Shown piece after piece: positions 1-64,000 of a stretch of DNA of 64,000 nucleotides; within the stretch, counting starts at the first letter, position 1, and each line of letters starts with the position of its first letter. The position numbers were made by a program, and so were the translations under genes. The notes below the pieces were generated by a model. It was not told the origin of the DNA and did not search any database. It was given only the letters and a program-made list of their open reading frames with translations. This DNA comes from a virus. Its lineage: Duplodnaviria; Caudoviricetes. The stretch covers positions 1 to 64,000 of IMG/VR virus record IMGVR_UViG_3300014204_000129, one strand, 5' to 3'.

Positions 1-188
1 ACCTGTATACCATTTCCATACTGTGCCCGTATCCTTACTTCTATTATCTCTCTAAGTTCCTCTTCAGAGTGAGCAGGTACTACATTATACGTACTTCCAT
101 CTTCTACCAGGTCATACTCAACATACACTATCTTCCCTTGCCTTTCTACCCAAATCCTCCACAGCCAGGGCTCATCTGTAATCACCAC
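1..188 (-). CDS. hypothetical protein, partial (runs off window start)
   Basis: Open minus-strand frame from GTG at 188/185 (VITDEPWLWRIW...) with an AAGGGA SD-like motif; no stop before base 1. Confidence 0.5.
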   Translation of the reverse strand, partial: MVITDEPWLWRIWVERQGKIVYVEYDLVEDGSTYNVVPAHSEEELREIIEVRIRAQYGNGIQ

Positions 189-294
189 ATCCCTTTCTTC
201 GCTGTATGCAAATTGTAGGCCGGAGACTGCCCTGTCAGCAGTCTCCTTATCACAGACCCTTATTATATTATCCGAGCATCTAATTAAATATACT

Positions 295-2478
295 TTATCC
301 ACATTTACTAAATCCGCAGTTTGGACAACTCATACATCCTTCTCCCATAATTAACATTGTGCCACACTCTGGGCATTCGGGCCCACCAGTTATTGTAGCA
401 AGTTTAGACACCTGCCCATTAACCCGTCTCTCTAGTACCTTTGCTACTGCATCAGCACAACTGAGCGCCCCTCGCCCACCAAAGCCTGGTGCTGCACAAC
501 GGATACCACGTAGTTGCTTAACAATATTAGGAATAGGGATACCAGCACGTAGAGATACACTGATTAGACGCGCCAGTGCCTCACTTTGCGCACTAATACA
601 CCCTCCACTATGGCCAGCAGTAAGAAATACCTCACATATGCCTTGTTCATCTTCATTAACTGTAACATAAAGACTGCGTCCACAACCAAGGTGTATCCGC
701 TCAGTTGCACCAGTAGTCACAGGCGGGCGTTCTCGTGGAGAAGCTTCTTTGCGTTCAGTAGTAACAGTAAGTACCTGGTTATCTCTACTACCATCCCTAT
801 AAAATGTTATACCCTTGCATCCCCTCTTCCAGGCATCAATGAACAATGGACCAACGTCTTCTAGAGGAAAGTCAGAAGTAGCGTTTACAGTTTTGCTAAT
901 ACTATTATGTGTCCACCTTTGGAAAGCAGCCTGTATACGAACATGCCATTCAGGACTTACCTCATGAGCAGTGACAAGATAACTGCGAACTTCTTCAGGG
1001 AGATCTTCTATAGAAGTAACACTATACTCACTCAACAATTGTTCTACAATTGGATTAAAGAATATAAATTTCTTACCACCTAAGACATCACGAGTAACTG
1101 ATAGTGCAAAGTTCGGTTCTATGCCGGAGCTAGTATTAGCAATAAAACTCAAACTTCCTGTGGGAGCAATTGTAGTAATTGCTGCATTACGAATGCCATA
1201 ATCAGCAAGGTTGTCCTCTACCCAACTCCAGTTCATGTCAAACTCTTCTGTGTTGTCAATGAAAGATCTATCATGGTCTATAGTGATTGGACAAATATAT
1301 TCACCATAGGAGTCCCCCTTCCATTCCATTGCTGAGAAGGGGCCATAATCCATAGCCCTAGTCATAGATTCATCCATCGCTGTATAGGTGATGAATTCCA
1401 TAATATGCTCAGCCAAAGTTTCTGCTTCTTCACTGTCATAACGAATACCTAACTTATACAGCATATCTGCAAAACCCATAACACCAAGACCAACACGCCG
1501 AGTGCGCTTAACAATAGCTTCAGTTTCTGGTAAAGGATAACGATTAATATCAATGCTCATATCAAGAAATATAGTAACAAGACGTGAGGTCTCATCTAAA
1601 CGGGCCCAATCTATTGTGCCTCCAACAACAAAGTTGACTAGATTGATACTAGCCAAACTGCAAGCTTCACCCGCCAGTAAGTTCTGTTCACCACATAAAT
1701 TACTAAGAAGTGGGCCAAGACTCGGTGTGGGATTATAGCGTTGATTAGTATCCCAAAACTGAACACCTGGCTCTCCATTTTGCCAAGCATGTTGAATTAG
1801 TGCGCCCCAAATGTCACGGGCGCGAACAACCTTAGTTACTGATAGTGTACGTGGATTAATAAGAGAATAGTCAGTGTCATTTTCAACCGCCTGCATAAAT
1901 TCATCGGTAAGAGTTACACTTATATTGAAGTTGTGTAGTACACCATCTTTTTCTTTACAGGAGATAAACTCCATGATATCAGGGTGCCAGACTGGTAATA
2001 GGGCTAGTACCCCACCCCGTCTAAAGCCACCCTGCTTCACACACTCAATCATAGAATCAAATACATATAAGAAGGACACTGGCCCACTTGCTACCCCGTG
2101 TTTGTTCTTAACATTATCGCCCTTGGGTCTGACATTACCAATATAGAGACCAATACCTCCCCCCTGCCTAGTTATCTCCGCACACTTTTTAATTGTTTCA
2201 AATATACCATCAATAGAGTCAGGCACATCTAATGAGAAGCAGGCAAATCCACTACCAAAATCTGTACCAAAGCTGAATAGTGCTGGTGAGTTAGGTAGAA
2301 AGTCAAGATTAGATATAGCTATATAGAACTTTTCTGCAAGGTCATCATCGTTCTGTGCCACCGCCTTGGCCACTCTATGAAATAGTTCATCAGGAGTCTC
2401 TATAAGAGTGCCATTTAGGTCTCTACGTAAATATCGTTCTTCTAGTAATTTAATTGCGTTATCAGTTAATTTTGTCAA
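295..2478 (-). CDS. nrdJ: adenosylcobalamin-dependent (class II) ribonucleotide reductase with C-terminal TSCPD/Zn-ribbon domain
   Basis: LEERYL N-terminus, FLPNSP, ACF, GGGIG, QGGFRRG, NxCGE catalytic loop, IAPTG, SISKTVN, KGITFYRDGSR; C-terminal GIRC/SCADA and CPECG...CPNCGFSKC; TTG start with GGAG SD. Confidence 0.93.
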   Translation of the reverse strand: MTKLTDNAIKLLEERYLRRDLNGTLIETPDELFHRVAKAVAQNDDDLAEKFYIAISNLDFLPNSPALFSFGTDFGSGFACFSLDVPDSIDGIFETIKKCAEITRQGGGIGLYIGNVRPKGDNVKNKHGVASGPVSFLYVFDSMIECVKQGGFRRGGVLALLPVWHPDIMEFISCKEKDGVLHNFNISVTLTDEFMQAVENDTDYSLINPRTLSVTKVVRARDIWGALIQHAWQNGEPGVQFWDTNQRYNPTPSLGPLLSNLCGEQNLLAGEACSLASINLVNFVVGGTIDWARLDETSRLVTIFLDMSIDINRYPLPETEAIVKRTRRVGLGVMGFADMLYKLGIRYDSEEAETLAEHIMEFITYTAMDESMTRAMDYGPFSAMEWKGDSYGEYICPITIDHDRSFIDNTEEFDMNWSWVEDNLADYGIRNAAITTIAPTGSLSFIANTSSGIEPNFALSVTRDVLGGKKFIFFNPIVEQLLSEYSVTSIEDLPEEVRSYLVTAHEVSPEWHVRIQAAFQRWTHNSISKTVNATSDFPLEDVGPLFIDAWKRGCKGITFYRDGSRDNQVLTVTTERKEASPRERPPVTTGATERIHLGCGRSLYVTVNEDEQGICEVFLTAGHSGGCISAQSEALARLISVSLRAGIPIPNIVKQLRGIRCAAPGFGGRGALSCADAVAKVLERRVNGQVSKLATITGGPECPECGTMLIMGEGCMSCPNCGFSKCG

Positions 2479-2489
2479 TAGTCAGTCTC

Positions 2490-2813
2490 CTAAATACTCA
2501 CTATTATAATAGTTATTAAATGTAGAACTTGATCAATGTATAGATATTTCCAATACTCAGGTTGAGTAATTTCATACGTTTTATGGCACTTCCAATAGTC
2601 AATGAGTAGGTGTGTGATGAATAGGAACGGTAGTTGCCACCAAGAGAGTGCCCCCATGAAATAGATAACAGTACAGAGCAGCATTGCCCAAGTTAGGGCG
2701 TGGACTGCTAATAGAAAGTTCGATTTACTCTTCATATTACCAATAAAAGGGCCCTGCCAATGAAAATCATATAGAAGGTGCACTAGTATCAGTGCTGCAA
2801 ACATTAGTACCAT
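2490..2813 (-). CDS. DUF3307-like membrane protein
   Basis: Hydrophobic helices with H..YDFHWQ, H, THLLID and DQVLH motifs. Confidence 0.75.
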   Translation of the reverse strand: MVLMFAALILVHLLYDFHWQGPFIGNMKSKSNFLLAVHALTWAMLLCTVIYFMGALSWWQLPFLFITHLLIDYWKCHKTYEITQPEYWKYLYIDQVLHLITIIIVSI

Positions 2814-2887
2814 AGACTCTCCTAATATAATACTAGTTTAGTATTAAATGTCTAACATGGGGTAGCATACTTCACCCTTGGACATAT

Positions 2888-2916
2888 ATTATACCACACC
2901 TTGGCTTGAATTTCAA
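2888..2916 (-). promoter_or_regulatory. sigma70-type promoter upstream of the DUF3307-nrdJ genes
   Basis: Minus strand TTGAAA-17 bp-TATAAT with an extended -10 (TGTGG TATAAT). Confidence 0.7.
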
Positions 2917-5529
2917 TAGAGAATGTTACTCTCTTTTATCCAGCGCCCATGCCCATGACTATGTATTATATAGCGTATGGGCTCTGAGTATCGCTCATGA
3001 ATGGCTTCTTCTGTGGTAAGATTATCATGATAGCCACCACTCATTGTTATACTCCTAACTTCACCCTTCCATACCTCATTATTTGCCCAATAGAATTGCA
3101 CTACTTGTCCAAGGGTATACTTAGGCTTAGGTAAGGTATTTGGATCAAAGTTCTCTGGCCAGGTTATATCAGGATACCGACCAGACATATCTGTGGGCTG
3201 CCATTGCTGACCATCCCATTCAGGCACTGCTAGGTAGTTCATTCTTCCTTGCCAATATTGCTTCTATATAATTAAGGGCTGCCCCTAGTCCATCCACGTC
3301 TAGTATCATCAGTGCCCACTGTCTATACTCTTGTGCCAGATAAACCTCATCCATATGTACCTTTAACTGTTTCCAATCACTATATCCAGGGGGCGGGTCT
3401 ACGTATGGCATAATACTCTTCCAAGATCAGCAAGAGAATATATAGTTCTATCTTTATAACGGAATTCTATAGAATAGACCCACTTCCCCTCATTAAGGCC
3501 ATTTTTATGCACCACACAAGTAAGTTTTATACCATCCTTCTCTGCATAGAAAGATCCTCCTGGTTCAAAGTACATACGTTCAGGGGCACACTTGAATATC
3601 TTCTTGAATTCTATGGGGATAAGGAATAGTATAGTATTTACGTATTCTTGCTGCTGCTTTATGTGGGCCTGTTTAGCCATCTCCCTTAGATTAGTCATAT
3701 ATATAACCCCATGTTAACCAACATTATACTCAGGATAGTCCTCCATAAGTAGCATCCCCAATGTCCCCTTGTTAGGAACTTCATGAGGAAGTTGCCAACG
3801 ATCATTCTCATGAGTATAGAAATACTTTATTTTACTATCCTCACATGTAACCTTAAGAGTTACACGACCCTTCTTTACTAGAAATTCATTGTTTTCTGTT
3901 GGGAGCACAGAGTCAGGCTGCCACCCAAACTTAGCAGCAAATGCCTCTGTGATAAATGGTATCATACGAGCTATATAATCTCTCCTTAGTATATTATATA
4001 TACTCATACAATCCAATTCAAACTCAGTAGGAACTATTTTCTCTCTCTTAAACATAGTTTACTCCCAGCCCATGCAGCCACAATAAAACCTATCATAGGT
4101 ATCGTTTGGCCTATACTCAAAGAATGCTAAACCTAAACTACTGGGTAACTCTTTCGAGCATGATATATAGTAATCACACCGTGCAAGTCTACCTGTTAGA
4201 TCAGGCACTTCGTCTACAGGTGTATAACTATTTGGGTCTGGGAAGCACACTGGGCAGGTTTCATTTGCAACGTGGCCACATTTCATTAATATCATTATAG
4301 TAACCTCCCAAGATCAGCTAATGAATATACAGGTTTATTCTTATAGTAGAAAGTTATATAATAACCATCACTATTATCTTCCATTTGTATCTGCCCCACT
4401 ATGCATGAGAGCACCACCCCTTCTCTCTCAACAAAGAACTGTGTTCCTTTAATTGGGTGTATCTCTGTGTATACATAATCCGGCTTACAACCAAAGGTCT
4501 TTAAGAAAGAGCAGTGTATAAGTTTCTTAATCTTATTAAGATAAGAAATTCTACTATTATAGTAGGCAGCCTTTGCATACTCAGTAAAGTCCATTATATT
4601 GCCCTTGCCCCATATACAATTAGTTTAACCATCTCCCGTAGTGTAAACCCTTTATATGTAAATTCTGTTCCATCATTAAATGTTACTCTATCATCATAAA
4701 CCTTTGCCACGGGCCTATTGTCATTCTCAAACACTTCAATATGATCTAGGTGCTCTATACTATACATAACTCACCCCCATAACATAATAAGTATTATTAG
4801 TATCATTAATAGTGCCCATATTGGTAATAATACAAGAGCAAAAATGGTATAAAATAATAGGGCATAATCCATAAGCATATCTATCTTATCATCCATAAGT
4901 TACCATCCATATATATCTGCAAGCTGTACAAGAATATCTGTGAGATTGTTGCCATACTTAGTATAGCCACCAACACATACATTATATTGTCCCCACAGCC
5001 CCCCATCTTCCCCTATATGAACATAATGGCCAGCGCGTAGTAGGCTACTGATAGCCATACATATATAGTGTTCATTAACCAGATACTTCTTTTCAGTAGG
5101 AGTATTTTCTAGTTCTCTTTTCCACTGTGCTTCAAGCATAATTTATCCCTTTTTATAGCCCGGTACTGGTTTATATTCTAACTTCGGGCGAGGATGTGTA
5201 GCCCAATACTGAGCACTCTCCCACTCCTCTAACATTACCCCCGCAAACGCTCTCATAGACCAATTTGGATTTAGTGTTAGGAACTCAGCTACAGTCTTCA
5301 GTCCTGACCATTCCTTAAACCACGGCACGGTGAATCCACACCATTTCATCCACTTCTTCATATCTGCGGTATTTATAGTGGTCCCTCGATGAGGCAGTCT
5401 GTGCCCAAGCTGCTTGGCAAGTATCGGCCAATGATCATAGTCACCACCAATAAGTGTGCAAGATGTCATAGCAGTCTGCACACTAGCAGCCTCACGCGCC
5501 GCTTTAGCCCGCCTTCTACCTTCAAGCAT
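2913..5529 (-). other. array of small hypothetical phage ORFs, including paralogs 3399-3698, 3714-4055 and 4295-4594
   Basis: Tightly packed, overlapping minus-strand ORFs; 3399-3698 and 4295-4594 share the C-terminal YSLADLGR. Confidence 0.65.
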
Positions 5530-5542
5530 CTTCTGTGCACGT

Positions 5543-5975
5543 TCATACTTGTCCGTAGTATCTATCTCTCCAGTACCTAGTCTCGTCCTTCTCTCTTGCT
5601 ACTTCTTCCATACCAATTTCCGTATTAGTTTCTGCTTGATCCTTCCACCCCTCTATATCATCCTTAAGGTCTTGAATAATACGATATTGTGCTAACGCAA
5701 CTTCCTGTAAGAAGCCATACGAGAGCTCACCGCTGGCAATAATCTTATCATCCATCATGCTTAGCCAATAGATCATAATATCGTTCTTTCCAAAGCTCAA
5801 TTTCATCTCTAGCTATATTATAGTTCTCCTGACCTATGTCTTGTATAGTATCAATGTCAGAATTTAGTCCAGTAATATTCTCTCTTAGGAAGATTGTTTG
5901 ACGGTAAAGCCACAAAGCTGCCTCTTGTAGCTCATCGTATGATAATTCTCCACTAGCAATAGCCTTATCATTCAT
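5543..5975 (-). other. two tandem paralogous coiled-coil ORFs (5748-5975 and 5543-5758)
   Basis: Both begin xDKxIASGELSYxxLQExAL and end WxxRYY. Confidence 0.7.
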
Positions 5976-6044
5976 TATAAGCCCCCTTTGTTGAAGCCCA
6001 AGATCTATCCCACTAAATAACGATCCTACATGTAGCTTTCCCAA
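5976..6044 (-). pseudogene. N-terminal relic of a C5 DNA cytosine methyltransferase
   Basis: VGSLFSGI-DLGLQQRG resembles motif I (SLFSGIGGxDLGLExAG) with an internal deletion; no further MTase motifs follow. Confidence 0.5.
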
Positions 6045-6048
6045 TATA

Positions 6049-6594
6049 CTAACTCTTTAGTACCTCTTGCTCAGCCTCAGTATCTCTATTAAGACTTTGC
6101 TCAGGCTCAAACTTCTCCGGGTATCTCACCCTCAGTTTATTAATATTCTTTTCCATAACAGACTCTAGATCTGTACCCAGCATATAACATATATGCCCAA
6201 GGATAGTTACAAGCCCCATAATACACTCCATAGTACGAACATCTGCCAGGGCATCCTTGTAACCAACCAATTCTTCTTTAGCCAAGCCACCTATCGTAAG
6301 CGCCCAACCCAATATTAGCCCTTCTAGGGCCAACTCTTGATCAAAGTGAACCTTAGGGTCAGTTATATAATTACTCAACGATCTTCCTGAGGTCTCGCAG
6401 TACATGGCAAAGTACCACAGCTCATCTCCAATCTCTTCTATAAGATTAGAAGTATCTAGGTCATGTCCTTGTGCACGATGGTTCTTTATTTGTGTTGCGA
6501 ACTCTCCACACTCACTAATAAGCCCCAGCACTGCTTGTATAGTATCTTTATTAGTGGGGCTACAGGTTCTCATGGCCAGATCTTGATACATCAC
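6049..6594 (-). CDS. MazG-like nucleoside triphosphate pyrophosphohydrolase
   Basis: YQxLAMRT, GLxSECGE, EEIGDxLWY, NINKLRxRYPEKF. Confidence 0.85.
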   Translation of the reverse strand: MMYQDLAMRTCSPTNKDTIQAVLGLISECGEFATQIKNHRAQGHDLDTSNLIEEIGDELWYFAMYCETSGRSLSNYITDPKVHFDQELALEGLILGWALTIGGLAKEELVGYKDALADVRTMECIMGLVTILGHICYMLGTDLESVMEKNINKLRVRYPEKFEPEQSLNRDTEAEQEVLKS

Positions 6595-7340
6595 GGAAGT
6601 GTTACCTTAGCTACATAAGATATTAAGGGATTAAGTATCTCACCCTTGAATACAATAAGGCGGTCAGTCTCTATGTCAAAGAAGTTTCCAGAGTACTCAC
6701 TAATATATGTAATTGTATCAAGATCAGTATCTAGATACTCTTGTCTGGCATTAATCTTAGCCAACAACTCTTCTTTAGTACTTGCTTCATATCCAATAAC
6801 ACCATCTTGACAAATCAAAAGTGCATAATAATATTCGTTCATAGCGTTACTTCTATAAACTGTTCAATACCAGGCACCACTAAACTACCCCTAAATACCG
6901 CAATAGTTACCGACCGCTCACTAGAGTAGGCTGTAGTATAGTCCCCAAAGGGCTCTATAACATCATACTCATCTTCACTCAAATCTTCTATTGCCTCCCT
7001 AATAATCTCCTCTATTCTATAGTGGTCCCCCTTATAAAAAATAGTTCCTTCCTCATCAACGATAATTGCATAATAAGTTTCATTTTCCATTTTTAGTCTC
7101 CTTATGTACTCTCAACTTAACATCCATACTTATCGGTACCATTCTTCCCTCAATCACAATTACAGTACTCCCACAGTCAGTGGCGGGGTAAGACAAATCT
7201 ATTCCTGGGTAATCCAATAAGCTTCTGTCAATAGGAAGAGTTTCTGCAACACTATCAAGCAGTACTTGTGTTTCCTCTAGACTATCTTCTTGATATAGAT
7301 CTACAGTACCCGCATTAGCAACAAGCATAAAGTATGTCAA
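6591..7340 (-). other. three tandem, distantly paralogous small acidic ORFs (6591-6842, 6839-7090, 7080-7340)
   Basis: Shared pattern: N-terminal YY/YF-hydrophobic strand, G-x-I/V, C-terminal V(F/I)xGx(I/L/M). Confidence 0.55.
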
Positions 7341-7783
7341 CTTACCTCCCTTATAATATTGATAGCAGTCTTTAGGTCTGGTACGGTAACATAAGCAAGC
7401 TCTCGTAACATACCATGCCAATGACAATTATCCTCATCCATGATGACAACGATAAGCTTGTTTAGTTCGCTTGCCCACCCTATTTCTATCACGGTGCCAA
7501 TGCTCACTCTAGTTGCCCCACTGAAGTTCACTAATACTATATCAGCCCTCCTTATATCATCGTGGTCTCGGTACGTTATCGACTGCCTGTTGGAAGTAGG
7601 AGTAGCACCATACTCATCTCTAATGTCATCAGCATTTTCAAGAAAGCTTTTACCTCGCATTGGGTCTAGGCACTTTATATTAAATGCACCAAGAGTATTT
7701 GTAGCTGTCTTCCTCCAATCTGTGCATTCTTTATATGAACAGCCTGTTATAGGCCCCGCCAAGTATACTATCATTGTACCCAC
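7337..7783 (-). CDS. nucleoside 2-deoxyribosyltransferase family protein
   Basis: VYLAGP, DP, RDxxDIxxADIV, SIGTVIEIGWA. Confidence 0.85.
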   Translation of the reverse strand: MGTMIVYLAGPITGCSYKECTDWRKTATNTLGAFNIKCLDPMRGKSFLENADDIRDEYGATPTSNRQSITYRDHDDIRRADIVLVNFSGATRVSIGTVIEIGWASELNKLIVVIMDEDNCHWHGMLRELAYVTVPDLKTAINIIREVS

Positions 7784-8529
7784 TTGTTATCTAAAAACTC
7801 TTCTGCTATTACTTCTTTATCCATGTTTATAATCCTGACAACATATCATAATACACTTCCATCCAATAATCAGCATATTCTTTATTTTGGTATACTAGCT
7901 CTGTCTCTGCTATCAGATCCTCTTCTAGAGTCTCTACTTTCTTATAAAGAGAGATGATGGTCATAGCCATTCTATATAATGACACCTTTCCCCTGTACCT
8001 CCACCCCCCATCAAGTATCTCTTGTGCTTCTTCTTTAGTCATAATGCTATTCATAGTAGTCAAAGTCCCCGTGCTTTAACATGAATTGTAAGCTCACCAA
8101 CTCATCCTCTAGCCTATGCAGCATACGTAAGTCCTTCTCTGTTGACTTACCTCTTAATTCCGCAATACGTTCCTGTAAATCTTCTATATCTCGAATAAGG
8201 TCCCTCTTTTGATTATGTTTTCTACTCATATTCTCCAAGCACCAAGAGATAGTTAGTATCACATAGTGGGCAGCGGAGAGTCAATCGAGTCTCTAATATA
8301 CCATCCTTCACAGCAACTCCCTCTTCATATGTTTTTGACCAGTGCTCTTCTTGCTTAGTAAGCACCAGTAGGAAACCAAATTTGCACTCAGGGCAGGTCA
8401 ATCTCTTCATCACCCACCACATAAAGCCATTCACCTATATTAAATACAGCAATGCAATCGTTATCCTCATTATATAAAAATAGTCTCCCATCATCCAAAG
8501 CCTCAAAGTATGCGCCCCTTACCTCAATA

Positions 8530-9090
8530 CTACTTTCCTTCACCACTACCTTGAATATCATCATCATCTCCTATAATAATAAATGGTGGCTTGACTGTGC
8601 CCGTATACATAGCGGCTACCTGCAAAGCTGCCTCTATCCGAGCACGAGGCTCTAACATACTTGTAACTAGTAGGCTGCCCAATGCATAATCTTCTCCAGA
8701 ACCAATGGCCACAGTGCCTGTATTATACCAGTTTATGTGATAGTCACTGTACATAACATAGACTATCCCTCGATATCCAATCAAGAAGGTACCGCCTTCA
8801 CGCTCATTGTCACCTTGAAAGCCGTGCTCCTTGAATATACTTCTTATATGCTCAGTAACAAGTGTGGCTAGGTATTCATAGTCGGTGGTGTCTACTATCT
8901 GAGAGGGCGGGCTAAAGTACACACGAAGTATCTGCCCCATTCTATAGCTGCCTATGAACCCAAATATAAACTCCCCGTTTCTAAACACTTTGGGTACATT
9001 TGATACCAGGTGCTTATACCCACACGTTGCTCCACTATCGCCACCAATGTACATCTTGCCATCACCGAATACGCCGACAATACAGCTCAT
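8530..9090 (-). CDS. phage HslV/proteasome-beta-like (Ntn) peptidase
   Basis: MSCIVG N-terminus, IGGDS, PKVF, AIGSGxxYALGSL. Confidence 0.8.
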   Translation of the reverse strand: MSCIVGVFGDGKMYIGGDSGATCGYKHLVSNVPKVFRNGEFIFGFIGSYRMGQILRVYFSPPSQIVDTTDYEYLATLVTEHIRSIFKEHGFQGDNEREGGTFLIGYRGIVYVMYSDYHINWYNTGTVAIGSGEDYALGSLLVTSMLEPRARIEAALQVAAMYTGTVKPPFIIIGDDDDIQGSGEGK

Positions 9091-9232
9091 ACACTCTCCA
9101 TAATTTCCGTAACATCTACCTCTATTCCAAACTCATCAGCAGTGCGCGCCAGTATGTCCAATACTGTATTAACAGCCTCCTCTACATCCTTTGTCCAAAC
9201 TCTCACTGTCATTGTTACCGTAAGCTCCATGA

Positions 9233-9523
9233 TTAGTCCCTCCGAAGTAATGTATATATTGTTTTACATTTTATATACATCTCGTTCGGGCAATTGTTTT
9301 CTTCGGCCCAATCTAATAGATCTTTAAATACAGTTAATAATATTTCAAACTCCATAATATGTTGCTCAAGATATACCAGTAGATCTAGCAGTTCCTCTTG
9401 AGCATCCTTCAAGCTGTCTCTATTGTTGAAGGGCACCAGCGGTCTTCCATAAGTCTTCATCCCTATGGCTGCTCGCTCATCCAACTTAGCGTGTATACTA
9501 TCAAAGACCGATGACAAGTTCAT
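9233..9523 (-). CDS. all-alpha NTP pyrophosphatase-like (MazG/dUTPase superfamily) small protein
   Basis: RAxxGxxxYG and QEELLDxxVYL motifs. Confidence 0.55.
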   Translation of the reverse strand: MNLSSVFDSIHAKLDERAAIGMKTYGRPLVPFNNRDSLKDAQEELLDLLVYLEQHIMEFEILLTVFKDLLDWAEENNCPNEMYIKCKTIYTLLRRD

Positions 9524-9708
9524 CTTCCTTATTATAAATCTCTATAATGACCCCCGCCGCACCCAAGATTGCCACGAAGCGCTTGAGATCAATAATGACT
9601 GCGGGGGTAAAATACCAATTATGCAGAATAACTTTATATATAGTATTAACCTGTATATCTTTCTTATCTATAATAAGCTGTACTGCGGCCTTAATAACCT
9701 CTTCCATA

Positions 9709-10422
9709 CTACTTCCTCGCTATAGCATATATGTCTGGCCCAGATACATATATAGTAGACATATTAAATATTAGTAACCAGTCTCCTAGTTCATCATACG
9801 ATATGTTCTTATACCACTCTGTATATTCTCCTATCAGCCACTTGCCATCTACAGCGGAGTGTGGAAGCCAGTTATTAGCGGCCATAACAAGTAGCACACC
9901 CCCATCTTTCAATATACTATATGCATTATGTAGGATAGATCTACTATCCGGTGTATGCTCTAATGTTCCTACACACACTACCATATCTGCTAACCTTGGC
10001 GGTGCATACTTACTTGCATCGCAGACCACATCAACTCCTGGGCCAGCTTCGATGTCAACTCCAACAAACTCACAGTTGAATATATCCCTTATTCCACCAT
10101 TGATATCCTTACTACCAAACTCCACCACTAAACCCTCTTTAGACAGAGGGTGTGCAGTAACAAAGGTTTCTACCCAATCATGGACAAGTTTTGTCATAAG
10201 TATGTTACCCAGAATGCTATAGCCATAAATATCATCAGCCCTACCCAACATATCATTAACAATGTATTTTCTATTTTCTCTACTCCTGTGCTGATGGCGA
10301 GCACACACATAGCTATATACCATATCTTTGCCAGAATATCCATGTAACCTCCACTGAATTTTATCATCACTAAGCATCTCCCCTGAGTGCCCCATTATAG
10401 CACAGGTCGGCAGCCTTGGCAA
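9709..10422 (-). CDS. class I SAM-dependent methyltransferase
   Basis: VEFGSxDING, VGVD, GPGVDVVCD, LEH, LKDGG; the true start may be downstream of the track start. Confidence 0.8.
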   Translation of the reverse strand: MPRLPTCAIMGHSGEMLSDDKIQWRLHGYSGKDMVYSYVCARHQHRSRENRKYIVNDMLGRADDIYGYSILGNILMTKLVHDWVETFVTAHPLSKEGLVVEFGSKDINGGIRDIFNCEFVGVDIEAGPGVDVVCDASKYAPPRLADMVVCVGTLEHTPDSRSILHNAYSILKDGGVLLVMAANNWLPHSAVDGKWLIGEYTEWYKNISYDELGDWLLIFNMSTIYVSGPDIYAIARK

Positions 10423-10450
10423 GCAGCAACTTCTTTCGTGCTATAGATAT

Positions 10451-10972
10451 TTAGTGGTGCCGGCCATCTCGGCCACTCGACCGGGTAGCATACCGTGAGA
10501 CTGCATACCCACTTCTACACAGGTTCGCACACTCTCGACACCTATGTCCAGCTATAGTTACAGGAACGCCGCAATCGGGGCATACCTTTGCCTTGGGAAC
10601 TCGTTTCGGGGGCCGTACACGCAGCTTCTTTATGATTGTATAGACATCGGCTGGATATATGCCCAACTCCGCTGCAATAACTGGCACAGGGACATGCCTG
10701 TGGTTTAGTTGCTCATTGACATAGGCAACTACCATATCGCGGGTAACCTTAAAGCCTATAATAGTGTTTGATTGCCAGAGCACAGATTTGGTAATAGCCA
10801 GGGCTGCATTAGCCTGCTCTCGTGTGCACCCCACCCGCGCCTGATACTCAGCGGGGGTAGGAACACGGCCAAGCTCAGCAGACATCTGCTGAATAGTAGC
10901 CACAATAGTATGATCGGGATGGTAGGCTGCGCGCATGGCCAGGAGTATACCACAGCTGGCCGGGAAACGCAA
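10451..10972 (-). CDS. putative DNA-binding protein (HTH-like segments plus C-terminal CxxC..CxxC zinc finger)
   Basis: AELGRVPTPAEY, IAAELGIYPADV, CPDCG...CREC; GC-richer than its neighbours. Confidence 0.5.
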   Translation of the reverse strand: MRFPASCGILLAMRAAYHPDHTIVATIQQMSAELGRVPTPAEYQARVGCTREQANAALAITKSVLWQSNTIIGFKVTRDMVVAYVNEQLNHRHVPVPVIAAELGIYPADVYTIIKKLRVRPPKRVPKAKVCPDCGVPVTIAGHRCRECANLCRSGYAVSRYATRSSGRDGRHH

Positions 10973-11188
10973 CTATAGGTACGAACGTATATATTATGCA
11001 TTGCTAAGTATATTTATTTGAAAAGTTGGGTTGTGGTGGGTGAGGGGGTATCCCTACCTTACCCTGTCAACGCCGACGGTGAACCTTGTTTCTAGCGCTT
11101 ACTTCCCACACTCCGGTATATCATCGTATGCAGGACACTTGCCAATGGACATTGGTAGGTGTGCCCAGCCGAGTCTGCCCCGTCAAGG

Positions 11189-11311
11189 TTGACATAACAA
11201 GCCCAGCCACGGCGCAGACGTGTGCCATGCCCGGCTTGGATAGCTTGACATAACAAGGTCAGCCCGGGCACTGGGCAGCACCTGTACCCGGGCTGGTTGA
11301 CTTGACATAAC
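11189..11311 (+). repeat. three direct TTGACATAAC repeats (11189, 11245, 11302), plus an inverted copy at 12170-12179
   Basis: Exact 10-mer at 56- and 57-bp intervals; GTTATGTCAA downstream of the GC-rich ORF. Confidence 0.85.
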
Positions 11312-11396
11312 GTACAGCCAGGTCGTGCAGGCCCTCGTGTGCTGTGCAGGCCATCGTTGCACTCCTGATGTGCACGTGTGAGACGTGTGCCCGGAT

Positions 11397-11426
11397 TTGA
11401 CAAGCCACAACGACCGGGTGTAGACT
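11397..11426 (+). promoter_or_regulatory. sigma70-type promoter for the GC-rich ORF
   Basis: TTGACA-18 bp-TAGACT. Confidence 0.6.
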
Positions 11427-11478
11427 GGGGAGGTGGTGAGTCGCCGACTACCTACGCGCTGTCTGTGGAGAAAGTGCT

Positions 11479-12105
11479 ATGTCACGTTCTACCGTCCGTC
11501 CGACTGACTCTGGTACCCTTGCCGCCGTCGCGACCACTGAAGGTGAGATGCTTGCCGCCGTCGCAGCCAATCGTCGGGAACATGCAGCCGCTACTGCCAC
11601 CACCATGCCCGCCACTGAGTCAGACCTGCCCGCAGCCATCGCTGCCGCCGTCGAGGCGCTGCGTGCCGCTGGCCAAGGTGTGCTGGCCGACGCCGCCGTC
11701 ACTCAGTACCGTGAGTCGGTCAAGCCCGCAGCCGTTGTGCCCGCCATCGACGTGGCTCCACTCGCTGGCCCTGAAGTGCTTGCGCACGACGGGGAGTGGA
11801 ATATCGTCGTCGCGTCCGGCAACGGCACGCCCGCCCGTGTGTTCTCCGCCGAACACACACTCACAAAGTTGGATGGCTTGATTTCGGACCTAGCTGCCGT
11901 CACTGCGTCCCGTCGCTTTACGTTCCGTGTCGTGGGCGGCAAGGTCGAGGGCGCGAGTGTCGAGACTGCCAAGCCCGGTGCGGGGAAGCGCACCGGCGAG
12001 ACACCATACATCATCACTGAGACCCGCCTAGCGCGTGCCGAGCGGGCTGCCGAGAAAGCTGCGGCCCGCCTCGCTGCCCTACGTGCCACCACGCCAACCG
12101 CCTAG
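11479..12105 (+). CDS. Ala-rich hypothetical protein with GC-rich codons, monocistronic
   Basis: GGAG SD, own promoter and downstream terminator; third codon positions are mostly G/C. Confidence 0.75.
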   Translation: MSRSTVRPTDSGTLAAVATTEGEMLAAVAANRREHAAATATTMPATESDLPAAIAAAVEALRAAGQGVLADAAVTQYRESVKPAAVVPAIDVAPLAGPEVLAHDGEWNIVVASGNGTPARVFSAEHTLTKLDGLISDLAAVTASRRFTFRVVGGKVEGASVETAKPGAGKRTGETPYIITETRLARAERAAEKAAARLAALRATTPTA

Positions 12106-12126
12106 CGCGTCCCACCGTCTGACCAC

Positions 12127-12155
12127 TGGGGAGCCACCCGGCTCCCCATTCCTTT
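12127..12155 (+). terminator. intrinsic terminator
   Basis: TGGGGAGCC-accc-GGCTCCCCA followed by TTCCTTT. Confidence 0.65.
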
Positions 12156-12336
12156 GCCTAGCCTCGACAGTTATGTCAAGTACCCCTCCCCAGAACGTGT
12201 ACCCACAATCGTCATGAGAAGCCACCAGCACGGTTCCCCGTGCCCTATGGACGGTAGGACACGGTCGGTAGGTAGCAGTGCCTTGCCAGTGTCCTTAGAG
12301 ACGATTCCAGTGGGTCAGAACGTGCGCCCGCAGATG

Positions 12337-12411
12337 TGCCCCAACGTTTCGTGCCCAATATCTTTCGCCCCACAGTCTCTCACCCGGTAGTCTCTTGCCC
12401 CATAGTCTCTC
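12337..12411 (+). repeat. degenerate ~15-bp tandem repeats
   Basis: gccccacagtctctc / acccggtagtctctt / gccccatagtctctc at 12367-12411, with looser copies upstream. Confidence 0.7.
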
Positions 12412-12709
12412 GTCCTCGAAGCTTCGGAAGCGAGAAGCTTTTGGCTCGCAACCTCCCCCCACGTTTTCACACCAATTTTCACTATAGTGTTTAGGGCAAA
12501 TATTAGGATAGACATTATATATACATTTATATATAATTAGATATAGTTGTATAATATTATGTATATATATTATTATATGTTGCTAAGCACTTGGTATACA
12601 CATGTTGAGCACCATAGATATGTCGTTATAAATACATAGCCAATATACATAAGCATCACACTCACCTATGTGTCACACACGTGCCTGTCGTTGCCTAAGT
12701 CTGTCGGTA

Positions 12710-12759
12710 TGTCGTTATAAACCCATAGTATAATATTATACTATGGGTTAATACCGACA
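12710..12759. repeat. palindromic site A: 18-bp inverted arms around a 14-bp self-complementary core
   Basis: TGTCGTTATAAACCCATA-GTATAATATTATAC-TATGGGTTAATACCGACA; an extra half-site at 12621-12638. Confidence 0.9.
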
Positions 12760-12900
12760 CTTTCAAACGACACCCTCTGCCACAAATATCCCAAATCTAC
12801 ACACAGCACTGTATAAACCCACCACATGCACGCTCATTCTAACCACTACCATGCACTAATATAACCATACTTAGCATTACTAACAAAAATATCACCCTAA

Positions 12901-12985
12901 TTGCGGGACAAAATAAGCCCTTGCGGGACAAAAGCGGGACAAACTTCGTGTCCCCGGGACAAACTCATCCACGTATGCGGGACAA
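12901..12985 (+). repeat. five iteron-like CGGGACAA repeats
   Basis: TTGCGGGACAAAA at 12901 and 12921, GCGGGACAAA at 12934, CGGGACAAA at 12955, TGCGGGACAA at 12976. Confidence 0.9.
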
Positions 12986-13007
12986 GCCATACTCTACTAA
13001 ACTGTAC

Positions 13008-13036
13008 TTGACAACAGTCACAGTGTGCACTATACT
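13008..13036 (+). promoter_or_regulatory. near-consensus sigma70 promoter
   Basis: TTGACA-17 bp-TATACT, followed by a GGAG SD and ATG at 13056. Confidence 0.8.
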
Positions 13037-13055
13037 GGGCTCTGGAGAATGCCAT

Positions 13056-13433
13056 ATGCAAGATACGCAAGAAGTGATCCGTATGATAGGTTTGTGTGGG
13101 TTCTGGATAGTCAAACCATATAAATCTACCCTAGAGTTTCGTCACACAGACATCACCCTCTTACAGTCTCTCAAGAATAACATAGGCACTGGCAGCCTGC
13201 ACAACCACCACAACCACTATCGCTACAAAATAACCAGCCTAGTCACTCAACTACAAATAATTTCTGAAATTTCAAACACAGATTTAAACCTCGCTAGAAC
13301 TCTATTTGAAGAACTCTTGACCAACCGCCTGGACATCGAAACACGCGAGTTAATTGGCCAATATCACACGCAGATAGTAGAAACAGCAGAGAATTGTGGG
13401 TTCATTGTTGAGGAAACTTTGTTAGAGCGATAG
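13056..13433 (+). CDS. degenerate LAGLIDADG-fold-like protein (start revised from 12921)
   Basis: EFRHTDITLLQSLKNNIGTGSL...YRYKITS resembles the LAGLIDADG beta/alpha core; no intact LAGLIDADG helix. Confidence 0.45.
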   Translation: MQDTQEVIRMIGLCGFWIVKPYKSTLEFRHTDITLLQSLKNNIGTGSLHNHHNHYRYKITSLVTQLQIISEISNTDLNLARTLFEELLTNRLDIETRELIGQYHTQIVETAENCGFIVEETLLER

Positions 13434-14413
13434 TTAGATAGGGATGGTATTTAGTGTTAGAAACCATTTCACAAATAAAACACTCACTTTCATATATTTA
13501 CTAAGGCTAAACTCTTACAACTTTCAGCATTACATATTATTGGTGTTATCCCCCGCCGAGTATCATCCCTGTCAGAATATTGTCAAAGATATACTTGACC
13601 TTATCCCGCCTACTGGCTGCCTTGCAGGACGCTAGCATCGGCTCCGCTGCTTTGCAGGACCGTGGCGCCGATTTGCGCGCTGGCGCCCGCTGTGGTAGGG
13701 TAGGGCACGGGTCGGACCATTGCGGGCGCGCCGTCGCATCTTTCGCAACATTCTATGGGGAGTGTAACTTTGAAGATAACCAGAGCTCACAATACCTTGC
13801 TCATTCTGCAAGCATCAGATCTTGACAGCGTACCAAATGTCAAGGTTATTAGTGAGGGACCAAAGGCCCCGGAAATTACACACACACTATTCCTTGCCCA
13901 TAGTGGCAGGATGTACAATCTGAAGCTAGATTTGTGGGAAGATATCCGCATGGCTTGTGGGCGGATATCTTGCTTCTCACATACCCCGCAGTCTATGCTA
14001 CTTATCCCAGAAGGTTTGACTAACCTACCAAAGAACTATGAACAATATACGCTGAGGTTCGCTGGCAAGGTTATTGCTTACCTTTACTGGCCACACACAT
14101 TGGGTGCAGTTAAGAGATTTGGTTACAAAGACGTTGTGATAGACAATCCTACCTTTGGTGACCGAACAAACGTGGTTGTGGAAAGTGTGCCGGAGTACTG
14201 GAAGGAAGTTATGATGGCACAGGTTACTGGCATCACAGAAGCTATGGCAAGGCAATTGTTGGGCATAGCTGAGTGGAAAGAGAATATAGTAAGTGAGTTT
14301 CAGAATATAGACTAATAAGAATCAGTATAATAATAGTTCATGTATCAGGGTAGCAATACTCTGAGGATGAATGTCGTGCTAAGTTGGGGCAGAGTAACAT
14401 CTGCCCCAGTTTC

Positions 14414-14459
14414 TATTGTGGATTAACCAGAGTAAAGATACTGTGGTTAGCACACAATA
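14414..14459 (+). promoter_or_regulatory. SD-proximal stem-loop H1
   Basis: TATTGTG..TTAACCA-G-AGTA-aaga-TACT-G-TGGTTAG..CACAATA, then AGGAG; ATG at 14471. Confidence 0.7.
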
Positions 14460-15552
14460 AGGAGAGAATCATGAAGGGTCATGTGTGGCTACATAGGAAG
14501 TTTCAGAACTCTCCAGGAGTGTGGATGGTAAAGTTGCCAGGAGACATTGCCCGACCTGTTGGGAAGGAAGATGAGCAGGGGGTAAGTGAAGAGATCTTAA
14601 TTGCACGAGCAGAAGTTTCTCGTGCACGTGAGGAGTATGTGAATCTCATCTGTGACATGCTCAGAGAGAAGTATGACAACGCTGTCATAACTGTACACGA
14701 CAAGTATGTGACAGCAGAAGTGCGTGGAAAGGTTGTGGCTAAGAAGGCTCTGAGGGTATAACGTCATGCAGACAGCCAAGTGTGGGTGCGTTGTGGATGT
14801 AAGTAAGAACTGGATAGAAAAGCACTGCAAAGTGCTAGAGGATGCTTTAAGGTTATCTAGCACAGGCAAGAACTTTAACCCTGATCCTGACTCGTTCATG
14901 AAGAATTACCAGATTGCTCAGGAGCACATTATTGCAGTGAAAAAAGAGGTAGGATTACTGCAATGAAGTGTGCAAGGCATTAATAAGGAGAGGTAGTAAT
15001 GAAGAAGTGGATGATTGTGCTAGCACTAACTGGCATATTCGTTCTCCGGGACATGCCAAACAAGTTGGAGAGTGTCTGGATGAAGACGTTTGTGACTAAG
15101 TATGGAGAAGTGATACCAGGACATGCAGACTGGTATCAGTTTGACTATTAGTTAGTGATTGACAAAGCTCATTAGTATATAATATATACTGTGAGCTTTG
15201 ATGAGACTAAGAGGAGTGTGCTGTGGAACTAAAGTGGGCAGAGATGGGCTGGTGGTATGGCAGCAACGAATTCGATAAGAAGTTGCTGGGGGAGGCTGGT
15301 AACTCAAGTTATCGGGTGGAAGATCAGTGCCAGGCAATGAGGACGTCTGACTTCGTGCTCATAACGTCAGAGCACAAGATGACCATAATCTCCGCAGACA
15401 CTATCGTGCGGGGATTTGGTGAGGATAAGGATGGCAAGAGTTTGAGAGAGCTAATGAAGGAGGAAGTTATCTATAACTACGCTCTTCGCTGTTAATGCAA
15501 TAATGGTTAATGAGGGAGCTATACTTTGGCTCCCTCATTAAGATTAGGGCAC

Positions 15553-15596
15553 TTTTGCTATTTACCAGAGTCATAAGATTGTGGTAAGCAGCAAAG
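15553..15596 (+). promoter_or_regulatory. SD-proximal stem-loop H2
   Basis: TTTTGCT..TTACCA-G-AGTC-ataa-GATT-G-TGGTAA..AGCAAAG. Confidence 0.7.
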
Positions 15597-15608
15597 GGGT
15601 GACTAACT

Positions 15609-16028
15609 GTGAACAAAGAGTATCTAAACTGGTCACTAGAAGCCTGTGATTGGTTATATAAGCAGTATAATATAACCAATTATAGGTCAACGGTACTTGA
15701 CAAGAATGTCAAGACTTGTTGGTATGAGTACAACAGTGGCCTGCACCAGATAACTATTGGTCAGCATTACACAGCTAAGTTGTCAACAGATGGATATAGA
15801 GAGTACGATGAAGTTGAATGGGTATGGGATAATGTAGATAGTGGCTTCGATGATCGTGATAATTGGCAGTTTATGCAAGTGTGGAAAGTGGTGTTGCACG
15901 AGTTCGCTCACGTGTTGTGGTCAGATATTTATTGGGATAGTGGTGAGGACGTACATGGCAGTAAGTATCAATCTCTGCTTAGAGAGTTGATAGAGACTTA
16001 CCCTTGGCATGTATTTCTCCGACCATAA
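15609..16028 (+). CDS. SprT-like HExxH metallopeptidase
   Basis: VLHEFAH with a downstream HG. Confidence 0.55.
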   Translation: MNKEYLNWSLEACDWLYKQYNITNYRSTVLDKNVKTCWYEYNSGLHQITIGQHYTAKLSTDGYREYDEVEWVWDNVDSGFDDRDNWQFMQVWKVVLHEFAHVLWSDIYWDSGEDVHGSKYQSLLRELIETYPWHVFLRP

Positions 16029-17203
16029 TGCATGTTATGGTCTAGGGCACTAATAAGGAGAGAAACTGTGGGTACGTGTCCGATTTGTGGAAAGATTCAT
16101 CGGGAGTATCCTGAGGAGTGCTTGCGGGCCGCAGAACTTGCCTGTAAGAAGTTGTGCAAGGGTGTGACTCATCATGATGACTGCATGTTGGAGGACATGC
16201 AGGAATACGTTAGTTGTGGTAGGTCTGTTGAAGAGTATTTAGATCCAGAAGATGCCTTCGAGGAAACTCCCGATGAAGTATATGCGCGACAATACTGGGA
16301 GGACATGGATAGAGAGTTCTACGAAGAGCTAGATAACGCCGACGAACCTCTCGACTGGGTTGATGACTTTGATCGTCGTTCGATAGAAGATCTTGATGGG
16401 CCTATATTCGATGGTCAGGAGTACTAATATGGAAGATCCCGCGGACAGAGTTGATATCAAGGAAGAGTTGGAGAAGTTATCCGAAGAAGAACTAGTGCAG
16501 GAGTATACATTCCTGCTATCTTTGGAGGAATAACATGCGGGATTATATCATGCTCAGTAGTGCACCTGTGGAAGAGGATTGTGCACAGGTTGGTAACGCC
16601 AACTATAGTGAGCAAGCACAGAGAGAGTGTAGAGAACTAATAAGGATGATGGAGGAGATTCATCCTGAGCAGCCTAAGATGTTCTTTGGCTACTACAAGA
16701 TCAAAGGTTTCCCCCATGACTTCGGTACATATTATGAGGTCGTGGCTATGTATGATGATGAGAATGAGGAAAGTATAGACTGGGCGTTCGATGCAGAGAG
16801 TCTTATCCCAGAACATTGGGATGAGCTTGCAAAGAAGAATCTACGTGGATAAGTGGGCAGCGTGGAAGAGGCAAGTGAAACACTATCTCATAAGATACTG
16901 GAGGTATAATAAGGGGATAAACAGTCAAAGGCTTCTAGCCCTATATAACTACGGTTATACAAGCAAGGAAGCTGCGCGTAAAATAGCCCACCAGGAGGTA
17001 TACTGTGCCTAATGTCAAGCGCTTGCAGAACCGTGAGGGAGTTAGACGATACGAAGTTAGTAACTGTAAGAGTCGTGAGCGCGCAGTCAGGGCCGTTGCA
17101 CAGATGTATCGTTATGATAAACATTGTTGGGCGTACTACACCGTGGAAGTTGATAGTGGGTTCAGAGTAGACGTAGTGAAGAATAAGAACCCACTACCAG
17201 ACA

Positions 17204-17270
17204 CTTTGTTGTAGGTTTACACGCAGGGCCTAAACATCGGTTTAGACCCTGGTGTTAGTCTATAACAAAG
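17204..17270 (+). promoter_or_regulatory. SD-proximal stem-loop H3
   Basis: CTTTGTTGTAGG...CAGGGCCTAAAC-atcg-GTTTAGACCCTG...TCTATAACAAAG, then GAGAG. Confidence 0.75.
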
Positions 17271-18076
17271 GAGAGACACGATGTACGAAGTAGTGAGCGG
17301 CCACGAAGCAGGACATCTGTACCACGACTACGTCTTCAGGTGCAAGAATGAGGAGGAAGCAAGAGAGTGCATAAAGGCCCTTGATGAGTATGCTAATAGG
17401 CAACAAACTCAGAACTGGGTTTGGGGTCCACAAATGTGGAAGAAGGCAGACACTTGTGTACCTATTCATTGGAATGGGTACCAAGAAGTAGATGCTCCCT
17501 GGTGGAGTGGTACCCTGAATATTGTGTCTTGCGAGAAGTGTGTCTACCACGGATGTGCAGGGAGATTGTATGCCCCGATAACCGACGGCAACAGAATGTG
17601 TGCTACTTTCAAGAGTGTCAGTATCAAGGAGAGCAAGGTGAGCACGAAGTTGGATGACGCAATAAAGGCGCGTGTAGAGATGTGTGCTGAGTGTCACAAG
17701 CTCATTAGTTGTGACCTCATACAGGACTCAGCGAAACTGTGGGCAAAGATGATGTACTCACAGTTTGAGAATGAGATGACCGAGCATTCACTATACCTGC
17801 ACGTATATGGTGCAATCTTGCAGCGCCGTGATACTGTGCAGGTCGTGTATGCTGCGCACTATGACTCAGTAGATGTTGTGGATGTGATTGTCAAGAGAGA
17901 TCATAGTGTCCCGTTTGAGGAGGATAGAGAAGCAGCAAGGAAGAAGGCTATGGATCGTATGAAGGGACAGCTTGTGCAGGATAGTTCTCAGGGCTGTCAC
18001 AAGTCTGTTGTTATAGCTGCCTGGATAAGGTGCTATAATGAGATGGATGATGTTTGGGAGGGCAGTGTTCTCACCC

Positions 18077-18137
18077 GTTAAGTCGTGAGCTAGGCCCCAC
18101 CAGCAGGAATGTTGGTGGGGTTTGCTCAGGGCATAAC
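18077..18137 (+). promoter_or_regulatory. SD-proximal stem-loop H4
   Basis: TGAGC-t-AGGCCCCACCAGCA-ggaa-TGTTGGTGGGGTTT-GCTCA. Confidence 0.75.
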
Positions 18138-18964
18138 AAAAAGGAGAGAAATCGTGCTGGCGAAGTGTGGATGTATGATAAGGGAGAGAGAAGTTGCTGC
18201 CCAGAACTAGAAAGATTGGAGAGAAAGTGTAGGGAGATAGCAAGGAAGCAGGGTAGATCATATCCTACCATCGGTAAGTACTTGGCGAGAATAGAGATAC
18301 ATAAGAATCTTGCACAGGGAGAGGGACAATGACACTCTATCGTGCAGAGTTCTACACTCGGAACGATGAGAAGGTTGGTGAGGCACAATTCTTGGCCAGC
18401 AACCAGAGCCAGGTAAGTGCCCAAGTGCAGGCTAGCATTAATGACCTACACGATCTTGGCATCACTGATCTGTTCTGCGTGGAAATCAGCATCATCTAAG
18501 GAGAAACGTGGTGTTCAAGCCAGTTTGGCAGACATCTGGTGAGACATATATTGCTAGTAAGGAGGAACTAGCGGGTATGTCAGAGAGAGATAAGCTTGAG
18601 TATGAACTGTTCTTTGCTCCGGCCAGACCGGCAACACTGAGGCAGGAACTTCACCTGTATGCACAACAGGAAACTGGTGTGCAAGAACCAAAGGTAAGTA
18701 TCTTGCCCGCACAGCGCCGACCTAACAGGTTGACAATGTAAGGTGAAGATAAGATGATTGGCAGAGTTGTTGGGCTGTGTGATGTGCGTGGCTATGATAG
18801 CTACGTTGGGGTTGTCATAAAGGAACTAACTGATTATCCTGGATTCTTCATTGTTGAGTACACCAACAGTGAGGAACAAACTGTGCCCTTGGTGGTATCA
18901 AGGGATGATGTAGTAAGATATCAGGAGGAAGGCTTTCCAATACAATTCTACCCCATAGAGTGAC

Positions 18965-19015
18965 CTAACACACAGCCAGCAAGGTACAATGAGGTATCTT
19001 GTTGGCTGTAGTTAG
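18965..19015 (+). promoter_or_regulatory. SD-proximal stem-loop H5
   Basis: CTAAC..ACAGCCAGCAAGGTAC-aatgag-GTATCTTGTTGGCTGT.GTTAG. Confidence 0.75.
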
Positions 19016-20495
19016 AGCATTAAGGAGGGGTATATGGAAGTAGAGGTCTGGACAAGATCTGGGGAAGTATCGGTGTTCCATAACGTAGATAAGCTGTACT
19101 ATGCTAACTTTGACTATCCATCAGAAAGTGTACTAGTGCTGCACTCTAATATACATGATAAGGAGGCTCGATACCCAGCAAGAAGGATCTCTGGTATAAC
19201 TGCCACTGTGGAAGATCGGGTGGCTTCCTTCTTCACGTTTGGTGGGGTCGATCACGTTGTGAGGTAAGCAACCATGCACTACTTTATCGTGCGCTATCGC
19301 AACGGAAATCTAGCAGAGATACATGAAGATTATGGGCTTAAGGAGGATATTTACAACAAGTACCTATATGATCCTTGTGTGCCTTCTAGGACATACTCGG
19401 TATTTGGCCCATACAGATCTGCGGAACTAAGAGATATCGCAGAACAGGAGTATCGTGATGAAACCTTGGCGGGTAACTTGTGAGAACTGCCCAGAGCTAG
19501 GAGAATGTGACGGCATATCAAAGCCTGTTTCTTATCTCAGTGAGGAGGATGCAAAGAAAGATAAGCAGTGTCCGATGCAGGAAGTGCGGCAGGATAACTG
19601 GCCATGCTTGAAGTGCTAATAGTAATAGGATGGATAGTTCTGTCAAGCACTTTGGGTATACTAGTAGATAAACTACGAGGTAGATAATGACCATCATTTT
19701 GGACTATGAAACCATCACTGAAGTCATGGAAGTGGTGGCACATGCCGCAGTCATCATACTAGCAATCTCCTGGATAATCGCAAGTCTAACACCGGAGAAG
19801 TAAGATGTGCTGGACAGTAAGTTGTGAGGGATGTCCTAGTGTGCCCTCAAACTATCCTGGATGTCCAAATGCCACTGTGCCCTCTCGTGACTTCGTCAGT
19901 TATTTGACGAGAGAGGATGCGGAGAAGGCTAAGGTCTGCACATTGCAGGAGGTATATGAAGAGAAAGAGAGTTGTGAGGAGCTGTACATTAGGGAGCTAA
20001 TGAGGAGACTGTAACGTGGCAGAACTAGACTACGTGTACCTTAATGGACTAAATGTTCCTTGCTACCGAGTGTTTGGTATCAAGATGAGAGTCTTTGTTA
20101 GTCCAAAGACAGTTGCACGGGAACTGTTCTTAAGGATTAGGCGCAATACACAGCCTGATACTCCAGAAACAGTTCAAGTTAAGTTAACATCTCTACCGTC
20201 CAGTTTCACAGTGATGTACTACGGACCGAAGACCGAAGAGGAGATTCTAAAGCTAGCATCTGACCTTGAAAAGGAGCTTAATAATGGGGTACAAGAGATC
20301 AATGCAAGCTGTCCATTCGGCGGAGAGTGTTGCTGCAAATAATCCTGAGGATACCGTTGTGGTGTTCAAGGGAGAGGACAATAAGTACCATATTAGGCGC
20401 TTTAATGAGGAGCGCGGAGTAGATACGTTCGTGGAGAAGAGAAGGGGTAATATTCACAGTATCATTAGGCCAGAGGCATAAGTAGAACCTACAAG

Positions 20496-20556
20496 TTAGT
20501 TATACCTTTCGTCAGTAGTCAGGGAAACTTGACTACTGATATAAGGGCGTAACTAA
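20496..20556 (+). promoter_or_regulatory. SD-proximal stem-loop H6
   Basis: TTAGTTATACCT..GTCAGTAGTCAGG-gaaa-CTTGACTACTGAT..AGGGCGTAACTAA. Confidence 0.75.
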
Positions 20557-21791
20557 GGAGAAAGATTGTGGACAAGCATGTGGAGAAGCTTTACATGGAC
20601 AGCTACAAGAAGAGTATCGACAATACCATGGCGGGCATTAATAAGGAGAGTGAGAAGAGTCTCCTTCTTAAAGAAGTAGCAGCGTCATTCCTTTTCTGTA
20701 TTCGTAAGTTACTTAGGGAGGAAGAAACAGATCCCTGGACTAAGGGAAAGATTTCCGGTGTGCTCTCCTGTCGTGAGTTTCTCCCCAATGATGTAAATGC
20801 TGTATTGTGGGAGATGCAGAAGATCTATGATGAGGTTCTTCTGCGAGGCATGGATATAAGGAGTAGCAGACATGCTACTTAGTGTAGAGGTCTTTAGCAT
20901 GATACTCTGGACGGCAGTAGCTCTCACCATTATCGGGAAGGTAGCTAAGGATAAGATAGTGGTGAGTATTGGAAGAATATTGTGGGGAGTTGCCATTGGT
21001 GCGCTGCTCAGTATACTGCGGTTATCTCTCTAGGAGAAGTACACATGAATGTTAGGGTACGATGGATGTGGGGTGGTTGGGAAACCCTGCATAACATTGC
21101 AGAGGTACACCATAACTATGATAATGGCACGGGTATGCCTACACATCGAGTAGCATTTGTTACCAAGGAACATACTAGCTTTACCTATCGGTGTGAAGAG
21201 ATACGTGAGATGGAGATAACTGAAGAGAGTGAAGTACTCTGTGGATACTGCGGGCACACACTGTCTAGAGAAGTGCAGACTAATGGTGCTCCGATGATGT
21301 ATTGCTGGAAGTGTGGAAACTGGCAAGCATGTTGACACTCATTGTTCTCACATTGATGCTCATTATGATCCTTATAAAGCTAGTAAGTACACTACTGGGG
21401 GGATAACATGAAGAAGTTGCTGACAGTTTTGAGAGAAGCGGTTGTCTCTCATAACTTTCACAAGGCTGTGGAACGGGACTTCCCTAATCATACCACGAGA
21501 CTACCAACTGCTAAGGAGTTGGCAGAGATCTATCAGTACTCACCAGAAGAACAGGTAGAAGGTATGACTCCATATGATCTGCGAGATGTCATACTATTCG
21601 TTCTTACCCTTGTAGATAATAGTGGTAAGCTTAGCTTGGACACACCCGATTGTGAGCATGCAATGAGATCGGTGGGTTTGTAAGAGGATGTATAATAGTG
21701 CGCTGATCTTGTTTTTGTGCTTATATCCTATTGCGCTTGTGGTGGGCCTCGCAATAGGATATCTAATAGTGGAGAATCTAATTGTGAGACG

Positions 21792-21846
21792 TTTGTAGGC
21801 TGAGCGTCTGCCCATAAGCAATTGTGGGCAGACATGAGCCTATAAA
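21792..21846 (+). promoter_or_regulatory. SD-proximal stem-loop H7
   Basis: TTTGTAGGCT..GTCTGCCCATAA-gcaa-TTGTGGGCAGAC..AGCCTATAAA. Confidence 0.75.
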
Positions 21847-23565
21847 TTAAGGAGGGAGTTGTGATGGATGTAAAGAAGGTGCAGGAGTTGGCTGAGGCTT
21901 GTACTATGGTCATTAATAGTTGTTCGGAACACAGCGAAGACGATCAGCTGCTAGAAGTAAACTGGAATGTTGTGTATGAGATGAAAGGGAAGCTAGAGGA
22001 GGTTCTTGTAGAACTTGCGTTGATAACTGGGAAGGCACAGGAGTACCCAAAATGGCTAATATAATACATGTGGTAGATCTATTGGCAAAGCACAGTAAGG
22101 GTGAACTAGATAGCCCTGACTATCTTTACAATGAGTTGATGAGAGTCGGAGAACAGTTCAGTGGTAATAAACTCTGTAATGAGCTAAGAAGTGCATTGTG
22201 TATAACTATCGTCTGGGACTCAGTAGAGAATGAAGGCAGACTTAGGAATCTTTCTATACTAGCAGCAATGTCTGACAATAGTATTCCTGTAGAAGAGATC
22301 ATTACCTTCTACAAGAATATCGTTGATCTAGCCGCTGCACTATCTAACCAAGCTTCTACACCTATAGTAGAAGAATGTTGTAGGTGTCTGCGACATGAGA
22401 TTGGGAGTGCAACAATATATGGGCACTTCATGCAGGCTACAGAGTACTTCAGTAAAGCCAGTGCATATCCTGGACTGATAACTCTATGCAGAGATATCCT
22501 TGGTAGAACACTGGCTGCCAGTCTCGTGGGCAGTGGAGAAGATGAATATAATGATATTCTACTAATAAAGAGAGTTTTAACAGAACTTCATCAAGAGAAC
22601 TTGATTGTTCTTCTGCTTGAATATTATAGTAATCTTACGTGGAATGTTGCAATGGATACCCTTAGTGATACCGTTAAGTAAGTACCTCACACATCTTTCC
22701 AACATTCATTCGCAAAGGCCACCTTAGGGACATTTGCGGGCCAATTACTAAGGCACTTTTTATGGATGCTCTTAGTGTTTAGGGCAAAATCTGATAGGAG
22801 AACGATGGTGGAAAAGTATGAAAGAGAGGAGTTACTAAGGTTACTGGCTGAGGATGGTAGTCTGCCTGCATGTACAAACCTTGGTGGGTATCCTATAGTT
22901 TATTTTGATAAGTATGGTGAAACATACTGTCCTGAGTGTGCAAGTAGTAACCTCAATGCAGAGGTCTCTGGTGAAGATTCTTACTCGCAGATAGTTATGG
23001 GTACTATCTATTGGGAAGGCCCACCACTTATTTGTAGTGAATGCTTTACAGAAATAGAATCTGCCTATGGAGATCCTGATGACCAAAGCTGAGAAGAACC
23101 TAGAAGAGCTGGGATTTGACAAAGCATACACGACTTTATATGAGAAGAATAGAGAGAGGTTGGTTGAGCAGTATACCGCAGAGATTGATGCGTGGGGTTG
23201 GGAGGGTATCTATAATGAGGCAATGAATAATGCTGATGAGAGAAATGTAGGTAGTTGTTATCTCGGTACGGTGTTCTCACTGACTCCTAGTGGGAAGTAT
23301 TATACCTCTTGGGCCAGCTCGAATATAGAAGTGCTAGAGGCGGTTAAGGATGATATTTGGCAGGAAGTGCTAGAAGGTTTTGCAGTAACTTGGGGAGGAT
23401 ATATAACTTCTGGGGAGGGTGACCCATGCGATATATTCTTTGAGACGTATGTAGAGAAGGAAAAGTATGATGAACGACCCTTCAATGTACTAGTGTGGAG
23501 CTTGGTTACAGTAGCTTGTGTTCTTGGTATAATTATTATCACAATCTTGATGAGATAGGAGAAAG

Positions 23566-23766
23566 GTGATGAAGAATGTGAAGGTTGAGGCTAAGGGTAA
23601 CAATATTGTGCTGACCATTGATACTACTAAGAATTTTGGGCGGAGTAAGAGTTCAGGTGCTAATATCATTGTTGCTAGTAGTGGTGGGAATCAGGCAGTG
23701 ATGGTAGGAGATAGGGAGTTTAAGCTTGGTGTGAATATGTTTAGGGAGCCTGAGCCCGGAGAGTAG
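23566..23766 (+). CDS. small conserved beta-strand protein
   Basis: MKNVxxExxGNxxxLTID..GxSxS..IIVASSGGN pattern, recognised from memory as a recurrent small hypothetical family. Confidence 0.55.
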   Translation: MMKNVKVEAKGNNIVLTIDTTKNFGRSKSSGANIIVASSGGNQAVMVGDREFKLGVNMFREPEPGE

Positions 23767-23822
23767 TTAGTAGTTAATGGAGAGGGTAGGAACCTTCCTA
23801 CCCTCTGATTAGTGACTAACTA
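23764..23822 (+). promoter_or_regulatory. SD-proximal stem-loop H8
   Basis: TAGTTAGT..TAAT..AGAGGGTAGGA-acct-TCCTACCCTCT.ATTA..ACTAACTA. Confidence 0.75.
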
Positions 23823-26800
23823 TAATTCACTAAAGGGGGAATATAATGCTATTCGCAGACTTTGTAGATGGGGTAGCCGGCAAGAAGGTGTGGAAGGACA
23901 TTCGAGAGTGGACTATTGGGTGCATGGGTGTTCAGGGAACACTTAGGGGGGATATTGTACACCTGTTTGTAGAGAGTGATCCTGTGGAGGTTAGATATCT
24001 GCTAGGGCGTGTAGAAGCAGGTATAGCGATGCTGATGCAGTATAACAAGTCCCGTTATCATGAAGTTAGGTTGTTTGTGCTTGATAGGCTTCCTGGCGCC
24101 CTAAATGATCTTGTAGAGGAGTTTGCAAAGATATGAGATATCATAGTTATATGGCAGAGTTCTACCTTAGATCCTCACGTCTATGTATCAAGCTTTCTAA
24201 GCTTCTTAATAGACTTGCACATTGGCTACTTAGTCGTACAGACCCACATATTCATGCAATAGAAAGGATGGGGCATGATAACTAACATTCCTAAACCACC
24301 GGATGGATCTGCTTTCGAGTTAGTTGAAATAAAGGAGGGTGGTGTGCCACACTATTACTGTATCACACCACTACACCTTGAGTACTGCGAGAGTGGTACA
24401 TTGGATGCTAATAGTATCAGGGATGCAGAACGTCGTGGTGCAAAGTGTGATATATGTAGAAGTAGGGGTTTGAACTATACTTTTGATGAGCATACTGTTG
24501 AGAATGCACTTGTTATTGCTGTAGAACAGGTTGAAGACCTAAATGCTATAGTGGGGCTAGCTGCATACTTGAGTAGTATTAAAGAGATGGCAGAGAGTCT
24601 TGGTATAACAGGATTTGCTTTCCAGAGGAGAGAAGAATGATAAAGGTTTTTGTCCTGTGCATAGTAACAGGTGTGTGTACTTTGGCGCTTGCAATAGTTG
24701 GTGGTAGCCACGCACTTTTCTTCTTGGCCGGAGCAACTCTTGAAGCAGCACTTGTTATGTGGGTCATGCGACATGATACCTAAATATTACTGTGGATGGC
24801 ATAACAACAGGTGGGAAGCATTTTCAGCAGAAAATGAACCTACTGCTGAGACTCATGGTGATAAGTACCTCTATGTTATAGGTCCATTTCGTACTAAGCG
24901 CGCTGCGCTGTTTACAGAAAAAGAAGGGCATGGCCCAAATATGCAAACTGTTGATGAATTAGAGAGAGCAGCAAAAGATGCTGAGATTCATCCACATCGT
25001 ATAGTTATTGGTAATAGATACTTCACAGGGCACCATGTGGGACTCGATTCACGTAAGTTTGGTGTGGCAGTACCACTTGCTGAGGTTGGTACACATAATT
25101 GTGGTGGTAATTTGATACCTAATGTTCGGGGTGCATACTACCCCCTGAAGAAGAGTGAAGTAGTTCTTAGGTTAGATGATGGTGAGTATATTATCCTGCC
25201 TAAAGGTGATCTTATCAACGAGAGCGCTGTATTGCTAGGATATTACCCAAGGGAGGTTATGGGATGAATACTGGATTTATATCATGGGGACGTGATATGG
25301 TAAGTGTGGTGTGCCATTGCAGTCTAGTACCTGAGTACCCACACTTTTCAGACTTTGTTGATATGGATGCCTTTTGTAAGGATATCAACATAGTCCTAGC
25401 TACTATTGCCACTGTCTCTTGGGAGGACTACACGCTCAATATACAATATCCAAGAGTGGAAGATTGGAATAAGATAAAGGAAGAGATTGATAGAGTAGAA
25501 AAGATGTATGTTACTGCTATAGAAACTGCACGGATGTTGAAGAAGGTAAGAGTGTGATAGGATTGTTTGTGACAGTAATGTGTGGAGCAGCTTACATACT
25601 ATCAGGAAGCAGTGTATTTCTAATACTTGCAGCCACTGGGGTGGTAGTTGTTATATATGAATATATGAGAAGGGATATAAAGGAGCAGTAGTGTGCAGAC
25701 TATAGAAGAAGTACATAGTCTGAATAATGGTGTATATGCAGGAGATCATGCTGATTGGCTGGTAGTATATATTACATATCGTGATGCAGATGTGCTTATA
25801 GATAGTAACTTCGATGCCATAGAGAAGTTTCTTAGAGAAAAGTGCCCTGATGACGTAGAGATTGAGAGAAGCCGAGATTCACTCTTTGGCTGGAGAGATC
25901 ATCTCATTGTTAGACCCAATAGTGATGCTGTAGAATGGGCTGAAGATTGTCACAGGCAACTTGAGAACTATGCTATCTTCGATGAGACTGCTTATGCAGA
26001 AGAGGAGGCAGATAGACATAGGTATCATTGGCACTATTGGGATAGCTGGTCAGAGAATGATGAATGTAGTTTGTGTAGTATATTTGCAGAGAGATTAGCG
26101 GAGTTTAAGCGAAATAAGAAGGCAGTATGGGCCAGAGACTATCTAAGGAGAGTGTTTAAGATGAGGTGTATAGATGGATGATCTTATTGATGTCTTTGGG
26201 TACCTTTGTGAATATAGTGATAATGGGTGGCCTATAGTGTATATAACCGATACTGGTGATTATATTTGTAGTATCTGCGCTGACAACTACAATATTACAA
26301 GGATAGTTGAAGCAGTAACCTGTAATTCCTTTATCTGTGATTTCTGCGGGACACTTGTGATATAAGATGGTAGCTTATATGGTTATTATAAATATCACTG
26401 AGAAATATATGACAATACAGGGGGCTGGTAGAGATAAAGAAGATGCTATATCTGATGCCATAGATCAATTCCTAGAAGATAACAAGTACTTTGATGAGGA
26501 TGATATTAGTGTGGCAGATTGTATAGAACTGGAAGAAGGGGAATAATAGTATGCGATATATGATTACTGCTCATATCTATGTAGACAAGGTCGTACAAGT
26601 AACAGTAGGGGCTGATACTGCCACACAAGCAGACTGGGCTGCCAGATTCCATCTAAAGAGGGCCCCACTACTTCCTTCTGATAAAGATATAACTGTACTA
26701 CATGAGTTTCCCATTGATGAAAGTATAGATAAAGCAGTAGATGTACATTATTGGGATTGTAGAGAGAAGGAAAGTAGAGAAGAAAAGGAAGAGGCTGCTT

Positions 26801-26827
26801 GGAAGGAATGGAAAGCTAAGCACCATC

Positions 26828-26881
26828 TTTGAGTATTGATCACAGGGCAGGCGTAATCCTGCCCTGAAGTTAGTACTCAAA
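26828..26881 (+). promoter_or_regulatory. SD-proximal stem-loop H9
   Basis: TTTGAGTATTGAT..CAGGGCAGG-cgtaat-CCTGCCCTG..GTTAGTACTCAAA, then TAAGGAGG. Confidence 0.75.
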
Positions 26882-27844
26882 TAAGGAGGAAGGAAGTGGC
26901 TGTAGTCATTGAGGATATGTATGTATTCGACACAGAATTATTTTATAGAATAGTACTTGAGGAGGGAGAGAAGAGAGTAAAAGTCTGCACAGTAGTTAGA
27001 AATCCATTGTTCGCTGCCATATATATGGAGCCAACATTCCATGTCAATTCTTGGGTATGGAGCCCCACCTTTAAGGGAGCTAGTTACTTTTATAATGGGT
27101 TTATGGCCTATATACAAATGTATACTGATGGTAGATTCAAGGTCATACCGGAGAATACTGAGGTTATTATAAGGTCTTATGAGATTGATGACGGTGAATA
27201 CTTACATCATACTGCACATAGTAATATGATAGGAGGGTGTCAATGACAAGTTCCCTATCGAGAACATTTGACAGAGATGAGGGGGTTAAGGCTGTAGAAG
27301 AGATAGAGAAGGAGTTGTTCACAGATAATGTATATCTAATAACTAACTACGCTCTTAGTCAGAGGGATGAGGTTACTGTTTACTGGGAGACTCTTTACCC
27401 CAACAGATCTAATCTACCCCGTGTTACAGAGAGTGGTCTTGAGATAGCCTTTGTGGCAAGTGAAGCTGTGCGAGTAGAGGCAGTAGTAGCATATCGTAAT
27501 AAGAAGTTTAGTATCTCTGGGTTCCTACATCTAGTAGATGGTATATTTACTTGTAGTAAAGAAGGACTATATATGTACCACTATGCTGGATATTGTTGTG
27601 AGACTCCTACTAAGGCAGGAGGAAAGCATATTACAGAGTATGTTATAGAGACTATAAATCATCTATATAATGCACATAAGGATACCTGGGATAGTTATCT
27701 TAAGAAGGCCGGCGTCATTCGTGCCCACGAGAGAATCTATAGTAGTATGGGGGATAGGGAGGAACATCTTAAGAAGATACAAGAACTCGATGAAGAGATT
27801 GCTAGACAGGCAGCCACTATCATAGAGCTAATAGGAGCAAAGTA

Positions 27845-29188
27845 GTGTCTATAATTGAAACTGGGATTAGCCCCAAGTATGTTAAAGATTGGGGAGTAGT
27901 GTTTGCTCTGCGAGAGCTTGTACAGAACTGGGCGGATGTAAGAGATGAGTTTAATTGCAAAGGTACTATTCGTTGGGCAAATGGTTATGCACATTTCCGT
28001 GATTATGGGCCGGGCCTGGAGATGCGCCACCTTGTAATGGGTATCAGTGAGAAGGGCGAAGATACTATTGGTACCTTTGGTGAGGGGTTGAAGCTAGCCG
28101 CACTTGTGCTAGCAAGAGAGGGTCGTAAGATAGTAATAAGAACTAAAGATATTGTACTCTCTCCTACTATAGTTCATAGCAGCACGTTTGGTATTGATGT
28201 GTTGGCCTATTATAAGGAGATAAACTCTCCTGCCACAGTTGGTACAGATATTCTGGTAGAATGTAGTGAGGAGGAGCTTGATGAAGCAAAGTCATTCTTT
28301 GCTCGTTTTACTCCCCTACACTGGCTTGTAAAGGATAAGCTAAGTACACCTGGTGGACGGTTGTATGTAAATGGTGCTATAGTAGCTGAACTACCTGACG
28401 CACTATTTAGCTATCATGTGAAGCGTAGTGAGTCGGGCATTATTTGTAATCGTGATAGAACTGTAGTTAGTATGACAGCGGCAGAAACTGTAGTATCTGA
28501 CTACATACTAGAAGAGATGGCTCCAAAAGAGATCAGAAGTCTATTGGATACTGTTGCACATGATACTGTTTCAGTATTTGAGTCCAAATGTGAGTTCTAC
28601 AACCGCTATACTATTAGCTTTGAAAGACACATTATTATTAAAGAGGCTTTTGAAGCTATCTTTGGTACTCGTACACTGATTGGTACCGGCAATGATGATG
28701 AGATAATTGCTAAGTATCTTGGATATGATATAGAGTATTTTAGATATGGTTGGGCTCGACTACTTGCTTCGGTAGGAATACAAAGTAGCAATGATGTAAT
28801 TAATGATCTTAGGTATACACAAATAGAGGATCTTACTGAAGAGAATAAGTCCCTAGTTGAGCGCGCTAAGAACAAGGTACAGAATCTCTTCCATGAGGAA
28901 CTTCCTCGGATTATTATAGTAGATAAGATTATCAATGGTGGATCTCGCAATATAAAAGCAATGTATGATGGTGGTGATAATACAGTTGTGCTTGCTAGAC
29001 AGATACTAGAAGATCCTGAAAGCATACTGCCATGCATTCTACATGAGGCGGCTCACTGGGCAAGTAACAGTGTAGATCTCACAAGCGAATTTGAGAACAT
29101 GCTTACTAGAATGTGCGGTGTTCTTATGCAGATTGTGTATGGAGGGACTGTTACTAAAATCCATGCTAAGAGTAGAGATAACCAATAG
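27845..29188 (+). CDS. GHKL (HATPase-like) ATPase fused to a C-terminal HExxH metallopeptidase-like domain
   Basis: ALRELVQNWAD, DYGPG, IGTFGEGLK; LHEAAH near the C-terminus. Confidence 0.75.
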   Translation: MSIIETGISPKYVKDWGVVFALRELVQNWADVRDEFNCKGTIRWANGYAHFRDYGPGLEMRHLVMGISEKGEDTIGTFGEGLKLAALVLAREGRKIVIRTKDIVLSPTIVHSSTFGIDVLAYYKEINSPATVGTDILVECSEEELDEAKSFFARFTPLHWLVKDKLSTPGGRLYVNGAIVAELPDALFSYHVKRSESGIICNRDRTVVSMTAAETVVSDYILEEMAPKEIRSLLDTVAHDTVSVFESKCEFYNRYTISFERHIIIKEAFEAIFGTRTLIGTGNDDEIIAKYLGYDIEYFRYGWARLLASVGIQSSNDVINDLRYTQIEDLTEENKSLVERAKNKVQNLFHEELPRIIIVDKIINGGSRNIKAMYDGGDNTVVLARQILEDPESILPCILHEAAHWASNSVDLTSEFENMLTRMCGVLMQIVYGGTVTKIHAKSRDNQ

Positions 29189-32100
29189 TCAAGGAGTTAT
29201 GGTTGGAACCCTTTATGCACTGACTGTTGGAGATGAAGTAAGATACTTTATAGTTGGTGTAATGGAGCGAGATGTTGGGGTGGTTGGTAATATCTGTGTG
29301 CACATCTTGGGTGATATAACTGTGGTTATTATACCAGGCAGGTATACTAGCGATAAGGTATTTATTGATGGAAGGGAGGGTTATATAGATAAGGGAAGAT
29401 TACTGCTGGGGCCTAGCATAGAAGAGATGATAAAGATTAGGGGGATAATGTGTCAGAATATGACAATCTAAGAAATGAGCTGGTAGAATTGCTAGACGAG
29501 CTATATGTTAACGACTTGGGGGACAATCCTGATATATATAATATTGTAGAAAGCATTGATATAGAGATTCCTGATGACACTGATACACTACTAAGTATGT
29601 TACGAGAGTCTCCTTGGCTATGGGATGTCGGGATTGATGCAGATGTTGAACAAACACCTTACCGGGTTCTATGTGTAGCCATTTTGGAGTCTCTTGAAGA
29701 GGATCTATATGATGCTGCTCATGATATAGAACTAGATATACATAAGAGTCAACAAGAGGGTCTAGATCTACTAGAGGCTTTATATCTTGATAATGATAAG
29801 TATGAAGAGGAAGACACTATACTTATTGAGCACTATCTAAATATGTACAGCACTGAAAGTATGAGAGAGATTTTGCATGAGTATAGTATTGAGCCTGCAA
29901 TATGGTCAGCGTTTTATAAGGAGGAAGACTGTGGATCTTAATAAGCTATCTAATGAGGTACAAGAGGCTGTTAGAGAAGACCCTAGTATTACACCCGTAG
30001 TTCTACATGCTCTAGGAATGAGCCTGTGGACAGCCCTTACTAATGAAATAACTGCCCGATGGGTGGCTGAGACCACACTTGCTAAGGCTTGGGAACAAGC
30101 ATATGAGCACTTCGGAGACCGGGTGTGGGAGATTAGAGACATTCTTCTTAACTCTAAGCACCTGCAAGATACTGAGCTTATACAGAATCTACGTAAGCAA
30201 GAAGTAACTGTGGTTGTAAGTCAAGAAGATGATATTGATGATCTTTCTTATCTAGGAACATTCTCTGATGATTGGCATAGGTTTGCATTCGATACTGAGT
30301 TTGAGGGCTTTGAAGATGAATTGAACTTCTTTAGCCCTCGTACTCAGCATCTCTGCTTTCCTGCTCGATACTTTATTCCTACAAACTGTGGCAAGCCTAG
30401 TAGTGAGGAGTATAGAAAGGCAGGTAGGGCTGCCTATAAGCGTGCACTAGGATACTATGAAGGGGAGTGGCACTTTATTGTTCTTATAGTGAAGGTGTAT
30501 CTTGGTGGAAGAGTGGTAATGGAAGATAGTGTGAGTGGTATTGAGAGTGACAATGAGACTATAACAGATATTGCTAGAGAGATTATTGAAGATATGGGTG
30601 TCCCTAAGCCATATATTATTATGTGGGAGATAGACCAATGATAGAAATTACTAATGAAGTGGGTGAGAGAATAAAGGGTAGTATTTTTACTATTAACGTA
30701 TCATATTCTAATATAAGATTATTTTGTGATGGACAAGTGTTATTCGTTGATACTGATGGTGGAGAGTTCTATATTAAGCCAATTAGTTCAACACGGTTCT
30801 CTGTAGAAGCTGTGCCTTTCTCCGAGGTTGTGCAGAGACTGACATGAATATTATAGCAGCAGAAATGATCAGGTATGCACCACCACAATATCTAATAGAG
30901 AAACTAGGCGTGGTATGTGATGAAGAAACTTTGCAAGAGCTCAATAGTAGGGAGGTAGAGATAGAGGGGGAGACCTGGGGGTGGTACCCATATACAAATA
31001 TTATATATGATAGAGAAGAGCAACAATATTATCTAGCGGAGGTACTATAATGGTAAATCTATTGGAGTTGTTTAAGAAAGTGAATCCATATCTAACTGAT
31101 GAAGATATTATTAAGAGTGCGCTGTCTCGCTTGGCCGAGGATACAGTTAACTGCCATCTTGATCAGTATGGAAACATTGTACCAAGCAACCTGTACGAGA
31201 TTAGTGAGTGGCTTCTGCTGCATAAGACCGCTTTTGAGATTATAGATAGTCCTTGGTATGAAATAAATGGAATTTTGTATTATCAAACAGAAAGTGGTAA
31301 TGAAGAAGATAAGGTAAATCTAGAGGATGCAAGGGGTCAGATACATTGTATACAGATAGCTAATCACCACTGGACCCCAGGAGATGGCTTCTACTATGGT
31401 TAATCTACCAGATATAGGCAGGATAATGCTTATAAAAGATCTCCTAAGAGATTTGAACTTTGAAGAAGGGGGTGGTAGTTCTAGTGTAGTAGCCGGTGTG
31501 TTAGCAAGGCTACCACTAGTACATATCATGTTTGATACAGATACTTTTGTACTTACTATAGTATTTGAGCCCTTGCTGACAGTTGAGCAGGCATTCACAT
31601 TGGCCATAGAACTCAACCCTGATCAAGGATCTATAGAAGAGAAGGATGGTAAGACTGTTGTGAAGATGTGGTGGGATTAATATGAGTGAGATAGCTGTTA
31701 GAACTAATGCTCGGATCTTTATTGATTGTGTTGGGTATATAACTTTGGATGCAGAGGCTGTAGCATTACTGGGTAAGCCCAAGTATTTACGAGTGCATAA
31801 GAGGGGTGGGTTCCTAATATTGAAGAAATCTTCATCAGGGCTAGAGATGGTAAGCCGACCGGATGGTAGTATGGTTTCTAAATATAAAATACCATCTATT
31901 GCTAGAGAATTTACATACTATGCAAGCGTAGCCAATAATTCACTTTATATAGATATGAGGTAATAATAATGAATCTTAAAGATAGGGTATTACAGTTCAT
32001 TACTGAGATTGTGGCAGAGAAGCCTGATTGGGTGGGTGATATTGTGCTGGCTATTCAAGCTGGGATTAAGCTTCGTCTTGAGCAGGAAGCCACAGCACGT

Positions 32101-32833
32101 GTCAGCGCAGAAGTGGGTCTTGTGAGGGCTTGGGAAGATCGTAAGGGGGAGTTTATGGAAAGAGAGGAAATTAAGAAACGAGTGCTACGATGTTGGACAA
32201 TCTTTGGTAGCCCGTTTTGGGAGGAACTTAATGCTGAACAGACTTGATATAAAAGAGTACCTAGAACATATGAAGTATAATGAAGTCGTACCGATAGAGG
32301 AGATGGCCGCAGGGTTAGCAGACTTAGAACTAGATAGATTAGAGTTATCTTACGGTTACTACTATAATAGAAATCTATACATAAAACTTAGAAGTGATAC
32401 TAAGCCTACTAAGCTTATTAAGCTTGGTAAGCTGCTTAACAGCGCTGATATTACTGTAGACGATCATGGTAGTTGTATACAGGTGTGGGCTAGTTGGTTA
32501 TGAGAGTATATAGAGTACCCAAAGACTCTGATGTAGGGAGAGTAATTGCGGCTCTTGAAGAGGTATGTAAAAAGCGTGGGCTGATACTCTCTCGTTGGGA
32601 GACAGGCAGTAAGCGCTGTGGGTGGATTAGGACAATTACGTGGGCAGCACACCGTGGCCCACGTACAAGTAGGTTTTGTAATATGCCAGAAAGTGCTGTT
32701 GATGATTATATGGTACTTACAAGTCCAGAAGGTAAGACTAAAAGATGTGCTGCCTATAAACTTCTTCTAAATATGCTATTCTGTATAGACCACGAAGATT
32801 TTAAAGTGTTTGATAGGATTATAGGAGAATCTA

Positions 32834-34000
32834 TTGAGAGCAAGTGAGATAGCAAAGATCATCAAGATGAACTATCCTAATGGCACACCGCTATGTATTC
32901 TTGGTCCATCTGGTGTTGGGAAAAGTCAAATAGTTGCCCAGGTTGGAAACAGCCTGGGCATGGGTATTTGGGGTAAGGAAGATACATCCAAGGGTGCAAT
33001 CTATACATTTAATCTTCTGATCCAAGATATTGTTGCAATGCATGGGCTTCCCTATCCTGCCCCTGATTCTTTCGTGGATTGGATACCCCCACGTGAACTC
33101 CCCCTAATTGGTAATAATACCTTTCCAGACTCCGGCTTTATCATCTTCGATGAGTTCAATACTGCTAGTCGTGCTAAGCAAACTCTCCTATATGATATTT
33201 GCCTAAATCGAAAGATTGGCAACAATAGACTCAAGGAAGGCTGGTACCCAATTCTTATTGGTAATCGCGCAGAGGACCGTGGAGAGATTCATGATATCCC
33301 TGGGCCACTTATGAATAGAGTCTGTATTATATATATGGATGTTAATGTTAAGGAGTGGATTAGCTGGGCTAGTTGGAAAGAAGTGGATCCCAGAATTATA
33401 GGCTATATTGCACAGAGTGTATCAGGGAATTTGGACATGAGTAGCAGCTTGTATGATAACCCAAGTGGAAGAGTTAACCTAGATACAGGGGCCTCTCGGC
33501 CACTACGCATTGGCGATCTGTGGTATTATGATGAGACCCGAATGATAGAGAACTGGCCAACTCCGCGGGCATGGGGAGAGAATGTTGACTTTGCACTAAA
33601 ACATGGTATACTAGAACAGTCAGAAGCTGTGAGAAGAGAAGTGCTAGGGGGAATGATAGGTAAGACCTGCGCACAGTCATTCCTAACATACTGCCTGCTA
33701 TATAATGAGCTTCCCCAACCACATGATATCCTTACCGGCAAGAAGACTTTCCCAGCTATTACCAATGCCGGGCTGTGCTTTGCAGCAGCTACTTCTATTG
33801 TAGAGCATGTTAAGAATAGAAGCGAGGCCGGTAAACCGATGCTCAAGGAACTACTAGAGTTACTTAACAGTGGCACAGTTACTGCTGACTTTATTATGCT
33901 TATGATAACAATGTTGACTGGCTATGGTATGTTTGATGAGATGAAGAATATGGGTAAGCCTTTTATGCTATTGGCACAAAAGTTGAATCTGGAGCTGTAG
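32834..34000 (+). CDS. MoxR-like AAA+ ATPase
   Basis: Walker A GPSGVGKS, Walker B IIFDEFN, GN, PLMNR, PTPRAW. Confidence 0.85.
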   Translation: MRASEIAKIIKMNYPNGTPLCILGPSGVGKSQIVAQVGNSLGMGIWGKEDTSKGAIYTFNLLIQDIVAMHGLPYPAPDSFVDWIPPRELPLIGNNTFPDSGFIIFDEFNTASRAKQTLLYDICLNRKIGNNRLKEGWYPILIGNRAEDRGEIHDIPGPLMNRVCIIYMDVNVKEWISWASWKEVDPRIIGYIAQSVSGNLDMSSSLYDNPSGRVNLDTGASRPLRIGDLWYYDETRMIENWPTPRAWGENVDFALKHGILEQSEAVRREVLGGMIGKTCAQSFLTYCLLYNELPQPHDILTGKKTFPAITNAGLCFAAATSIVEHVKNRSEAGKPMLKELLELLNSGTVTADFIMLMITMLTGYGMFDEMKNMGKPFMLLAQKLNLEL

Positions 34001-34001
34001 A

Positions 34002-35126
34002 TTGGATATATTCAGAGAGGCTATAGCAGCACGTGCACGACTTATGATAAACCACCCCTTTCTTGGGATAGTTGCTACTAATCTACGGGTGATTGTTGCC
34101 CAGGCCAACCCTGGGATACTCGCTAGTGTAGATGCTCAGGGTCGGCTGTATGTCGGCCCTGAGTTCCTAGAAGGAACAGAGACAGGTAACAGGTCCCTTA
34201 CAAAGAAACTACGAGAGACAATAATTGCACATGAAACTTTGCATATAATACTTGAACATATACTTCGTGGTAAGAATTATGAAGATGATCTATGGGGGCT
34301 TGCCATTGACTATATTGTTAATGATATATTAATAGAAAGTAGATTCCCTAAGATAGAAGGAATGTACTATGATACTAATATATCAAGAGATAGTAATGGT
34401 AAGATGTTGAGCGCAGAACAGGTGCATATAAAGCTACTCTCGATGGAGAAGGTAGAGTATAAGAAGTTAGATGAACACTTGTATAGTAATGACTCAGCAG
34501 AGCCTGGTTTGACCAAGGAAGAGATTCTTAGCATAGTTAGTGTAGCTTCCACAGTAGCAGGGAGTCTTCCAGGATCCCTGAAAGAGGTTGTGGGGGAGTT
34601 GCTATCACCAAAGGTAGACTGGCGGAGGCTACTACAGCAGTTTATAGTAAACACCGAGGAAGAAGACATTAATTGGAGAAATAGGAACATAACTTTGAAT
34701 CACATCGGGTACTTCCCCTCCTATGAAGATATGTCTATGGAAGACATTGTATTTGCTATAGACACCAGTGGTTCAATAAGTAGTGAACAGCTTCGACAGG
34801 CAGTTAGTGAGATATACACGGTCCTATCAAGATTCGATATACAGAGCATTTATATCATTCAGCATGATTATGTTGTACAGAGTTGTCAAAAGTATACCCC
34901 ACGCGATCTGCCTGAAGTACGTAATCTTACCATATCAGGCCGTGGTGGCACCAACTTCATACCTGTATTTGATTACATAAGAGACTACCACATACATCCT
35001 AGAGTCCTTATTATGCTTACAGATAGCTATGGAGCAATGCCTGATATAGCACCTAGCTACCCAGTAGTCTGGATAATGAATAATGAGTTTGGGTGGGCAC
35101 CATTTGGTAAAATAATATGTCTGTAA
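34002..35126 (+). CDS. metallopeptidase-VWA fusion (DUF2201-like)
   Basis: HETLH, AIDxxVN, VDWRRLL, MIDAS DTSGS, GRGGT, LTD. Confidence 0.85.
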   Translation: MDIFREAIAARARLMINHPFLGIVATNLRVIVAQANPGILASVDAQGRLYVGPEFLEGTETGNRSLTKKLRETIIAHETLHIILEHILRGKNYEDDLWGLAIDYIVNDILIESRFPKIEGMYYDTNISRDSNGKMLSAEQVHIKLLSMEKVEYKKLDEHLYSNDSAEPGLTKEEILSIVSVASTVAGSLPGSLKEVVGELLSPKVDWRRLLQQFIVNTEEEDINWRNRNITLNHIGYFPSYEDMSMEDIVFAIDTSGSISSEQLRQAVSEIYTVLSRFDIQSIYIIQHDYVVQSCQKYTPRDLPEVRNLTISGRGGTNFIPVFDYIRDYHIHPRVLIMLTDSYGAMPDIAPSYPVVWIMNNEFGWAPFGKIICL

Positions 35127-35315
35127 TGAGCATTATTATACCTAAAAATAAATATGGTAGGGAGGCTGCCAGATATCTCAAGGAGGAGTTACACATGGTA
35201 AAGACTCTCCAAGAGTGTTATGGTAAAACTGTAGGTGAGCTAACCTTTCTATATGGTCTACGTCCCTGGGAGGAAACATATTTATATAGTATATTAGTAC
35301 ATAATCGTTTTCATG

Positions 35316-35885
35316 CTATAAGAGCTCCCTCGCGCCATCCTGTATCCTCTGAATAACTTCTAGGCGGATACGAGGATCCTTTATATATTCTGTAAGAACG
35401 CCTGTAAATAGGCTTGTGTAGGCACTGAGAACAGCCTTTGGTACAAGATTCATAAGTTGCTTCTCCATATCTACCGCAGTTGCTATGGTAGAGGTTAGCT
35501 GTTTAATGGTAGCAAGTAGTGTCTTAGCTGAGTCTGCATCTACACTTCCTTCATCATCGTTAAGTTGCTCTACCATACGTACCTGAATACCCTTTAATAA
35601 GGCAATAGTATCCCGCAATGAGTATATCTCTTCGGGATTATCCATAAATATTTCAACTAGCTGTTGAGTAGCGGGGTCTGCGGCGTTAATAAGAGCAGAG
35701 CGTGTTGTTGATTTATTTATAACTACAGGAAGGTTATCAGTGGATTCATGTTCAAGGCACCTGCCTACACCTTCATGAGTTGTACCATCACCGGAAGGTT
35801 TCTTACAAACCTTACCTGTGCTGTTATTTACATAGCCACAAATATTTGCTAGTGGCATTACAAAGGAGGAATTATTTGGCATCAT
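35316..35885 (-). CDS. terminase small subunit-like protein
   Basis: N-terminal CG..C...GTxHxGxGRCxxH zinc knuckle followed by a helical region. Confidence 0.5.
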   Translation of the reverse strand: MMPNNSSFVMPLANICGYVNNSTGKVCKKPSGDGTTHEGVGRCLEHESTDNLPVVINKSTTRSALINAADPATQQLVEIFMDNPEEIYSLRDTIALLKGIQVRMVEQLNDDEGSVDADSAKTLLATIKQLTSTIATAVDMEKQLMNLVPKAVLSAYTSLFTGVLTEYIKDPRIRLEVIQRIQDGARELL

Positions 35886-36598
35886 TTACTATACCTAATG
35901 ATTGTTATAGACAGTTAGAAACCATCTCCTTATATTATAACACAACTATGCAAGAATTGCTAGTGCAGTATACGAAGTGGTTAGCAGATGGTAATATACC
36001 ACACGGCTATGAGAGGCTTCCTGCTGAAGTGCTGGCTAAGATATGTATGAAGAGTTAGAAAGGCTGCTTGGTAAGATAGTAGCAGTTAGCATTAGCTCTA
36101 ATAAGATGGTCACTATTCTAGAAGGCACGGATAGGGTTGCAGTAATACGGCAAAGACATCGCTATACAATCAATGTACTTAATGATATAGGATCATTATT
36201 ATATAAACTTAAGAAAAGAGTAGAAGTAGAGAATTGTGCCATATCGGGTGTTGTTGAGTTTCCTGGTATTACGGTTCCTGATAGTCGGTATATGCAACTC
36301 ACAGACAACGCTAAGCTTACTGTTCCTTGTATTACTATTGGGCCATCTATGTGCCTATACAGTATGCTATATAATCTAAAAGTTGGGTGGTGGGTATCAG
36401 AGGAGTTATTGGAAGGGCCTTGTATGCCTAGTTATGCACCTGTAATAGATAGTGATTATCAATCTAAAGGCTTTGGTATTGGAATGTTATTAACTACTTC
36501 AACATTAGCAGTGCCAGATATACCTTACATTCCTACGCCTTTTATAGTGTCTCCAATAGGAACAACAGTAGATTATAAAGCTATATGGAGTATGATGA

Positions 36599-38077
36599 AT
36601 GGATGAGAGTAAACTTGGGCTACCGTTTAAACTCTGGCCCACACAATTAGACGCTATAGATAAAGTAATAAAGGGCTTTGAAAGTGGAACTAAAGTAGCG
36701 TTGCTACAAGGTCCTACAGGCTCTGGCAAGTCTGCTATAGCTACGGCTGTAGCACGGTATAGGCAGTCATTGAAAACTGTGGTACTGACTAGAACTAAGG
36801 ATTTGCAGCGCCAATATGCAGATCAGTTGGGATACTTTAGTGCTGAGGGCAAGGCAAGCTTTGATTGCCCAGCCTTACCGCCACTAACTGCTGACCTAGT
36901 AGAATGTCAACTGGTCACCTGTAATAAAACTGAGTGTCAGTATTTTATTAACAAGGGCTGGTCAAAGATTGTTAGAGAGTTAGCCACTAACTATTATTGG
37001 TTCCTCGCTAATGATTGGCTAGAGAATGTAGAAGTGCTTATTCTTGATGAGGCACATCTGGCTAATCCAACAGTTATAGATTACATGGGAATAAGGTTGA
37101 CAAGATGGGAACTTGCCCAAGCAAAAGTTTCTATTAATGACTCCCTTGGGGTCATCTTCACTAAAGGGCCAATGAATATTGCTAATGATTTAGCGCGAAT
37201 ACAGAGAGTAAATGAACCAGCACTTATGGAACACTTATCTAAACTGCTTCAGATTAGAAAGAAGATGATTACTGGAAAGATGGTATATGATACTAGTGCT
37301 TATTACGAATATAGAAATAATGATGTACTGGTAGTACAGCCTGAGGATGATAGCGGTATACTTGAGAAGGCTTTATTTGATAGGTGTGCTGGGAAGGTAC
37401 TACTTATGTCAGCCACTATTCTTGATCCTAAAGTATTTATGGAAGAGAAAGGTTTGGGGCATATACCGTACCAGTATGTTGAACTGGAAACTAATATAGA
37501 TGCTAATAGGCGACCAATATTCTACCAACCTGCCGCTTGGATTAGTGCTAAGAGTAACGATAGAGATTATATAAAGTTAGTAGAGAAAATAGAGATAATT
37601 CTTGATGCACATCAGGGGCAGCGGGGGTTGATTCACACCGCGAACTTTCGCCTCGCTAAGAAGATACGGGATTTGACTAGCGCCCGGAATCGTGCTAGAC
37701 TGCTAGTGCAAGAGGGCAGCGCGGGCCGTGGGCGCCTGTTCCGTGCCTTCCTAACAGGTAGTGCACCTGACGCTGTGCTGGTGAGCCCTAGCGCGACCAC
37801 TGGCCTCGATCTTGCTGAGGATCGTGGCAGGTTTATAATCTTTGCTAAGGTTCCATTTCCTGATAGAGGAGATAGCCGTGTAAAGAGAAAAGAGGAAACT
37901 GTTGGTAATTATTATGCCTGGGCAACTGTTCAGGAACTTGTTCAGGGCAGCGGTCGCTGCACACGTTCTAGTAATGATTTTAGTATTGTGTATATCATTG
38001 ATGAGACATTTGGGTGGTTCTATAAAGGTAATAGCAGGTTGTTTCCTGATTGGTGGAAGAAGAGTTTAGTATTATAG
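36599..38077 (+). CDS. compact DinG/XPD-family helicase
   Basis: Q motif, GPTGSGKS, LDEAH, MSAT, GLD, KVPFP, QGSGRCTRS; Cys cluster after motif Ia. Confidence 0.9.
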   Translation: MDESKLGLPFKLWPTQLDAIDKVIKGFESGTKVALLQGPTGSGKSAIATAVARYRQSLKTVVLTRTKDLQRQYADQLGYFSAEGKASFDCPALPPLTADLVECQLVTCNKTECQYFINKGWSKIVRELATNYYWFLANDWLENVEVLILDEAHLANPTVIDYMGIRLTRWELAQAKVSINDSLGVIFTKGPMNIANDLARIQRVNEPALMEHLSKLLQIRKKMITGKMVYDTSAYYEYRNNDVLVVQPEDDSGILEKALFDRCAGKVLLMSATILDPKVFMEEKGLGHIPYQYVELETNIDANRRPIFYQPAAWISAKSNDRDYIKLVEKIEIILDAHQGQRGLIHTANFRLAKKIRDLTSARNRARLLVQEGSAGRGRLFRAFLTGSAPDAVLVSPSATTGLDLAEDRGRFIIFAKVPFPDRGDSRVKRKEETVGNYYAWATVQELVQGSGRCTRSSNDFSIVYIIDETFGWFYKGNSRLFPDWWKKSLVL

Positions 38078-38089
38078 GAGAAATATGGT

Positions 38090-38943
38090 ATGGGTACGAG
38101 GGCTGATTATTTTATTGGGGAAGGTGAGTCTGCGGAATGGCTTGGCAGCACTGCTTGGGATGGATACCCAGAAGGTGTAGCAGAGTCTATATTGAAGGCC
38201 ACTACTGAGGAGGAGTTTAGGGCAGCAGTGAGTGCTGAGCTTACATCTCGTGATGATGGCACAGTTCCTGAGAATGGCTGGCCATGGCCATGGGATGACT
38301 CACGGACAACTGATTATGCATATATGTTTGTGGACGGAAAGGTCTGGGCTAGCTACTTTGGTAGACCTTTGTTTGATCCACTACCTGATGTTTTGCCTAC
38401 TCTTAAAGACCCAAATTCTTCTATGGAAGAAACCATGCGCACAGCATACACAGAACAATGGTGGGGAGCATATGATCACCTGCCTAAAATATCCTTCCCA
38501 GATATGAAGGATAAGAAGAACATTGCTCTTGATGGAAGATCTGGGCTCATTATTCTTTCAGCATGAACTCTGACTTTTATGTGGGTATAGGTGAGCATGC
38601 AGAGTGGTTGGGGAGCCTGGTAGATCGTGGCACTCCATGGATACTCGGTGAGGATATATTAGTCTTTACTAAGGAAAAGGAGTATAGAGATGCGGTAAAG
38701 AGAATAGTAGATATTCGACCAGAGGATGGGTGGCCCTGGCCTTGGACAGATAGTTATCTAACAGAATATACATATACATTTATTGGTAACAAGGTACTAG
38801 TTAGTTATTTTGGTGGAGATCTTTATGATCCACTAGGGCCTGAGCCGGAGTATGTATATGCTGACATAGAAGAAGATTGGGCAAAGAACCCTGATGTGCA
38901 TAAGTTTCCTAAATACGGTGGAGTACAGTGTGGAAACGTATAA
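38090..38943 (+). other. tandem paralogous ORFs 38090-38566 and 38563-38943
   Basis: Both share D(Y/F)xxGxGExAEWLGS...GWPWPWxDSxxTxYxYxFxxxKVxxSYFG. Confidence 0.85.
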
Positions 38944-39133
38944 TTAGTACAATAGAATATATATCATGGTGTACAGTTTGTGTACTTAATATTCGCTGTA
39001 AATGTTTTGAGCCAACGTTTATATCCTGTGATAACGAGATTGATATATATAAATGTATCCATTGCTCTGCTTACTACTTTATACCTTGTTTTAAGAAGTA
39101 TGAAGTTAATCTAACTCAACTAAGGAGAATTAA

Positions 39134-39658
39134 ATGAACGAAGCAGAAATGATTGGAAGAGCGTTTCTGTTGGCTAGTAGGGTACACGCTACTGAGGCAG
39201 ACCCTATCTATGCCCGGCCCTATATGGAGCATATCGTTAGAGTTGCTGCTGTGTTTACTGGTAAGTCCAAGGCAGCCGCGCTGCTGCATGACATCTTTGG
39301 TGGAGAGAGTCAGAGCCCCTCTAAGGTAACTGAGGTTACTTCTGACGTTGTAAGACGTGATGGCTTGGAAGAGCTTCTTCCTATTCTTCGTATCCTTACT
39401 AGACAGAAGGGGGAGACCTGGGCTGATTATATTGATAGGGTGGCTAAGGATGAGACGGCTGCTGCTATCATCTTTGCAGACCTGGCTGATCATATTGCTA
39501 CTGACCGAGAGAACAGAGTTAATAAGTCACTGAAGGAGCGATATTCAAAGGCATTTGTTAAGCTTGGTACGATTCTTTCTGGGAGTGAGGCTGGTATGAG
39601 AGCCATTACTAACATTGTAGAGTACTATACTGGACTCTTGGTTGGTTTTCAACTATGA
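39134..39658 (+). CDS. HD-domain protein resembling small (p)ppGpp hydrolases (degenerate)
   Basis: H...PYxxHxxRVA, AAALLHD, LT, YIxRV, AD. Confidence 0.65.
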   Translation: MNEAEMIGRAFLLASRVHATEADPIYARPYMEHIVRVAAVFTGKSKAAALLHDIFGGESQSPSKVTEVTSDVVRRDGLEELLPILRILTRQKGETWADYIDRVAKDETAAAIIFADLADHIATDRENRVNKSLKERYSKAFVKLGTILSGSEAGMRAITNIVEYYTGLLVGFQL

Positions 39659-40245
39659 GCCACTTTGCTATCGCAGTTATAGGTGATGTTGATACACTGC
39701 TTGCTCCTTATGATGAGAATATACGGGTGGCTCCTAGAACAGATCTCACTGCTGAGCAGGTACTAGAAGAATTCAAGGCGAATAATAAAGGTAAGTTCAA
39801 GGATGTTAGAGAGTTTGCTGCGTGGTATTATGGGAGAGAATTGGAGCCTGATGGTAGACTAACTACTACCTATAACCCAGACTCTAAGTGGGATTGGTAT
39901 GAAGAAGGTGGTAGGTGGTGGGGGCTCTTTGGCGGGCAGAATAGTTGTACTGTTGAAGAATTTCTCCAGCACTTGGATGAGTGGAAGACTTGGGCACTAG
40001 TGCTGCCTACTGGCACTTGGTATGAAAAAGGAGAGATGGGATGGTTTGGCCTTTGGAACTACAGAGACGCACCAAAGCCTGAAGAATTTATAGGTGAGGA
40101 TGGCCAGCGTGACACCCGTGCTTGGAGAAAGGCTTGGGATACCTTTGAGGAAGAAAGGGATATTGCTTGGCATAAGGAGATTGTAGAATTGCTTAAGTAT
40201 ATTGATCGTAATGCTACTATTACTATTGTGGACTGCCACATATGA
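39655..40245 (+). CDS. conserved phage hypothetical protein
   Basis: MSHF...YNPDSKWDWYxxGGRW...GEMGWFG...VDCHI. Confidence 0.7.
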   Translation: MSHFAIAVIGDVDTLLAPYDENIRVAPRTDLTAEQVLEEFKANNKGKFKDVREFAAWYYGRELEPDGRLTTTYNPDSKWDWYEEGGRWWGLFGGQNSCTVEEFLQHLDEWKTWALVLPTGTWYEKGEMGWFGLWNYRDAPKPEEFIGEDGQRDTRAWRKAWDTFEEERDIAWHKEIVELLKYIDRNATITIVDCHI

Positions 40246-40417
40246 GCACTATAGTTATTCTTCTAGTGGGTTCTATTCTTAGAGTTCTGGCAATGGGTTT
40301 GCTTATAATGTGGGGAAGTAACATCCTTGGTGCTTCCTTCGATTGGTGGAGCTGTATTGCGTTGGGGTTCATTCTAGATACTATTATCTATCTAGAGAAG
40401 GATAAGAAGAATATTCC

Positions 40418-41323
40418 GTGGAATTAATAATGGTCTGCTATGCAGGCAGCCATCTCTATGGACTGAATACCCCTGAGTCCGATATTGATATCAGGGGTGT
40501 GTGCTATAGTCCAGCCTCCGCACTACTTGGACTGACAGGTTTTGAACAATGGCACCCAGGGAGTATAGAGGCTATAGCATGGTCTAAGACACAGCTTGGT
40601 GTAGAATCCAGTGATATACAGATATTCGCACTAAACAAGTTCTTTAGCCTATGCTTACAGGCAAACCCTAATATCCTTGAAATGCTATTTGTACCGGATA
40701 GTCTGCTGCTATGTGGGAGTATAGAATGGAATAGCATTGTTGACCGACGAGATATGTTTTTGTCAACAAAGGCCATTCATACTTTTGCTGGTTATGCATA
40801 CTCACAACTAATCCGTATTCGTAACCATAAGCGGTGGCTAGATAAGCCACCCATCAAACCTGATCCCGCAGCTTTTGGGCTAACCACCGAAGATAATGGG
40901 GCACAGGTTTGGAGTAGTGTGAACCTTAAGAATAAGTATGAGAATCTGCTTGCTGACTGGCAAGCATATAGTGAGTGGAGAAGTAATAGAAATCCAGCAA
41001 GAGCTGCTTTAGAGGAAAAGTTTGGTATTGACACGAAGTTTGCTGGACATGTTGTAAGACTTGTGCGAGAGGGGGAAGAGTTACTAACCACTGGTTATAT
41101 TACCCTACCCCTACCACCAATAGTTAGAGAAGAGATTAATGCCGTAAAGAACGGTGAAGTTCCTTATGAGGATATAGTAAAGTTGGCAGAGGGTATAAAG
41201 GATAAGTTACTTGCAATAAGTAGCTCACTACCTCGTACACCAAACTTTACCAAGGCAGAGCAAATGCTTATAGACCTACAAGGAGCACATTTGACAAACA
41301 AGAAGAACTGTGGTACAGTGTAA
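40418..41323 (+). CDS. nucleotidyltransferase (Pol-beta superfamily, YcgL/PF10127-like)
   Basis: GSHLYGLNTPESDIDIRG, NPNxLE, DTKxxxHxVRL. Confidence 0.85.
   Translation: MELIMVCYAGSHLYGLNTPESDIDIRGVCYSPASALLGLTGFEQWHPGSIEAIAWSKTQLGVESSDIQIFALNKFFSLCLQANPNILEMLFVPDSLLLCGSIEWNSIVDRRDMFLSTKAIHTFAGYAYSQLIRIRNHKRWLDKPPIKPDPAAFGLTTEDNGAQVWSSVNLKNKYENLLADWQAYSEWRSNRNPARAALEEKFGIDTKFAGHVVRLVREGEELLTTGYITLPLPPIVREEINAVKNGEVPYEDIVKLAEGIKDKLLAISSSLPRTPNFTKAEQMLIDLQGAHLTNKKNCGTV
41291..41319 (+). promoter_or_regulatory. sigma70 promoter for the recombination/repair genes
   Basis: TTGACA-17 bp-TACAGT with a TGTGG extended -10. Confidence 0.65.
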
Positions 41324-41337
41324 AAAAGGAGTAACAA

Positions 41338-41958
41338 ATGGTAGATGAAAAGCGTCTAGAAGATTATTTTAACCCGACAGCACCACCCCCTCAGCCCTTT
41401 GATGGTAGGGTGGATAGTATGGAACTAATCCAGCAGAAGAAGTATACTAGTAAAGAAACCCCGGATGACCAGCTAACTCCAGAAGATTTTGAGGATGTGG
41501 TTCATATTATCTGGACAGCCTTGAAGGAAGATCAGAGTGGGCGTCAGAAGTGGATTCCTGCTAAGACCAACAAGAATTCTAAGTGGCAGTATTGGTTGAA
41601 GTGCTGGAAGGACTTGGGTATTGAGCCTAATCAGATTGTTGGTATTGCGGCGCATTTTGAGCAGCATGAAGAGATCAAGGTAGGAAATAGCAGCAGGCCC
41701 TTCAAGGATATGTTGATTCCTGTATCTCTTATTACAGCAGAGGAAGCTACTAGTGATGAGGGTGTGGTTACCTATCTGTCACAGATCTTTAGTGATAGTA
41801 ATACTATGAGTTGGTCCGATTATGTGGGTAAAGTAATCGGCACAGATGCCTCGAAGAATTCTAACCTGCTCTCTCAGTTGACCAATAAGAGCGTTCTTGC
41901 TCAGGTCGAAGGGGTGAGTATCAATGGGGCTGATATCAGTTTCACGCCCCCGTTCTAA
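41338..41958 (+). CDS. putative single-stranded DNA-binding protein
   Basis: C-terminal ...PPF tail; first gene of the nuclease/annealase cluster. Confidence 0.4.
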   Translation: MVDEKRLEDYFNPTAPPPQPFDGRVDSMELIQQKKYTSKETPDDQLTPEDFEDVVHIIWTALKEDQSGRQKWIPAKTNKNSKWQYWLKCWKDLGIEPNQIVGIAAHFEQHEEIKVGNSSRPFKDMLIPVSLITAEEATSDEGVVTYLSQIFSDSNTMSWSDYVGKVIGTDASKNSNLLSQLTNKSVLAQVEGVSINGADISFTPPF

Positions 41959-42645
41959 TTGGAACTTATTGTTGACATACACGAGCCTAAAGCTATAGAC
42001 CCATTGTTAGTTGCTAAACTGGGAGAGGGTGTGGTTAGACGCCCTCTCCCAACTGGTGATTATACATTCATGGGCAAAGAGGGCTGTGTAGTCATTGAAC
42101 GTAAGGCCGTGAATGATCTCTATGGCTCATTCATGAAAGGAAGATTACAGGATCAATTACGAAGATGCCTATCCATGTCATCCCAAGCTTTCCTTCTTAT
42201 AGAAGGGTCACTAAAGGAATCTCATGGGTTTCTTGTTGCAGGTAATGGCAAGAGGATGAAGACGCCTTACACAGCACTATCTAATTTTCTAGTTAGTGCC
42301 CAGGCTGAGGGGATTAATATACTACTCAGCACTTCACTTGAAAACACTGCCAGTGTAATAGCTGGATTATATAATTACTTTCAGAAAGAAACACACAAGT
42401 CTATGGCAGATAGTGGAACTAGAAGCAAGGTGTGTAAGACACTACTAGATCAGCAGGTGTTGTTTCTTACCGGGCTACCTGGTATTGGGGAACAGCTGGC
42501 TAAGGATATATTAAGTGTGTACTTTAGTCCGGCACTGGCCATACAAGGTAACCTTGAGGGTGTAAAAGGTGTTGGGCCAAAGAAGAGGGAAGTGGCTATT
42601 AATGTTCTATATGGAATTGATAAAGGGGGTGTAAGTGACCAATAG
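41959..42645 (+). CDS. ERCC4/XPF-family nuclease with HhH motifs
   Basis: VDxxE, GDY, IERKxxxD, LLIEG, LPGIG, VKGVG. Confidence 0.9.
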   Translation: MELIVDIHEPKAIDPLLVAKLGEGVVRRPLPTGDYTFMGKEGCVVIERKAVNDLYGSFMKGRLQDQLRRCLSMSSQAFLLIEGSLKESHGFLVAGNGKRMKTPYTALSNFLVSAQAEGINILLSTSLENTASVIAGLYNYFQKETHKSMADSGTRSKVCKTLLDQQVLFLTGLPGIGEQLAKDILSVYFSPALAIQGNLEGVKGVGPKKREVAINVLYGIDKGGVSDQ

Positions 42646-42662
42646 CTTACAAGTGATATAAT

Positions 42663-43436
42663 ATGGAGATACATCAGTCTGCTGTTAAAGATTTCATGAT
42701 GTGCGGCAAGAAGTTTGAGTATACATATATTAATAAGGTACCACGGACTCTGCCAGAAGCGTTGCTAGTTGGTTCTGCATTCCATTATGCAATGACAGAA
42801 CACTTCCTGCATGGCTATAGCCTCGCTGATACGCAAGCATTGTTTGAGATTGAGATTATGACCCTCGCGCACCAGCGCTCTGATCCTAGATTTGTAAATG
42901 GGTCTGTAGCTGTATGGGAGCGCGGGCCAGAGGAAGCTGTGGGGTATGGTAAAGTATTGCTGGAAGAGTATTGGAATACAGCATTGCCTCTACTCCATGT
43001 TATGGAAGTAGCAAAGTCCTTGAAGAGGAATATACCGAACACTGATATAACAATTGCTGGTGAGCTTGACTTTATTGATGCCAGTGGCAAGATTGTAGAC
43101 TGGAAGGTAAAGGAGCGTGTACCATATAAGACCGAGATTCAAGATGATCTACAGCCAACATTTTATAGCTTCCTTGTTGGTGGTCCAATCACCTTTGAGT
43201 TTCATTATATACTGAAGCAAAAGACACCAAAGGTACGTATTGCAAGAACGACTCGCTCGGCCACTGCTATTCGTTGGATGACCGATGAGATGCTGCCAAG
43301 ATTTGCACGATCAGTGGAGACTGGCTTATACTTGGCAAATCCTACTGGGTGGTGGTGTAGCCCTAAGTGGTGCTCATTCTACAAGGAATGTAGAGGAGAG
43401 CCAAACCCAGAGCCAGAAGTAATAGAACTAGACTAA
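42663..43436 (+). CDS. PD-(D/E)XK (RecB/Cas4-like) exonuclease
   Basis: N-terminal C, GSAFH, GxLD, IVDWK, QxxxY, C-terminal C...C.....C. Confidence 0.85.
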   Translation: MEIHQSAVKDFMMCGKKFEYTYINKVPRTLPEALLVGSAFHYAMTEHFLHGYSLADTQALFEIEIMTLAHQRSDPRFVNGSVAVWERGPEEAVGYGKVLLEEYWNTALPLLHVMEVAKSLKRNIPNTDITIAGELDFIDASGKIVDWKVKERVPYKTEIQDDLQPTFYSFLVGGPITFEFHYILKQKTPKVRIARTTRSATAIRWMTDEMLPRFARSVETGLYLANPTGWWCSPKWCSFYKECRGEPNPEPEVIELD

Positions 43437-43508
43437 GATCCCTGTAATACTCTTGCTCGAACAGAGCCCAATACTATTATAGGAGAAAAAATATAGAAGG
43501 ATAAATAT

Positions 43509-44270
43509 ATGGAAGGTGAGTTAGTACCCGTCGCTAGTGACGAATATTATAAGATGATGGAAAGAGAGTGGGCCCTAGATATACGCGAACAACGTAAGAT
43601 CGTTCGCAGTAGTGGCTCACAGTTAGTTAGTGACGCTGGAATTAAGCGTGCAGTAGAAATGAGTCGGTCCTATAATGTGCCCCTTGGTGCTATTTGTTTC
43701 ATACCAGCAGGTAAGGAAATGATTCCTTATGTGACTGCTGAGGGAATCAAGTGGGCATATAGGTTAGATACACGTGGGGCTGCTGGTATCATTACGACAT
43801 TCATTCAGTTCCCCACGCCGGAGGTTCCTGTAGCGATTTGCAGGGCAGAGGTCAAGTTCCGTGATGGAAGTTGCTATGTAGGACACGGTCTTGCCAGCCC
43901 GGATCAGAAGGCTAACAAAGACATGTCATTGCCTGATATAGCTATGAAGGCTGAAACAAAGAGTGTTAGACGAGCTATTCAGAACGCTATTGCATTCCCA
44001 TTCTCTGTATACGAAGATGCAATTGAGGTTGCAGAGCGTGGCTGGCAGGCAATGAATAAGTACGAAGAGAAGTTAAATACAGTTGATGGTACTGCAACAG
44101 AGCTGGTAGAGAATATGCCTGCTGTATTTGCAGTGGCAATGAATGAACTAAAGATACCCTATCTTGAAACAGTAGAGATATTAAAGAAGTTACTAGGAGT
44201 AGAGGAACCCCTTAGTTATGGTGATCCTGCGGGTGCTTTAGAGCAACTAAAGAAATACGTGGAGAAGTAG
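43509..44270 (+). CDS. single-strand annealing protein (RecT/Red-beta/Rad52-like)
   Basis: PYVTAEG, G-x-A, MKAETKSVRRA; adjacent to the exonuclease. Confidence 0.65.
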   Translation: MEGELVPVASDEYYKMMEREWALDIREQRKIVRSSGSQLVSDAGIKRAVEMSRSYNVPLGAICFIPAGKEMIPYVTAEGIKWAYRLDTRGAAGIITTFIQFPTPEVPVAICRAEVKFRDGSCYVGHGLASPDQKANKDMSLPDIAMKAETKSVRRAIQNAIAFPFSVYEDAIEVAERGWQAMNKYEEKLNTVDGTATELVENMPAVFAVAMNELKIPYLETVEILKKLLGVEEPLSYGDPAGALEQLKKYVEK

Positions 44271-47014
44271 TGTGGTAAAGAGAGCTGTTAGTGATATTAT
44301 TATGAAGCCAGAGATACATGATGTAGTTACTATAGTTGATACAAGCGCCCCACCCGCCCCTATCCCAGTCCCGCTGGTAGATACTGAGTATAGGCTGTCT
44401 ATCGGGGACTTGGTAGAGCTTTCTATTGTTGGTGCAGAGTTTACCAATGCACAGGCAGTAGTAGTGTATTCTGCTAATAAGTTTATTGTAGCTAGAGGTA
44501 GGCATATAGGGGGAGTATACTTTATCCCCTATTCTGCTATAGCAATGTCAACTACAATTACAAATGAGATATATAATGAAGAGTTTCCTATGTATAGGGA
44601 TACTCTGTACACAGTTCGTCTGCAAAATGGCTTATCTAAGATGTTATTTGTTGATGCTATAGGCAGTGATTCTGTGCTTTGCCGATTGGGAGCTAAGCCA
44701 GTTATTATTCCCTTGAATAAGTTGGCCTATATAAAGCTATGAAGGCAATAGTTGATATGAGGGTAAGGGTCTGGGATTCTTACCCTCTTGCCTTTATACA
44801 GTTAAATAATGAAGAAGCAATATATGTGTATGTTGGTAATGAGAGGCTGCTGCAAGGAATATTAGATAAGTTAAATGAGAAGGGTGTTATATCCTATAAT
44901 ATAATAAGGGATAATGACTGATAATATTGACCTGAAGATAACAGTAGCAACTACTATTGAGGACTTCTCTGTTATTAACTTACCAATGGTAGTGGTTAAG
45001 GTTAAGTATCCACTGACTCCGTTTGGCAAGAGAATGCTTGTTTGGTGTAAGAAGCACTTGCCTTGCTATAGGATAATAGAAGAGACCTCTGGTGAGCTAC
45101 TAGAAGAGAGGAACTTTATAAAGGAGTTCATTCGTGAGAATGATGTATCATATACAGAGGATACTATTACTAATGCTGAGCTTGCTGCTTTGTTCCGTAG
45201 TGGAAGTTTCAGTCTACGATGAGTGAATACACTGATACTGAGAAGAGAATATTAGAGAAGTTGGTAGAATTCAATGGCATAATGACCTATGATGATATAA
45301 GGGAAGTTTTGTGCCGCGGCAATGGCTATATGGAACGAGAATTCATTATGCCTGCCGTAAGAGCACTGATTCAGCGTGGGATTATAGATAATATATATAA
45401 CACTGTGTCTGAAGAAGCACGAGTTGCTAAAGCCCTTCCTATAAGAAAGGCATATATAATGCTTCCAGATAGTTGGTATATAAAGTTATCTATTGCAACT
45501 AAAACACTAGAGTGGTATCTATAAATAAGGGGTGTCTATATGAGACGTACAAGTGTGTGGTATAATAGGCTTACTGCGGGTGAGCGGAGGGTCTTGTATC
45601 AGCTTGAGCGGGCTAATCAGGAGATTATTCCTGGTAGTTGCTTCCTACCAGAAGGCTACAGTGAATGCTCTTTCTGTAGTACACCGTGCTCTGGTGGGGG
45701 GCTGTGTCCACTTTGCTCCAATGAGCTGAGTAGGCTAATTAGTACAGCAGACATTGCTATTGATATTACGGGCCAGGGGTGGGACAACGAAGAAGCTGTT
45801 ACATATTATCTAGTAAGATTCCCAGACGGGCATGAAATGAAGCTATACTATCCTGACATATTCGACCACTATGACACTGAAGATGCATACGATCATGCGA
45901 AGTTGATTGCACGGGAGTATTGGCAAGGTAAGGAGAAGGTATTTACAGAGACTTGGCTATTCAAGGACAACTAATAGGGGGATAATTATGGCGCATACCC
46001 GTGTCACGCCACTTATGCTGATGCACTCAGCTGCTTATGACATTCGTAATGGTGTTCATTGGGAGATGCTAGAGTTAGAAAACAGGGGACGCAGAGATAT
46101 AGCACGTTATGTAAAAGATGCTCTTGATAAGGGCTATACAGCACTTGATATTGCGCTAGCATGTGCAGGTGCACCTATTCCTGATGATAAAGTGTGGGAA
46201 GACTGACCAACAGGAGGTAATATGAAACGCTATCTACTATTCGCAGGTTGGATCTACTATCCTTCAGGTGGCTGGAAGGATTTGGTTGAATCTTTCTCTA
46301 CTATTGAAGACGCACTAGATGCTGCCTTCACACATGGGGGTAGCCTTACGTGGTACCAGATCGTTGATACAAGCAGTGGCGCAATTGTAAGGGAAAGGGA
46401 GAATGTATCTTAGATGTATATTAATATAATTATCAACCCCTCTCCACCCTCTCTCCTAACCAGTATTGCTATTTACTGTACTGAGGGCAAAGGGTGGACC
46501 TATGATCTAACCCAAGAGCGCTTTCGGCGCCCAGGAGAGTACTTTAGTAGCAGCGAGGAAGCTACAAAGGCCGCACTGAAGTATTTTATAGACAATTATG
46601 ATATTCTTATGGAGAGAAAGTCATAGCAGTAGTGTATAGGGGTATGATCAGGCAATTCTGTGAGATGATGATGCGCGAGGGCTACCACCCAACGGCAACT
46701 GTGAGCGTTGCAATGAGCCCACACATACTGTCGAGGAACAGTGCCCTCACTTACTGCCCAGCTTGTATGCAGTATACTGGGATAATCCACCAAGCACAAT
46801 CTATGTAGAGGACACAGCATCTCATAGATCTACTTGTACAAGGAGCAGCAAATATGAGTTGGCAAGTAGTGATAGAGTTCTATGGACTACACTTGGATAT
46901 TGAAGCACCCACTGCTGAAGTGGCAGAAGCCTTAGCACTAGAATCACCAGAGGTTCAAACACTAATTGATGCCCTTGGTGAACCCTTTGAAGTATATGTA
47001 AAGGAGATTATAGA

Positions 47015-47602
47015 ATGATTTTTAATGATGATGCCATGAAGAATATTTATCTTGGTTTTAAGACGCAGGCCAGGCTTCCTATAATGCCACAACCACAAGG
47101 ACATTACGCTGGTAATAAAACATTCTCCTTGCCAGATCGGGACACTACTCTGATGTACCCATACGCCATGCACTACCCTATACCATTACAAGAATCTTAT
47201 ACTATTATAGGTGACAGGGTAGTGTATAAAGCAGGTTCTATAGACAATTATGGTTGCTTCTGGAGTGATATTGCGTGTGATCCTAGTAGGGTGAAGTGGA
47301 AGTCCGCAGAGACTATGCTAGATAGCTTTGTAAGATATGATATTGTAATTAATAGATATTGGATAGAAAGGATCCAGAGTATTCGTGTCAAGGATATCGA
47401 GGATATGGCTATCAGTTTTGTTAATAAGTTGCCACTGATAGTACCTAAGGGCAGAATTGTTTCTGGTGAGTTTGTAGAGAAGGTAGCTAAGGATGAGTTC
47501 GCAATAGTTTGGAATAGGTGGCATAGTGGGCTGTACTCTTGGGATAATAATCCTTGGGTTTGGGTGTTTACGTTTAAGGCAAATAAGCGTGGACCCCACT
47601 GA
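47015..47602 (+). CDS. ASCH-like phage protein
   Basis: MIFN..M..I..GxKTQxR N-terminus; ERIQxI and C-terminal SWDxNPWVWV. Confidence 0.7.
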   Translation: MIFNDDAMKNIYLGFKTQARLPIMPQPQGHYAGNKTFSLPDRDTTLMYPYAMHYPIPLQESYTIIGDRVVYKAGSIDNYGCFWSDIACDPSRVKWKSAETMLDSFVRYDIVINRYWIERIQSIRVKDIEDMAISFVNKLPLIVPKGRIVSGEFVEKVAKDEFAIVWNRWHSGLYSWDNNPWVWVFTFKANKRGPH

Positions 47603-49641
47603 GTGTAATAAACAATTACGGTATGCTGATGATGATCTAATTATAGGTGAATTTCTAGAGTGGTACTTTAATAACTCTATTAGACCAGGGAGTGTTATTT
47701 GTAACTGTTGTGGGGCAGGGCTAGAAGTAGAGAGTATTAACAATATACTGGCAAGATACCATCACATAGACCTAACCAGGCTCTCCCTAGAAAAGAAAGC
47801 TATACTGGAGTCTTTACGTAGTGTATGAGCAGCCTAGCTCTGAGTGTAGAGTATGTAATGGTGCTGGCACTGTGGGCCGCTGGAGAAATAATGGCAAGTT
47901 TGTGCAACGGCGGTGCCCACACTGTAAAGGCTGTGGAAGATTATATTCATCTATGGCGCCTAGCACAGAGCCCGTGATATCTAGTAATGAGGAGGAACAT
48001 GTACACCACCAATCGACTCAATAATATACCATGTGGTTCTATATTTAGAGTACCTGATGGTAACACTCTGATGGTTAAGCAGGGATATGTTACTGCCACT
48101 AACTCCTGGTACTGTAAAGGTGTTGATGGTAAAGGAGACTATTTCTTCTCAGTAGAGAGTAATTATATGGTAGTTGTGCTAGATGTTAAGAAGGCTGTGG
48201 AGTTTGTAGAAGAGACTTGTGCAGCCTTTACATCTTCCATAGACCCCCTTGCGCTTTGGTATCGTATAGATAGCCTTGTAAAGGAGCTAAACTATGATAG
48301 ATTCCACACTGTTTAGGGTGATCGCTCGAACATCAGAGCTTGTATATATAGATTTAATTGGGATGGATAGGGTCGTAAGGTATCCACAGCCACTATATGA
48401 TTCTCTCATCAAGGATAAGCTCTATATAGGTAGATTTGATAGTGATACGCAGTTTATTACCGATATCAAAAGTGCCCCTGAGCCAGACCCCAATGATGGG
48501 ATGACTATGATGTATCCAAGTACTAATATCGAAGTAGGGAACACCTGGGAGTGCTCATTACTATATAATATTCTAAAGAGTCTACACAATAGATGTGGGT
48601 TTACAGAGTGGTGGATGGACATTGACCCTGTAATCCAAGAAGAGATCATTAATGATCTTATATATATTATACGTTAATATAATATTATTATTAGTAATCA
48701 TTATTATTAGAGGGGTGCTTAGTTTATGTATAAAGTGACATTGCACACAGGGGTGATTACCCCACAGAAGTTAGGAAAGTATACCTGGTTATCATTTAGT
48801 ACTGAGGCCCCATTTATTGGTCAGGGCATGGTTATTGGACCAGATGATGCGGAAATTACCATAGAGGAGTGGGGGTACAGAGACGGAGAATTATGGGGTA
48901 ACGGTAGGAACGAAAGCTCTAAGCTTTGCTCTACATTAGAAGAATATAATAATGAGATACAATACTTTGTAGATCGTGGTTGGAAGATAGATTACGAATT
49001 TAATATAAGGTAGAGATTTTATATACTATAATGGTTGAATAAAGGTTGAATCAACTATAATAGTTGGGGGGATAAATGTATTTAGTAACTAAGGTTGACA
49101 GATGCTTCTATTGCTCGGCTGTGCACCACGTATTTTGTAGTTATAGACTTTCCTGTACGCATCCTAAGCATCCACTGTATTCAGCTATTGATAGGAGCAC
49201 CCCTGGCCTTGTAGAGTCTGACCTACAGAGAGATTGTCCACTGGTGAATATAGGGGAGGCCATTGCTAAGGCTTTTAATCAGCCTAAGATTATGGCTGAG
49301 GCATATAATGATATTATAAGGGGGTTGGCTATCAATGAACATTGAACTTGTTTCTTATAGTAACGTAGCATCCTTCAAGCTGCACCAAGCAGGATTAATC
49401 TTTTGTCTAGCACGTATAAATAGTTTTTGTAATGAGTGTGAACTAACAGCCCAGGATATGGGCTACCCACATGTACACTTTAAGCTTATAGAATCTGTTG
49501 ATGATCAGACATATCTTGTAGAAAGTACTCAGCCAACAGAGATATCAGTTAGGATAGTAATGAGTATTATTGAAGAGACGGTTAAGAGACTTGAGTATGC
49601 TAGAGATATGAAGCGAAAGCTTGGGCTGTTTAGATGTTAAG

Positions 49642-49675
49642 AAGGGGTAGGGGGGAGTAATCCCCCCTATCTTAT
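49642..49675. terminator. hairpin between convergent transcription blocks
   Basis: GTAGGGGGGA-gtaa-TCCCCCCTAT at the strand switch. Confidence 0.7.
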
Positions 49676-50343
49676 CTTACCGGAGGAGGTACTGGATTAG
49701 AGTGCATAGATAGAGGTCGTGGCCTGTCGCTGTTCCATTGTCGAAGTACTAATCGTATATTGATAGTTGTGGATTGGCTGTAGTCAAGCTGCAACTCTGG
49801 GGCATTATAGAACTCTTGGTAGGACTGCCCAGAGAGTCCTGTGCCCCCACCAACTGCATGAGAACTAAATCCATAGCAACCAACATCACCCACTGTACCT
49901 TGTGGCCCAGTATTACCCGTGCTACTAGTGTAGAATACTGTGGGCCTTTCCCACCAGTAGTCATAATCATTCCACCTATGAATAACTGGCGGTCTCGGAT
50001 CTGTAAATCCTCTAATGTACCGAACAGAAGGAACAAACTCCACGCTAATTACTCCACTTAGATAATCCTCACTATTTATCCCCGCCTCAGCAGCCTCACT
50101 AGTTCCATGAGCATAGAATGTAAACCTTCCATCATCCTCAGCAGGTCTCTCTATCCGTATACTTCCATAACTATTAATTCTCCAAGTACCCACTTCCTGC
50201 CCATCAATTGTGACCTTGGCGTCACAAGCTTCTGCACGCTGATTACCAAGGATTAGGGCATATTTCTGCCTATGAGCGAGTTCTACATACCCGCTACGCT
50301 CTTTACCACCTTCAACACGAACACTAAATCCATTGAGTAACAT
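49672..50343 (-). CDS. conserved hypothetical beta-sandwich protein
   Basis: Y.L.L.N....CDAxVxIDG...IERP....RFTF...GVISVEF; has its own consensus promoter. Confidence 0.6.
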   Translation of the reverse strand: MLLNGFSVRVEGGKERSGYVELAHRQKYALILGNQRAEACDAKVTIDGQEVGTWRINSYGSIRIERPAEDDGRFTFYAHGTSEAAEAGINSEDYLSGVISVEFVPSVRYIRGFTDPRPPVIHRWNDYDYWWERPTVFYTSSTGNTGPQGTVGDVGCYGFSSHAVGGGTGLSGQSYQEFYNAPELQLDYSQSTTINIRLVLRQWNSDRPRPLSMHSNPVPPPVR

Positions 50344-50397
50344 TATATTCTCCTTGGGTGGCGAGATTAGATTTGACTGCCACCGTCAACACCTTAT

Positions 50398-50426
50398 ATT
50401 ATACCACTACTTCAGCGGTTTGTCAA
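50398..50426 (-). promoter_or_regulatory. perfect-consensus sigma70 promoter
   Basis: TTGACA-17 bp-TATAAT with TGG immediately before the -10. Confidence 0.85.
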
Positions 50427-50718
50427 GTTCCTTATAACCATGCAGGGTTTGTGCTGTGATTACCGTTGCAAACGCAATTGCAAACAGCTCTTCTAACCAG
50501 CCACGCCAGCTCACAGGCCCTACTACATACAACATACCCACTGCTAACATATATCCAAGGACAGCATACAGTACCGCTACCACAAAAGATGCGGTGCGCT
50601 TATCTGCGCTACTGAAGCGCTCGAACCATTTCACACGTTTTACCGTGTTATAGGCCAGTATGCCAGCCCCCGGACCACCGAACAACCATTTCAATGCCAA
50701 TTCCAATGTCATCTTCAT
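50407..50718 (-). CDS. putative holin (three hydrophobic segments, Met-Lys-Met start)
   Basis: Small membrane protein with a charged C-terminus, located in the lysis cluster. Confidence 0.55.
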   Translation of the reverse strand: MKMTLELALKWLFGGPGAGILAYNTVKRVKWFERFSSADKRTASFVVAVLYAVLGYMLAVGMLYVVGPVSWRGWLEELFAIAFATVITAQTLHGYKELDKPLK

Positions 50719-50725
50719 CTCCTAG

Positions 50726-50776
50726 TGTCGGTATTAATCCATAAGGGGTTAATATCTATATGGATTTATACCGACA
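50726..50776. repeat. palindromic site B, homologous to site A
   Basis: TGTCGGTATTAATCCATA-15 bp-TATGGATTTATACCGACA. Confidence 0.9.
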
Positions 50777-51518
50777 TTTGTATTAGCTCAAAAGGGATCA
50801 CCTTATTTTTGACTATTCTCCACATGTTGCTAGTTAGTGCTACCTCTTCCTTAATCTTATTCCACATTGCTTCGTCAGTAGTATAGTATACTTTGTCAAA
50901 CTTAGCATTCCATCTGGTCTCAACACCAAGCTTATTAATCAATAAAACATACTCAGTGATAGGAAGATCTGTAATGAACTTAGCAGTGGAGTCTTCGGGC
51001 ACCTTATCCATCTCTACTTCTTCTTTAGTACCTGTATTATCTTTTTCTACTTTAGGACGGGGGAAGTTACTTGAGAACCTGATCCTCTCCGCAGTAGGAG
51101 TGGTCAGTGCCTCTTTTGAGAACTTCTTAATATCATTAAGGTCAACAGATATTATATTATATCCACCTAGTAGTGCTGTGTAACCCGTAAAGGTCACCCA
51201 CACAAGATCATTCTCTTGCGGGAATATAGCACACGGCGCATCATGTCTACGGAACTTAGTAGCCAAAGCCTCTCGCTTACTCTTCGGCACTCGTGCATAT
51301 ACAATATCTTGTTGAGTTAATAATGAGGCGCTGGTTAGTACTTCTGTAGTCTTCACTAATCTATAATTACCACAGATAGGACAATCTCGTCTACCACAGT
51401 ATAACTTTACTGCTAGGCTAGGACCGAACATAGTATGTGTACCACAAGGCTTAACTCGCTGCCCTGGGCACTTATCAATCTGCTCTCGTATTTCTTTGTG
51501 CGGATGCTCTATATTCAT
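50766..51518 (-). CDS. zinc-finger protein resembling degenerate HUH Rep/IS91-type initiators
   Basis: C...CGRRDCPIC zinc finger and RxxxSxxF; no HUH or YxxK motif visible. Confidence 0.45.
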   Translation of the reverse strand: MNIEHPHKEIREQIDKCPGQRVKPCGTHTMFGPSLAVKLYCGRRDCPICGNYRLVKTTEVLTSASLLTQQDIVYARVPKSKREALATKFRRHDAPCAIFPQENDLVWVTFTGYTALLGGYNIISVDLNDIKKFSKEALTTPTAERIRFSSNFPRPKVEKDNTGTKEEVEMDKVPEDSTAKFITDLPITEYVLLINKLGVETRWNAKFDKVYYTTDEAMWNKIKEEVALTSNMWRIVKNKVIPFELIQMSV

Positions 51519-52849
51519 TAGTTATCTTTCTCTATCCAACGAACATTGTTCCAATCGTTATACTTCACATAAGCAATAAACTGCTTGTCTCTTTCTTCTT
51601 CCTTACGGAATGCTTGACCGACATATACAATCCCATTATCTTCCAGGGTAAACTCTGGAGAAGCGGGCAGTCTGCCATCGCCTATATCCTTAGCTGCTTT
51701 CTCTAAGGCTGCCGCAGGGTTTAGCGGAATAATAACAGTCTGTGCTTTAGCCGCAATTCTATCTTCTAACATAGCACCTCTCTCTTGTACAGGACTAGAT
51801 CTTAATATAGTACATAGAGGCAACTTGTCCATCTCATATATAGGACAATTACCCCATCCAGGTATCCTCCACCACGCATCTCGCTCAAACCCCTCATTCT
51901 TATTACCAAAGAGTCGATTAGATAATAGCCAGGGCATATTTGCCATATACCACTTTGGGTAACTTTTCATACTCTTTAATAATTCTACGTTAAGGTCACT
52001 TGCAGACCACTGCGTTAGCTCAGGATATCTAGAGTCCGCTTTATTACCAGACCAGAAGCTACCTTCAGTAGCCATTACTGGTATAATATAGCCAAACATA
52101 TCATAGAAAATCTTACCTACTGCTTCCCACTTACGAACGCAATTACTAGCACCAGTGGGAGTGCCATCTTTATAGTAGTGTGTGTGTATGGTTTGTCCTG
52201 GGTGCTCTTTTTGGTTTATAGGGTCATCTGGGTAATTTATTGGGTGATTTAGCCCTGCCGGATGTACTGCAATCCAAGCATGATTTTTGAGAAAGGTAGT
52301 TGAGATATTTGGTATCTTTTTTAGGCTTGTTAAGAAGTTTATTAGGTATGTTATATCGTCGTAATTGCCACCGGGGCTTAGGGCATCAATAGCAGTCAGC
52401 CCACCGAGGCTAGCAATGTACTGTGCATCAGTATACCAGTCATACGCCTGTTTGTCAAATGTGGCTGTGGTCCATGTCGTTGGCCACGTCTCCCACTCTT
52501 CTACGAGATTAGGCTCATTATTACGTTCAAAGTATGCAACACCGAGGCTGCGAAGTAACTGTATGGAAGACTTCTGTTTTGGTTCTAATGTACCAGGGTT
52601 GGGTTTGGGGCGATACACACGGACAACGGGCATCATGCCCCATTTAAATGCTACTCTGCAAGCATTATAGGATGTCCCATCTACGTCAAGGAACTTTATC
52701 CAGGTTATCCCCATACTACGTAAATCTTGTAGCATGCTATCAAATAACCCTTCATTCTCTCCTAGTGGGTAGTACGCATTAGCCCCAGCATGTACTCCTA
52801 CTCCAGTATCATAGTAAGGTCTAGGGTACTTTATAGCATCAAAGTCCAT
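51518..52849 (-). CDS. TIM-barrel glycoside hydrolase-like endolysin with a C-terminal wall-binding-like domain
   Basis: NEPN acid/base motif, AVH, MATE nucleophile motif (clan GH-A-like); C-terminal LNPAAALEK...SxEF...YVGQAF. Confidence 0.65.
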   Translation of the reverse strand: MDFDAIKYPRPYYDTGVGVHAGANAYYPLGENEGLFDSMLQDLRSMGITWIKFLDVDGTSYNACRVAFKWGMMPVVRVYRPKPNPGTLEPKQKSSIQLLRSLGVAYFERNNEPNLVEEWETWPTTWTTATFDKQAYDWYTDAQYIASLGGLTAIDALSPGGNYDDITYLINFLTSLKKIPNISTTFLKNHAWIAVHPAGLNHPINYPDDPINQKEHPGQTIHTHYYKDGTPTGASNCVRKWEAVGKIFYDMFGYIIPVMATEGSFWSGNKADSRYPELTQWSASDLNVELLKSMKSYPKWYMANMPWLLSNRLFGNKNEGFERDAWWRIPGWGNCPIYEMDKLPLCTILRSSPVQERGAMLEDRIAAKAQTVIIPLNPAAALEKAAKDIGDGRLPASPEFTLEDNGIVYVGQAFRKEEERDKQFIAYVKYNDWNNVRWIEKDN

Positions 52850-53481
52850 TATAAACTCTTTTCTAGCGCTGCTAGTGGTGTAATAACCTTATCAACAAGA
52901 TTGAGTCTCATAGCTTTTAGTTCATCATTTAAATTCATTTTCTCTAGTGTACGTACTACTTCCTCGGCATTCCAACGAACAGATGTAATTACTGATTTGT
53001 TATTATCACTAAGTAATTCCATAATCATCTTATTGGTAAATGCTTTACCGGGGCAGGCAGTGTTTGCACGGGGGGCCTGTCTATGCCCAATCACCTTGCT
53101 AATCCCATGATCTAATTGCAATAGATGCACTAATCCACGCGCTGCGGCCAGTTGAGTATCATTAGGGGGTGCCTCAGTAAAATCCCCTAATAAGCATATA
53201 CCAATGCCAGTAGTATTACTGCCGTGGCCATGCCAGGTCAGATCATATACATCATTAGTCTGATAGACATTCCCATTACCATCAATGACATAATGGTATG
53301 CAATGCTAATATCTCCCTTTTCTCTTATATGATAATTAGCAATGTTCTTCAGGTGCTGTAGTGTGCCTTCTTTAGGCAGGCTGGGCCCGACACTATGGTG
53401 AATTACTGCTGTGTCTACTTCAGTTCGTCTCTCCCATTTACCTTTCCTCGGCATGTCACTTATAACATTTATAATATTCAT
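52849..53481 (-). CDS. N-acetylmuramoyl-L-alanine amidase (Amidase_2)
   Basis: VIHHS, IAYHY, WH, IGICLxGDF, GHR, TACPG. Confidence 0.9.
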   Translation of the reverse strand: MNIINVISDMPRKGKWERRTEVDTAVIHHSVGPSLPKEGTLQHLKNIANYHIREKGDISIAYHYVIDGNGNVYQTNDVYDLTWHGHGSNTTGIGICLLGDFTEAPPNDTQLAAARGLVHLLQLDHGISKVIGHRQAPRANTACPGKAFTNKMIMELLSDNNKSVITSVRWNAEEVVRTLEKMNLNDELKAMRLNLVDKVITPLAALEKSL

Positions 53482-53485
53482 ATCA

Positions 53486-53677
53486 TTAATTACCGATCTT
53501 TACAGTACCTAAGTTGGGTAGTATACCAAATACAGATAATATCCATAGACATACAAGTACAATTACAACTATATTTACAATCTTCTTCATTGTGGCCTGC
53601 ATGGGAATATAAGTATTAACAACCCACAACAGTACCCCAATGACAATAAGTGTAACTAGTAAAGAAATAACTGACAT
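53486..53677 (-). CDS. small two-TM membrane protein (Thivi_2564-like; holin candidate)
   Basis: LIVIGVLLWxVNTYIPM...KxIxNIVVIVxVxLWIL. Confidence 0.65.
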   Translation of the reverse strand: MSVISLLVTLIVIGVLLWVVNTYIPMQATMKKIVNIVVIVLVCLWILSVFGILPNLGTVKIGN

Positions 53678-53688
53678 AAAACTACTCC

Positions 53689-54066
53689 TTATATAAACTT
53701 CAGTACAACACCTATAACCATACTTAATATAGTAATACCAATACCAAAGGCCCAGATTCTACCTTCGATATTTGATTGAAACTTCTCAAGATCCCGTAGT
53801 CGTTTATCAATCGAGATCATCTGTACATCTATTAAGTCTCGTCTGGCAAAGGCCATTGCTTGGTCTTGCATCTGAGCTCGGAATTCGTTGAGGAGATCTA
53901 GTCTCCTTTCCTGTGCAACTAGAGCCACAGCAAGTGCCTTTTCTGACGATAGAAACTTTGAGTCTACGATGGCTCTCAACTGCTCTAGACTGCCATATAG
54001 AGCAGCCATTCTGGCATCACAAAAGTCACGATATGTTACTTGATAACTGGAATCTGGTGTACTCAT
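53689..54066 (-). CDS. coiled-coil protein with a C-terminal TM anchor (lysis accessory candidate)
   Basis: RLDxLNEFR coiled coil; single C-terminal hydrophobic helix. Confidence 0.55.
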   Translation of the reverse strand: MSTPDSSYQVTYRDFCDARMAALYGSLEQLRAIVDSKFLSSEKALAVALVAQERRLDLLNEFRAQMQDQAMAFARRDLIDVQMISIDKRLRDLEKFQSNIEGRIWAFGIGITILSMVIGVVLKFI

Positions 54067-54090
54067 TACCTTCTCTCTAATTCAATAAGA

Positions 54091-54381
54091 TTAAAACTCA
54101 CTATCGTATACAAAGAAATGAACCTCAGCAGCGGCCTGACCAGCACCCGTACTATACCATCTGCAATACCAATCACCACTACTTGTAGTATTTATATTAA
54201 TATAATATACACCAGTACCTGTTCGTATAATCTGCCCGCCAACACCATAGATGTATGTGGTGTCTACTTTAGCAGGAGTCTGTACTTGTGCAGAGACTAC
54301 TGTTGGATCAATAACGGTACCTGTGCTATCTTTAAACGTAGCCGTAACCTTTATTAAATTACCCTTATAATATCTATTCAT
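54091..54381 (-). CDS. Ig-like virion structural protein
   Basis: F.D..G...DP, GTGVY, GxWxxRW. Confidence 0.5.
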   Translation of the reverse strand: MNRYYKGNLIKVTATFKDSTGTVIDPTVVSAQVQTPAKVDTTYIYGVGGQIIRTGTGVYYININTTSSGDWYCRWYSTGAGQAAAEVHFFVYDSEF

Positions 54382-54541
54382 GCTTGTTCATCCACAAGAG
54401 TTACTGTACTATTACTAATATTAGTTAATGTTATTGTAGAGGAGGAGCTGTCTACAACTGTAATAGTTATAGGAGAGTCAAAGGCTGTAATGACTGGGGT
54501 CTTCATAGAGACATCTACAATACTGCAAGGAACAATTACTG

Positions 54542-54952
54542 TCATTCTATTGTCACCGTACAAATCCCACTAGCATTCCATACTATCTTAAACTCTTCAC
54601 TGGTAGCTGTAACATTAGCCCCAAAATCAACATAGAACAGAAGGTTAGAGGATGTATATGCTACTGCATACCTAGCAGTGAAAGAGGAGCTTGGCCAGCT
54701 TACATCATCAGCATCTAAGGTAACAACTTTGGCGAGGTAAGCAACTGTGCAGTTGTCAAGGACTGCCCCACCTACTGTATACCCACTGCCAGCAGCAAGC
54801 TCGCCCTCAATATCCACATATTCTATGTCACCATCTTGAGAAGGTGTATATGTATTATCGCATAGTGCTACCTTTATAGTGTCATTCTCAAAGTCTACAC
54901 TATGATCTAATATACTCTCTATACCCGCCCCATACCATTTTATAGTAACCAT
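54542..54952 (-). CDS. virion structural protein
   Basis: DTIKVAL..YTP, GSGYTxGG, DADDVxW, DFG, FxIxW motifs. Confidence 0.65.
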   Translation of the reverse strand: MVTIKWYGAGIESILDHSVDFENDTIKVALCDNTYTPSQDGDIEYVDIEGELAAGSGYTVGGAVLDNCTVAYLAKVVTLDADDVSWPSSSFTARYAVAYTSSNLLFYVDFGANVTATSEEFKIVWNASGICTVTIE

Positions 54953-55141
54953 TACTTATTACAATCCGTTATAGTATCAACTAACTCATTTCTATTAACC
55001 TTAGCAATCTTACACCAGTACTCACAATTATTATCAGTCAATAAGAACTCCTTAGCACGATGCTTAGCTGCCTTAGTTCCATAAAGCAGGTCAGCTACAG
55101 CAGTAGCAAGTACTCCTTTTGCCAATTCTTCCACAGACACT

Positions 55142-55852
55142 TTATTCTCCAAGCTTAGCTAGAGTTTCCCAATCTGACCACTGATCTAGTTGCCAAGCAT
55201 AACTATCTCTAAGTATTACCGCTCCATTACACATTATAGGATTATTAGTTGGTTGTATAATATCATACTCAAGTTCACCAGCACAGGTTCCTATTACCAT
55301 ACCTACATATTTACCACTGATATCCTGTGTCTTTGCAATAAGATGCATATGACCAGCAATTACATTACATTGATACTTTGCACAATATTGCGCAATCAAC
55401 CCACCTGGATTAGGGCGGGAGTAGTTACCTGGATGACATATCATCCATGAACCATCTTCTGTCATTGCATAGTACATTCTTGAAAATGATACACGATCAG
55501 ATGTTGTAACCAGACGCTTGAGACGATCTTGTGATATCTGATCCTTACCCAGGCGTTTATATAGTCGCTCTTCATGGTTGCCCATGAGCCACAGTATAGA
55601 AGGAAAGTCTGCTAGTGTTACATCTGTTATATGTTCAGCAGCCGCTAATCCCTGTTCTATTATCTTACTCTCATCATATATGTAAGAAGAGTATTGTTCT
55701 AAATCTAATAGATCACCTAGTATTACCACATTATTAATTCCCCAGGACTTTGCTAACTTTACAACCCTATCTATAAACTCATTGTTTTGATAAGGACAGT
55801 GTAGGTCAGCTAGTACCAGGGTTGAGTTAGGAACGGTTGGAGGAACTAACAC
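55142..55852 (-). CDS. calcineurin-like metallophosphoesterase
   Basis: DLH, GDLLD, GNHE, H, GHxH. Confidence 0.9.
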   Translation of the reverse strand: MLVPPTVPNSTLVLADLHCPYQNNEFIDRVVKLAKSWGINNVVILGDLLDLEQYSSYIYDESKIIEQGLAAAEHITDVTLADFPSILWLMGNHEERLYKRLGKDQISQDRLKRLVTTSDRVSFSRMYYAMTEDGSWMICHPGNYSRPNPGGLIAQYCAKYQCNVIAGHMHLIAKTQDISGKYVGMVIGTCAGELEYDIIQPTNNPIMCNGAVILRDSYAWQLDQWSDWETLAKLGE

Positions 55853-56193
55853 TTATTCCCCCAACCCTATATCAAGTTTAGCGCATAAATCTACTACATC
55901 AGTATGTACAGGGATATTCTTACTATTATTAATAGTCTCCTTAATAAATACTATAAGATTATCATCTATTGAGTGGTCCGATGCACTTGGGTTTGTCCAG
56001 GTCATACTACCATCACTACTAATAATAAGGCCCAGTCTACTCTTTTCTTCTTCAGTAAACTCTAATATATCAATAACTTTTAGTGCTTTATTAACAGTCC
56101 GTAGGTCACCACGGGTACCGGATAGGATGTTAAGTATCAGCGCTCGTTGCCATGTTGTTAGTGTAATTGTTTTCATTCTACCTCACTGCTTCT

Positions 56194-56222
56194 ATTATAC
56201 CACATCTGTGCAACAGGCGCAA
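56194..56222 (-). promoter_or_regulatory. extended -10 promoter
   Basis: TTGCGC-17 bp-TATAAT with TGTGG. Confidence 0.55.
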
Positions 56223-56226
56223 GATG

Positions 56227-56334
56227 CTACTTCTTATCCTTTTTCTTCTTATCCTTATCATCCTTAGATTTGTTATCCTTAGATTTACTATCCTTCGATT
56301 TATCCAACCACGGCGGCAATGTCTTCTTCTTCAT
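56227..56334 (-). CDS. 35-aa Lys/Asp-rich peptide (not in the ORF track)
   Basis: MKKKTLPPWLDKSKDSKSKDNKSKDDKDKKKKDKK with an AGGAG SD. Confidence 0.6.
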   Translation of the reverse strand: MKKKTLPPWLDKSKDSKSKDNKSKDDKDKKKKDKK

Positions 56335-56410
56335 AATATTCTCCTATATACTATTATATCACATCCTGTCAAGACTTTTTCTTCTTCAGGCATACTATTT
56401 TCTCCTAGAT

Positions 56411-56584
56411 TTATGTTAAAGCCTCTTGTAGGCGTTTTAGAGAGACAGTAAGGGCTTCTAAGATCATTGTTAGATCTGCTAGTATTAATTCCACTTGCTC
56501 TCTATTATTGATATTTATGCACTTGACTTGTCCTGGGGGCCCTATAGCTCCTTCATCTTTATCCCTAGATAATAGACATATCAT
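56411..56584 (-). CDS. 57-aa hypothetical protein flanked by 18-bp direct repeats
   Basis: AGGAG SD; TTTCTCCTAGATTTATGT at 56399-56416 and 56588-56605. Confidence 0.55.
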   Translation of the reverse strand: MICLLSRDKDEGAIGPPGQVKCININNREQVELILADLTMILEALTVSLKRLQEALT

Positions 56585-56703
56585 TACTTTCTCCTAGATT
56601 TATGTCTACGTACTTTAGTACCATACTTACGAGCCCAACGCTTAGCAATCTTAGGGTGAAATTTGAACATATACTGCCGCTGCTTTTTAGATTTAAATGG
56701 CAT
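56584..56703 (-). CDS. 39-aa basic peptide (MPFKS type; not in the ORF track)
   Basis: MPFKSKKQRQYMFKFHPKIAKRWARKYG...; AGGAG SD. Confidence 0.65.
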   Translation of the reverse strand: MPFKSKKQRQYMFKFHPKIAKRWARKYGTKVRRHKSRRK

Positions 56704-56707
56704 GGAA

Positions 56708-57988
56708 TTAATCTCCTAGTAATTTAGGATCTGCCCCCATAGTTAGAAGTACTTGTTCATATCGCGCAACTTTACTTGCTAACTGTCTAATAGCACCATT
56801 ATGTAACCGAGCAAGTTTTTTGCCTGAGACGAAGTGATGGCCGTCCTCATTGTAATGAATAATACCCAGTTTACTAAGAAGTTGCTTATTGTCTTCAGTC
56901 CAGTCATCCCAAGCCTTGTCTAATGTGTTATCTACAGTATTACACAGTGCTACGTCATCTATGGAGTCGTAGGCACTACCACTACCATCATATAGATAGT
57001 CCCCGTCTTCATCAACAATAAATACAGTACTTGTATATGTTGCAATAACAAATGTATTGGCATCTGCCCCCTGCCAGGAGGCTCCTGTACCAGACTTCTT
57101 ATAGGCTGCAAATGCTATAGGTGCTGTTGCCGAAGAGCTCTTTGTAGTATCGTCTAAAGTATAATATGCAATTCCTGTAAGAGCGTTGGCATGTGAAGAA
57201 AATCCCCAAAAGGCTAGACCACCATGAACGGCTGCACTTTTTTGGAAAGCACCATAAGTATCTGTTTCAGCATAAGAGGTTCCACCGTGTGCTACGTCAT
57301 CTGATTTAAAAGCTAGTATCTGATTATCATATGTAGATTGATTTATAGTAATACCTACGGTCATATTAGCGTTTGAAGAATCATTAATATATAAGCACCT
57401 TTGTGCCCATATATCCCCTCCACCAGTTACAATAAACTTAGCATAAGAATTATTGTAACTTCTAACAACGAATATATTAGCATTAGTACCAGGGACGGTA
57501 GAATTATCTGAGTCGGCCTTACCCGTATCTATAATAACATACCCAGTGCAACTGCCCCCTTTTGTAGTATCTTCTGTCGTGCCAAGCCCAACAATTTGTA
57601 TACCTTTATAAGCTGTGCTAAAACCACGTAACATTACTCCGCCTGCACCAGTATCTGCTTTAGAAAAGCTACTAAAGGTATCTGCTTCTGTGTATCCTGT
57701 AAAGCTATGAGAAACATCACTGGATTTTAAAGCAAGTATTTCATTATCAGAAGCACCCTGATTAATAGTAAGTCCGATAGTCATTAGACCATTAGCACTA
57801 TCATTAATATATACTTTACTAGTACTTATCTGTGCAGGGATATCAACAGTATTTATAGCACGAAATGTTGGGATAGCGTTGGCACCACTAGTAGGCCCGG
57901 CATAGAAGGTGTTAGCAGGCTCTGTGCCAGATACCCCACCAGTATTTACTATATTCTTTATGCGACCTAATGAATCAAGTACTCTCAT
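56708..57988 (-). CDS. tail fibre-like protein with an internal tandem duplication and a C-terminal chaperone-like coiled coil
   Basis: Two ~140-aa repeats (YINDSxN..MTxGxTINQ..DNxILAxKS); LHNGAIRQL C-terminus. Confidence 0.7.
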   Translation of the reverse strand: MRVLDSLGRIKNIVNTGGVSGTEPANTFYAGPTSGANAIPTFRAINTVDIPAQISTSKVYINDSANGLMTIGLTINQGASDNEILALKSSDVSHSFTGYTEADTFSSFSKADTGAGGVMLRGFSTAYKGIQIVGLGTTEDTTKGGSCTGYVIIDTGKADSDNSTVPGTNANIFVVRSYNNSYAKFIVTGGGDIWAQRCLYINDSSNANMTVGITINQSTYDNQILAFKSDDVAHGGTSYAETDTYGAFQKSAAVHGGLAFWGFSSHANALTGIAYYTLDDTTKSSSATAPIAFAAYKKSGTGASWQGADANTFVIATYTSTVFIVDEDGDYLYDGSGSAYDSIDDVALCNTVDNTLDKAWDDWTEDNKQLLSKLGIIHYNEDGHHFVSGKKLARLHNGAIRQLASKVARYEQVLLTMGADPKLLGD

Positions 57989-58023
57989 ATTTAATCCTTA
58001 TATTGACACACAGTGTCTACCTC

Positions 58024-59880
58024 CTATGAGGGTATGCGGTGGATGGAAACCCAGTTGTGGAAACCCCACTCAGACAAAGATATGGAACCACCAGAGAGTT
58101 GGTATAGACCAATTTGTAGTGTGTCTCCGATGTTCAGCCACACATCCGCGCTTCCATGAAGCGTTTTTGTTTGAGCAGTCGCGCCACTCGCAATGTAATC
58201 ATTGTCACTAAGCTCAGGAGAGTTCACTGTGCCATTGATGACAATGTGGAAAGTAGCAGCTTCTCCGAGAGCCCAGGCAGTGCTGGCCGCGAATGTTATA
58301 CGTGCATCCACATGGTAGATGCCCGGTGTTTGTGCTGTGAAGCGCCAATTTGAACCTGTGATGACCCAGCCGCAGTTGTCATACACCTTGTCTTCGAAGT
58401 TCACTCTGGCATCTGCGCCATAACCAATGCTCTGCTGTGCGTTGGTACTATATCGCACCGCAGGTTGCCACTCATCTCTCGTGCTCACCGCCCCCGGTGA
58501 TGCTGGCATCCCGCAGTCGTACAATGCCTTGACCTCGGTAGCGGAGAGGGCGCGAGGGAGAATGAGTAGGTCGTCAATGAGGCCGTTGGCCCACTCACCT
58601 GGTGTTGTATTACTCCCGACGGTGAAGTGATCGGCAGAGGCTGTGCACGCCGCCTGAGCGCCACTGTTTAGTAAAGTACCATTCATGTACAGGGAAGTTA
58701 TCGCCCCGTCATAGGTGACGACCAAGTGATGCCATGTATCGACACCGAATGCCTGAGCGCTAATTATACGTGTTGCCCATGGTCCCCAACAGCCGATGAC
58801 ATTGCCCTGATCGTATCGCAGGATCACATATCCAGTACCACCATCATACTGGAATAGATTCTGGGAAACGGCTGCCACAGTCTTGTCCGCAACAATCATC
58901 ATCCAACCAGCAACCGTACCTGCCCCCAATGCCAGGTTGCCGACATATGGATAGTTGAACTCGGCAGCCGTCCGGCTACTTGTACTCGCGTGCGCCGTAC
59001 CCGACCAGGTGTGACCACTGCCGAGGCTGCCGTCGCAGTAGGGCGTGGCGTAGGCTTTCAATTCAAGTTGAGCTGCATCCATATAGACTGTGCTATTAGC
59101 AGCGATGAACTGAATGGCCAGCATCGCAGCTACCGTGTTAGCAGGTGCCACGACAGTTGCGCTGATCCGGGTCATCGCAGAAGTGCTGAGTCGTGAGGTA
59201 ATGTCTACCTCAGTAGCAGCAAACCACGCCCCGCCAGCGTTATACCAATTGACCTCATACTTGACCAAGGCACCGGCTGCTAGAGTTACTGCCCCAAGAT
59301 AGGCAGAGACCGAAAGAGATGCCCCGGCAGCGATAGCCACACGCCCCCCGGCTCCTTTCGCGGCATTGGCGTACATCTCGAAGGTTGACTTGCTGTTGCC
59401 GTAGGTAAATGCCAGCTTATAGCACGCTACCCCATAAACGTAGTTGACAAGATCACGACTGGCAACGAGCACAGAGGTGCCAAAGCCATTATTGACGGTA
59501 TTGCAGTCGGTGGCATTCACTTCAGCAGAGGGATTTCCTGCATAGTTGGTCGTAGCCTCTGCTACCTGAAGTGCCTTGCCAAACTTTCCTGGTCGCCAGA
59601 TGACTCCTGTTCCAGCGAAGGAGCCGACCTGTCCGAGGTGCCCATTCGGGTTGCCGGTGAAGTCAGTATTATAAGGCACTGGGCCATCAAAGTGACTAAT
59701 AAGCAATGCATCTGGAAATACATTAGCAACGGGATTAACAGCCCTAACCCACTTACTGGTAGTCGCATCATATACCATTATATCATTATCTTGAGGGCTG
59801 CTTATATTGACGTCAGCAAGATCATCAAGGCCCCCCGCAGATACCTGCTTTATAGCACCGCTACTTGTTAGTACTCTCAT
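58024..59880 (-). CDS. tail/receptor-binding protein with carbohydrate-binding-like, LamG-like and C1q-like domains
   Basis: GKFGKA, AAQLE..ATPY, WHHLVVTYDG...LYMNG...GLIDDL..RALSATEV, RFTAQTPGIYHV. Confidence 0.75.
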   Translation of the reverse strand: MRVLTSSGAIKQVSAGGLDDLADVNISSPQDNDIMVYDATTSKWVRAVNPVANVFPDALLISHFDGPVPYNTDFTGNPNGHLGQVGSFAGTGVIWRPGKFGKALQVAEATTNYAGNPSAEVNATDCNTVNNGFGTSVLVASRDLVNYVYGVACYKLAFTYGNSKSTFEMYANAAKGAGGRVAIAAGASLSVSAYLGAVTLAAGALVKYEVNWYNAGGAWFAATEVDITSRLSTSAMTRISATVVAPANTVAAMLAIQFIAANSTVYMDAAQLELKAYATPYCDGSLGSGHTWSGTAHASTSSRTAAEFNYPYVGNLALGAGTVAGWMMIVADKTVAAVSQNLFQYDGGTGYVILRYDQGNVIGCWGPWATRIISAQAFGVDTWHHLVVTYDGAITSLYMNGTLLNSGAQAACTASADHFTVGSNTTPGEWANGLIDDLLILPRALSATEVKALYDCGMPASPGAVSTRDEWQPAVRYSTNAQQSIGYGADARVNFEDKVYDNCGWVITGSNWRFTAQTPGIYHVDARITFAASTAWALGEAATFHIVINGTVNSPELSDNDYIASGATAQTKTLHGSADVWLNIGDTLQIGLYQLSGGSISLSEWGFHNWVSIHRIPS

Positions 59881-60218
59881 TATGTAGCATCTCCATAACC
59901 AGCTGTAAAGTCGGGGTTAGTAGTAGCTGCGGCTCCCCCCATGACTGCTGTAATACTCTTAGTGGTAGTATCCAGCACTATAACCGACCCATCATCACCC
60001 CACTGCCAGGTATCACCAACCTCTAGTGTGCCTGACCATATAATCCTAGTAGAGGCATTATTAACATACCGCACAGTTACTACTACATCAGCAGTATCTA
60101 CATTACATATTGTTATAGAGCGTACCAATCGTCTTGCACTTGCGCCGGGTGCGGCTACTATTGTTACTGCCGCTGCTCCGTTTAGTGCACCATCATTAGC
60201 CCCTTCTGTAAAAGCCAT
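59880..60218 (-). CDS. small virion structural protein
   Basis: Beta-rich, VRSITICN motif; lies between the collagen and fibre genes. Confidence 0.5.
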   Translation of the reverse strand: MAFTEGANDGALNGAAAVTIVAAPGASARRLVRSITICNVDTADVVVTVRYVNNASTRIIWSGTLEVGDTWQWGDDGSVIVLDTTTKSITAVMGGAAATTNPDFTAGYGDAT

Positions 60219-60237
60219 TACAAACTCCAGTATATAT

Positions 60238-62367
<2,130 letters not shown>

Positions 62368-64000
62368 TTACATACCCCACAGCAATTTTTCCCACTCATT
62401 ACAAACATCGGACCAGTCTACACGAGCTGACTTAATATACTCAAGACAAGCATTTCTATATATATCTATATTATACCACATCTCTTTTGTATATTGAACA
62501 AAATTATGTATGTATAATTTATTTCTTGGGTCTGAGCCTGCAAAATTATTTCCAGAAGCACACAGTGTTTCAGGCAGGGCGCCAAGATTAGAGGTAATCA
62601 TAGGTACGCCTGAAGCCTGCATCTCCAACCCGGTTAGGCAATTATGGACTGCTACAAAATTAGATGTATAAGAATGGTCTTGCTCTACCCCAAGATTATA
62701 GACTTTTCCTGTATAATGAGATAGTTTTACTTCCTTTACTTTCATATAAATATTTCCATTATATTCTAATACTACAGTATTTCCAGATTTGGGGGCATCT
62801 CCACCAAAAATATTATAACAATATTTTTTTCTAAATCCAATAACATGATATGGTCTACCGTTTTTATGGGATACTAAGTGATATGGGTAAACACCTATAG
62901 ATTCTAATAATATTATAATATTGAGCGCTCCTGTCTCGGAAGCAATTTCTAATAAGGCACCTGACTCTCGTATATGACCATCTCCATTAAATACCCCCCT
63001 TATAAAAGCTTTTATAAAATCCGAACTTTGCTTATAAATAAATAATGGTATAGTCTTATGACGAGCAGTGTGAAAGAACTGCGCTTTTAACCAGGTTCCA
63101 AATACAAAACTAGAAAGGGTAACAGTTCTAGTGTTATTATTAATGCGAACTTGGGAACGTATTCCTAGCCTATGGGCCACAGCCTCTATACGGTCAGAGT
63201 ACGCTTGCTCCTTTTTATGTAGAGCAAACGTTATATTACTACTACAATATGATCCTTCAGCAAAATACATACCCAAGAACCACGCAAATTCTTCGTCTAG
63301 TGTTATAAATCTGGGTATGCCGCCCCCTCGTCCAGAACGAACTCGTATACGCCCATCAGAATATTCTGAATAATTGGAATTTATACTCTGTAAATCTTTT
63401 AATATATCCATTGTTATAGAGACGTGACTTGTAGGGGGCACTGGTAACTGAACATAATCACCGACCGTAATTGTACTAGCACAAGCCCACTCTGGTTCAA
63501 CTAACAAACTATTATTGCTATAACCTTGGCCATATCTATAACCCTTTATACGTTTTACTTGGTCTCCTGTAAGGCGACGTATTGGGTGCTCAGGGGTATA
63601 CATGCCAACCAAACCAGAAGAATTCTGTACCTTTAGAGATACCAATTCCCCATCATAGTCCCTACTCATGATTTTTTCTATAGGCATAAATCTATTATTA
63701 TGTGTAAGTACTTTATCATTTATAGTAAGGGATACTATAGGTTTATTACCTTCTTCTGTAAGTATCATATTATCAGGGTGGCAACAAAAACTTTCCTGGA
63801 AGTTATTGGGATATAAGCACAGTGTAGCATCTGACATTTCAGCATATAGATCCTCTTTCTTTAATCGGCCAGTAAAGTGTACATTATAAGGTGCTGCCTT
63901 AGTTAATATTCTATCTCTATACATTTCTGTCTGTCTACGCCAGCTCTCATCCCCCCAAGTTGATAAACCTTCCCAACCATAGGTAACAGTTAGTTTCAGA
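62368..64000 (-). CDS. GT-B (GT4-like) glycosyltransferase with an intein, 5'-partial
   Basis: Spliced exteins read YPNNFQESF|CLTGLEMQASGVPMITSNLGALPE; the frame stays open to the window end. Confidence 0.85.
   Translation of the reverse strand, partial: LKLTVTYGWEGLSTWGDESWRRQTEMYRDRILTKAAPYNVHFTGRLKKEDLYAEMSDATLCLYPNNFQESFCCHPDNMILTEEGNKPIVSLTINDKVLTHNNRFMPIEKIMSRDYDGELVSLKVQNSSGLVGMYTPEHPIRRLTGDQVKRIKGYRYGQGYSNNSLLVEPEWACASTITVGDYVQLPVPPTSHVSITMDILKDLQSINSNYSEYSDGRIRVRSGRGGGIPRFITLDEEFAWFLGMYFAEGSYCSSNITFALHKKEQAYSDRIEAVAHRLGIRSQVRINNNTRTVTLSSFVFGTWLKAQFFHTARHKTIPLFIYKQSSDFIKAFIRGVFNGDGHIRESGALLEIASETGALNIIILLESIGVYPYHLVSHKNGRPYHVIGFRKKYCYNIFGGDAPKSGNTVVLEYNGNIYMKVKEVKLSHYTGKVYNLGVEQDHSYTSNFVAVHNCLTGLEMQASGVPMITSNLGALPETLCASGNNFAGSDPRNKLYIHNFVQYTKEMWYNIDIYRNACLEYIKSARVDWSDVCNEWEKLLWGM
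62641..63786 (-). mobile_element. intein with LAGLIDADG homing endonuclease (382 aa)
   Basis: N-terminal C(C)HPD, block B TPEHP, LGMYFAEG and IRGVFNGDG motifs, VYNLxV and terminal HN followed by Cys+1. Confidence 0.92.

Follow-up and report, generated by a model that had tools for sequence, protein, structure and literature searches.

The phage record of 111 kb to which the window analysed here belongs (a stretch of 64,000 nucleotides) carries ten copies of an 18-bp box, TGTCGGTATWAAYCCATA(G), all of them intergenic or at gene ends and grouped in three clusters, A, B and C. Eight of the ten copies are joined in four inverted pairs around AT-rich spacers of 14–16 bp, the other two stand alone, and the gene of a zinc-finger protein, P0001, ends inside one of the pairs. 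The sequence evidence supports the view that these repeats behave like specific recognition sites, and our preferred reading, to which we assign a probability of about 0.4, is that a DNA-binding protein of the phage, probably P0001, recognises them in double-stranded DNA as its cognate sites, at the borders of transcription units. The features around sites A and B are listed in Table 1.

Table 1. Features of the window around sites A and B, in order of position.
Feature	Position	Strand	Remarks
AT-rich tract (~90% A+T)	12505–12580		sequence; sigma-70-like promoter matches, rightward, at 12509–12537 (11/12) and 12526–12555
Solo 18-bp box TGTCGTTATAAATACATA, without inverted partner	12621–12638	+	PWM 25.2 bits; flank does not fold (z 0.16)
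Two extra 7-bp cores, TGTCGTT (12686) and TGTCGGT (12702), left of palindrome A	12686–12708	+	
Palindrome A: two inverted 18-bp boxes, 14-bp spacer GTATAATATTATAC	12710–12759		ssDNA fold −15.9 kcal/mol, z −6.6
Extra core, plus-strand AACGACA, right of palindrome A	12766–12772	−	
Five direct repeats (G)CGGGACAA, a different second repeat family, unique to this spot	12903–12986	+	
Strong sigma-70-type promoter TTGACA-17-TATACT, head of plus-strand block	13008–13036	+	
Perfect sigma-70 promoter, extended −10, TTGACA-17-TG-TATAAT	50398–50426	−	within end of P0002 gene; reads into ORF 49672–50343
P0002, 103-aa small membrane protein, holin-like, begins Met-Lys-Met	50407–50718	−	38% identical to post-palindrome gene in L034
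Palindrome B: two inverted 18-bp boxes, 15-bp spacer	50726–50776		fold −14.0 kcal/mol, z −6.4
P0001, 250-aa four-Cys zinc-finger protein	50766–51518	−	
443-aa glycoside-hydrolase-like lysin domain protein	51518–52849	−	57% identical to gene upstream of P0001 homologue in L034
Amidase_2 endolysin, head of lysis cassette	52849–53481	−	

The ten copies score 25–30 bits with the PWM, and the next best site scores less than 15. Within the window a degenerate pattern of the box has 5 exact matches, and 7 when up to 3 mismatches are allowed, against 0.74 expected from shuffles (0 of 100 reach 7). The boxes of site A lie at 12621 and 12710/12742 and those of site B at 50726/50759; cluster C, which is found beyond the window (105379–105519 of the record), holds five boxes arranged as two palindromes with 16-nt spacers and a solo box. 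The sequence-only reading had described A and B as a two-site system; the genome-wide motif scan, with its ten boxes in three clusters, shows this to be wrong. The two palindromes themselves, the solo half-site at A, the common TTAATACCGACACT, the difference between the two spacers, and the AT-rich tract and five iteron-like GCGGGACAA repeats around A all proved to be real.

The box is bipartite, with invariant TGTC ... ATA ... CATA. Arm sequences are kept across the pairs, and the spacers vary save for their AT-richness and an ATATTA common to three of the four. The two solo boxes, which are full-length and unable to form hairpins, are conserved like the paired ones, with 1–2 differences from the consensus. 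Taken with the 14–16 bp spacing and with the extra cores at A, these features suggest that it is the box itself that is recognised, and not the stem. The centre-to-centre distance within pairs is 32–34 bp, a 2-bp variation that is unusual for a rigid dimer.

At site A the arms of the palindrome are TGTCGTTATAAACCCATA and TATGGGTTAATACCGACA, separated by 14 nt that are palindromic too. The three extra TGTCGKT cores all flank this site, where about 0.01 would be expected per 150 bp at the genome-wide density. The rightmost core overlaps a weak (9/12) leftward promoter-like site, TTGAAA-17-TAGTAT (12766–12738), which also overlaps part of A. Between the palindrome and the next plus-strand gene, whose start codon is probably the one near 13055, there are more than 290 nt. 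Apart from that single weak overlap, none of the boxes was called as a promoter, and a sigma-70 promoter was rejected as their identity. An intrinsic (rho-independent) terminator, defined by a G+C-rich stem and a subsequent T run, was ruled out, as the terminator scan called none of the palindromes and no T run follows any of them. A private phage promoter was rejected as well: every unit would fire antisense too, and searches of the phage for a sigma factor (Sigma70_r2) and for a polymerase (T7-type RNA_pol, run without a positive control) returned no match.

Read on the minus strand (50776–50726), palindrome B consists of TGTCGGTATAAATCCATA, 15 nt and TATGGATTAATACCGACA. In agreement with the sequence-only reading, one arm spans the final codons and the TAA of the P0001 gene, and the other stops 2 nt short of the SD in the AGGAG-N-ATG of the holin-like P0002 gene. 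The stop of the 443-aa lysin gene and the start of P0001 overlap by one base, and relatives of this lysin are fused to SLT, Amidase_2 or SpoIID domains. No promoter was detectable in or after site B, and an AT-rich flank is present at A only, being absent at B and C. Cluster C is located between a run of small early-type genes and a macro-domain/RNA-repair/replication block, with palindrome C1 45 nt from a start codon; near neither A nor C was a P0001-like gene found.

The gene-palindrome junction is conserved in relatives, which are known only from contigs of 1.4–4 kb. In L026 and L034, whose P0001 homologues are 28–34% identical to P0001, a homologous palindrome (TGTCCAAATAGACCCATAG ... TATGGGACTATTTAGACA, then AGGAG) occupies the same stop-codon/SD junction. 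Their stop codon falls at another box position and in another reading frame than in this phage, so that the element is not a coding by-product and selection acts on the nucleic acid. The expectation that homologues would carry the same palindrome at their 3' ends was borne out in this distant lineage; in most other family members a palindrome also lies just 3' of the gene, but its sequence differs. Overall, 6 of 8 family lineages have an inverted repeat no more than about 100 nt beyond the gene, against 22 of 195 genes (11%) in this genome. The order gene, palindrome, holin at B is ancestral. Wherever the neighbouring genes are co-directional (B, C2, L026 and L034), the first arm overlaps or directly adjoins the stop codon of the gene before it; the last arm is next to the SD at B, L026 and L034. 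Both placements hint at a role at the RNA level.

P0001 has at its N-terminus a zinc ribbon with four Cys (C25, C41, C46, C49); this is followed by a ferredoxin/RRM-like middle domain and, beyond a disordered linker, by a second domain, which is small and of alpha/beta type. A fold of the ferredoxin/RRM type suits RNA binding equally well, which counts against the double-stranded DNA reading. The protein belongs to no family of Pfam or PHROG: there was no Pfam match up to E = 5 for P0001 or for any of the seven family members, six-frame searches found nothing in the record at E ≤ 10 that matched PF01446, PF23343, PF20199 or PF14319, and P0001 was unmatched by the Rep profiles (Rep_1, REP_ORF2-G2P, RepSA) and by the IS91 zinc-binding domain. 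In the VIA structure search the best match is the SIRV1 ORF119 Rep (Z = 6.7, rmsd 3.2, 87 aligned), and PCV2 Rep, the RepB OBD, nanovirus M-Rep and the SV40 OBD follow with Z = 3.7–4.7 (3.7–4.0 for SV40) amid unrelated ferredoxin-like folds, Z values below 8 being common for unrelated models; the RAYT-REP hairpin complex 4er8 is also among the matches (Z = 3.7). BFVD returned microvirus replication initiators at E values of 5e-4 to 3e-2 (TM 0.3–0.39), and the ESM Atlas returned Rep_1, Zn_Tnp_IS91 and REP_ORF2-G2P clusters with TM 0.48 and a feature score of 0.90, which is reached by chance in 4–10% of shuffles; Foldseek against the PDB found nothing.

The models thus point to a weak likeness of P0001 to HUH Rep proteins at the level of the fold. 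To this extent, and weakly, the earlier Rep-like label is supported; a matching HMM and conserved motifs are lacking. In the alignment of seven family members there is no invariant His on the central strand (strands 97–100 and 104–110 of P0001 carry CAIFP and LVWVTFT), an N-terminal HPH is confined to 4 of the 7 members and is not part of the sheet, and there is no invariant Tyr (YxxK or similar) in the helix that follows the sheet, helix 127–137 being Tyr-free in every member. Since there is neither a Rep HMM match nor a conserved HUH/Tyr motif, nicking or HUH-type mobility by P0001 appears unlikely, and the same holds for the suggestion, made from the sequence alone, that the palindromes are ends of an HUH-type mobile element.

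We infer that the binder of the boxes is most likely P0001, which would be a nuclease-dead Rep/IS91-like protein acting on duplex DNA. One protomer would occupy each bipartite box and two protomers an inverted pair, spanning its easily melted AT-rich centre, with the solo boxes and bare TGTCGKT cores providing added occupancy. Each of the three clusters is situated at a border of transcription blocks: A in the divergent early control region, with the AT-rich promoter tract on one side and the strong rightward promoter on the other, and B where the gene of the candidate binder is followed by that of the holin-like protein. The bound protein may serve as an operator or road-block that sets the transcription passing each border (or, at B, translation), and holin expression at B would follow the amount of protein produced from the gene just before it. 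The link between P0001 and the boxes is one of adjacency only, which counts against P0001 as the binder.

The units could instead work as single-stranded hairpins, a possibility that we hold to be real but doubtful. They would be either RNA intercistronic stem-loops (serving RNase III-type processing, stabilising transcript ends, or bound by P0001 for translation control of the downstream gene, the holin at B) or REPIN-like ssDNA hairpins copied to three places by a once-active HUH protein. In agreement with this, the predicted folds are good for each of the four pairs (−12.5 to −15.9 kcal/mol, with z from −5.6 to −6.6), every stem retains 1–2 internal mismatches, as in HUH-recognised hairpins, and the arms are placed at the stop codons and SDs described above. 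The Met-Lys-Met start of P0002 also resembles the dual start of lambda S, which is governed by an upstream stem-loop. The CCC/GGG to TCC/GGA compensation reported earlier for A and B is correct for one position, against 7 uncompensated arm differences in this genome; clearer covariation emerges only when relatives are included, with 4 pairs altered on both sides among six palindromes and 89.8% of the cells paired, as hairpins would have it. Symmetric changes of this kind are equally compatible with a hairpin and with a dimer site. The combination of inverted doublets, singlets and a cluster recalls the REPINs beside RAYT genes (PMC3116915), and the presence of 4er8 among the fold matches of P0001 is in line with it. 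REPIN singlets, however, are expected to decay (PMC3116915), and the solo boxes are undecayed. Bare cores such as those at A cannot pair; conservation is in the stem sequence and not in the loop, whereas most protein-RNA hairpin operators show the opposite; and in cluster C the sense (minus) strand gives poorer hairpins, with two mismatches each, than the antisense strand, with one mismatch and one wobble. The ssDNA form is further opposed by the small number of loci (three) and by the flanks of the units, whose comparison revealed neither homology nor target duplications, while the fixed position at B across deep divergence speaks against recent mobility and the missing HUH and Tyr motifs of P0001 against copying by a once-active HUH protein.

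Use of the clusters as replication origins or initiator-loading sites is, in our estimate, unlikely. A Rep-derived, non-nicking P0001 would in that case bind the inverted boxes and help melt their AT-rich, ATATTA-containing centre, with A as the main origin and the cis-linked B as an ancestral one. Site A has six boxes within 150 bp, beside an AT-rich tract of about 75 bp and the separate five iterons. Its position separates divergent blocks, coincides with the minimum of the cumulative GC skew and is upstream of a helicase-containing block; but GC skew tracks the coding strand and, being confounded with gene strand, yields no separate replication signal, and B and C have no AT-rich flank. Although the fold neighbours of P0001 are origin-binding domains of Rep proteins and of SV40 T antigen, its catalytic motifs are absent and no helicase or primase partner is linked to it. 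There is precedent for Rep genes with their own origin in or beside them, as in P2 A and phiX174 A, and distant relatives have the family gene at a distance of 0.5 kb from DNA polymerase A; its usual neighbours, however, are Metallophos, lysin and holin, not replication genes, and its location in two lineages, within the lysis cassette and at the distal end of the late block, is an odd place and time for an initiator. That site A is an origin, and that replication is coupled to lysis timing, is pure conjecture.

Rather improbable is a history in which a protein of the rolling-circle Rep/IS91 type lost its nuclease, was domesticated by a rare lineage of large phages and was kept in the lysis cassette with its ancestral hairpin-capable site at the gene's 3' end. 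It would read imperfect palindromes, in extruded or single-stranded form, at three landmarks of the genome, namely the divergent control region of the early genes (or origin), the border of early and middle genes, and the start of the holin gene, tying holin expression to the state of genome replication or transcription; if true, this would amount to a lysis clock of a new kind, made from a dead transposase or initiator. We give hardly any credence to the earlier suggestion of inversion, according to which the palindromes are recombinase crossover sites that invert the 38-kb A–B segment or otherwise rearrange the genome. A and B do agree in their fine asymmetry while facing opposite ways in the genome, and they bracket the plus-strand block, if only roughly (B lies 1.1 kb past its end, with two minus-strand genes between), but this asymmetry follows local gene direction, the spacers, where crossover would take place, differ between sites, and the five boxes of cluster C are in mixed orientation. 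Moreover, the 111 kb (75% of the genome) contain no serine or tyrosine recombinase (no Resolvase or Phage_integrase domain, with matches obtained in control genomes), and inversion would break the conserved gene-palindrome-holin order at B.

The regulatory DNA of uncultured large phages is almost unmapped, and we have here a small candidate regulon, with one 18-bp box in ten copies at three loci and a single obvious candidate for the protein that binds it. If that protein is indeed P0001, a Rep/IS91-like fold would have been reused without its nuclease as a site-specific regulator, in a cassette of lysin, regulator, site and holin in which the holin is gated by the protein made just upstream. 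Units acting as hairpins would instead be the equivalent, in this phage, of REPIN or ESAS elements. In either case the conserved gene-site junction offers a handle for in vitro study without the host.

Several known systems share parts of this arrangement. HSV oriS with UL9 and the SV40 core origin are palindromic origins read by a dedicated origin-binding protein, and there too inverted recognition boxes flank an AT-rich spacer and there are several origins per genome; here, on the other hand, no helicase domain is fused or linked to P0001, and the AT-rich flank is limited to A. The HUH Rep replicons (circo-, nano- and geminiviruses, pMV158 RepB, phiX174/P2 gene A), with their origin hairpins and iterons, likewise place a Rep-fold protein gene beside a cis-linked inverted repeat with AT-rich centre, with extra direct boxes nearby, as at A. 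They differ in having the HUH and catalytic Tyr and an invariant nick sequence in the loop, in stems usually much shorter than 18 bp, and in that the present genome, of about 150 kb, belongs to a dsDNA phage that has a DNA polymerase of its own. In lambda the order is Q, pR'/qut and the holin gene S, with the sdi stem-loop at S; site B recalls both the succession of zinc-binding regulator gene, cis site and holin gene and the Met-Lys-Met holin start behind a stem-loop, but no promoter is associated with B, P0001 has no detected similarity to Q proteins, and the same site recurs at two further loci.

The ESAS of Cluster K mycobacteriophages (PMC3203893) are also imperfect inverted repeats of 17–18 bp with a variable spacer, which are found at several genes per phage just upstream of starts and are conserved by gene family between related phages. 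Their spacer is shorter (4–13 bp against 14–16 bp), and they always accompany a 13-bp start-associated sequence at the ribosome-binding site, at many genes (PMC3203893), whereas here an SD adjoins B alone, no start codon is close to A, and no second motif linked to starts was found in common among the box sites. With the REPIN/RAYT system (PMC3116915, PMC3337134) the present one shares short boxes mostly in inverted doublets round a less conserved spacer, predicted hairpins, singlets and a higher-order cluster, and an HUH-fold-like gene with a unit at its end. It differs in its phage setting and in having three loci rather than hundreds, in that P0001 matches no RAYT/Y1 transposase model and lacks the HUH and Tyr motifs, and in that the unit is on one side of the P0001 gene only, RAYT genes being flanked by units; here, too, the singlets are no more decayed than the doublets, and the gene-side unit holds its position across about 70% protein divergence.

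The pair of palindromes at sites A and B, the solo half-site next to A, the TTAATACCGACACT that both palindromes have in common, the overlap with a stop codon and the abutting Shine-Dalgarno sequence (SD) are all present exactly as described in an earlier reading based only on the sequence. With up to 3 mismatches, the degenerate motif of that reading has 7 matches in the window against 0.74 expected, and when the complete record is scanned with a position-weight matrix, ten boxes stand out at 25-30 bits over a background below 15 bits; together, the two scans rule out a chance origin. Five of the ten boxes belong to A and B, and the remaining five make up another cluster (C), which lies outside the window, so that the two-site system originally proposed has to be abandoned. 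The repeated box, TGTCGGTATWAAYCCATA(G), is 18-19 bp long and occurs mostly as head-to-head pairs across 14-16 bp; cluster C consists of two inverted pairs, each with a spacer of 16 nt, on either side of a solo box. Near site A there are 3 additional bare TGTCGKT cores within 60 bp (~0.01 expected). All four pairs are predicted to fold as hairpins (z from -5.6 to -6.6), and the region of the solo box does not fold. The similarity between units ends at the ends of the arms, and no conserved flanks or duplications were found around them. Outside the clusters the TGTCGKT core at first seemed to be avoided (6 observed, 25 expected under a base-composition model), but di- to tetranucleotide models expect 7-11, and the idea was dropped. 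The likeness of the spacer core ATATTAA to the nick regions of phiX174 and geminiviruses has no support from catalytic motifs and was not used as evidence.

The phage record in IMG/VR is linear, 111,443 bp in length, with an estimated completeness of 75%; a second contig of the same phage measures 121 kb. The genes fall into three blocks, one on the minus strand up to ~12.4 kb, one on the plus strand (12.9-49.64 kb) and a second minus-strand block (49.67 to ~109.5 kb); the GC skew tracks the coding strand. A ribonucleotide reductase is found in the left block, and a helicase with other DNA-metabolism genes in the plus block. In the order of transcription, the long minus block contains small early-type genes; a macro-domain gene, a CCA-adding enzyme, a Ro60-like protein and DNA polymerase A; the terminase, a protease-capsid fusion and collagen-like fibres; and finally a Metallophos phosphatase followed by the lysis cassette. 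The capsid is only 31% identical to that of its closest cultured relative, Microcystis phage Mae-JY22, which indicates a poorly sampled lineage; a DNA similarity search with site A against known phages returned no match.

Location of the box clusters and of other features (window coordinates unless stated otherwise)
Feature	Position	Description
G+C-rich region	11100-12460	~1.3 kb at 55% G+C (genome ~41%); no convincing ORF (frames overlap, both strands); hairpins and a repeated TTGACATAAC linker
Site A	12710-12759 (palindrome); 12621-12638 (solo box)	530-bp divergent gap; AT-rich tract with promoter-like sites on the left, five GCGGGACAA repeats and a strong sigma-70 promoter on the right
Direct repeats	12903-12986	five (G)CGGGACAA, directly upstream of the plus-block promoter TTGACA-17-TATACT
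Convergent terminator	49650-49668	
223-aa ORF	49672-50343	unannotated; last gene before the convergent terminator
Sigma-70 promoter	50398-50426 (-)	perfect consensus, extended -10; located in the final codons of the holin-like gene and reading into the 223-aa ORF
P0002 start	50710-50718 (-)	Met-Lys-Met; first ATG directly abuts the SD
Site B	50726-50776	between the genes for P0001 (250-aa zinc-finger protein) and P0002 (103-aa holin-like membrane protein)
Lysin domain	51518-52849	443 aa; no Pfam family
618-aa ORF	58024-59880	no PHROG match; locally G+C-rich (53%); between fibre genes and phosphatase
518-aa ORF	62368-63924	beside the fibre gene
Large terminase	L023:2711-5359 (record 86711-89359)	882 aa
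Cluster C	record 105379-105519	fills the 165-bp gap from a 110-aa ORF (stop 2 nt past the first arm) to the macro-domain gene 45 nt downstream
Gap in two relatives	L030:11260-11800; L031:4840-5357	0.5 kb, from the Rep-like gene to DNA polymerase A
Sigma-70-like/GerE genes	L044:4691-5478	two small genes directly upstream of the shared lysin

A terminator scan found no resemblance to intrinsic terminators in any unit, and none is a sigma-70 promoter, the only overlap being that of a weak (9/12) leftward promoter-like site with A. Private or phage-RNAP promoters were also rejected, since no polymerase or sigma factor was found to read them. By inspection, the 110-aa ORF ending in cluster C is not a paralogue of P0001. 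The direct repeat to the right of site A is essentially unique to that location, the exception being one inverted GCGGGACA copy inside the macro-domain gene beside cluster C. Scans of the window for Rfam families and tRNAs, including the G+C-rich region to the left of site A, found none, and this region may thus encode structured RNAs of an unknown kind. Elsewhere in the genome, an internal segment of the large terminase and the 518-aa ORF both match phrog_36001 as well as an anaerobic RNR-like family, which could reflect an intein or an inserted domain common to the two.

In the lysis cassette, the Met-Lys-Met start of P0002 corresponds to the dual-start pattern of lambda S (holin/antiholin). 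The lysin domain is fused in relatives (P0011-P0061) to SLT, Amidase_2 or SpoIID, and is a putative widespread, uncharacterised cell-wall hydrolase or binding module. No counterparts of the sigma-70-like/GerE genes on L044, a contig of a relative, are detectable in the 111 kb of this phage.

If the palindrome belongs with the P0001 gene, homologues of that gene should carry it at their 3' ends, as the sequence-only reading had proposed; for site B this expectation was borne out, a homologous palindrome being present at the same junction in contigs L026-L028/L033 and L034. The first homologue (P0005) is 34% identical to P0001, while that of L034 is 66% identical to P0005 and 28% to P0001; in these contigs the gene order is the same as here, namely lysin domain protein (57% identical), P0001 homologue and small membrane protein (38% identical). 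The palindrome of L026 and L034 reads TGTCCAAATAGACCCATAG, an AT-rich spacer of 9-13 nt, TATGGGACTATTTAGACA and then AGGAG. The box of that lineage, TGTCCAAATAGACCCATA, has in common with the box of this phage the outer TGTC and the inner CCCATA(G), whereas the middle differs, in both arms; among the six palindromes compared, both members of 4 pairs have changed, and the paired cells amount to 89.8%. The stop codon occupies positions 17-19 of the box in L026 and L034 but 9-11 here, in a different frame, and thus conservation of the palindrome is not a by-product of protein sequence.

More distant members of the family (L025, L030, L031, L035) carry different inverted repeats within ~100 nt 3' of the gene, L041 has only a weak one and L029 has none after the gene. 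Overall, an inverted repeat follows the family gene in 6 of 8 lineages, as compared to 11% of the genes in this genome, a contrast that is indicative only because the threshold was set after the data were seen. Genes near the family gene encode Metallophos, holin and lysin proteins and, in some cases, DNA polymerase A. The relatives are found on contigs of a few kb, none of them long, and the comparison covers the site B junction; P0001 has no homologue on L042-L044, three long contigs with the lysin in common. Scanning IMG/VR with the degenerate 18-mer gave 13 single matches, about the chance number roughly estimated from the information content of the pattern, the L026-type box gave one lone match in a coding region, and peptide patterns from P0001, the family alignment and the lysin retrieved no relatives there. 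The gap in L030 and L031 looks coding although no gene was called there, with a Cys-rich zinc-finger stretch and a weak winged-helix match.

P0001 has no Pfam or PHROG family, its sequence has no match among solved structures, and tblastn against cultured phages found nothing; its family counts 7 representatives among 1.8 billion proteins (P0001 and six relatives). The family alignment has 4 invariant cysteines (C25, C41, C46, C49) and no invariant His or Tyr. The predicted structure (confident, pLDDT 84) combines a zinc ribbon with a ferredoxin/RRM-like domain and, beyond a disordered linker, another small alpha/beta domain; this C-terminal domain, folded alone, has only generic ACT/ferredoxin-like matches (Z up to 4.1). 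Foldseek against the PDB found nothing for the model. An exhaustive structure aligner placed the SIRV1 ORF119 Rep at the top (Z 6.7), with PCV2 Rep, RepB, nanovirus M-Rep, the SV40 OBD and a RAYT at Z 3.7-4.7 interspersed with unrelated ferredoxin-like folds. BFVD returned microvirus replication initiators with marginal E-values, and the ESM Atlas clusters of Rep_1, Zn_Tnp_IS91 and REP_ORF2-G2P (0.90 by features, TM 0.48 by structure); four Rep-related HMMs gave no hit in a six-frame search of the record. Of the Rep-like label of the sequence-only reading, the weak fold-level matches are what survives, as there is no Rep family, HMM match or invariant His/Tyr behind it. On the basis of the family search, the alignment and the fold searches, we class P0001 as a zinc-ribbon protein outside all Rep families; its core is certainly non-catalytic and, as modeled, possibly Rep-derived.

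Four features make it more likely that a protein recognises the box in duplex DNA than that the units are purely structural hairpins: the arms are conserved around a spacer that is not, although its length is constrained; the solo boxes have full strength; bare cores are stacked at A; and the two arms have changed together, symmetrically, from one lineage to the other. The deeply conserved cis-linkage of gene and site makes P0001 the obvious candidate binder, and the position of the clusters at three block borders suggests control of transcriptional or translational flow. Our main reading, with a probability of about 0.4, is that the boxes would be duplex recognition sites of a protein, probably P0001, controlling flow at these borders: the target of the bound protein would be the early divergent region at A, entry into the middle block at C and, at B, the holin-like gene, which comes immediately after the stop codon of the binder.

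The main rival, which we consider unlikely, is that the units act as RNA or ssDNA hairpins. Such a role would agree with several observations: units repeatedly overlap or abut stop codons, the SD is abutted in L026, in L034 and at B, P0002 begins with Met-Lys-Met, and the doublets, singlets and cluster form a pattern like that of REPINs. Against it, solo boxes are well kept and the sense strand of cluster C pairs more poorly. Still less probable are clusters serving as replication origins: the anatomy of site A fits, but independent support is lacking because the GC skew is confounded with gene direction. Inversion between the sites, an alternative offered by the sequence-only reading, is very unlikely: no recombinase was found in 111 kb, and the conserved site B junction would be broken.

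The repeats are real, make up a compact set and lend themselves to direct tests; their function is putative, and the comparative depth is thin. The architecture most resembles that of REPINs and the accompanying RAYT (PMC3116915) and that of the ESAS, inverted repeats found in Cluster K mycobacteriophages (PMC3203893), but the phage boxes and P0001 lack the copy number and catalytic motifs of the former, and the boxes lack the start-associated sequence of the latter. The logic of the system is close to that of Rep/origin pairs and of the lambda Q-qut-S junction; however, P0001 has neither HUH/Tyr motifs nor profile matches to Rep, and the promoter of lambda qut is missing at site B. Judged from its sequence features, the system would be best described as a case of dispersed palindromic recognition sites with a cis-linked gene for the candidate binder.

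Follow-up and report, generated by a model that had tools for sequence, protein, structure and literature searches.

Nine long bulged hairpins in front of gene starts of an uncultured phage resemble the RNase III sites of the T7 early message

Introduction

In phage T7 the cleavage of the early message by RNase III is established, and its sites form one homologous family with the core AAGGUC..GUGGCCUU. Stem-loops between cistrons are also known from bacterial operons, where the REP elements act as stabilisers; they are a repeated sequence family whose position does not depend on a following SD. For SP82, a phage of B. subtilis, it has been described that the early mRNA is cut by the host RNase III (Panganiban and Whiteley 1983, as cited in PMC4838370). 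For RNase III of bacteria the primary reactivity epitope consists of two helical turns, about 22 bp, and internal loops can confine the cleavage to one strand, by which protective 3' hairpins are left (PMC1540722; PMC6212723). In E. coli the cuts of this enzyme are most enriched in intergenic-within-transcript regions and in 5' UTRs (PMC6212723). Stem-loops of another kind are the promoter-early stem-loops (PeSLs) of T4-type phages, which are repeated, conserved elements of ~100 bp around a consensus sigma-70 promoter and whose G/C-tract stems act as terminators (PMC2839356, PMC4122927).

Here we describe nine long hairpins that lie between small, presumably early genes on a contig of an uncultured phage, which is 111 kb long and estimated to be only 75% complete. 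The window is the stretch from position 1 to 64,000 of the IMG/VR record IMGVR_UViG_3300014204_000129 (64,000 nucleotides). In size and placement the hairpins match the RNase III sites of the T7 early message, so that by analogy we are probably looking at a known strategy in an unrelated phage.

Results

A first-pass annotation of the window had listed nine stem-loops, and all of them are present at the starts it gave, either exactly or within a few nucleotides (Table 1). As it had described, they are long and bulged: the elements measure 46-71 nt and form 19-29 bp (median 24 bp), broken by small internal loops and bulges of 1x1 to 3x3. The internal loops lie 4-16 bp from the apical loop and are small and mostly symmetric (1x1, 2x2, 2x1), and the basal stems are AU-rich. 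The folding energies range from -21.3 to -40.9 kcal/mol and the z-scores from -5.8 to -9.1 against 200 dinucleotide shuffles, none of which folds equally well; these z-scores are somewhat flattering, because each element was trimmed to its best hairpin. Every hairpin contains two to four G-U pairs (27 of 219 bp in total), and therefore folding is stronger in the plus-strand RNA than in its complement, as had been proposed. The hairpins are more stable than their own reverse complements by 2.5-16.5 kcal/mol, while the background strand bias of the block is only 2.9. A U-tract is indeed absent from all nine, since the 10 nt on the 3' side of each stem are purine-rich with at most two T.

Table 1. 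Hairpins and flanking translation signals in the window (dG in kcal/mol; all positions are those of the window).
Element	Position	Strand	Helix	dG	z	Upstream stop codon	SD	Start codon	Remarks
hp1	14411..14463	+	21 bp, bulged	-21.3	-5.8		AAGGAGAG, 14459-14466	ATG 14471	paralogue of hp2
hp2	15552..15597	+	19 bp	-21.6	-6.9		15594-15602	GTG 15609	core ACCAGAGU..UGUGGU common to hp1
hp3	17204..17270	+	29 bp	-33.5	-7.0	TAG 17212-17214, in 5' arm	17267-17275	ATG 17281	
hp4	18077..18137	+	26 bp	-40.9	-9.0	TAA 18079-18081, in 5' arm	18140-18149	GTG 18154	
hp5	18960..19020	+	24 bp	-32.5	-6.8	TGA 18961-18963, at stem base	19021-19030	ATG 19034	
hp6	20497..20555	+	24 bp	-31.1	-7.1		from 20554	GTG 20568	GAAA loop
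hp7	21791..21847	+	24 bp	-35.9	-9.1		21848-21858	GTG 21861	GCAA loop
hp8	23758..23828	+	28 bp	-33.7	-6.5	TAG 23764-23766, in 5' arm	23832-23841	ATG 23846	
hp9	26823..26886	+	24 bp	-32.9	-8.3	TGA 26830-26832, in 5' arm	from 26882	GTG 26896	
Weaker tenth candidate	15144..15217	+	17-bp upper stem	-22.6	-4.8		GAGGAG	GTG 15223	TTAGT/ACTAA lower stem
Short GC-rich hairpin	14386..14417	+	GGGGCAGA/TCTGCCCC						T-rich tail; adjoins hp1 on its 5' side
Short hairpin	15509..15539	+	11 bp, perfect						adjoins hp2 on its 5' side; without T-tract
Short hairpin	21723..21762	+	13 bp, perfect						28 nt upstream of hp7

The stems are positioned just before SDs, as claimed, with each of them ending 7-17 nt from the start codon and with an AGGAG-type SD at its foot. 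Among the 196 predicted gene starts of the 111-kb genome, the seven with the strongest upstream folding all come from the hairpin set. Out of the gaps of at least 55 nt, nine of about 14 hold such a hairpin between 14 and 27 kb, compared with none of about 12 between 27 and 50 kb (Fisher P = 0.0007, with approximate gap counts). A long hairpin is missing from three gaps of comparable size in the hairpin-bearing block.

In hp3, hp4, hp5, hp8 and hp9, and possibly in hp7, the stop codon of the upstream gene is found within the 5' arm, and hp1, hp2 and hp6 lie 16-96 nt from the upstream stop. Five junctions with the stop in the 5' arm measure 63-79 nt from stop to start and consist only of the hairpin and the SD. 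They leave no space for a promoter and the flanking genes must therefore be co-transcribed, which places the hairpins within a predicted polycistronic RNA. As judged from these sequence features, the hairpins are RNA-level elements of the plus strand between cistrons. Other neighbouring genes in the block are coupled via ATGA-type overlaps. The GTG at 18154, behind hp4, starts an ORF of only 18 codons, and the 5' arm of hp8 carries stop codons in all three frames.

Besides the nine hairpins, there are a weaker tenth candidate at 15144-15217 and three short hairpins in front of hp1, hp2 and hp7, all of which the first-pass annotation had overlooked. The tenth candidate contains TTGACA and TATAAT, which are only 13 nt apart and therefore do not make a canonical promoter. 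The short GC-rich hairpin next to hp1 resembles a terminator by its sequence, and its tail doubles as the 5' arm of hp1. Both hp1 and hp2, which have a core in common, are preceded by a short hairpin directly on the 5' side. Two hairpins further downstream were considered and not included in the set. The one at 49638-49679 resembles a terminator, being GC-rich with a T-rich tail and standing where the plus-strand block ends. The other, a strong hairpin at 42000-42074, lies in frame within an ORF of 228 amino acids whose product resembles an ERCC4-type nuclease (GDY..ERK motif, by eye).

The primary sequences of the hairpins had been described as different. This is correct for all other pairs, which align at chance level, but hp1 and hp2 are clearly homologous with a local alignment z of 9.1. 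Over their 19 rungs we counted five double compensatory and two wobble-compatible changes and no disruptive change, and a G/G mismatch is conserved between them. These changes show selection for pairing in hp1 and hp2, one paralogous pair. The reported recurrence of GTTAG/CTAAC stood up in one half: GTTAG occurs five times in the 539 nt of the hairpins compared with 0.72 expected (P ~9e-4, against a background of mostly coding sequence), but CTAAC only twice. No motif common to all nine hairpins was found by pairwise alignment. The search against Rfam gave no match at the gathering thresholds and only chance-level matches at E up to 5. The core pattern of hp1 and hp2 has 33 matches across IMG/VR, which is about the rough chance estimate; most of them fall within coding sequence, and no related phage is among the genomes that were hit.

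Searches of 50,697 phage records with megablast and blastn yielded no match, and scans of IMG/VR and the JGI metagenomes that were seeded with the proteins of two neighbouring genes returned no close relatives. The adjacent gene of 447 amino acids has a best homologue with 38% identity, and the nearest relatives have only this one gene in common with the phage, at no more than 38% identity. With a profile of the family of the 447-aa gene we fetched 35 IMG/VR loci, which have essentially only that gene in common. The 31 of these 35 loci that were scored have zero to three strongly structured gene upstreams per locus.

None of the 20 early proteins tested has a significant Pfam family. Furthermore, neither RNase III nor a dsRBD, a T7-type RNA polymerase or a sigma factor is encoded on the 111-kb contig (estimated 75% complete); in a control, the RNase III domain search found the domain in most bacterial control genomes. 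Processing would therefore fall to host enzymes.

Discussion

By analogy with T7, the hairpins are best read as processing and stabilisation signals for a host enzyme of the RNase III type, a reading in which we place about even confidence. Their helix length agrees with the two turns that the enzyme prefers (PMC1540722, PMC6212723), and their location is between cistrons of what appears to be one polycistronic transcript. The hairpins would then be part of long plus-strand transcripts of a presumably early block of orphan genes, with each of them spanning the distance from the stop codon of one module to the SD of the next as a quasi-continuous helix of roughly two turns. Cleavage by host RNase III, within the internal loops or close to them, would divide the polycistronic RNA into messages the size of a module. 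On the upstream fragment a 3' hairpin would remain as a block to 3'-5' exonucleases. The downstream fragment would open only a few nucleotides ahead of its SD, which is very strong, and a bound ribosome could shield the new 5' end. Against this reading, internal loops as small and mostly symmetric as these predict cuts of both strands, after which no complete 3' hairpin would remain.

Any stable hairpin could be a nuclease barrier without being cleaved, and it is possible, though in our view unlikely, that the hairpins are uncut insulators or stabilisers. They would stop 3'-5' exonucleases as well as decay that depends on the 5' end and travels along the transcript (by RNase E scanning or RNase J) and give each module its own half-life, and REP-type stem-loops between the cistrons of bacterial operons work as such barriers. 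The very high stability (dG to -41), the position exactly at the module boundaries and the free SD are what such a barrier would need, and no particular host enzyme is required. However, exonuclease barriers are usually short and GC-rich, and a barrier of this kind would not explain why the stems, AU-rich in their lower parts, consistently extend over about two turns (19-29 bp). It is improbable that the hairpins are instead a translational device, by which the first gene of the next module is coupled to or gated by the translation of the previous one, either because the hairpin brings the stop codon near the downstream SD or because the terminating ribosome melts it. The stop codons in the 5' arms would suit such a device, as would an extended fold that pairs part of the SD in hp1 and hp4, but hp1, hp2 and hp6 are set apart from the upstream stop and the other genes of the block manage with simple overlaps. 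Moreover, the SDs behind the hairpins are unpaired with a probability of 0.55, compared with 0.46 in 46 other plus-strand genes (P = 0.31), and this accessibility, which is not reduced, argues against SD occlusion. Of the two interpretations offered by the first-pass annotation, translational control is thus not supported in the form of SD masking, while the RNase III analogy agrees with all features visible in the sequence. A further reading, to which we assign a similarly low probability, is a translation-gated and sequence-independent punctuation, in which the lifetime of a message is set by its own translation and the core of hp1 and hp2 is a separate operator for a phage protein. With the stop codon in the 5' arm, the terminating ribosome would melt the lower stem, and a reader of dsRNA (host RNase III or a phage factor) could act only where translation of the upstream module has ceased.

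A phage factor could also be the principal reader, if one of the orphan early proteins were a new dsRNA nuclease, a binding protein or an antiterminator. The lack of a significant Pfam family in any of the 20 early proteins tested leaves room for this, and the specific core and G/G mismatch retained by hp1 and hp2 as well as the modest enrichment of GTTAG point in the same direction; the lack of a motif common to the nine hairpins, and of a dsRBD or RNase III domain on the contig, makes it quite improbable. Stems that act as attenuators or as terminators lacking a U-tract, and so let expression fall stepwise along the block, are very improbable too. The strong stems do stand at gene ends, and weak U-tracts are reportedly tolerated in some phyla. 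Yet the tails are purine-rich SDs, the stem bases are AU-rich, the 7-17 nt before the next gene are too short for a restart from a promoter, and hairpins that do resemble terminators, with T-rich tails, exist separately in the phage (14386-14417 and 49638-49679). Hardly probable at all are elements that act as DNA, such as recombination or promoter cassettes of the PeSL type, cruciforms or protein-binding sites. Such elements would be at home in a region of orphan genes like that of the T4-type PeSLs (PMC2839356), and the candidate at 15144-15217 has its two promoter-like hexamers, but the nine have no repeated consensus and no sigma-70 promoter, and because the G-U pairs markedly weaken the opposite strand, a cruciform would be markedly weaker.

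If the stems are cut, the phage has independently reached the solution of T7 and SP82, by which a long early transcript becomes separately stable messages, and its nine or ten hairpins would each have evolved on their own instead of by duplication of one signal. This would support RNase III-type punctuation as a general feature of phage early operons, and the hairpins would supply natural substrates, strong and diverse in sequence, on which recognition by a bacterial RNase III can be studied. The practical gain is modest: as markers of module boundaries, the hairpins aid the annotation of an otherwise opaque block of orphan genes.

Comparison with known systems

Like the PeSLs, the hairpins are stem-loops that occupy gaps between orphan early genes, and each element closes with an SD on its 3' side. 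They differ from them in having no promoter and no common sequence, and in their long, bulged stems; a promoter scan found no sigma-70 promoter in the nine elements, and instead of a repeated sequence of ~100 bp, as used in recombination, only hp1 and hp2 are alike. The pattern of an intrinsic terminator, a GC-rich stem followed by a U-tract, is not seen in the nine either, with at most two T in 10 nt and AU-rich bases. With the REP elements they have in common that they are intercistronic RNA hairpins which possibly set the stability of individual segments. The likeness to SP82, drawn by citation, would consist of stem-loops in early mRNA as sites for the host RNase III (Bs-RNase III in SP82) and of strong SDs of the Gram-positive type. 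With T7 and SP82 as known cases, the principle is not new.

The closest likeness is to T7, where cleavage is established, whereas the RNase III sites of this phage are putative and read from the sequence. Folded with the same script, R0.3, R0.5 and R1 form 23, 21 and 17 bp with dG of -19 to -23 kcal/mol, which leaves 13, 16 and 23 nt between stem end and start codon. The hairpins described here are longer and more stable (-21 to -41 compared with -19 to -23 kcal/mol), and their internal loops are small and mostly symmetric, whereas those of T7 are larger and asymmetric (UC/UAU, -/UUA, UA/AAU). The T7 sites belong to one family, while eight of the nine hairpins here are reported as unique, and on reading the nine we did not find the T7 consensus core, so that they are analogues and not homologues. 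The first-pass annotation had called the arrangement convergent, which is a fair term given that there is no sequence similarity to the T7 sites or to any Rfam family. In architecture the two phages agree: the T7 sites (R0.3, R0.5, R1, R1.1 and R1.3) are likewise intercistronic, span about two turns and contain internal loops, and in both phages the stems have no U-tract, end 7-23 nt before the start codon with an SD at their foot, and are part of an early operon of the host polymerase, here a predicted one.

Structure and position of the stem-loops

All nine stem-loops that the first-pass annotation placed in the early region (hp1 to hp9) are confirmed as real. Each was trimmed to the best single hairpin before measuring and then spans 46-71 nt with 19-29 base pairs and a dG of -21.3 to -40.9 kcal/mol. 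The z-scores against dinucleotide shuffles range from -5.8 to -9.1, somewhat flattered by the trimming, and 0 of 200 shuffles fold equally well. Read rung by rung, each hairpin is a bulged stem as described, namely a near-continuous helix with small loops (1x1, 2x1, 2x2), GC-rich in its upper and AU-rich in its lower part, and no apical loop is common to the nine. As was also claimed, G-U pairs favour the plus-strand RNA (2-4 per hairpin, 27 of 219 base pairs), and each hairpin is more stable than its own reverse complement by 2.5-16.5 kcal/mol, against a bias of 2.9 kcal/mol between the strands across the block in general. Thus the hairpins are plus-strand RNA structures and not DNA palindromes. 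An AGGAG-type ribosome-binding site (SD) lies at the foot of each stem, the 10 nt directly 3' of the stem are purine-rich, and the start codon follows 7-17 nt past the stem end.

Positions of the hairpins and related sites (in the window unless a phage locus is named)
Feature	Position	Remark
hp1	14411-14463 (+)	short perfect hairpin just upstream, added
hp2	15552-15597 (+)	short perfect hairpin just upstream, added
hp3	17204-17270 (+)	
hp4	18077-18137 (+)	
hp5	18960-19020 (+)	
hp6	20497-20555 (+)	
hp7	21791-21847 (+)	short perfect hairpin just upstream, added
hp8	23758-23828 (+)	
hp9	26823-26886 (+)	
Weaker candidate hairpin	15144-15217	added
Strong hairpin	42000-42074	rejected
Terminator-like hairpin	49638-49679	rejected
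AGCCGAAAC(C/G) + hairpin	L001:9241-9320	near 447-aa protein homologue
AGCCGAAAC(C/G) + hairpin	L001:9871-9965	near 447-aa protein homologue
AGCCGAAAC(C/G) + hairpin	L001:11426-11495	near 447-aa protein homologue
AGCCGAAAC(C/G) + hairpin	L012:9306-9375	near 447-aa protein homologue

When the entire genome was folded in sliding 70-nt windows, seven of the nine fell within the twelve most stable ones on the plus strand. Ranked by upstream folding energy, the top seven of 196 predicted gene starts all belong to this set, at -34 to -41 where the mean is -16.5 (sd 6.3). A whole-genome check found no hairpins of the same kind outside 14-27 kb; gaps of 55 nt or more contain one in 9 of ~14 cases there and in 0 of ~12 cases in 27-50 kb (Fisher P = 0.0007 on these approximate counts).

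Two further candidates were rejected, one being terminator-like and the other (30 bp, dG -39) lying in frame near the 5' end of a 228-aa ORF (41959-42645). This ORF has a TTG start immediately past the preceding stop and a GDY..ERK motif, read by eye, that is characteristic of ERCC4/XPF-type nucleases; it looks like an ERCC4-type nuclease. A near-identical GC hairpin, G6-AGUAAU(AU)-C6, is found at two gene ends in the genome (window 49650-49667, plus strand; genome 80966-80985, minus strand) and may be a shared terminator or regulatory site.

Sequence relations

The primary sequences do differ, all pairs but one aligning at chance level. Homology is confined to hp1 and hp2 (alignment z 9.1), and their core ACCAGAGU..UGUGGU occurs nowhere else in the genome. 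The genes downstream of the two are unrelated to one another. Over 19 rungs in structural register there are five double compensatory, two wobble-compatible and no disruptive changes, and a G/G mismatch is kept in both. This comparison, the sole covariation evidence at hand, supports selection for pairing, and the conserved core with its mismatch may be a specific operator and not a generic stem. Of the recurring GTTAG/CTAAC reported earlier, GTTAG is modestly enriched (5 vs 0.72 expected) but CTAAC is not. Directly 5' of both hp1 and hp2 stands a short perfect GC-rich hairpin (short hairpin plus hp1, 14386-14463; short hairpin plus hp2, 15509-15597); the one before hp1 is terminator-like, and its T-rich tail doubles as the hp1 5' arm.

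Genomic context

The source contig (111,443 bp, linear class, ~75% complete), of which the window is the initial 64 kb, carries genes for a ribonucleotide reductase, helicase, ATPase and collagen-like tail fibre. Comparison with 50,697 phage records gave no nucleotide match, and the identity of the helicase to those of known phages does not exceed 29%. No RNA polymerase, sigma factor, RNase III or dsRBD was detected in this ~75% complete contig.

GC skew delimits a single plus-strand gene block from ~13.4 to 50 kb, with the hairpin set in its first 13 kb. Over 14000-50000 the skew of the coding strand is unusually strong (+0.2 to +0.3; G-rich, C-poor), which favours G-U pairing; such mRNA would make a poor Rho substrate. 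The regions 10000-12300 and 13600-13750 have ~55% GC, compared with ~42% elsewhere, and fold strongly in many windows of either strand; they contain no tRNA genes.

The hairpin stretch holds ~45 tightly packed small ORFs, the 20 largest of which gave no significant Pfam family and one sub-threshold zinc-ribbon match. A promoter scan placed strong sigma-70-like promoters directed into the block at ~12.5 and 13.0 kb and none within the hairpin elements. At hp3, hp4, hp5, hp8 and hp9 the upstream ORF ends at a stop codon within the 5' arm, and the 63-79 nt from stop to start are entirely hairpin and SD. As this leaves no room for a promoter and none was found in the elements, the downstream genes must, judging from the sequence, share a transcript with those upstream. 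The modules that the hairpins mark off in the block comprise one to seven translationally packed genes each. Following hp4, a near-perfect SD (AAAGGAGAGA) with GTG at 18154 opens only an 18-codon ORF ending at 18210. An ORF of 53 codons in a different frame (ATG 18171 to 18332) lacks an SD and has an ATGA overlap with the ATG of the next gene. Purines strongly predominate in the 118 nt between 18210 and 18329. The arrangement (18138-18332) may represent a leader peptide or a wrongly called gene.

No relatives near enough for covariation were found in IMG/VR, JGI metagenomes or a 5.8-billion-protein set. The sole gene of the region with many homologues (72 metagenomic, up to 38% identity) encodes a 447-aa protein (27845-29188; Pfam: PF25856, in some homologues also PF13589) and lies where the hairpin zone ends. 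An Anaerolineae MAG is the source of one homologue of this neighbouring gene. Near the homologue of the 447-aa protein, two distant IMG/VR phages repeatedly carry the motif AGCCGAAAC(C/G) and then a GC-rich hairpin immediately upstream of genes; the motif is absent from the window.

Possible function

The first-pass annotation proposed T7-like RNase III processing or translational control. Termination is unlikely given the purine-rich tails and AU-rich stem bases, and short GC-rich hairpins followed by T-rich tails occur separately in the phage. Masking of the SD is also unlikely, as the SD has an unpaired probability of 0.55 in hairpin genes, compared with 0.46 in 46 others (P = 0.31). We favour, at about an even chance, host RNase III-type processing and stabilisation signals, for which the two-turn length, the T7-like layout and the SP82 precedent speak together with the weakness of these two alternatives. 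Next, though improbable, come nuclease barriers that stay uncut. Smaller shares fall to translational coupling, a phage-encoded reader of the hairpins, attenuation and DNA-level cassettes such as the promoter-early stem-loops (PeSLs) of T4-type phages, to which the hairpins do not belong because they have neither a promoter nor a shared sequence.

What bacterial RNase III primarily recognises is a length of approximately two helical turns, and internal loops can restrict cutting and leave protective 3' hairpins (PMC1540722). The RNase III cleft accommodates ~22 bp, and in vivo cuts are enriched in intergenic regions within transcripts (PMC6212723). With the same folding script, the RNase III sites R0.3, R0.5 and R1 of T7 early mRNA have 23, 21 and 17 bp and dG of -19 to -23, and they end 13-23 nt 5' of the start codon, the same layout as here. 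Phage SP82 is reportedly a second precedent (cited in PMC4838370). The principle is already known from T7, T3 and SP82. Distinctive of the present set are how densely the hairpins lie (nine or ten in 13 kb), how large and stable their stems are, and that no more than two of them are related in sequence.
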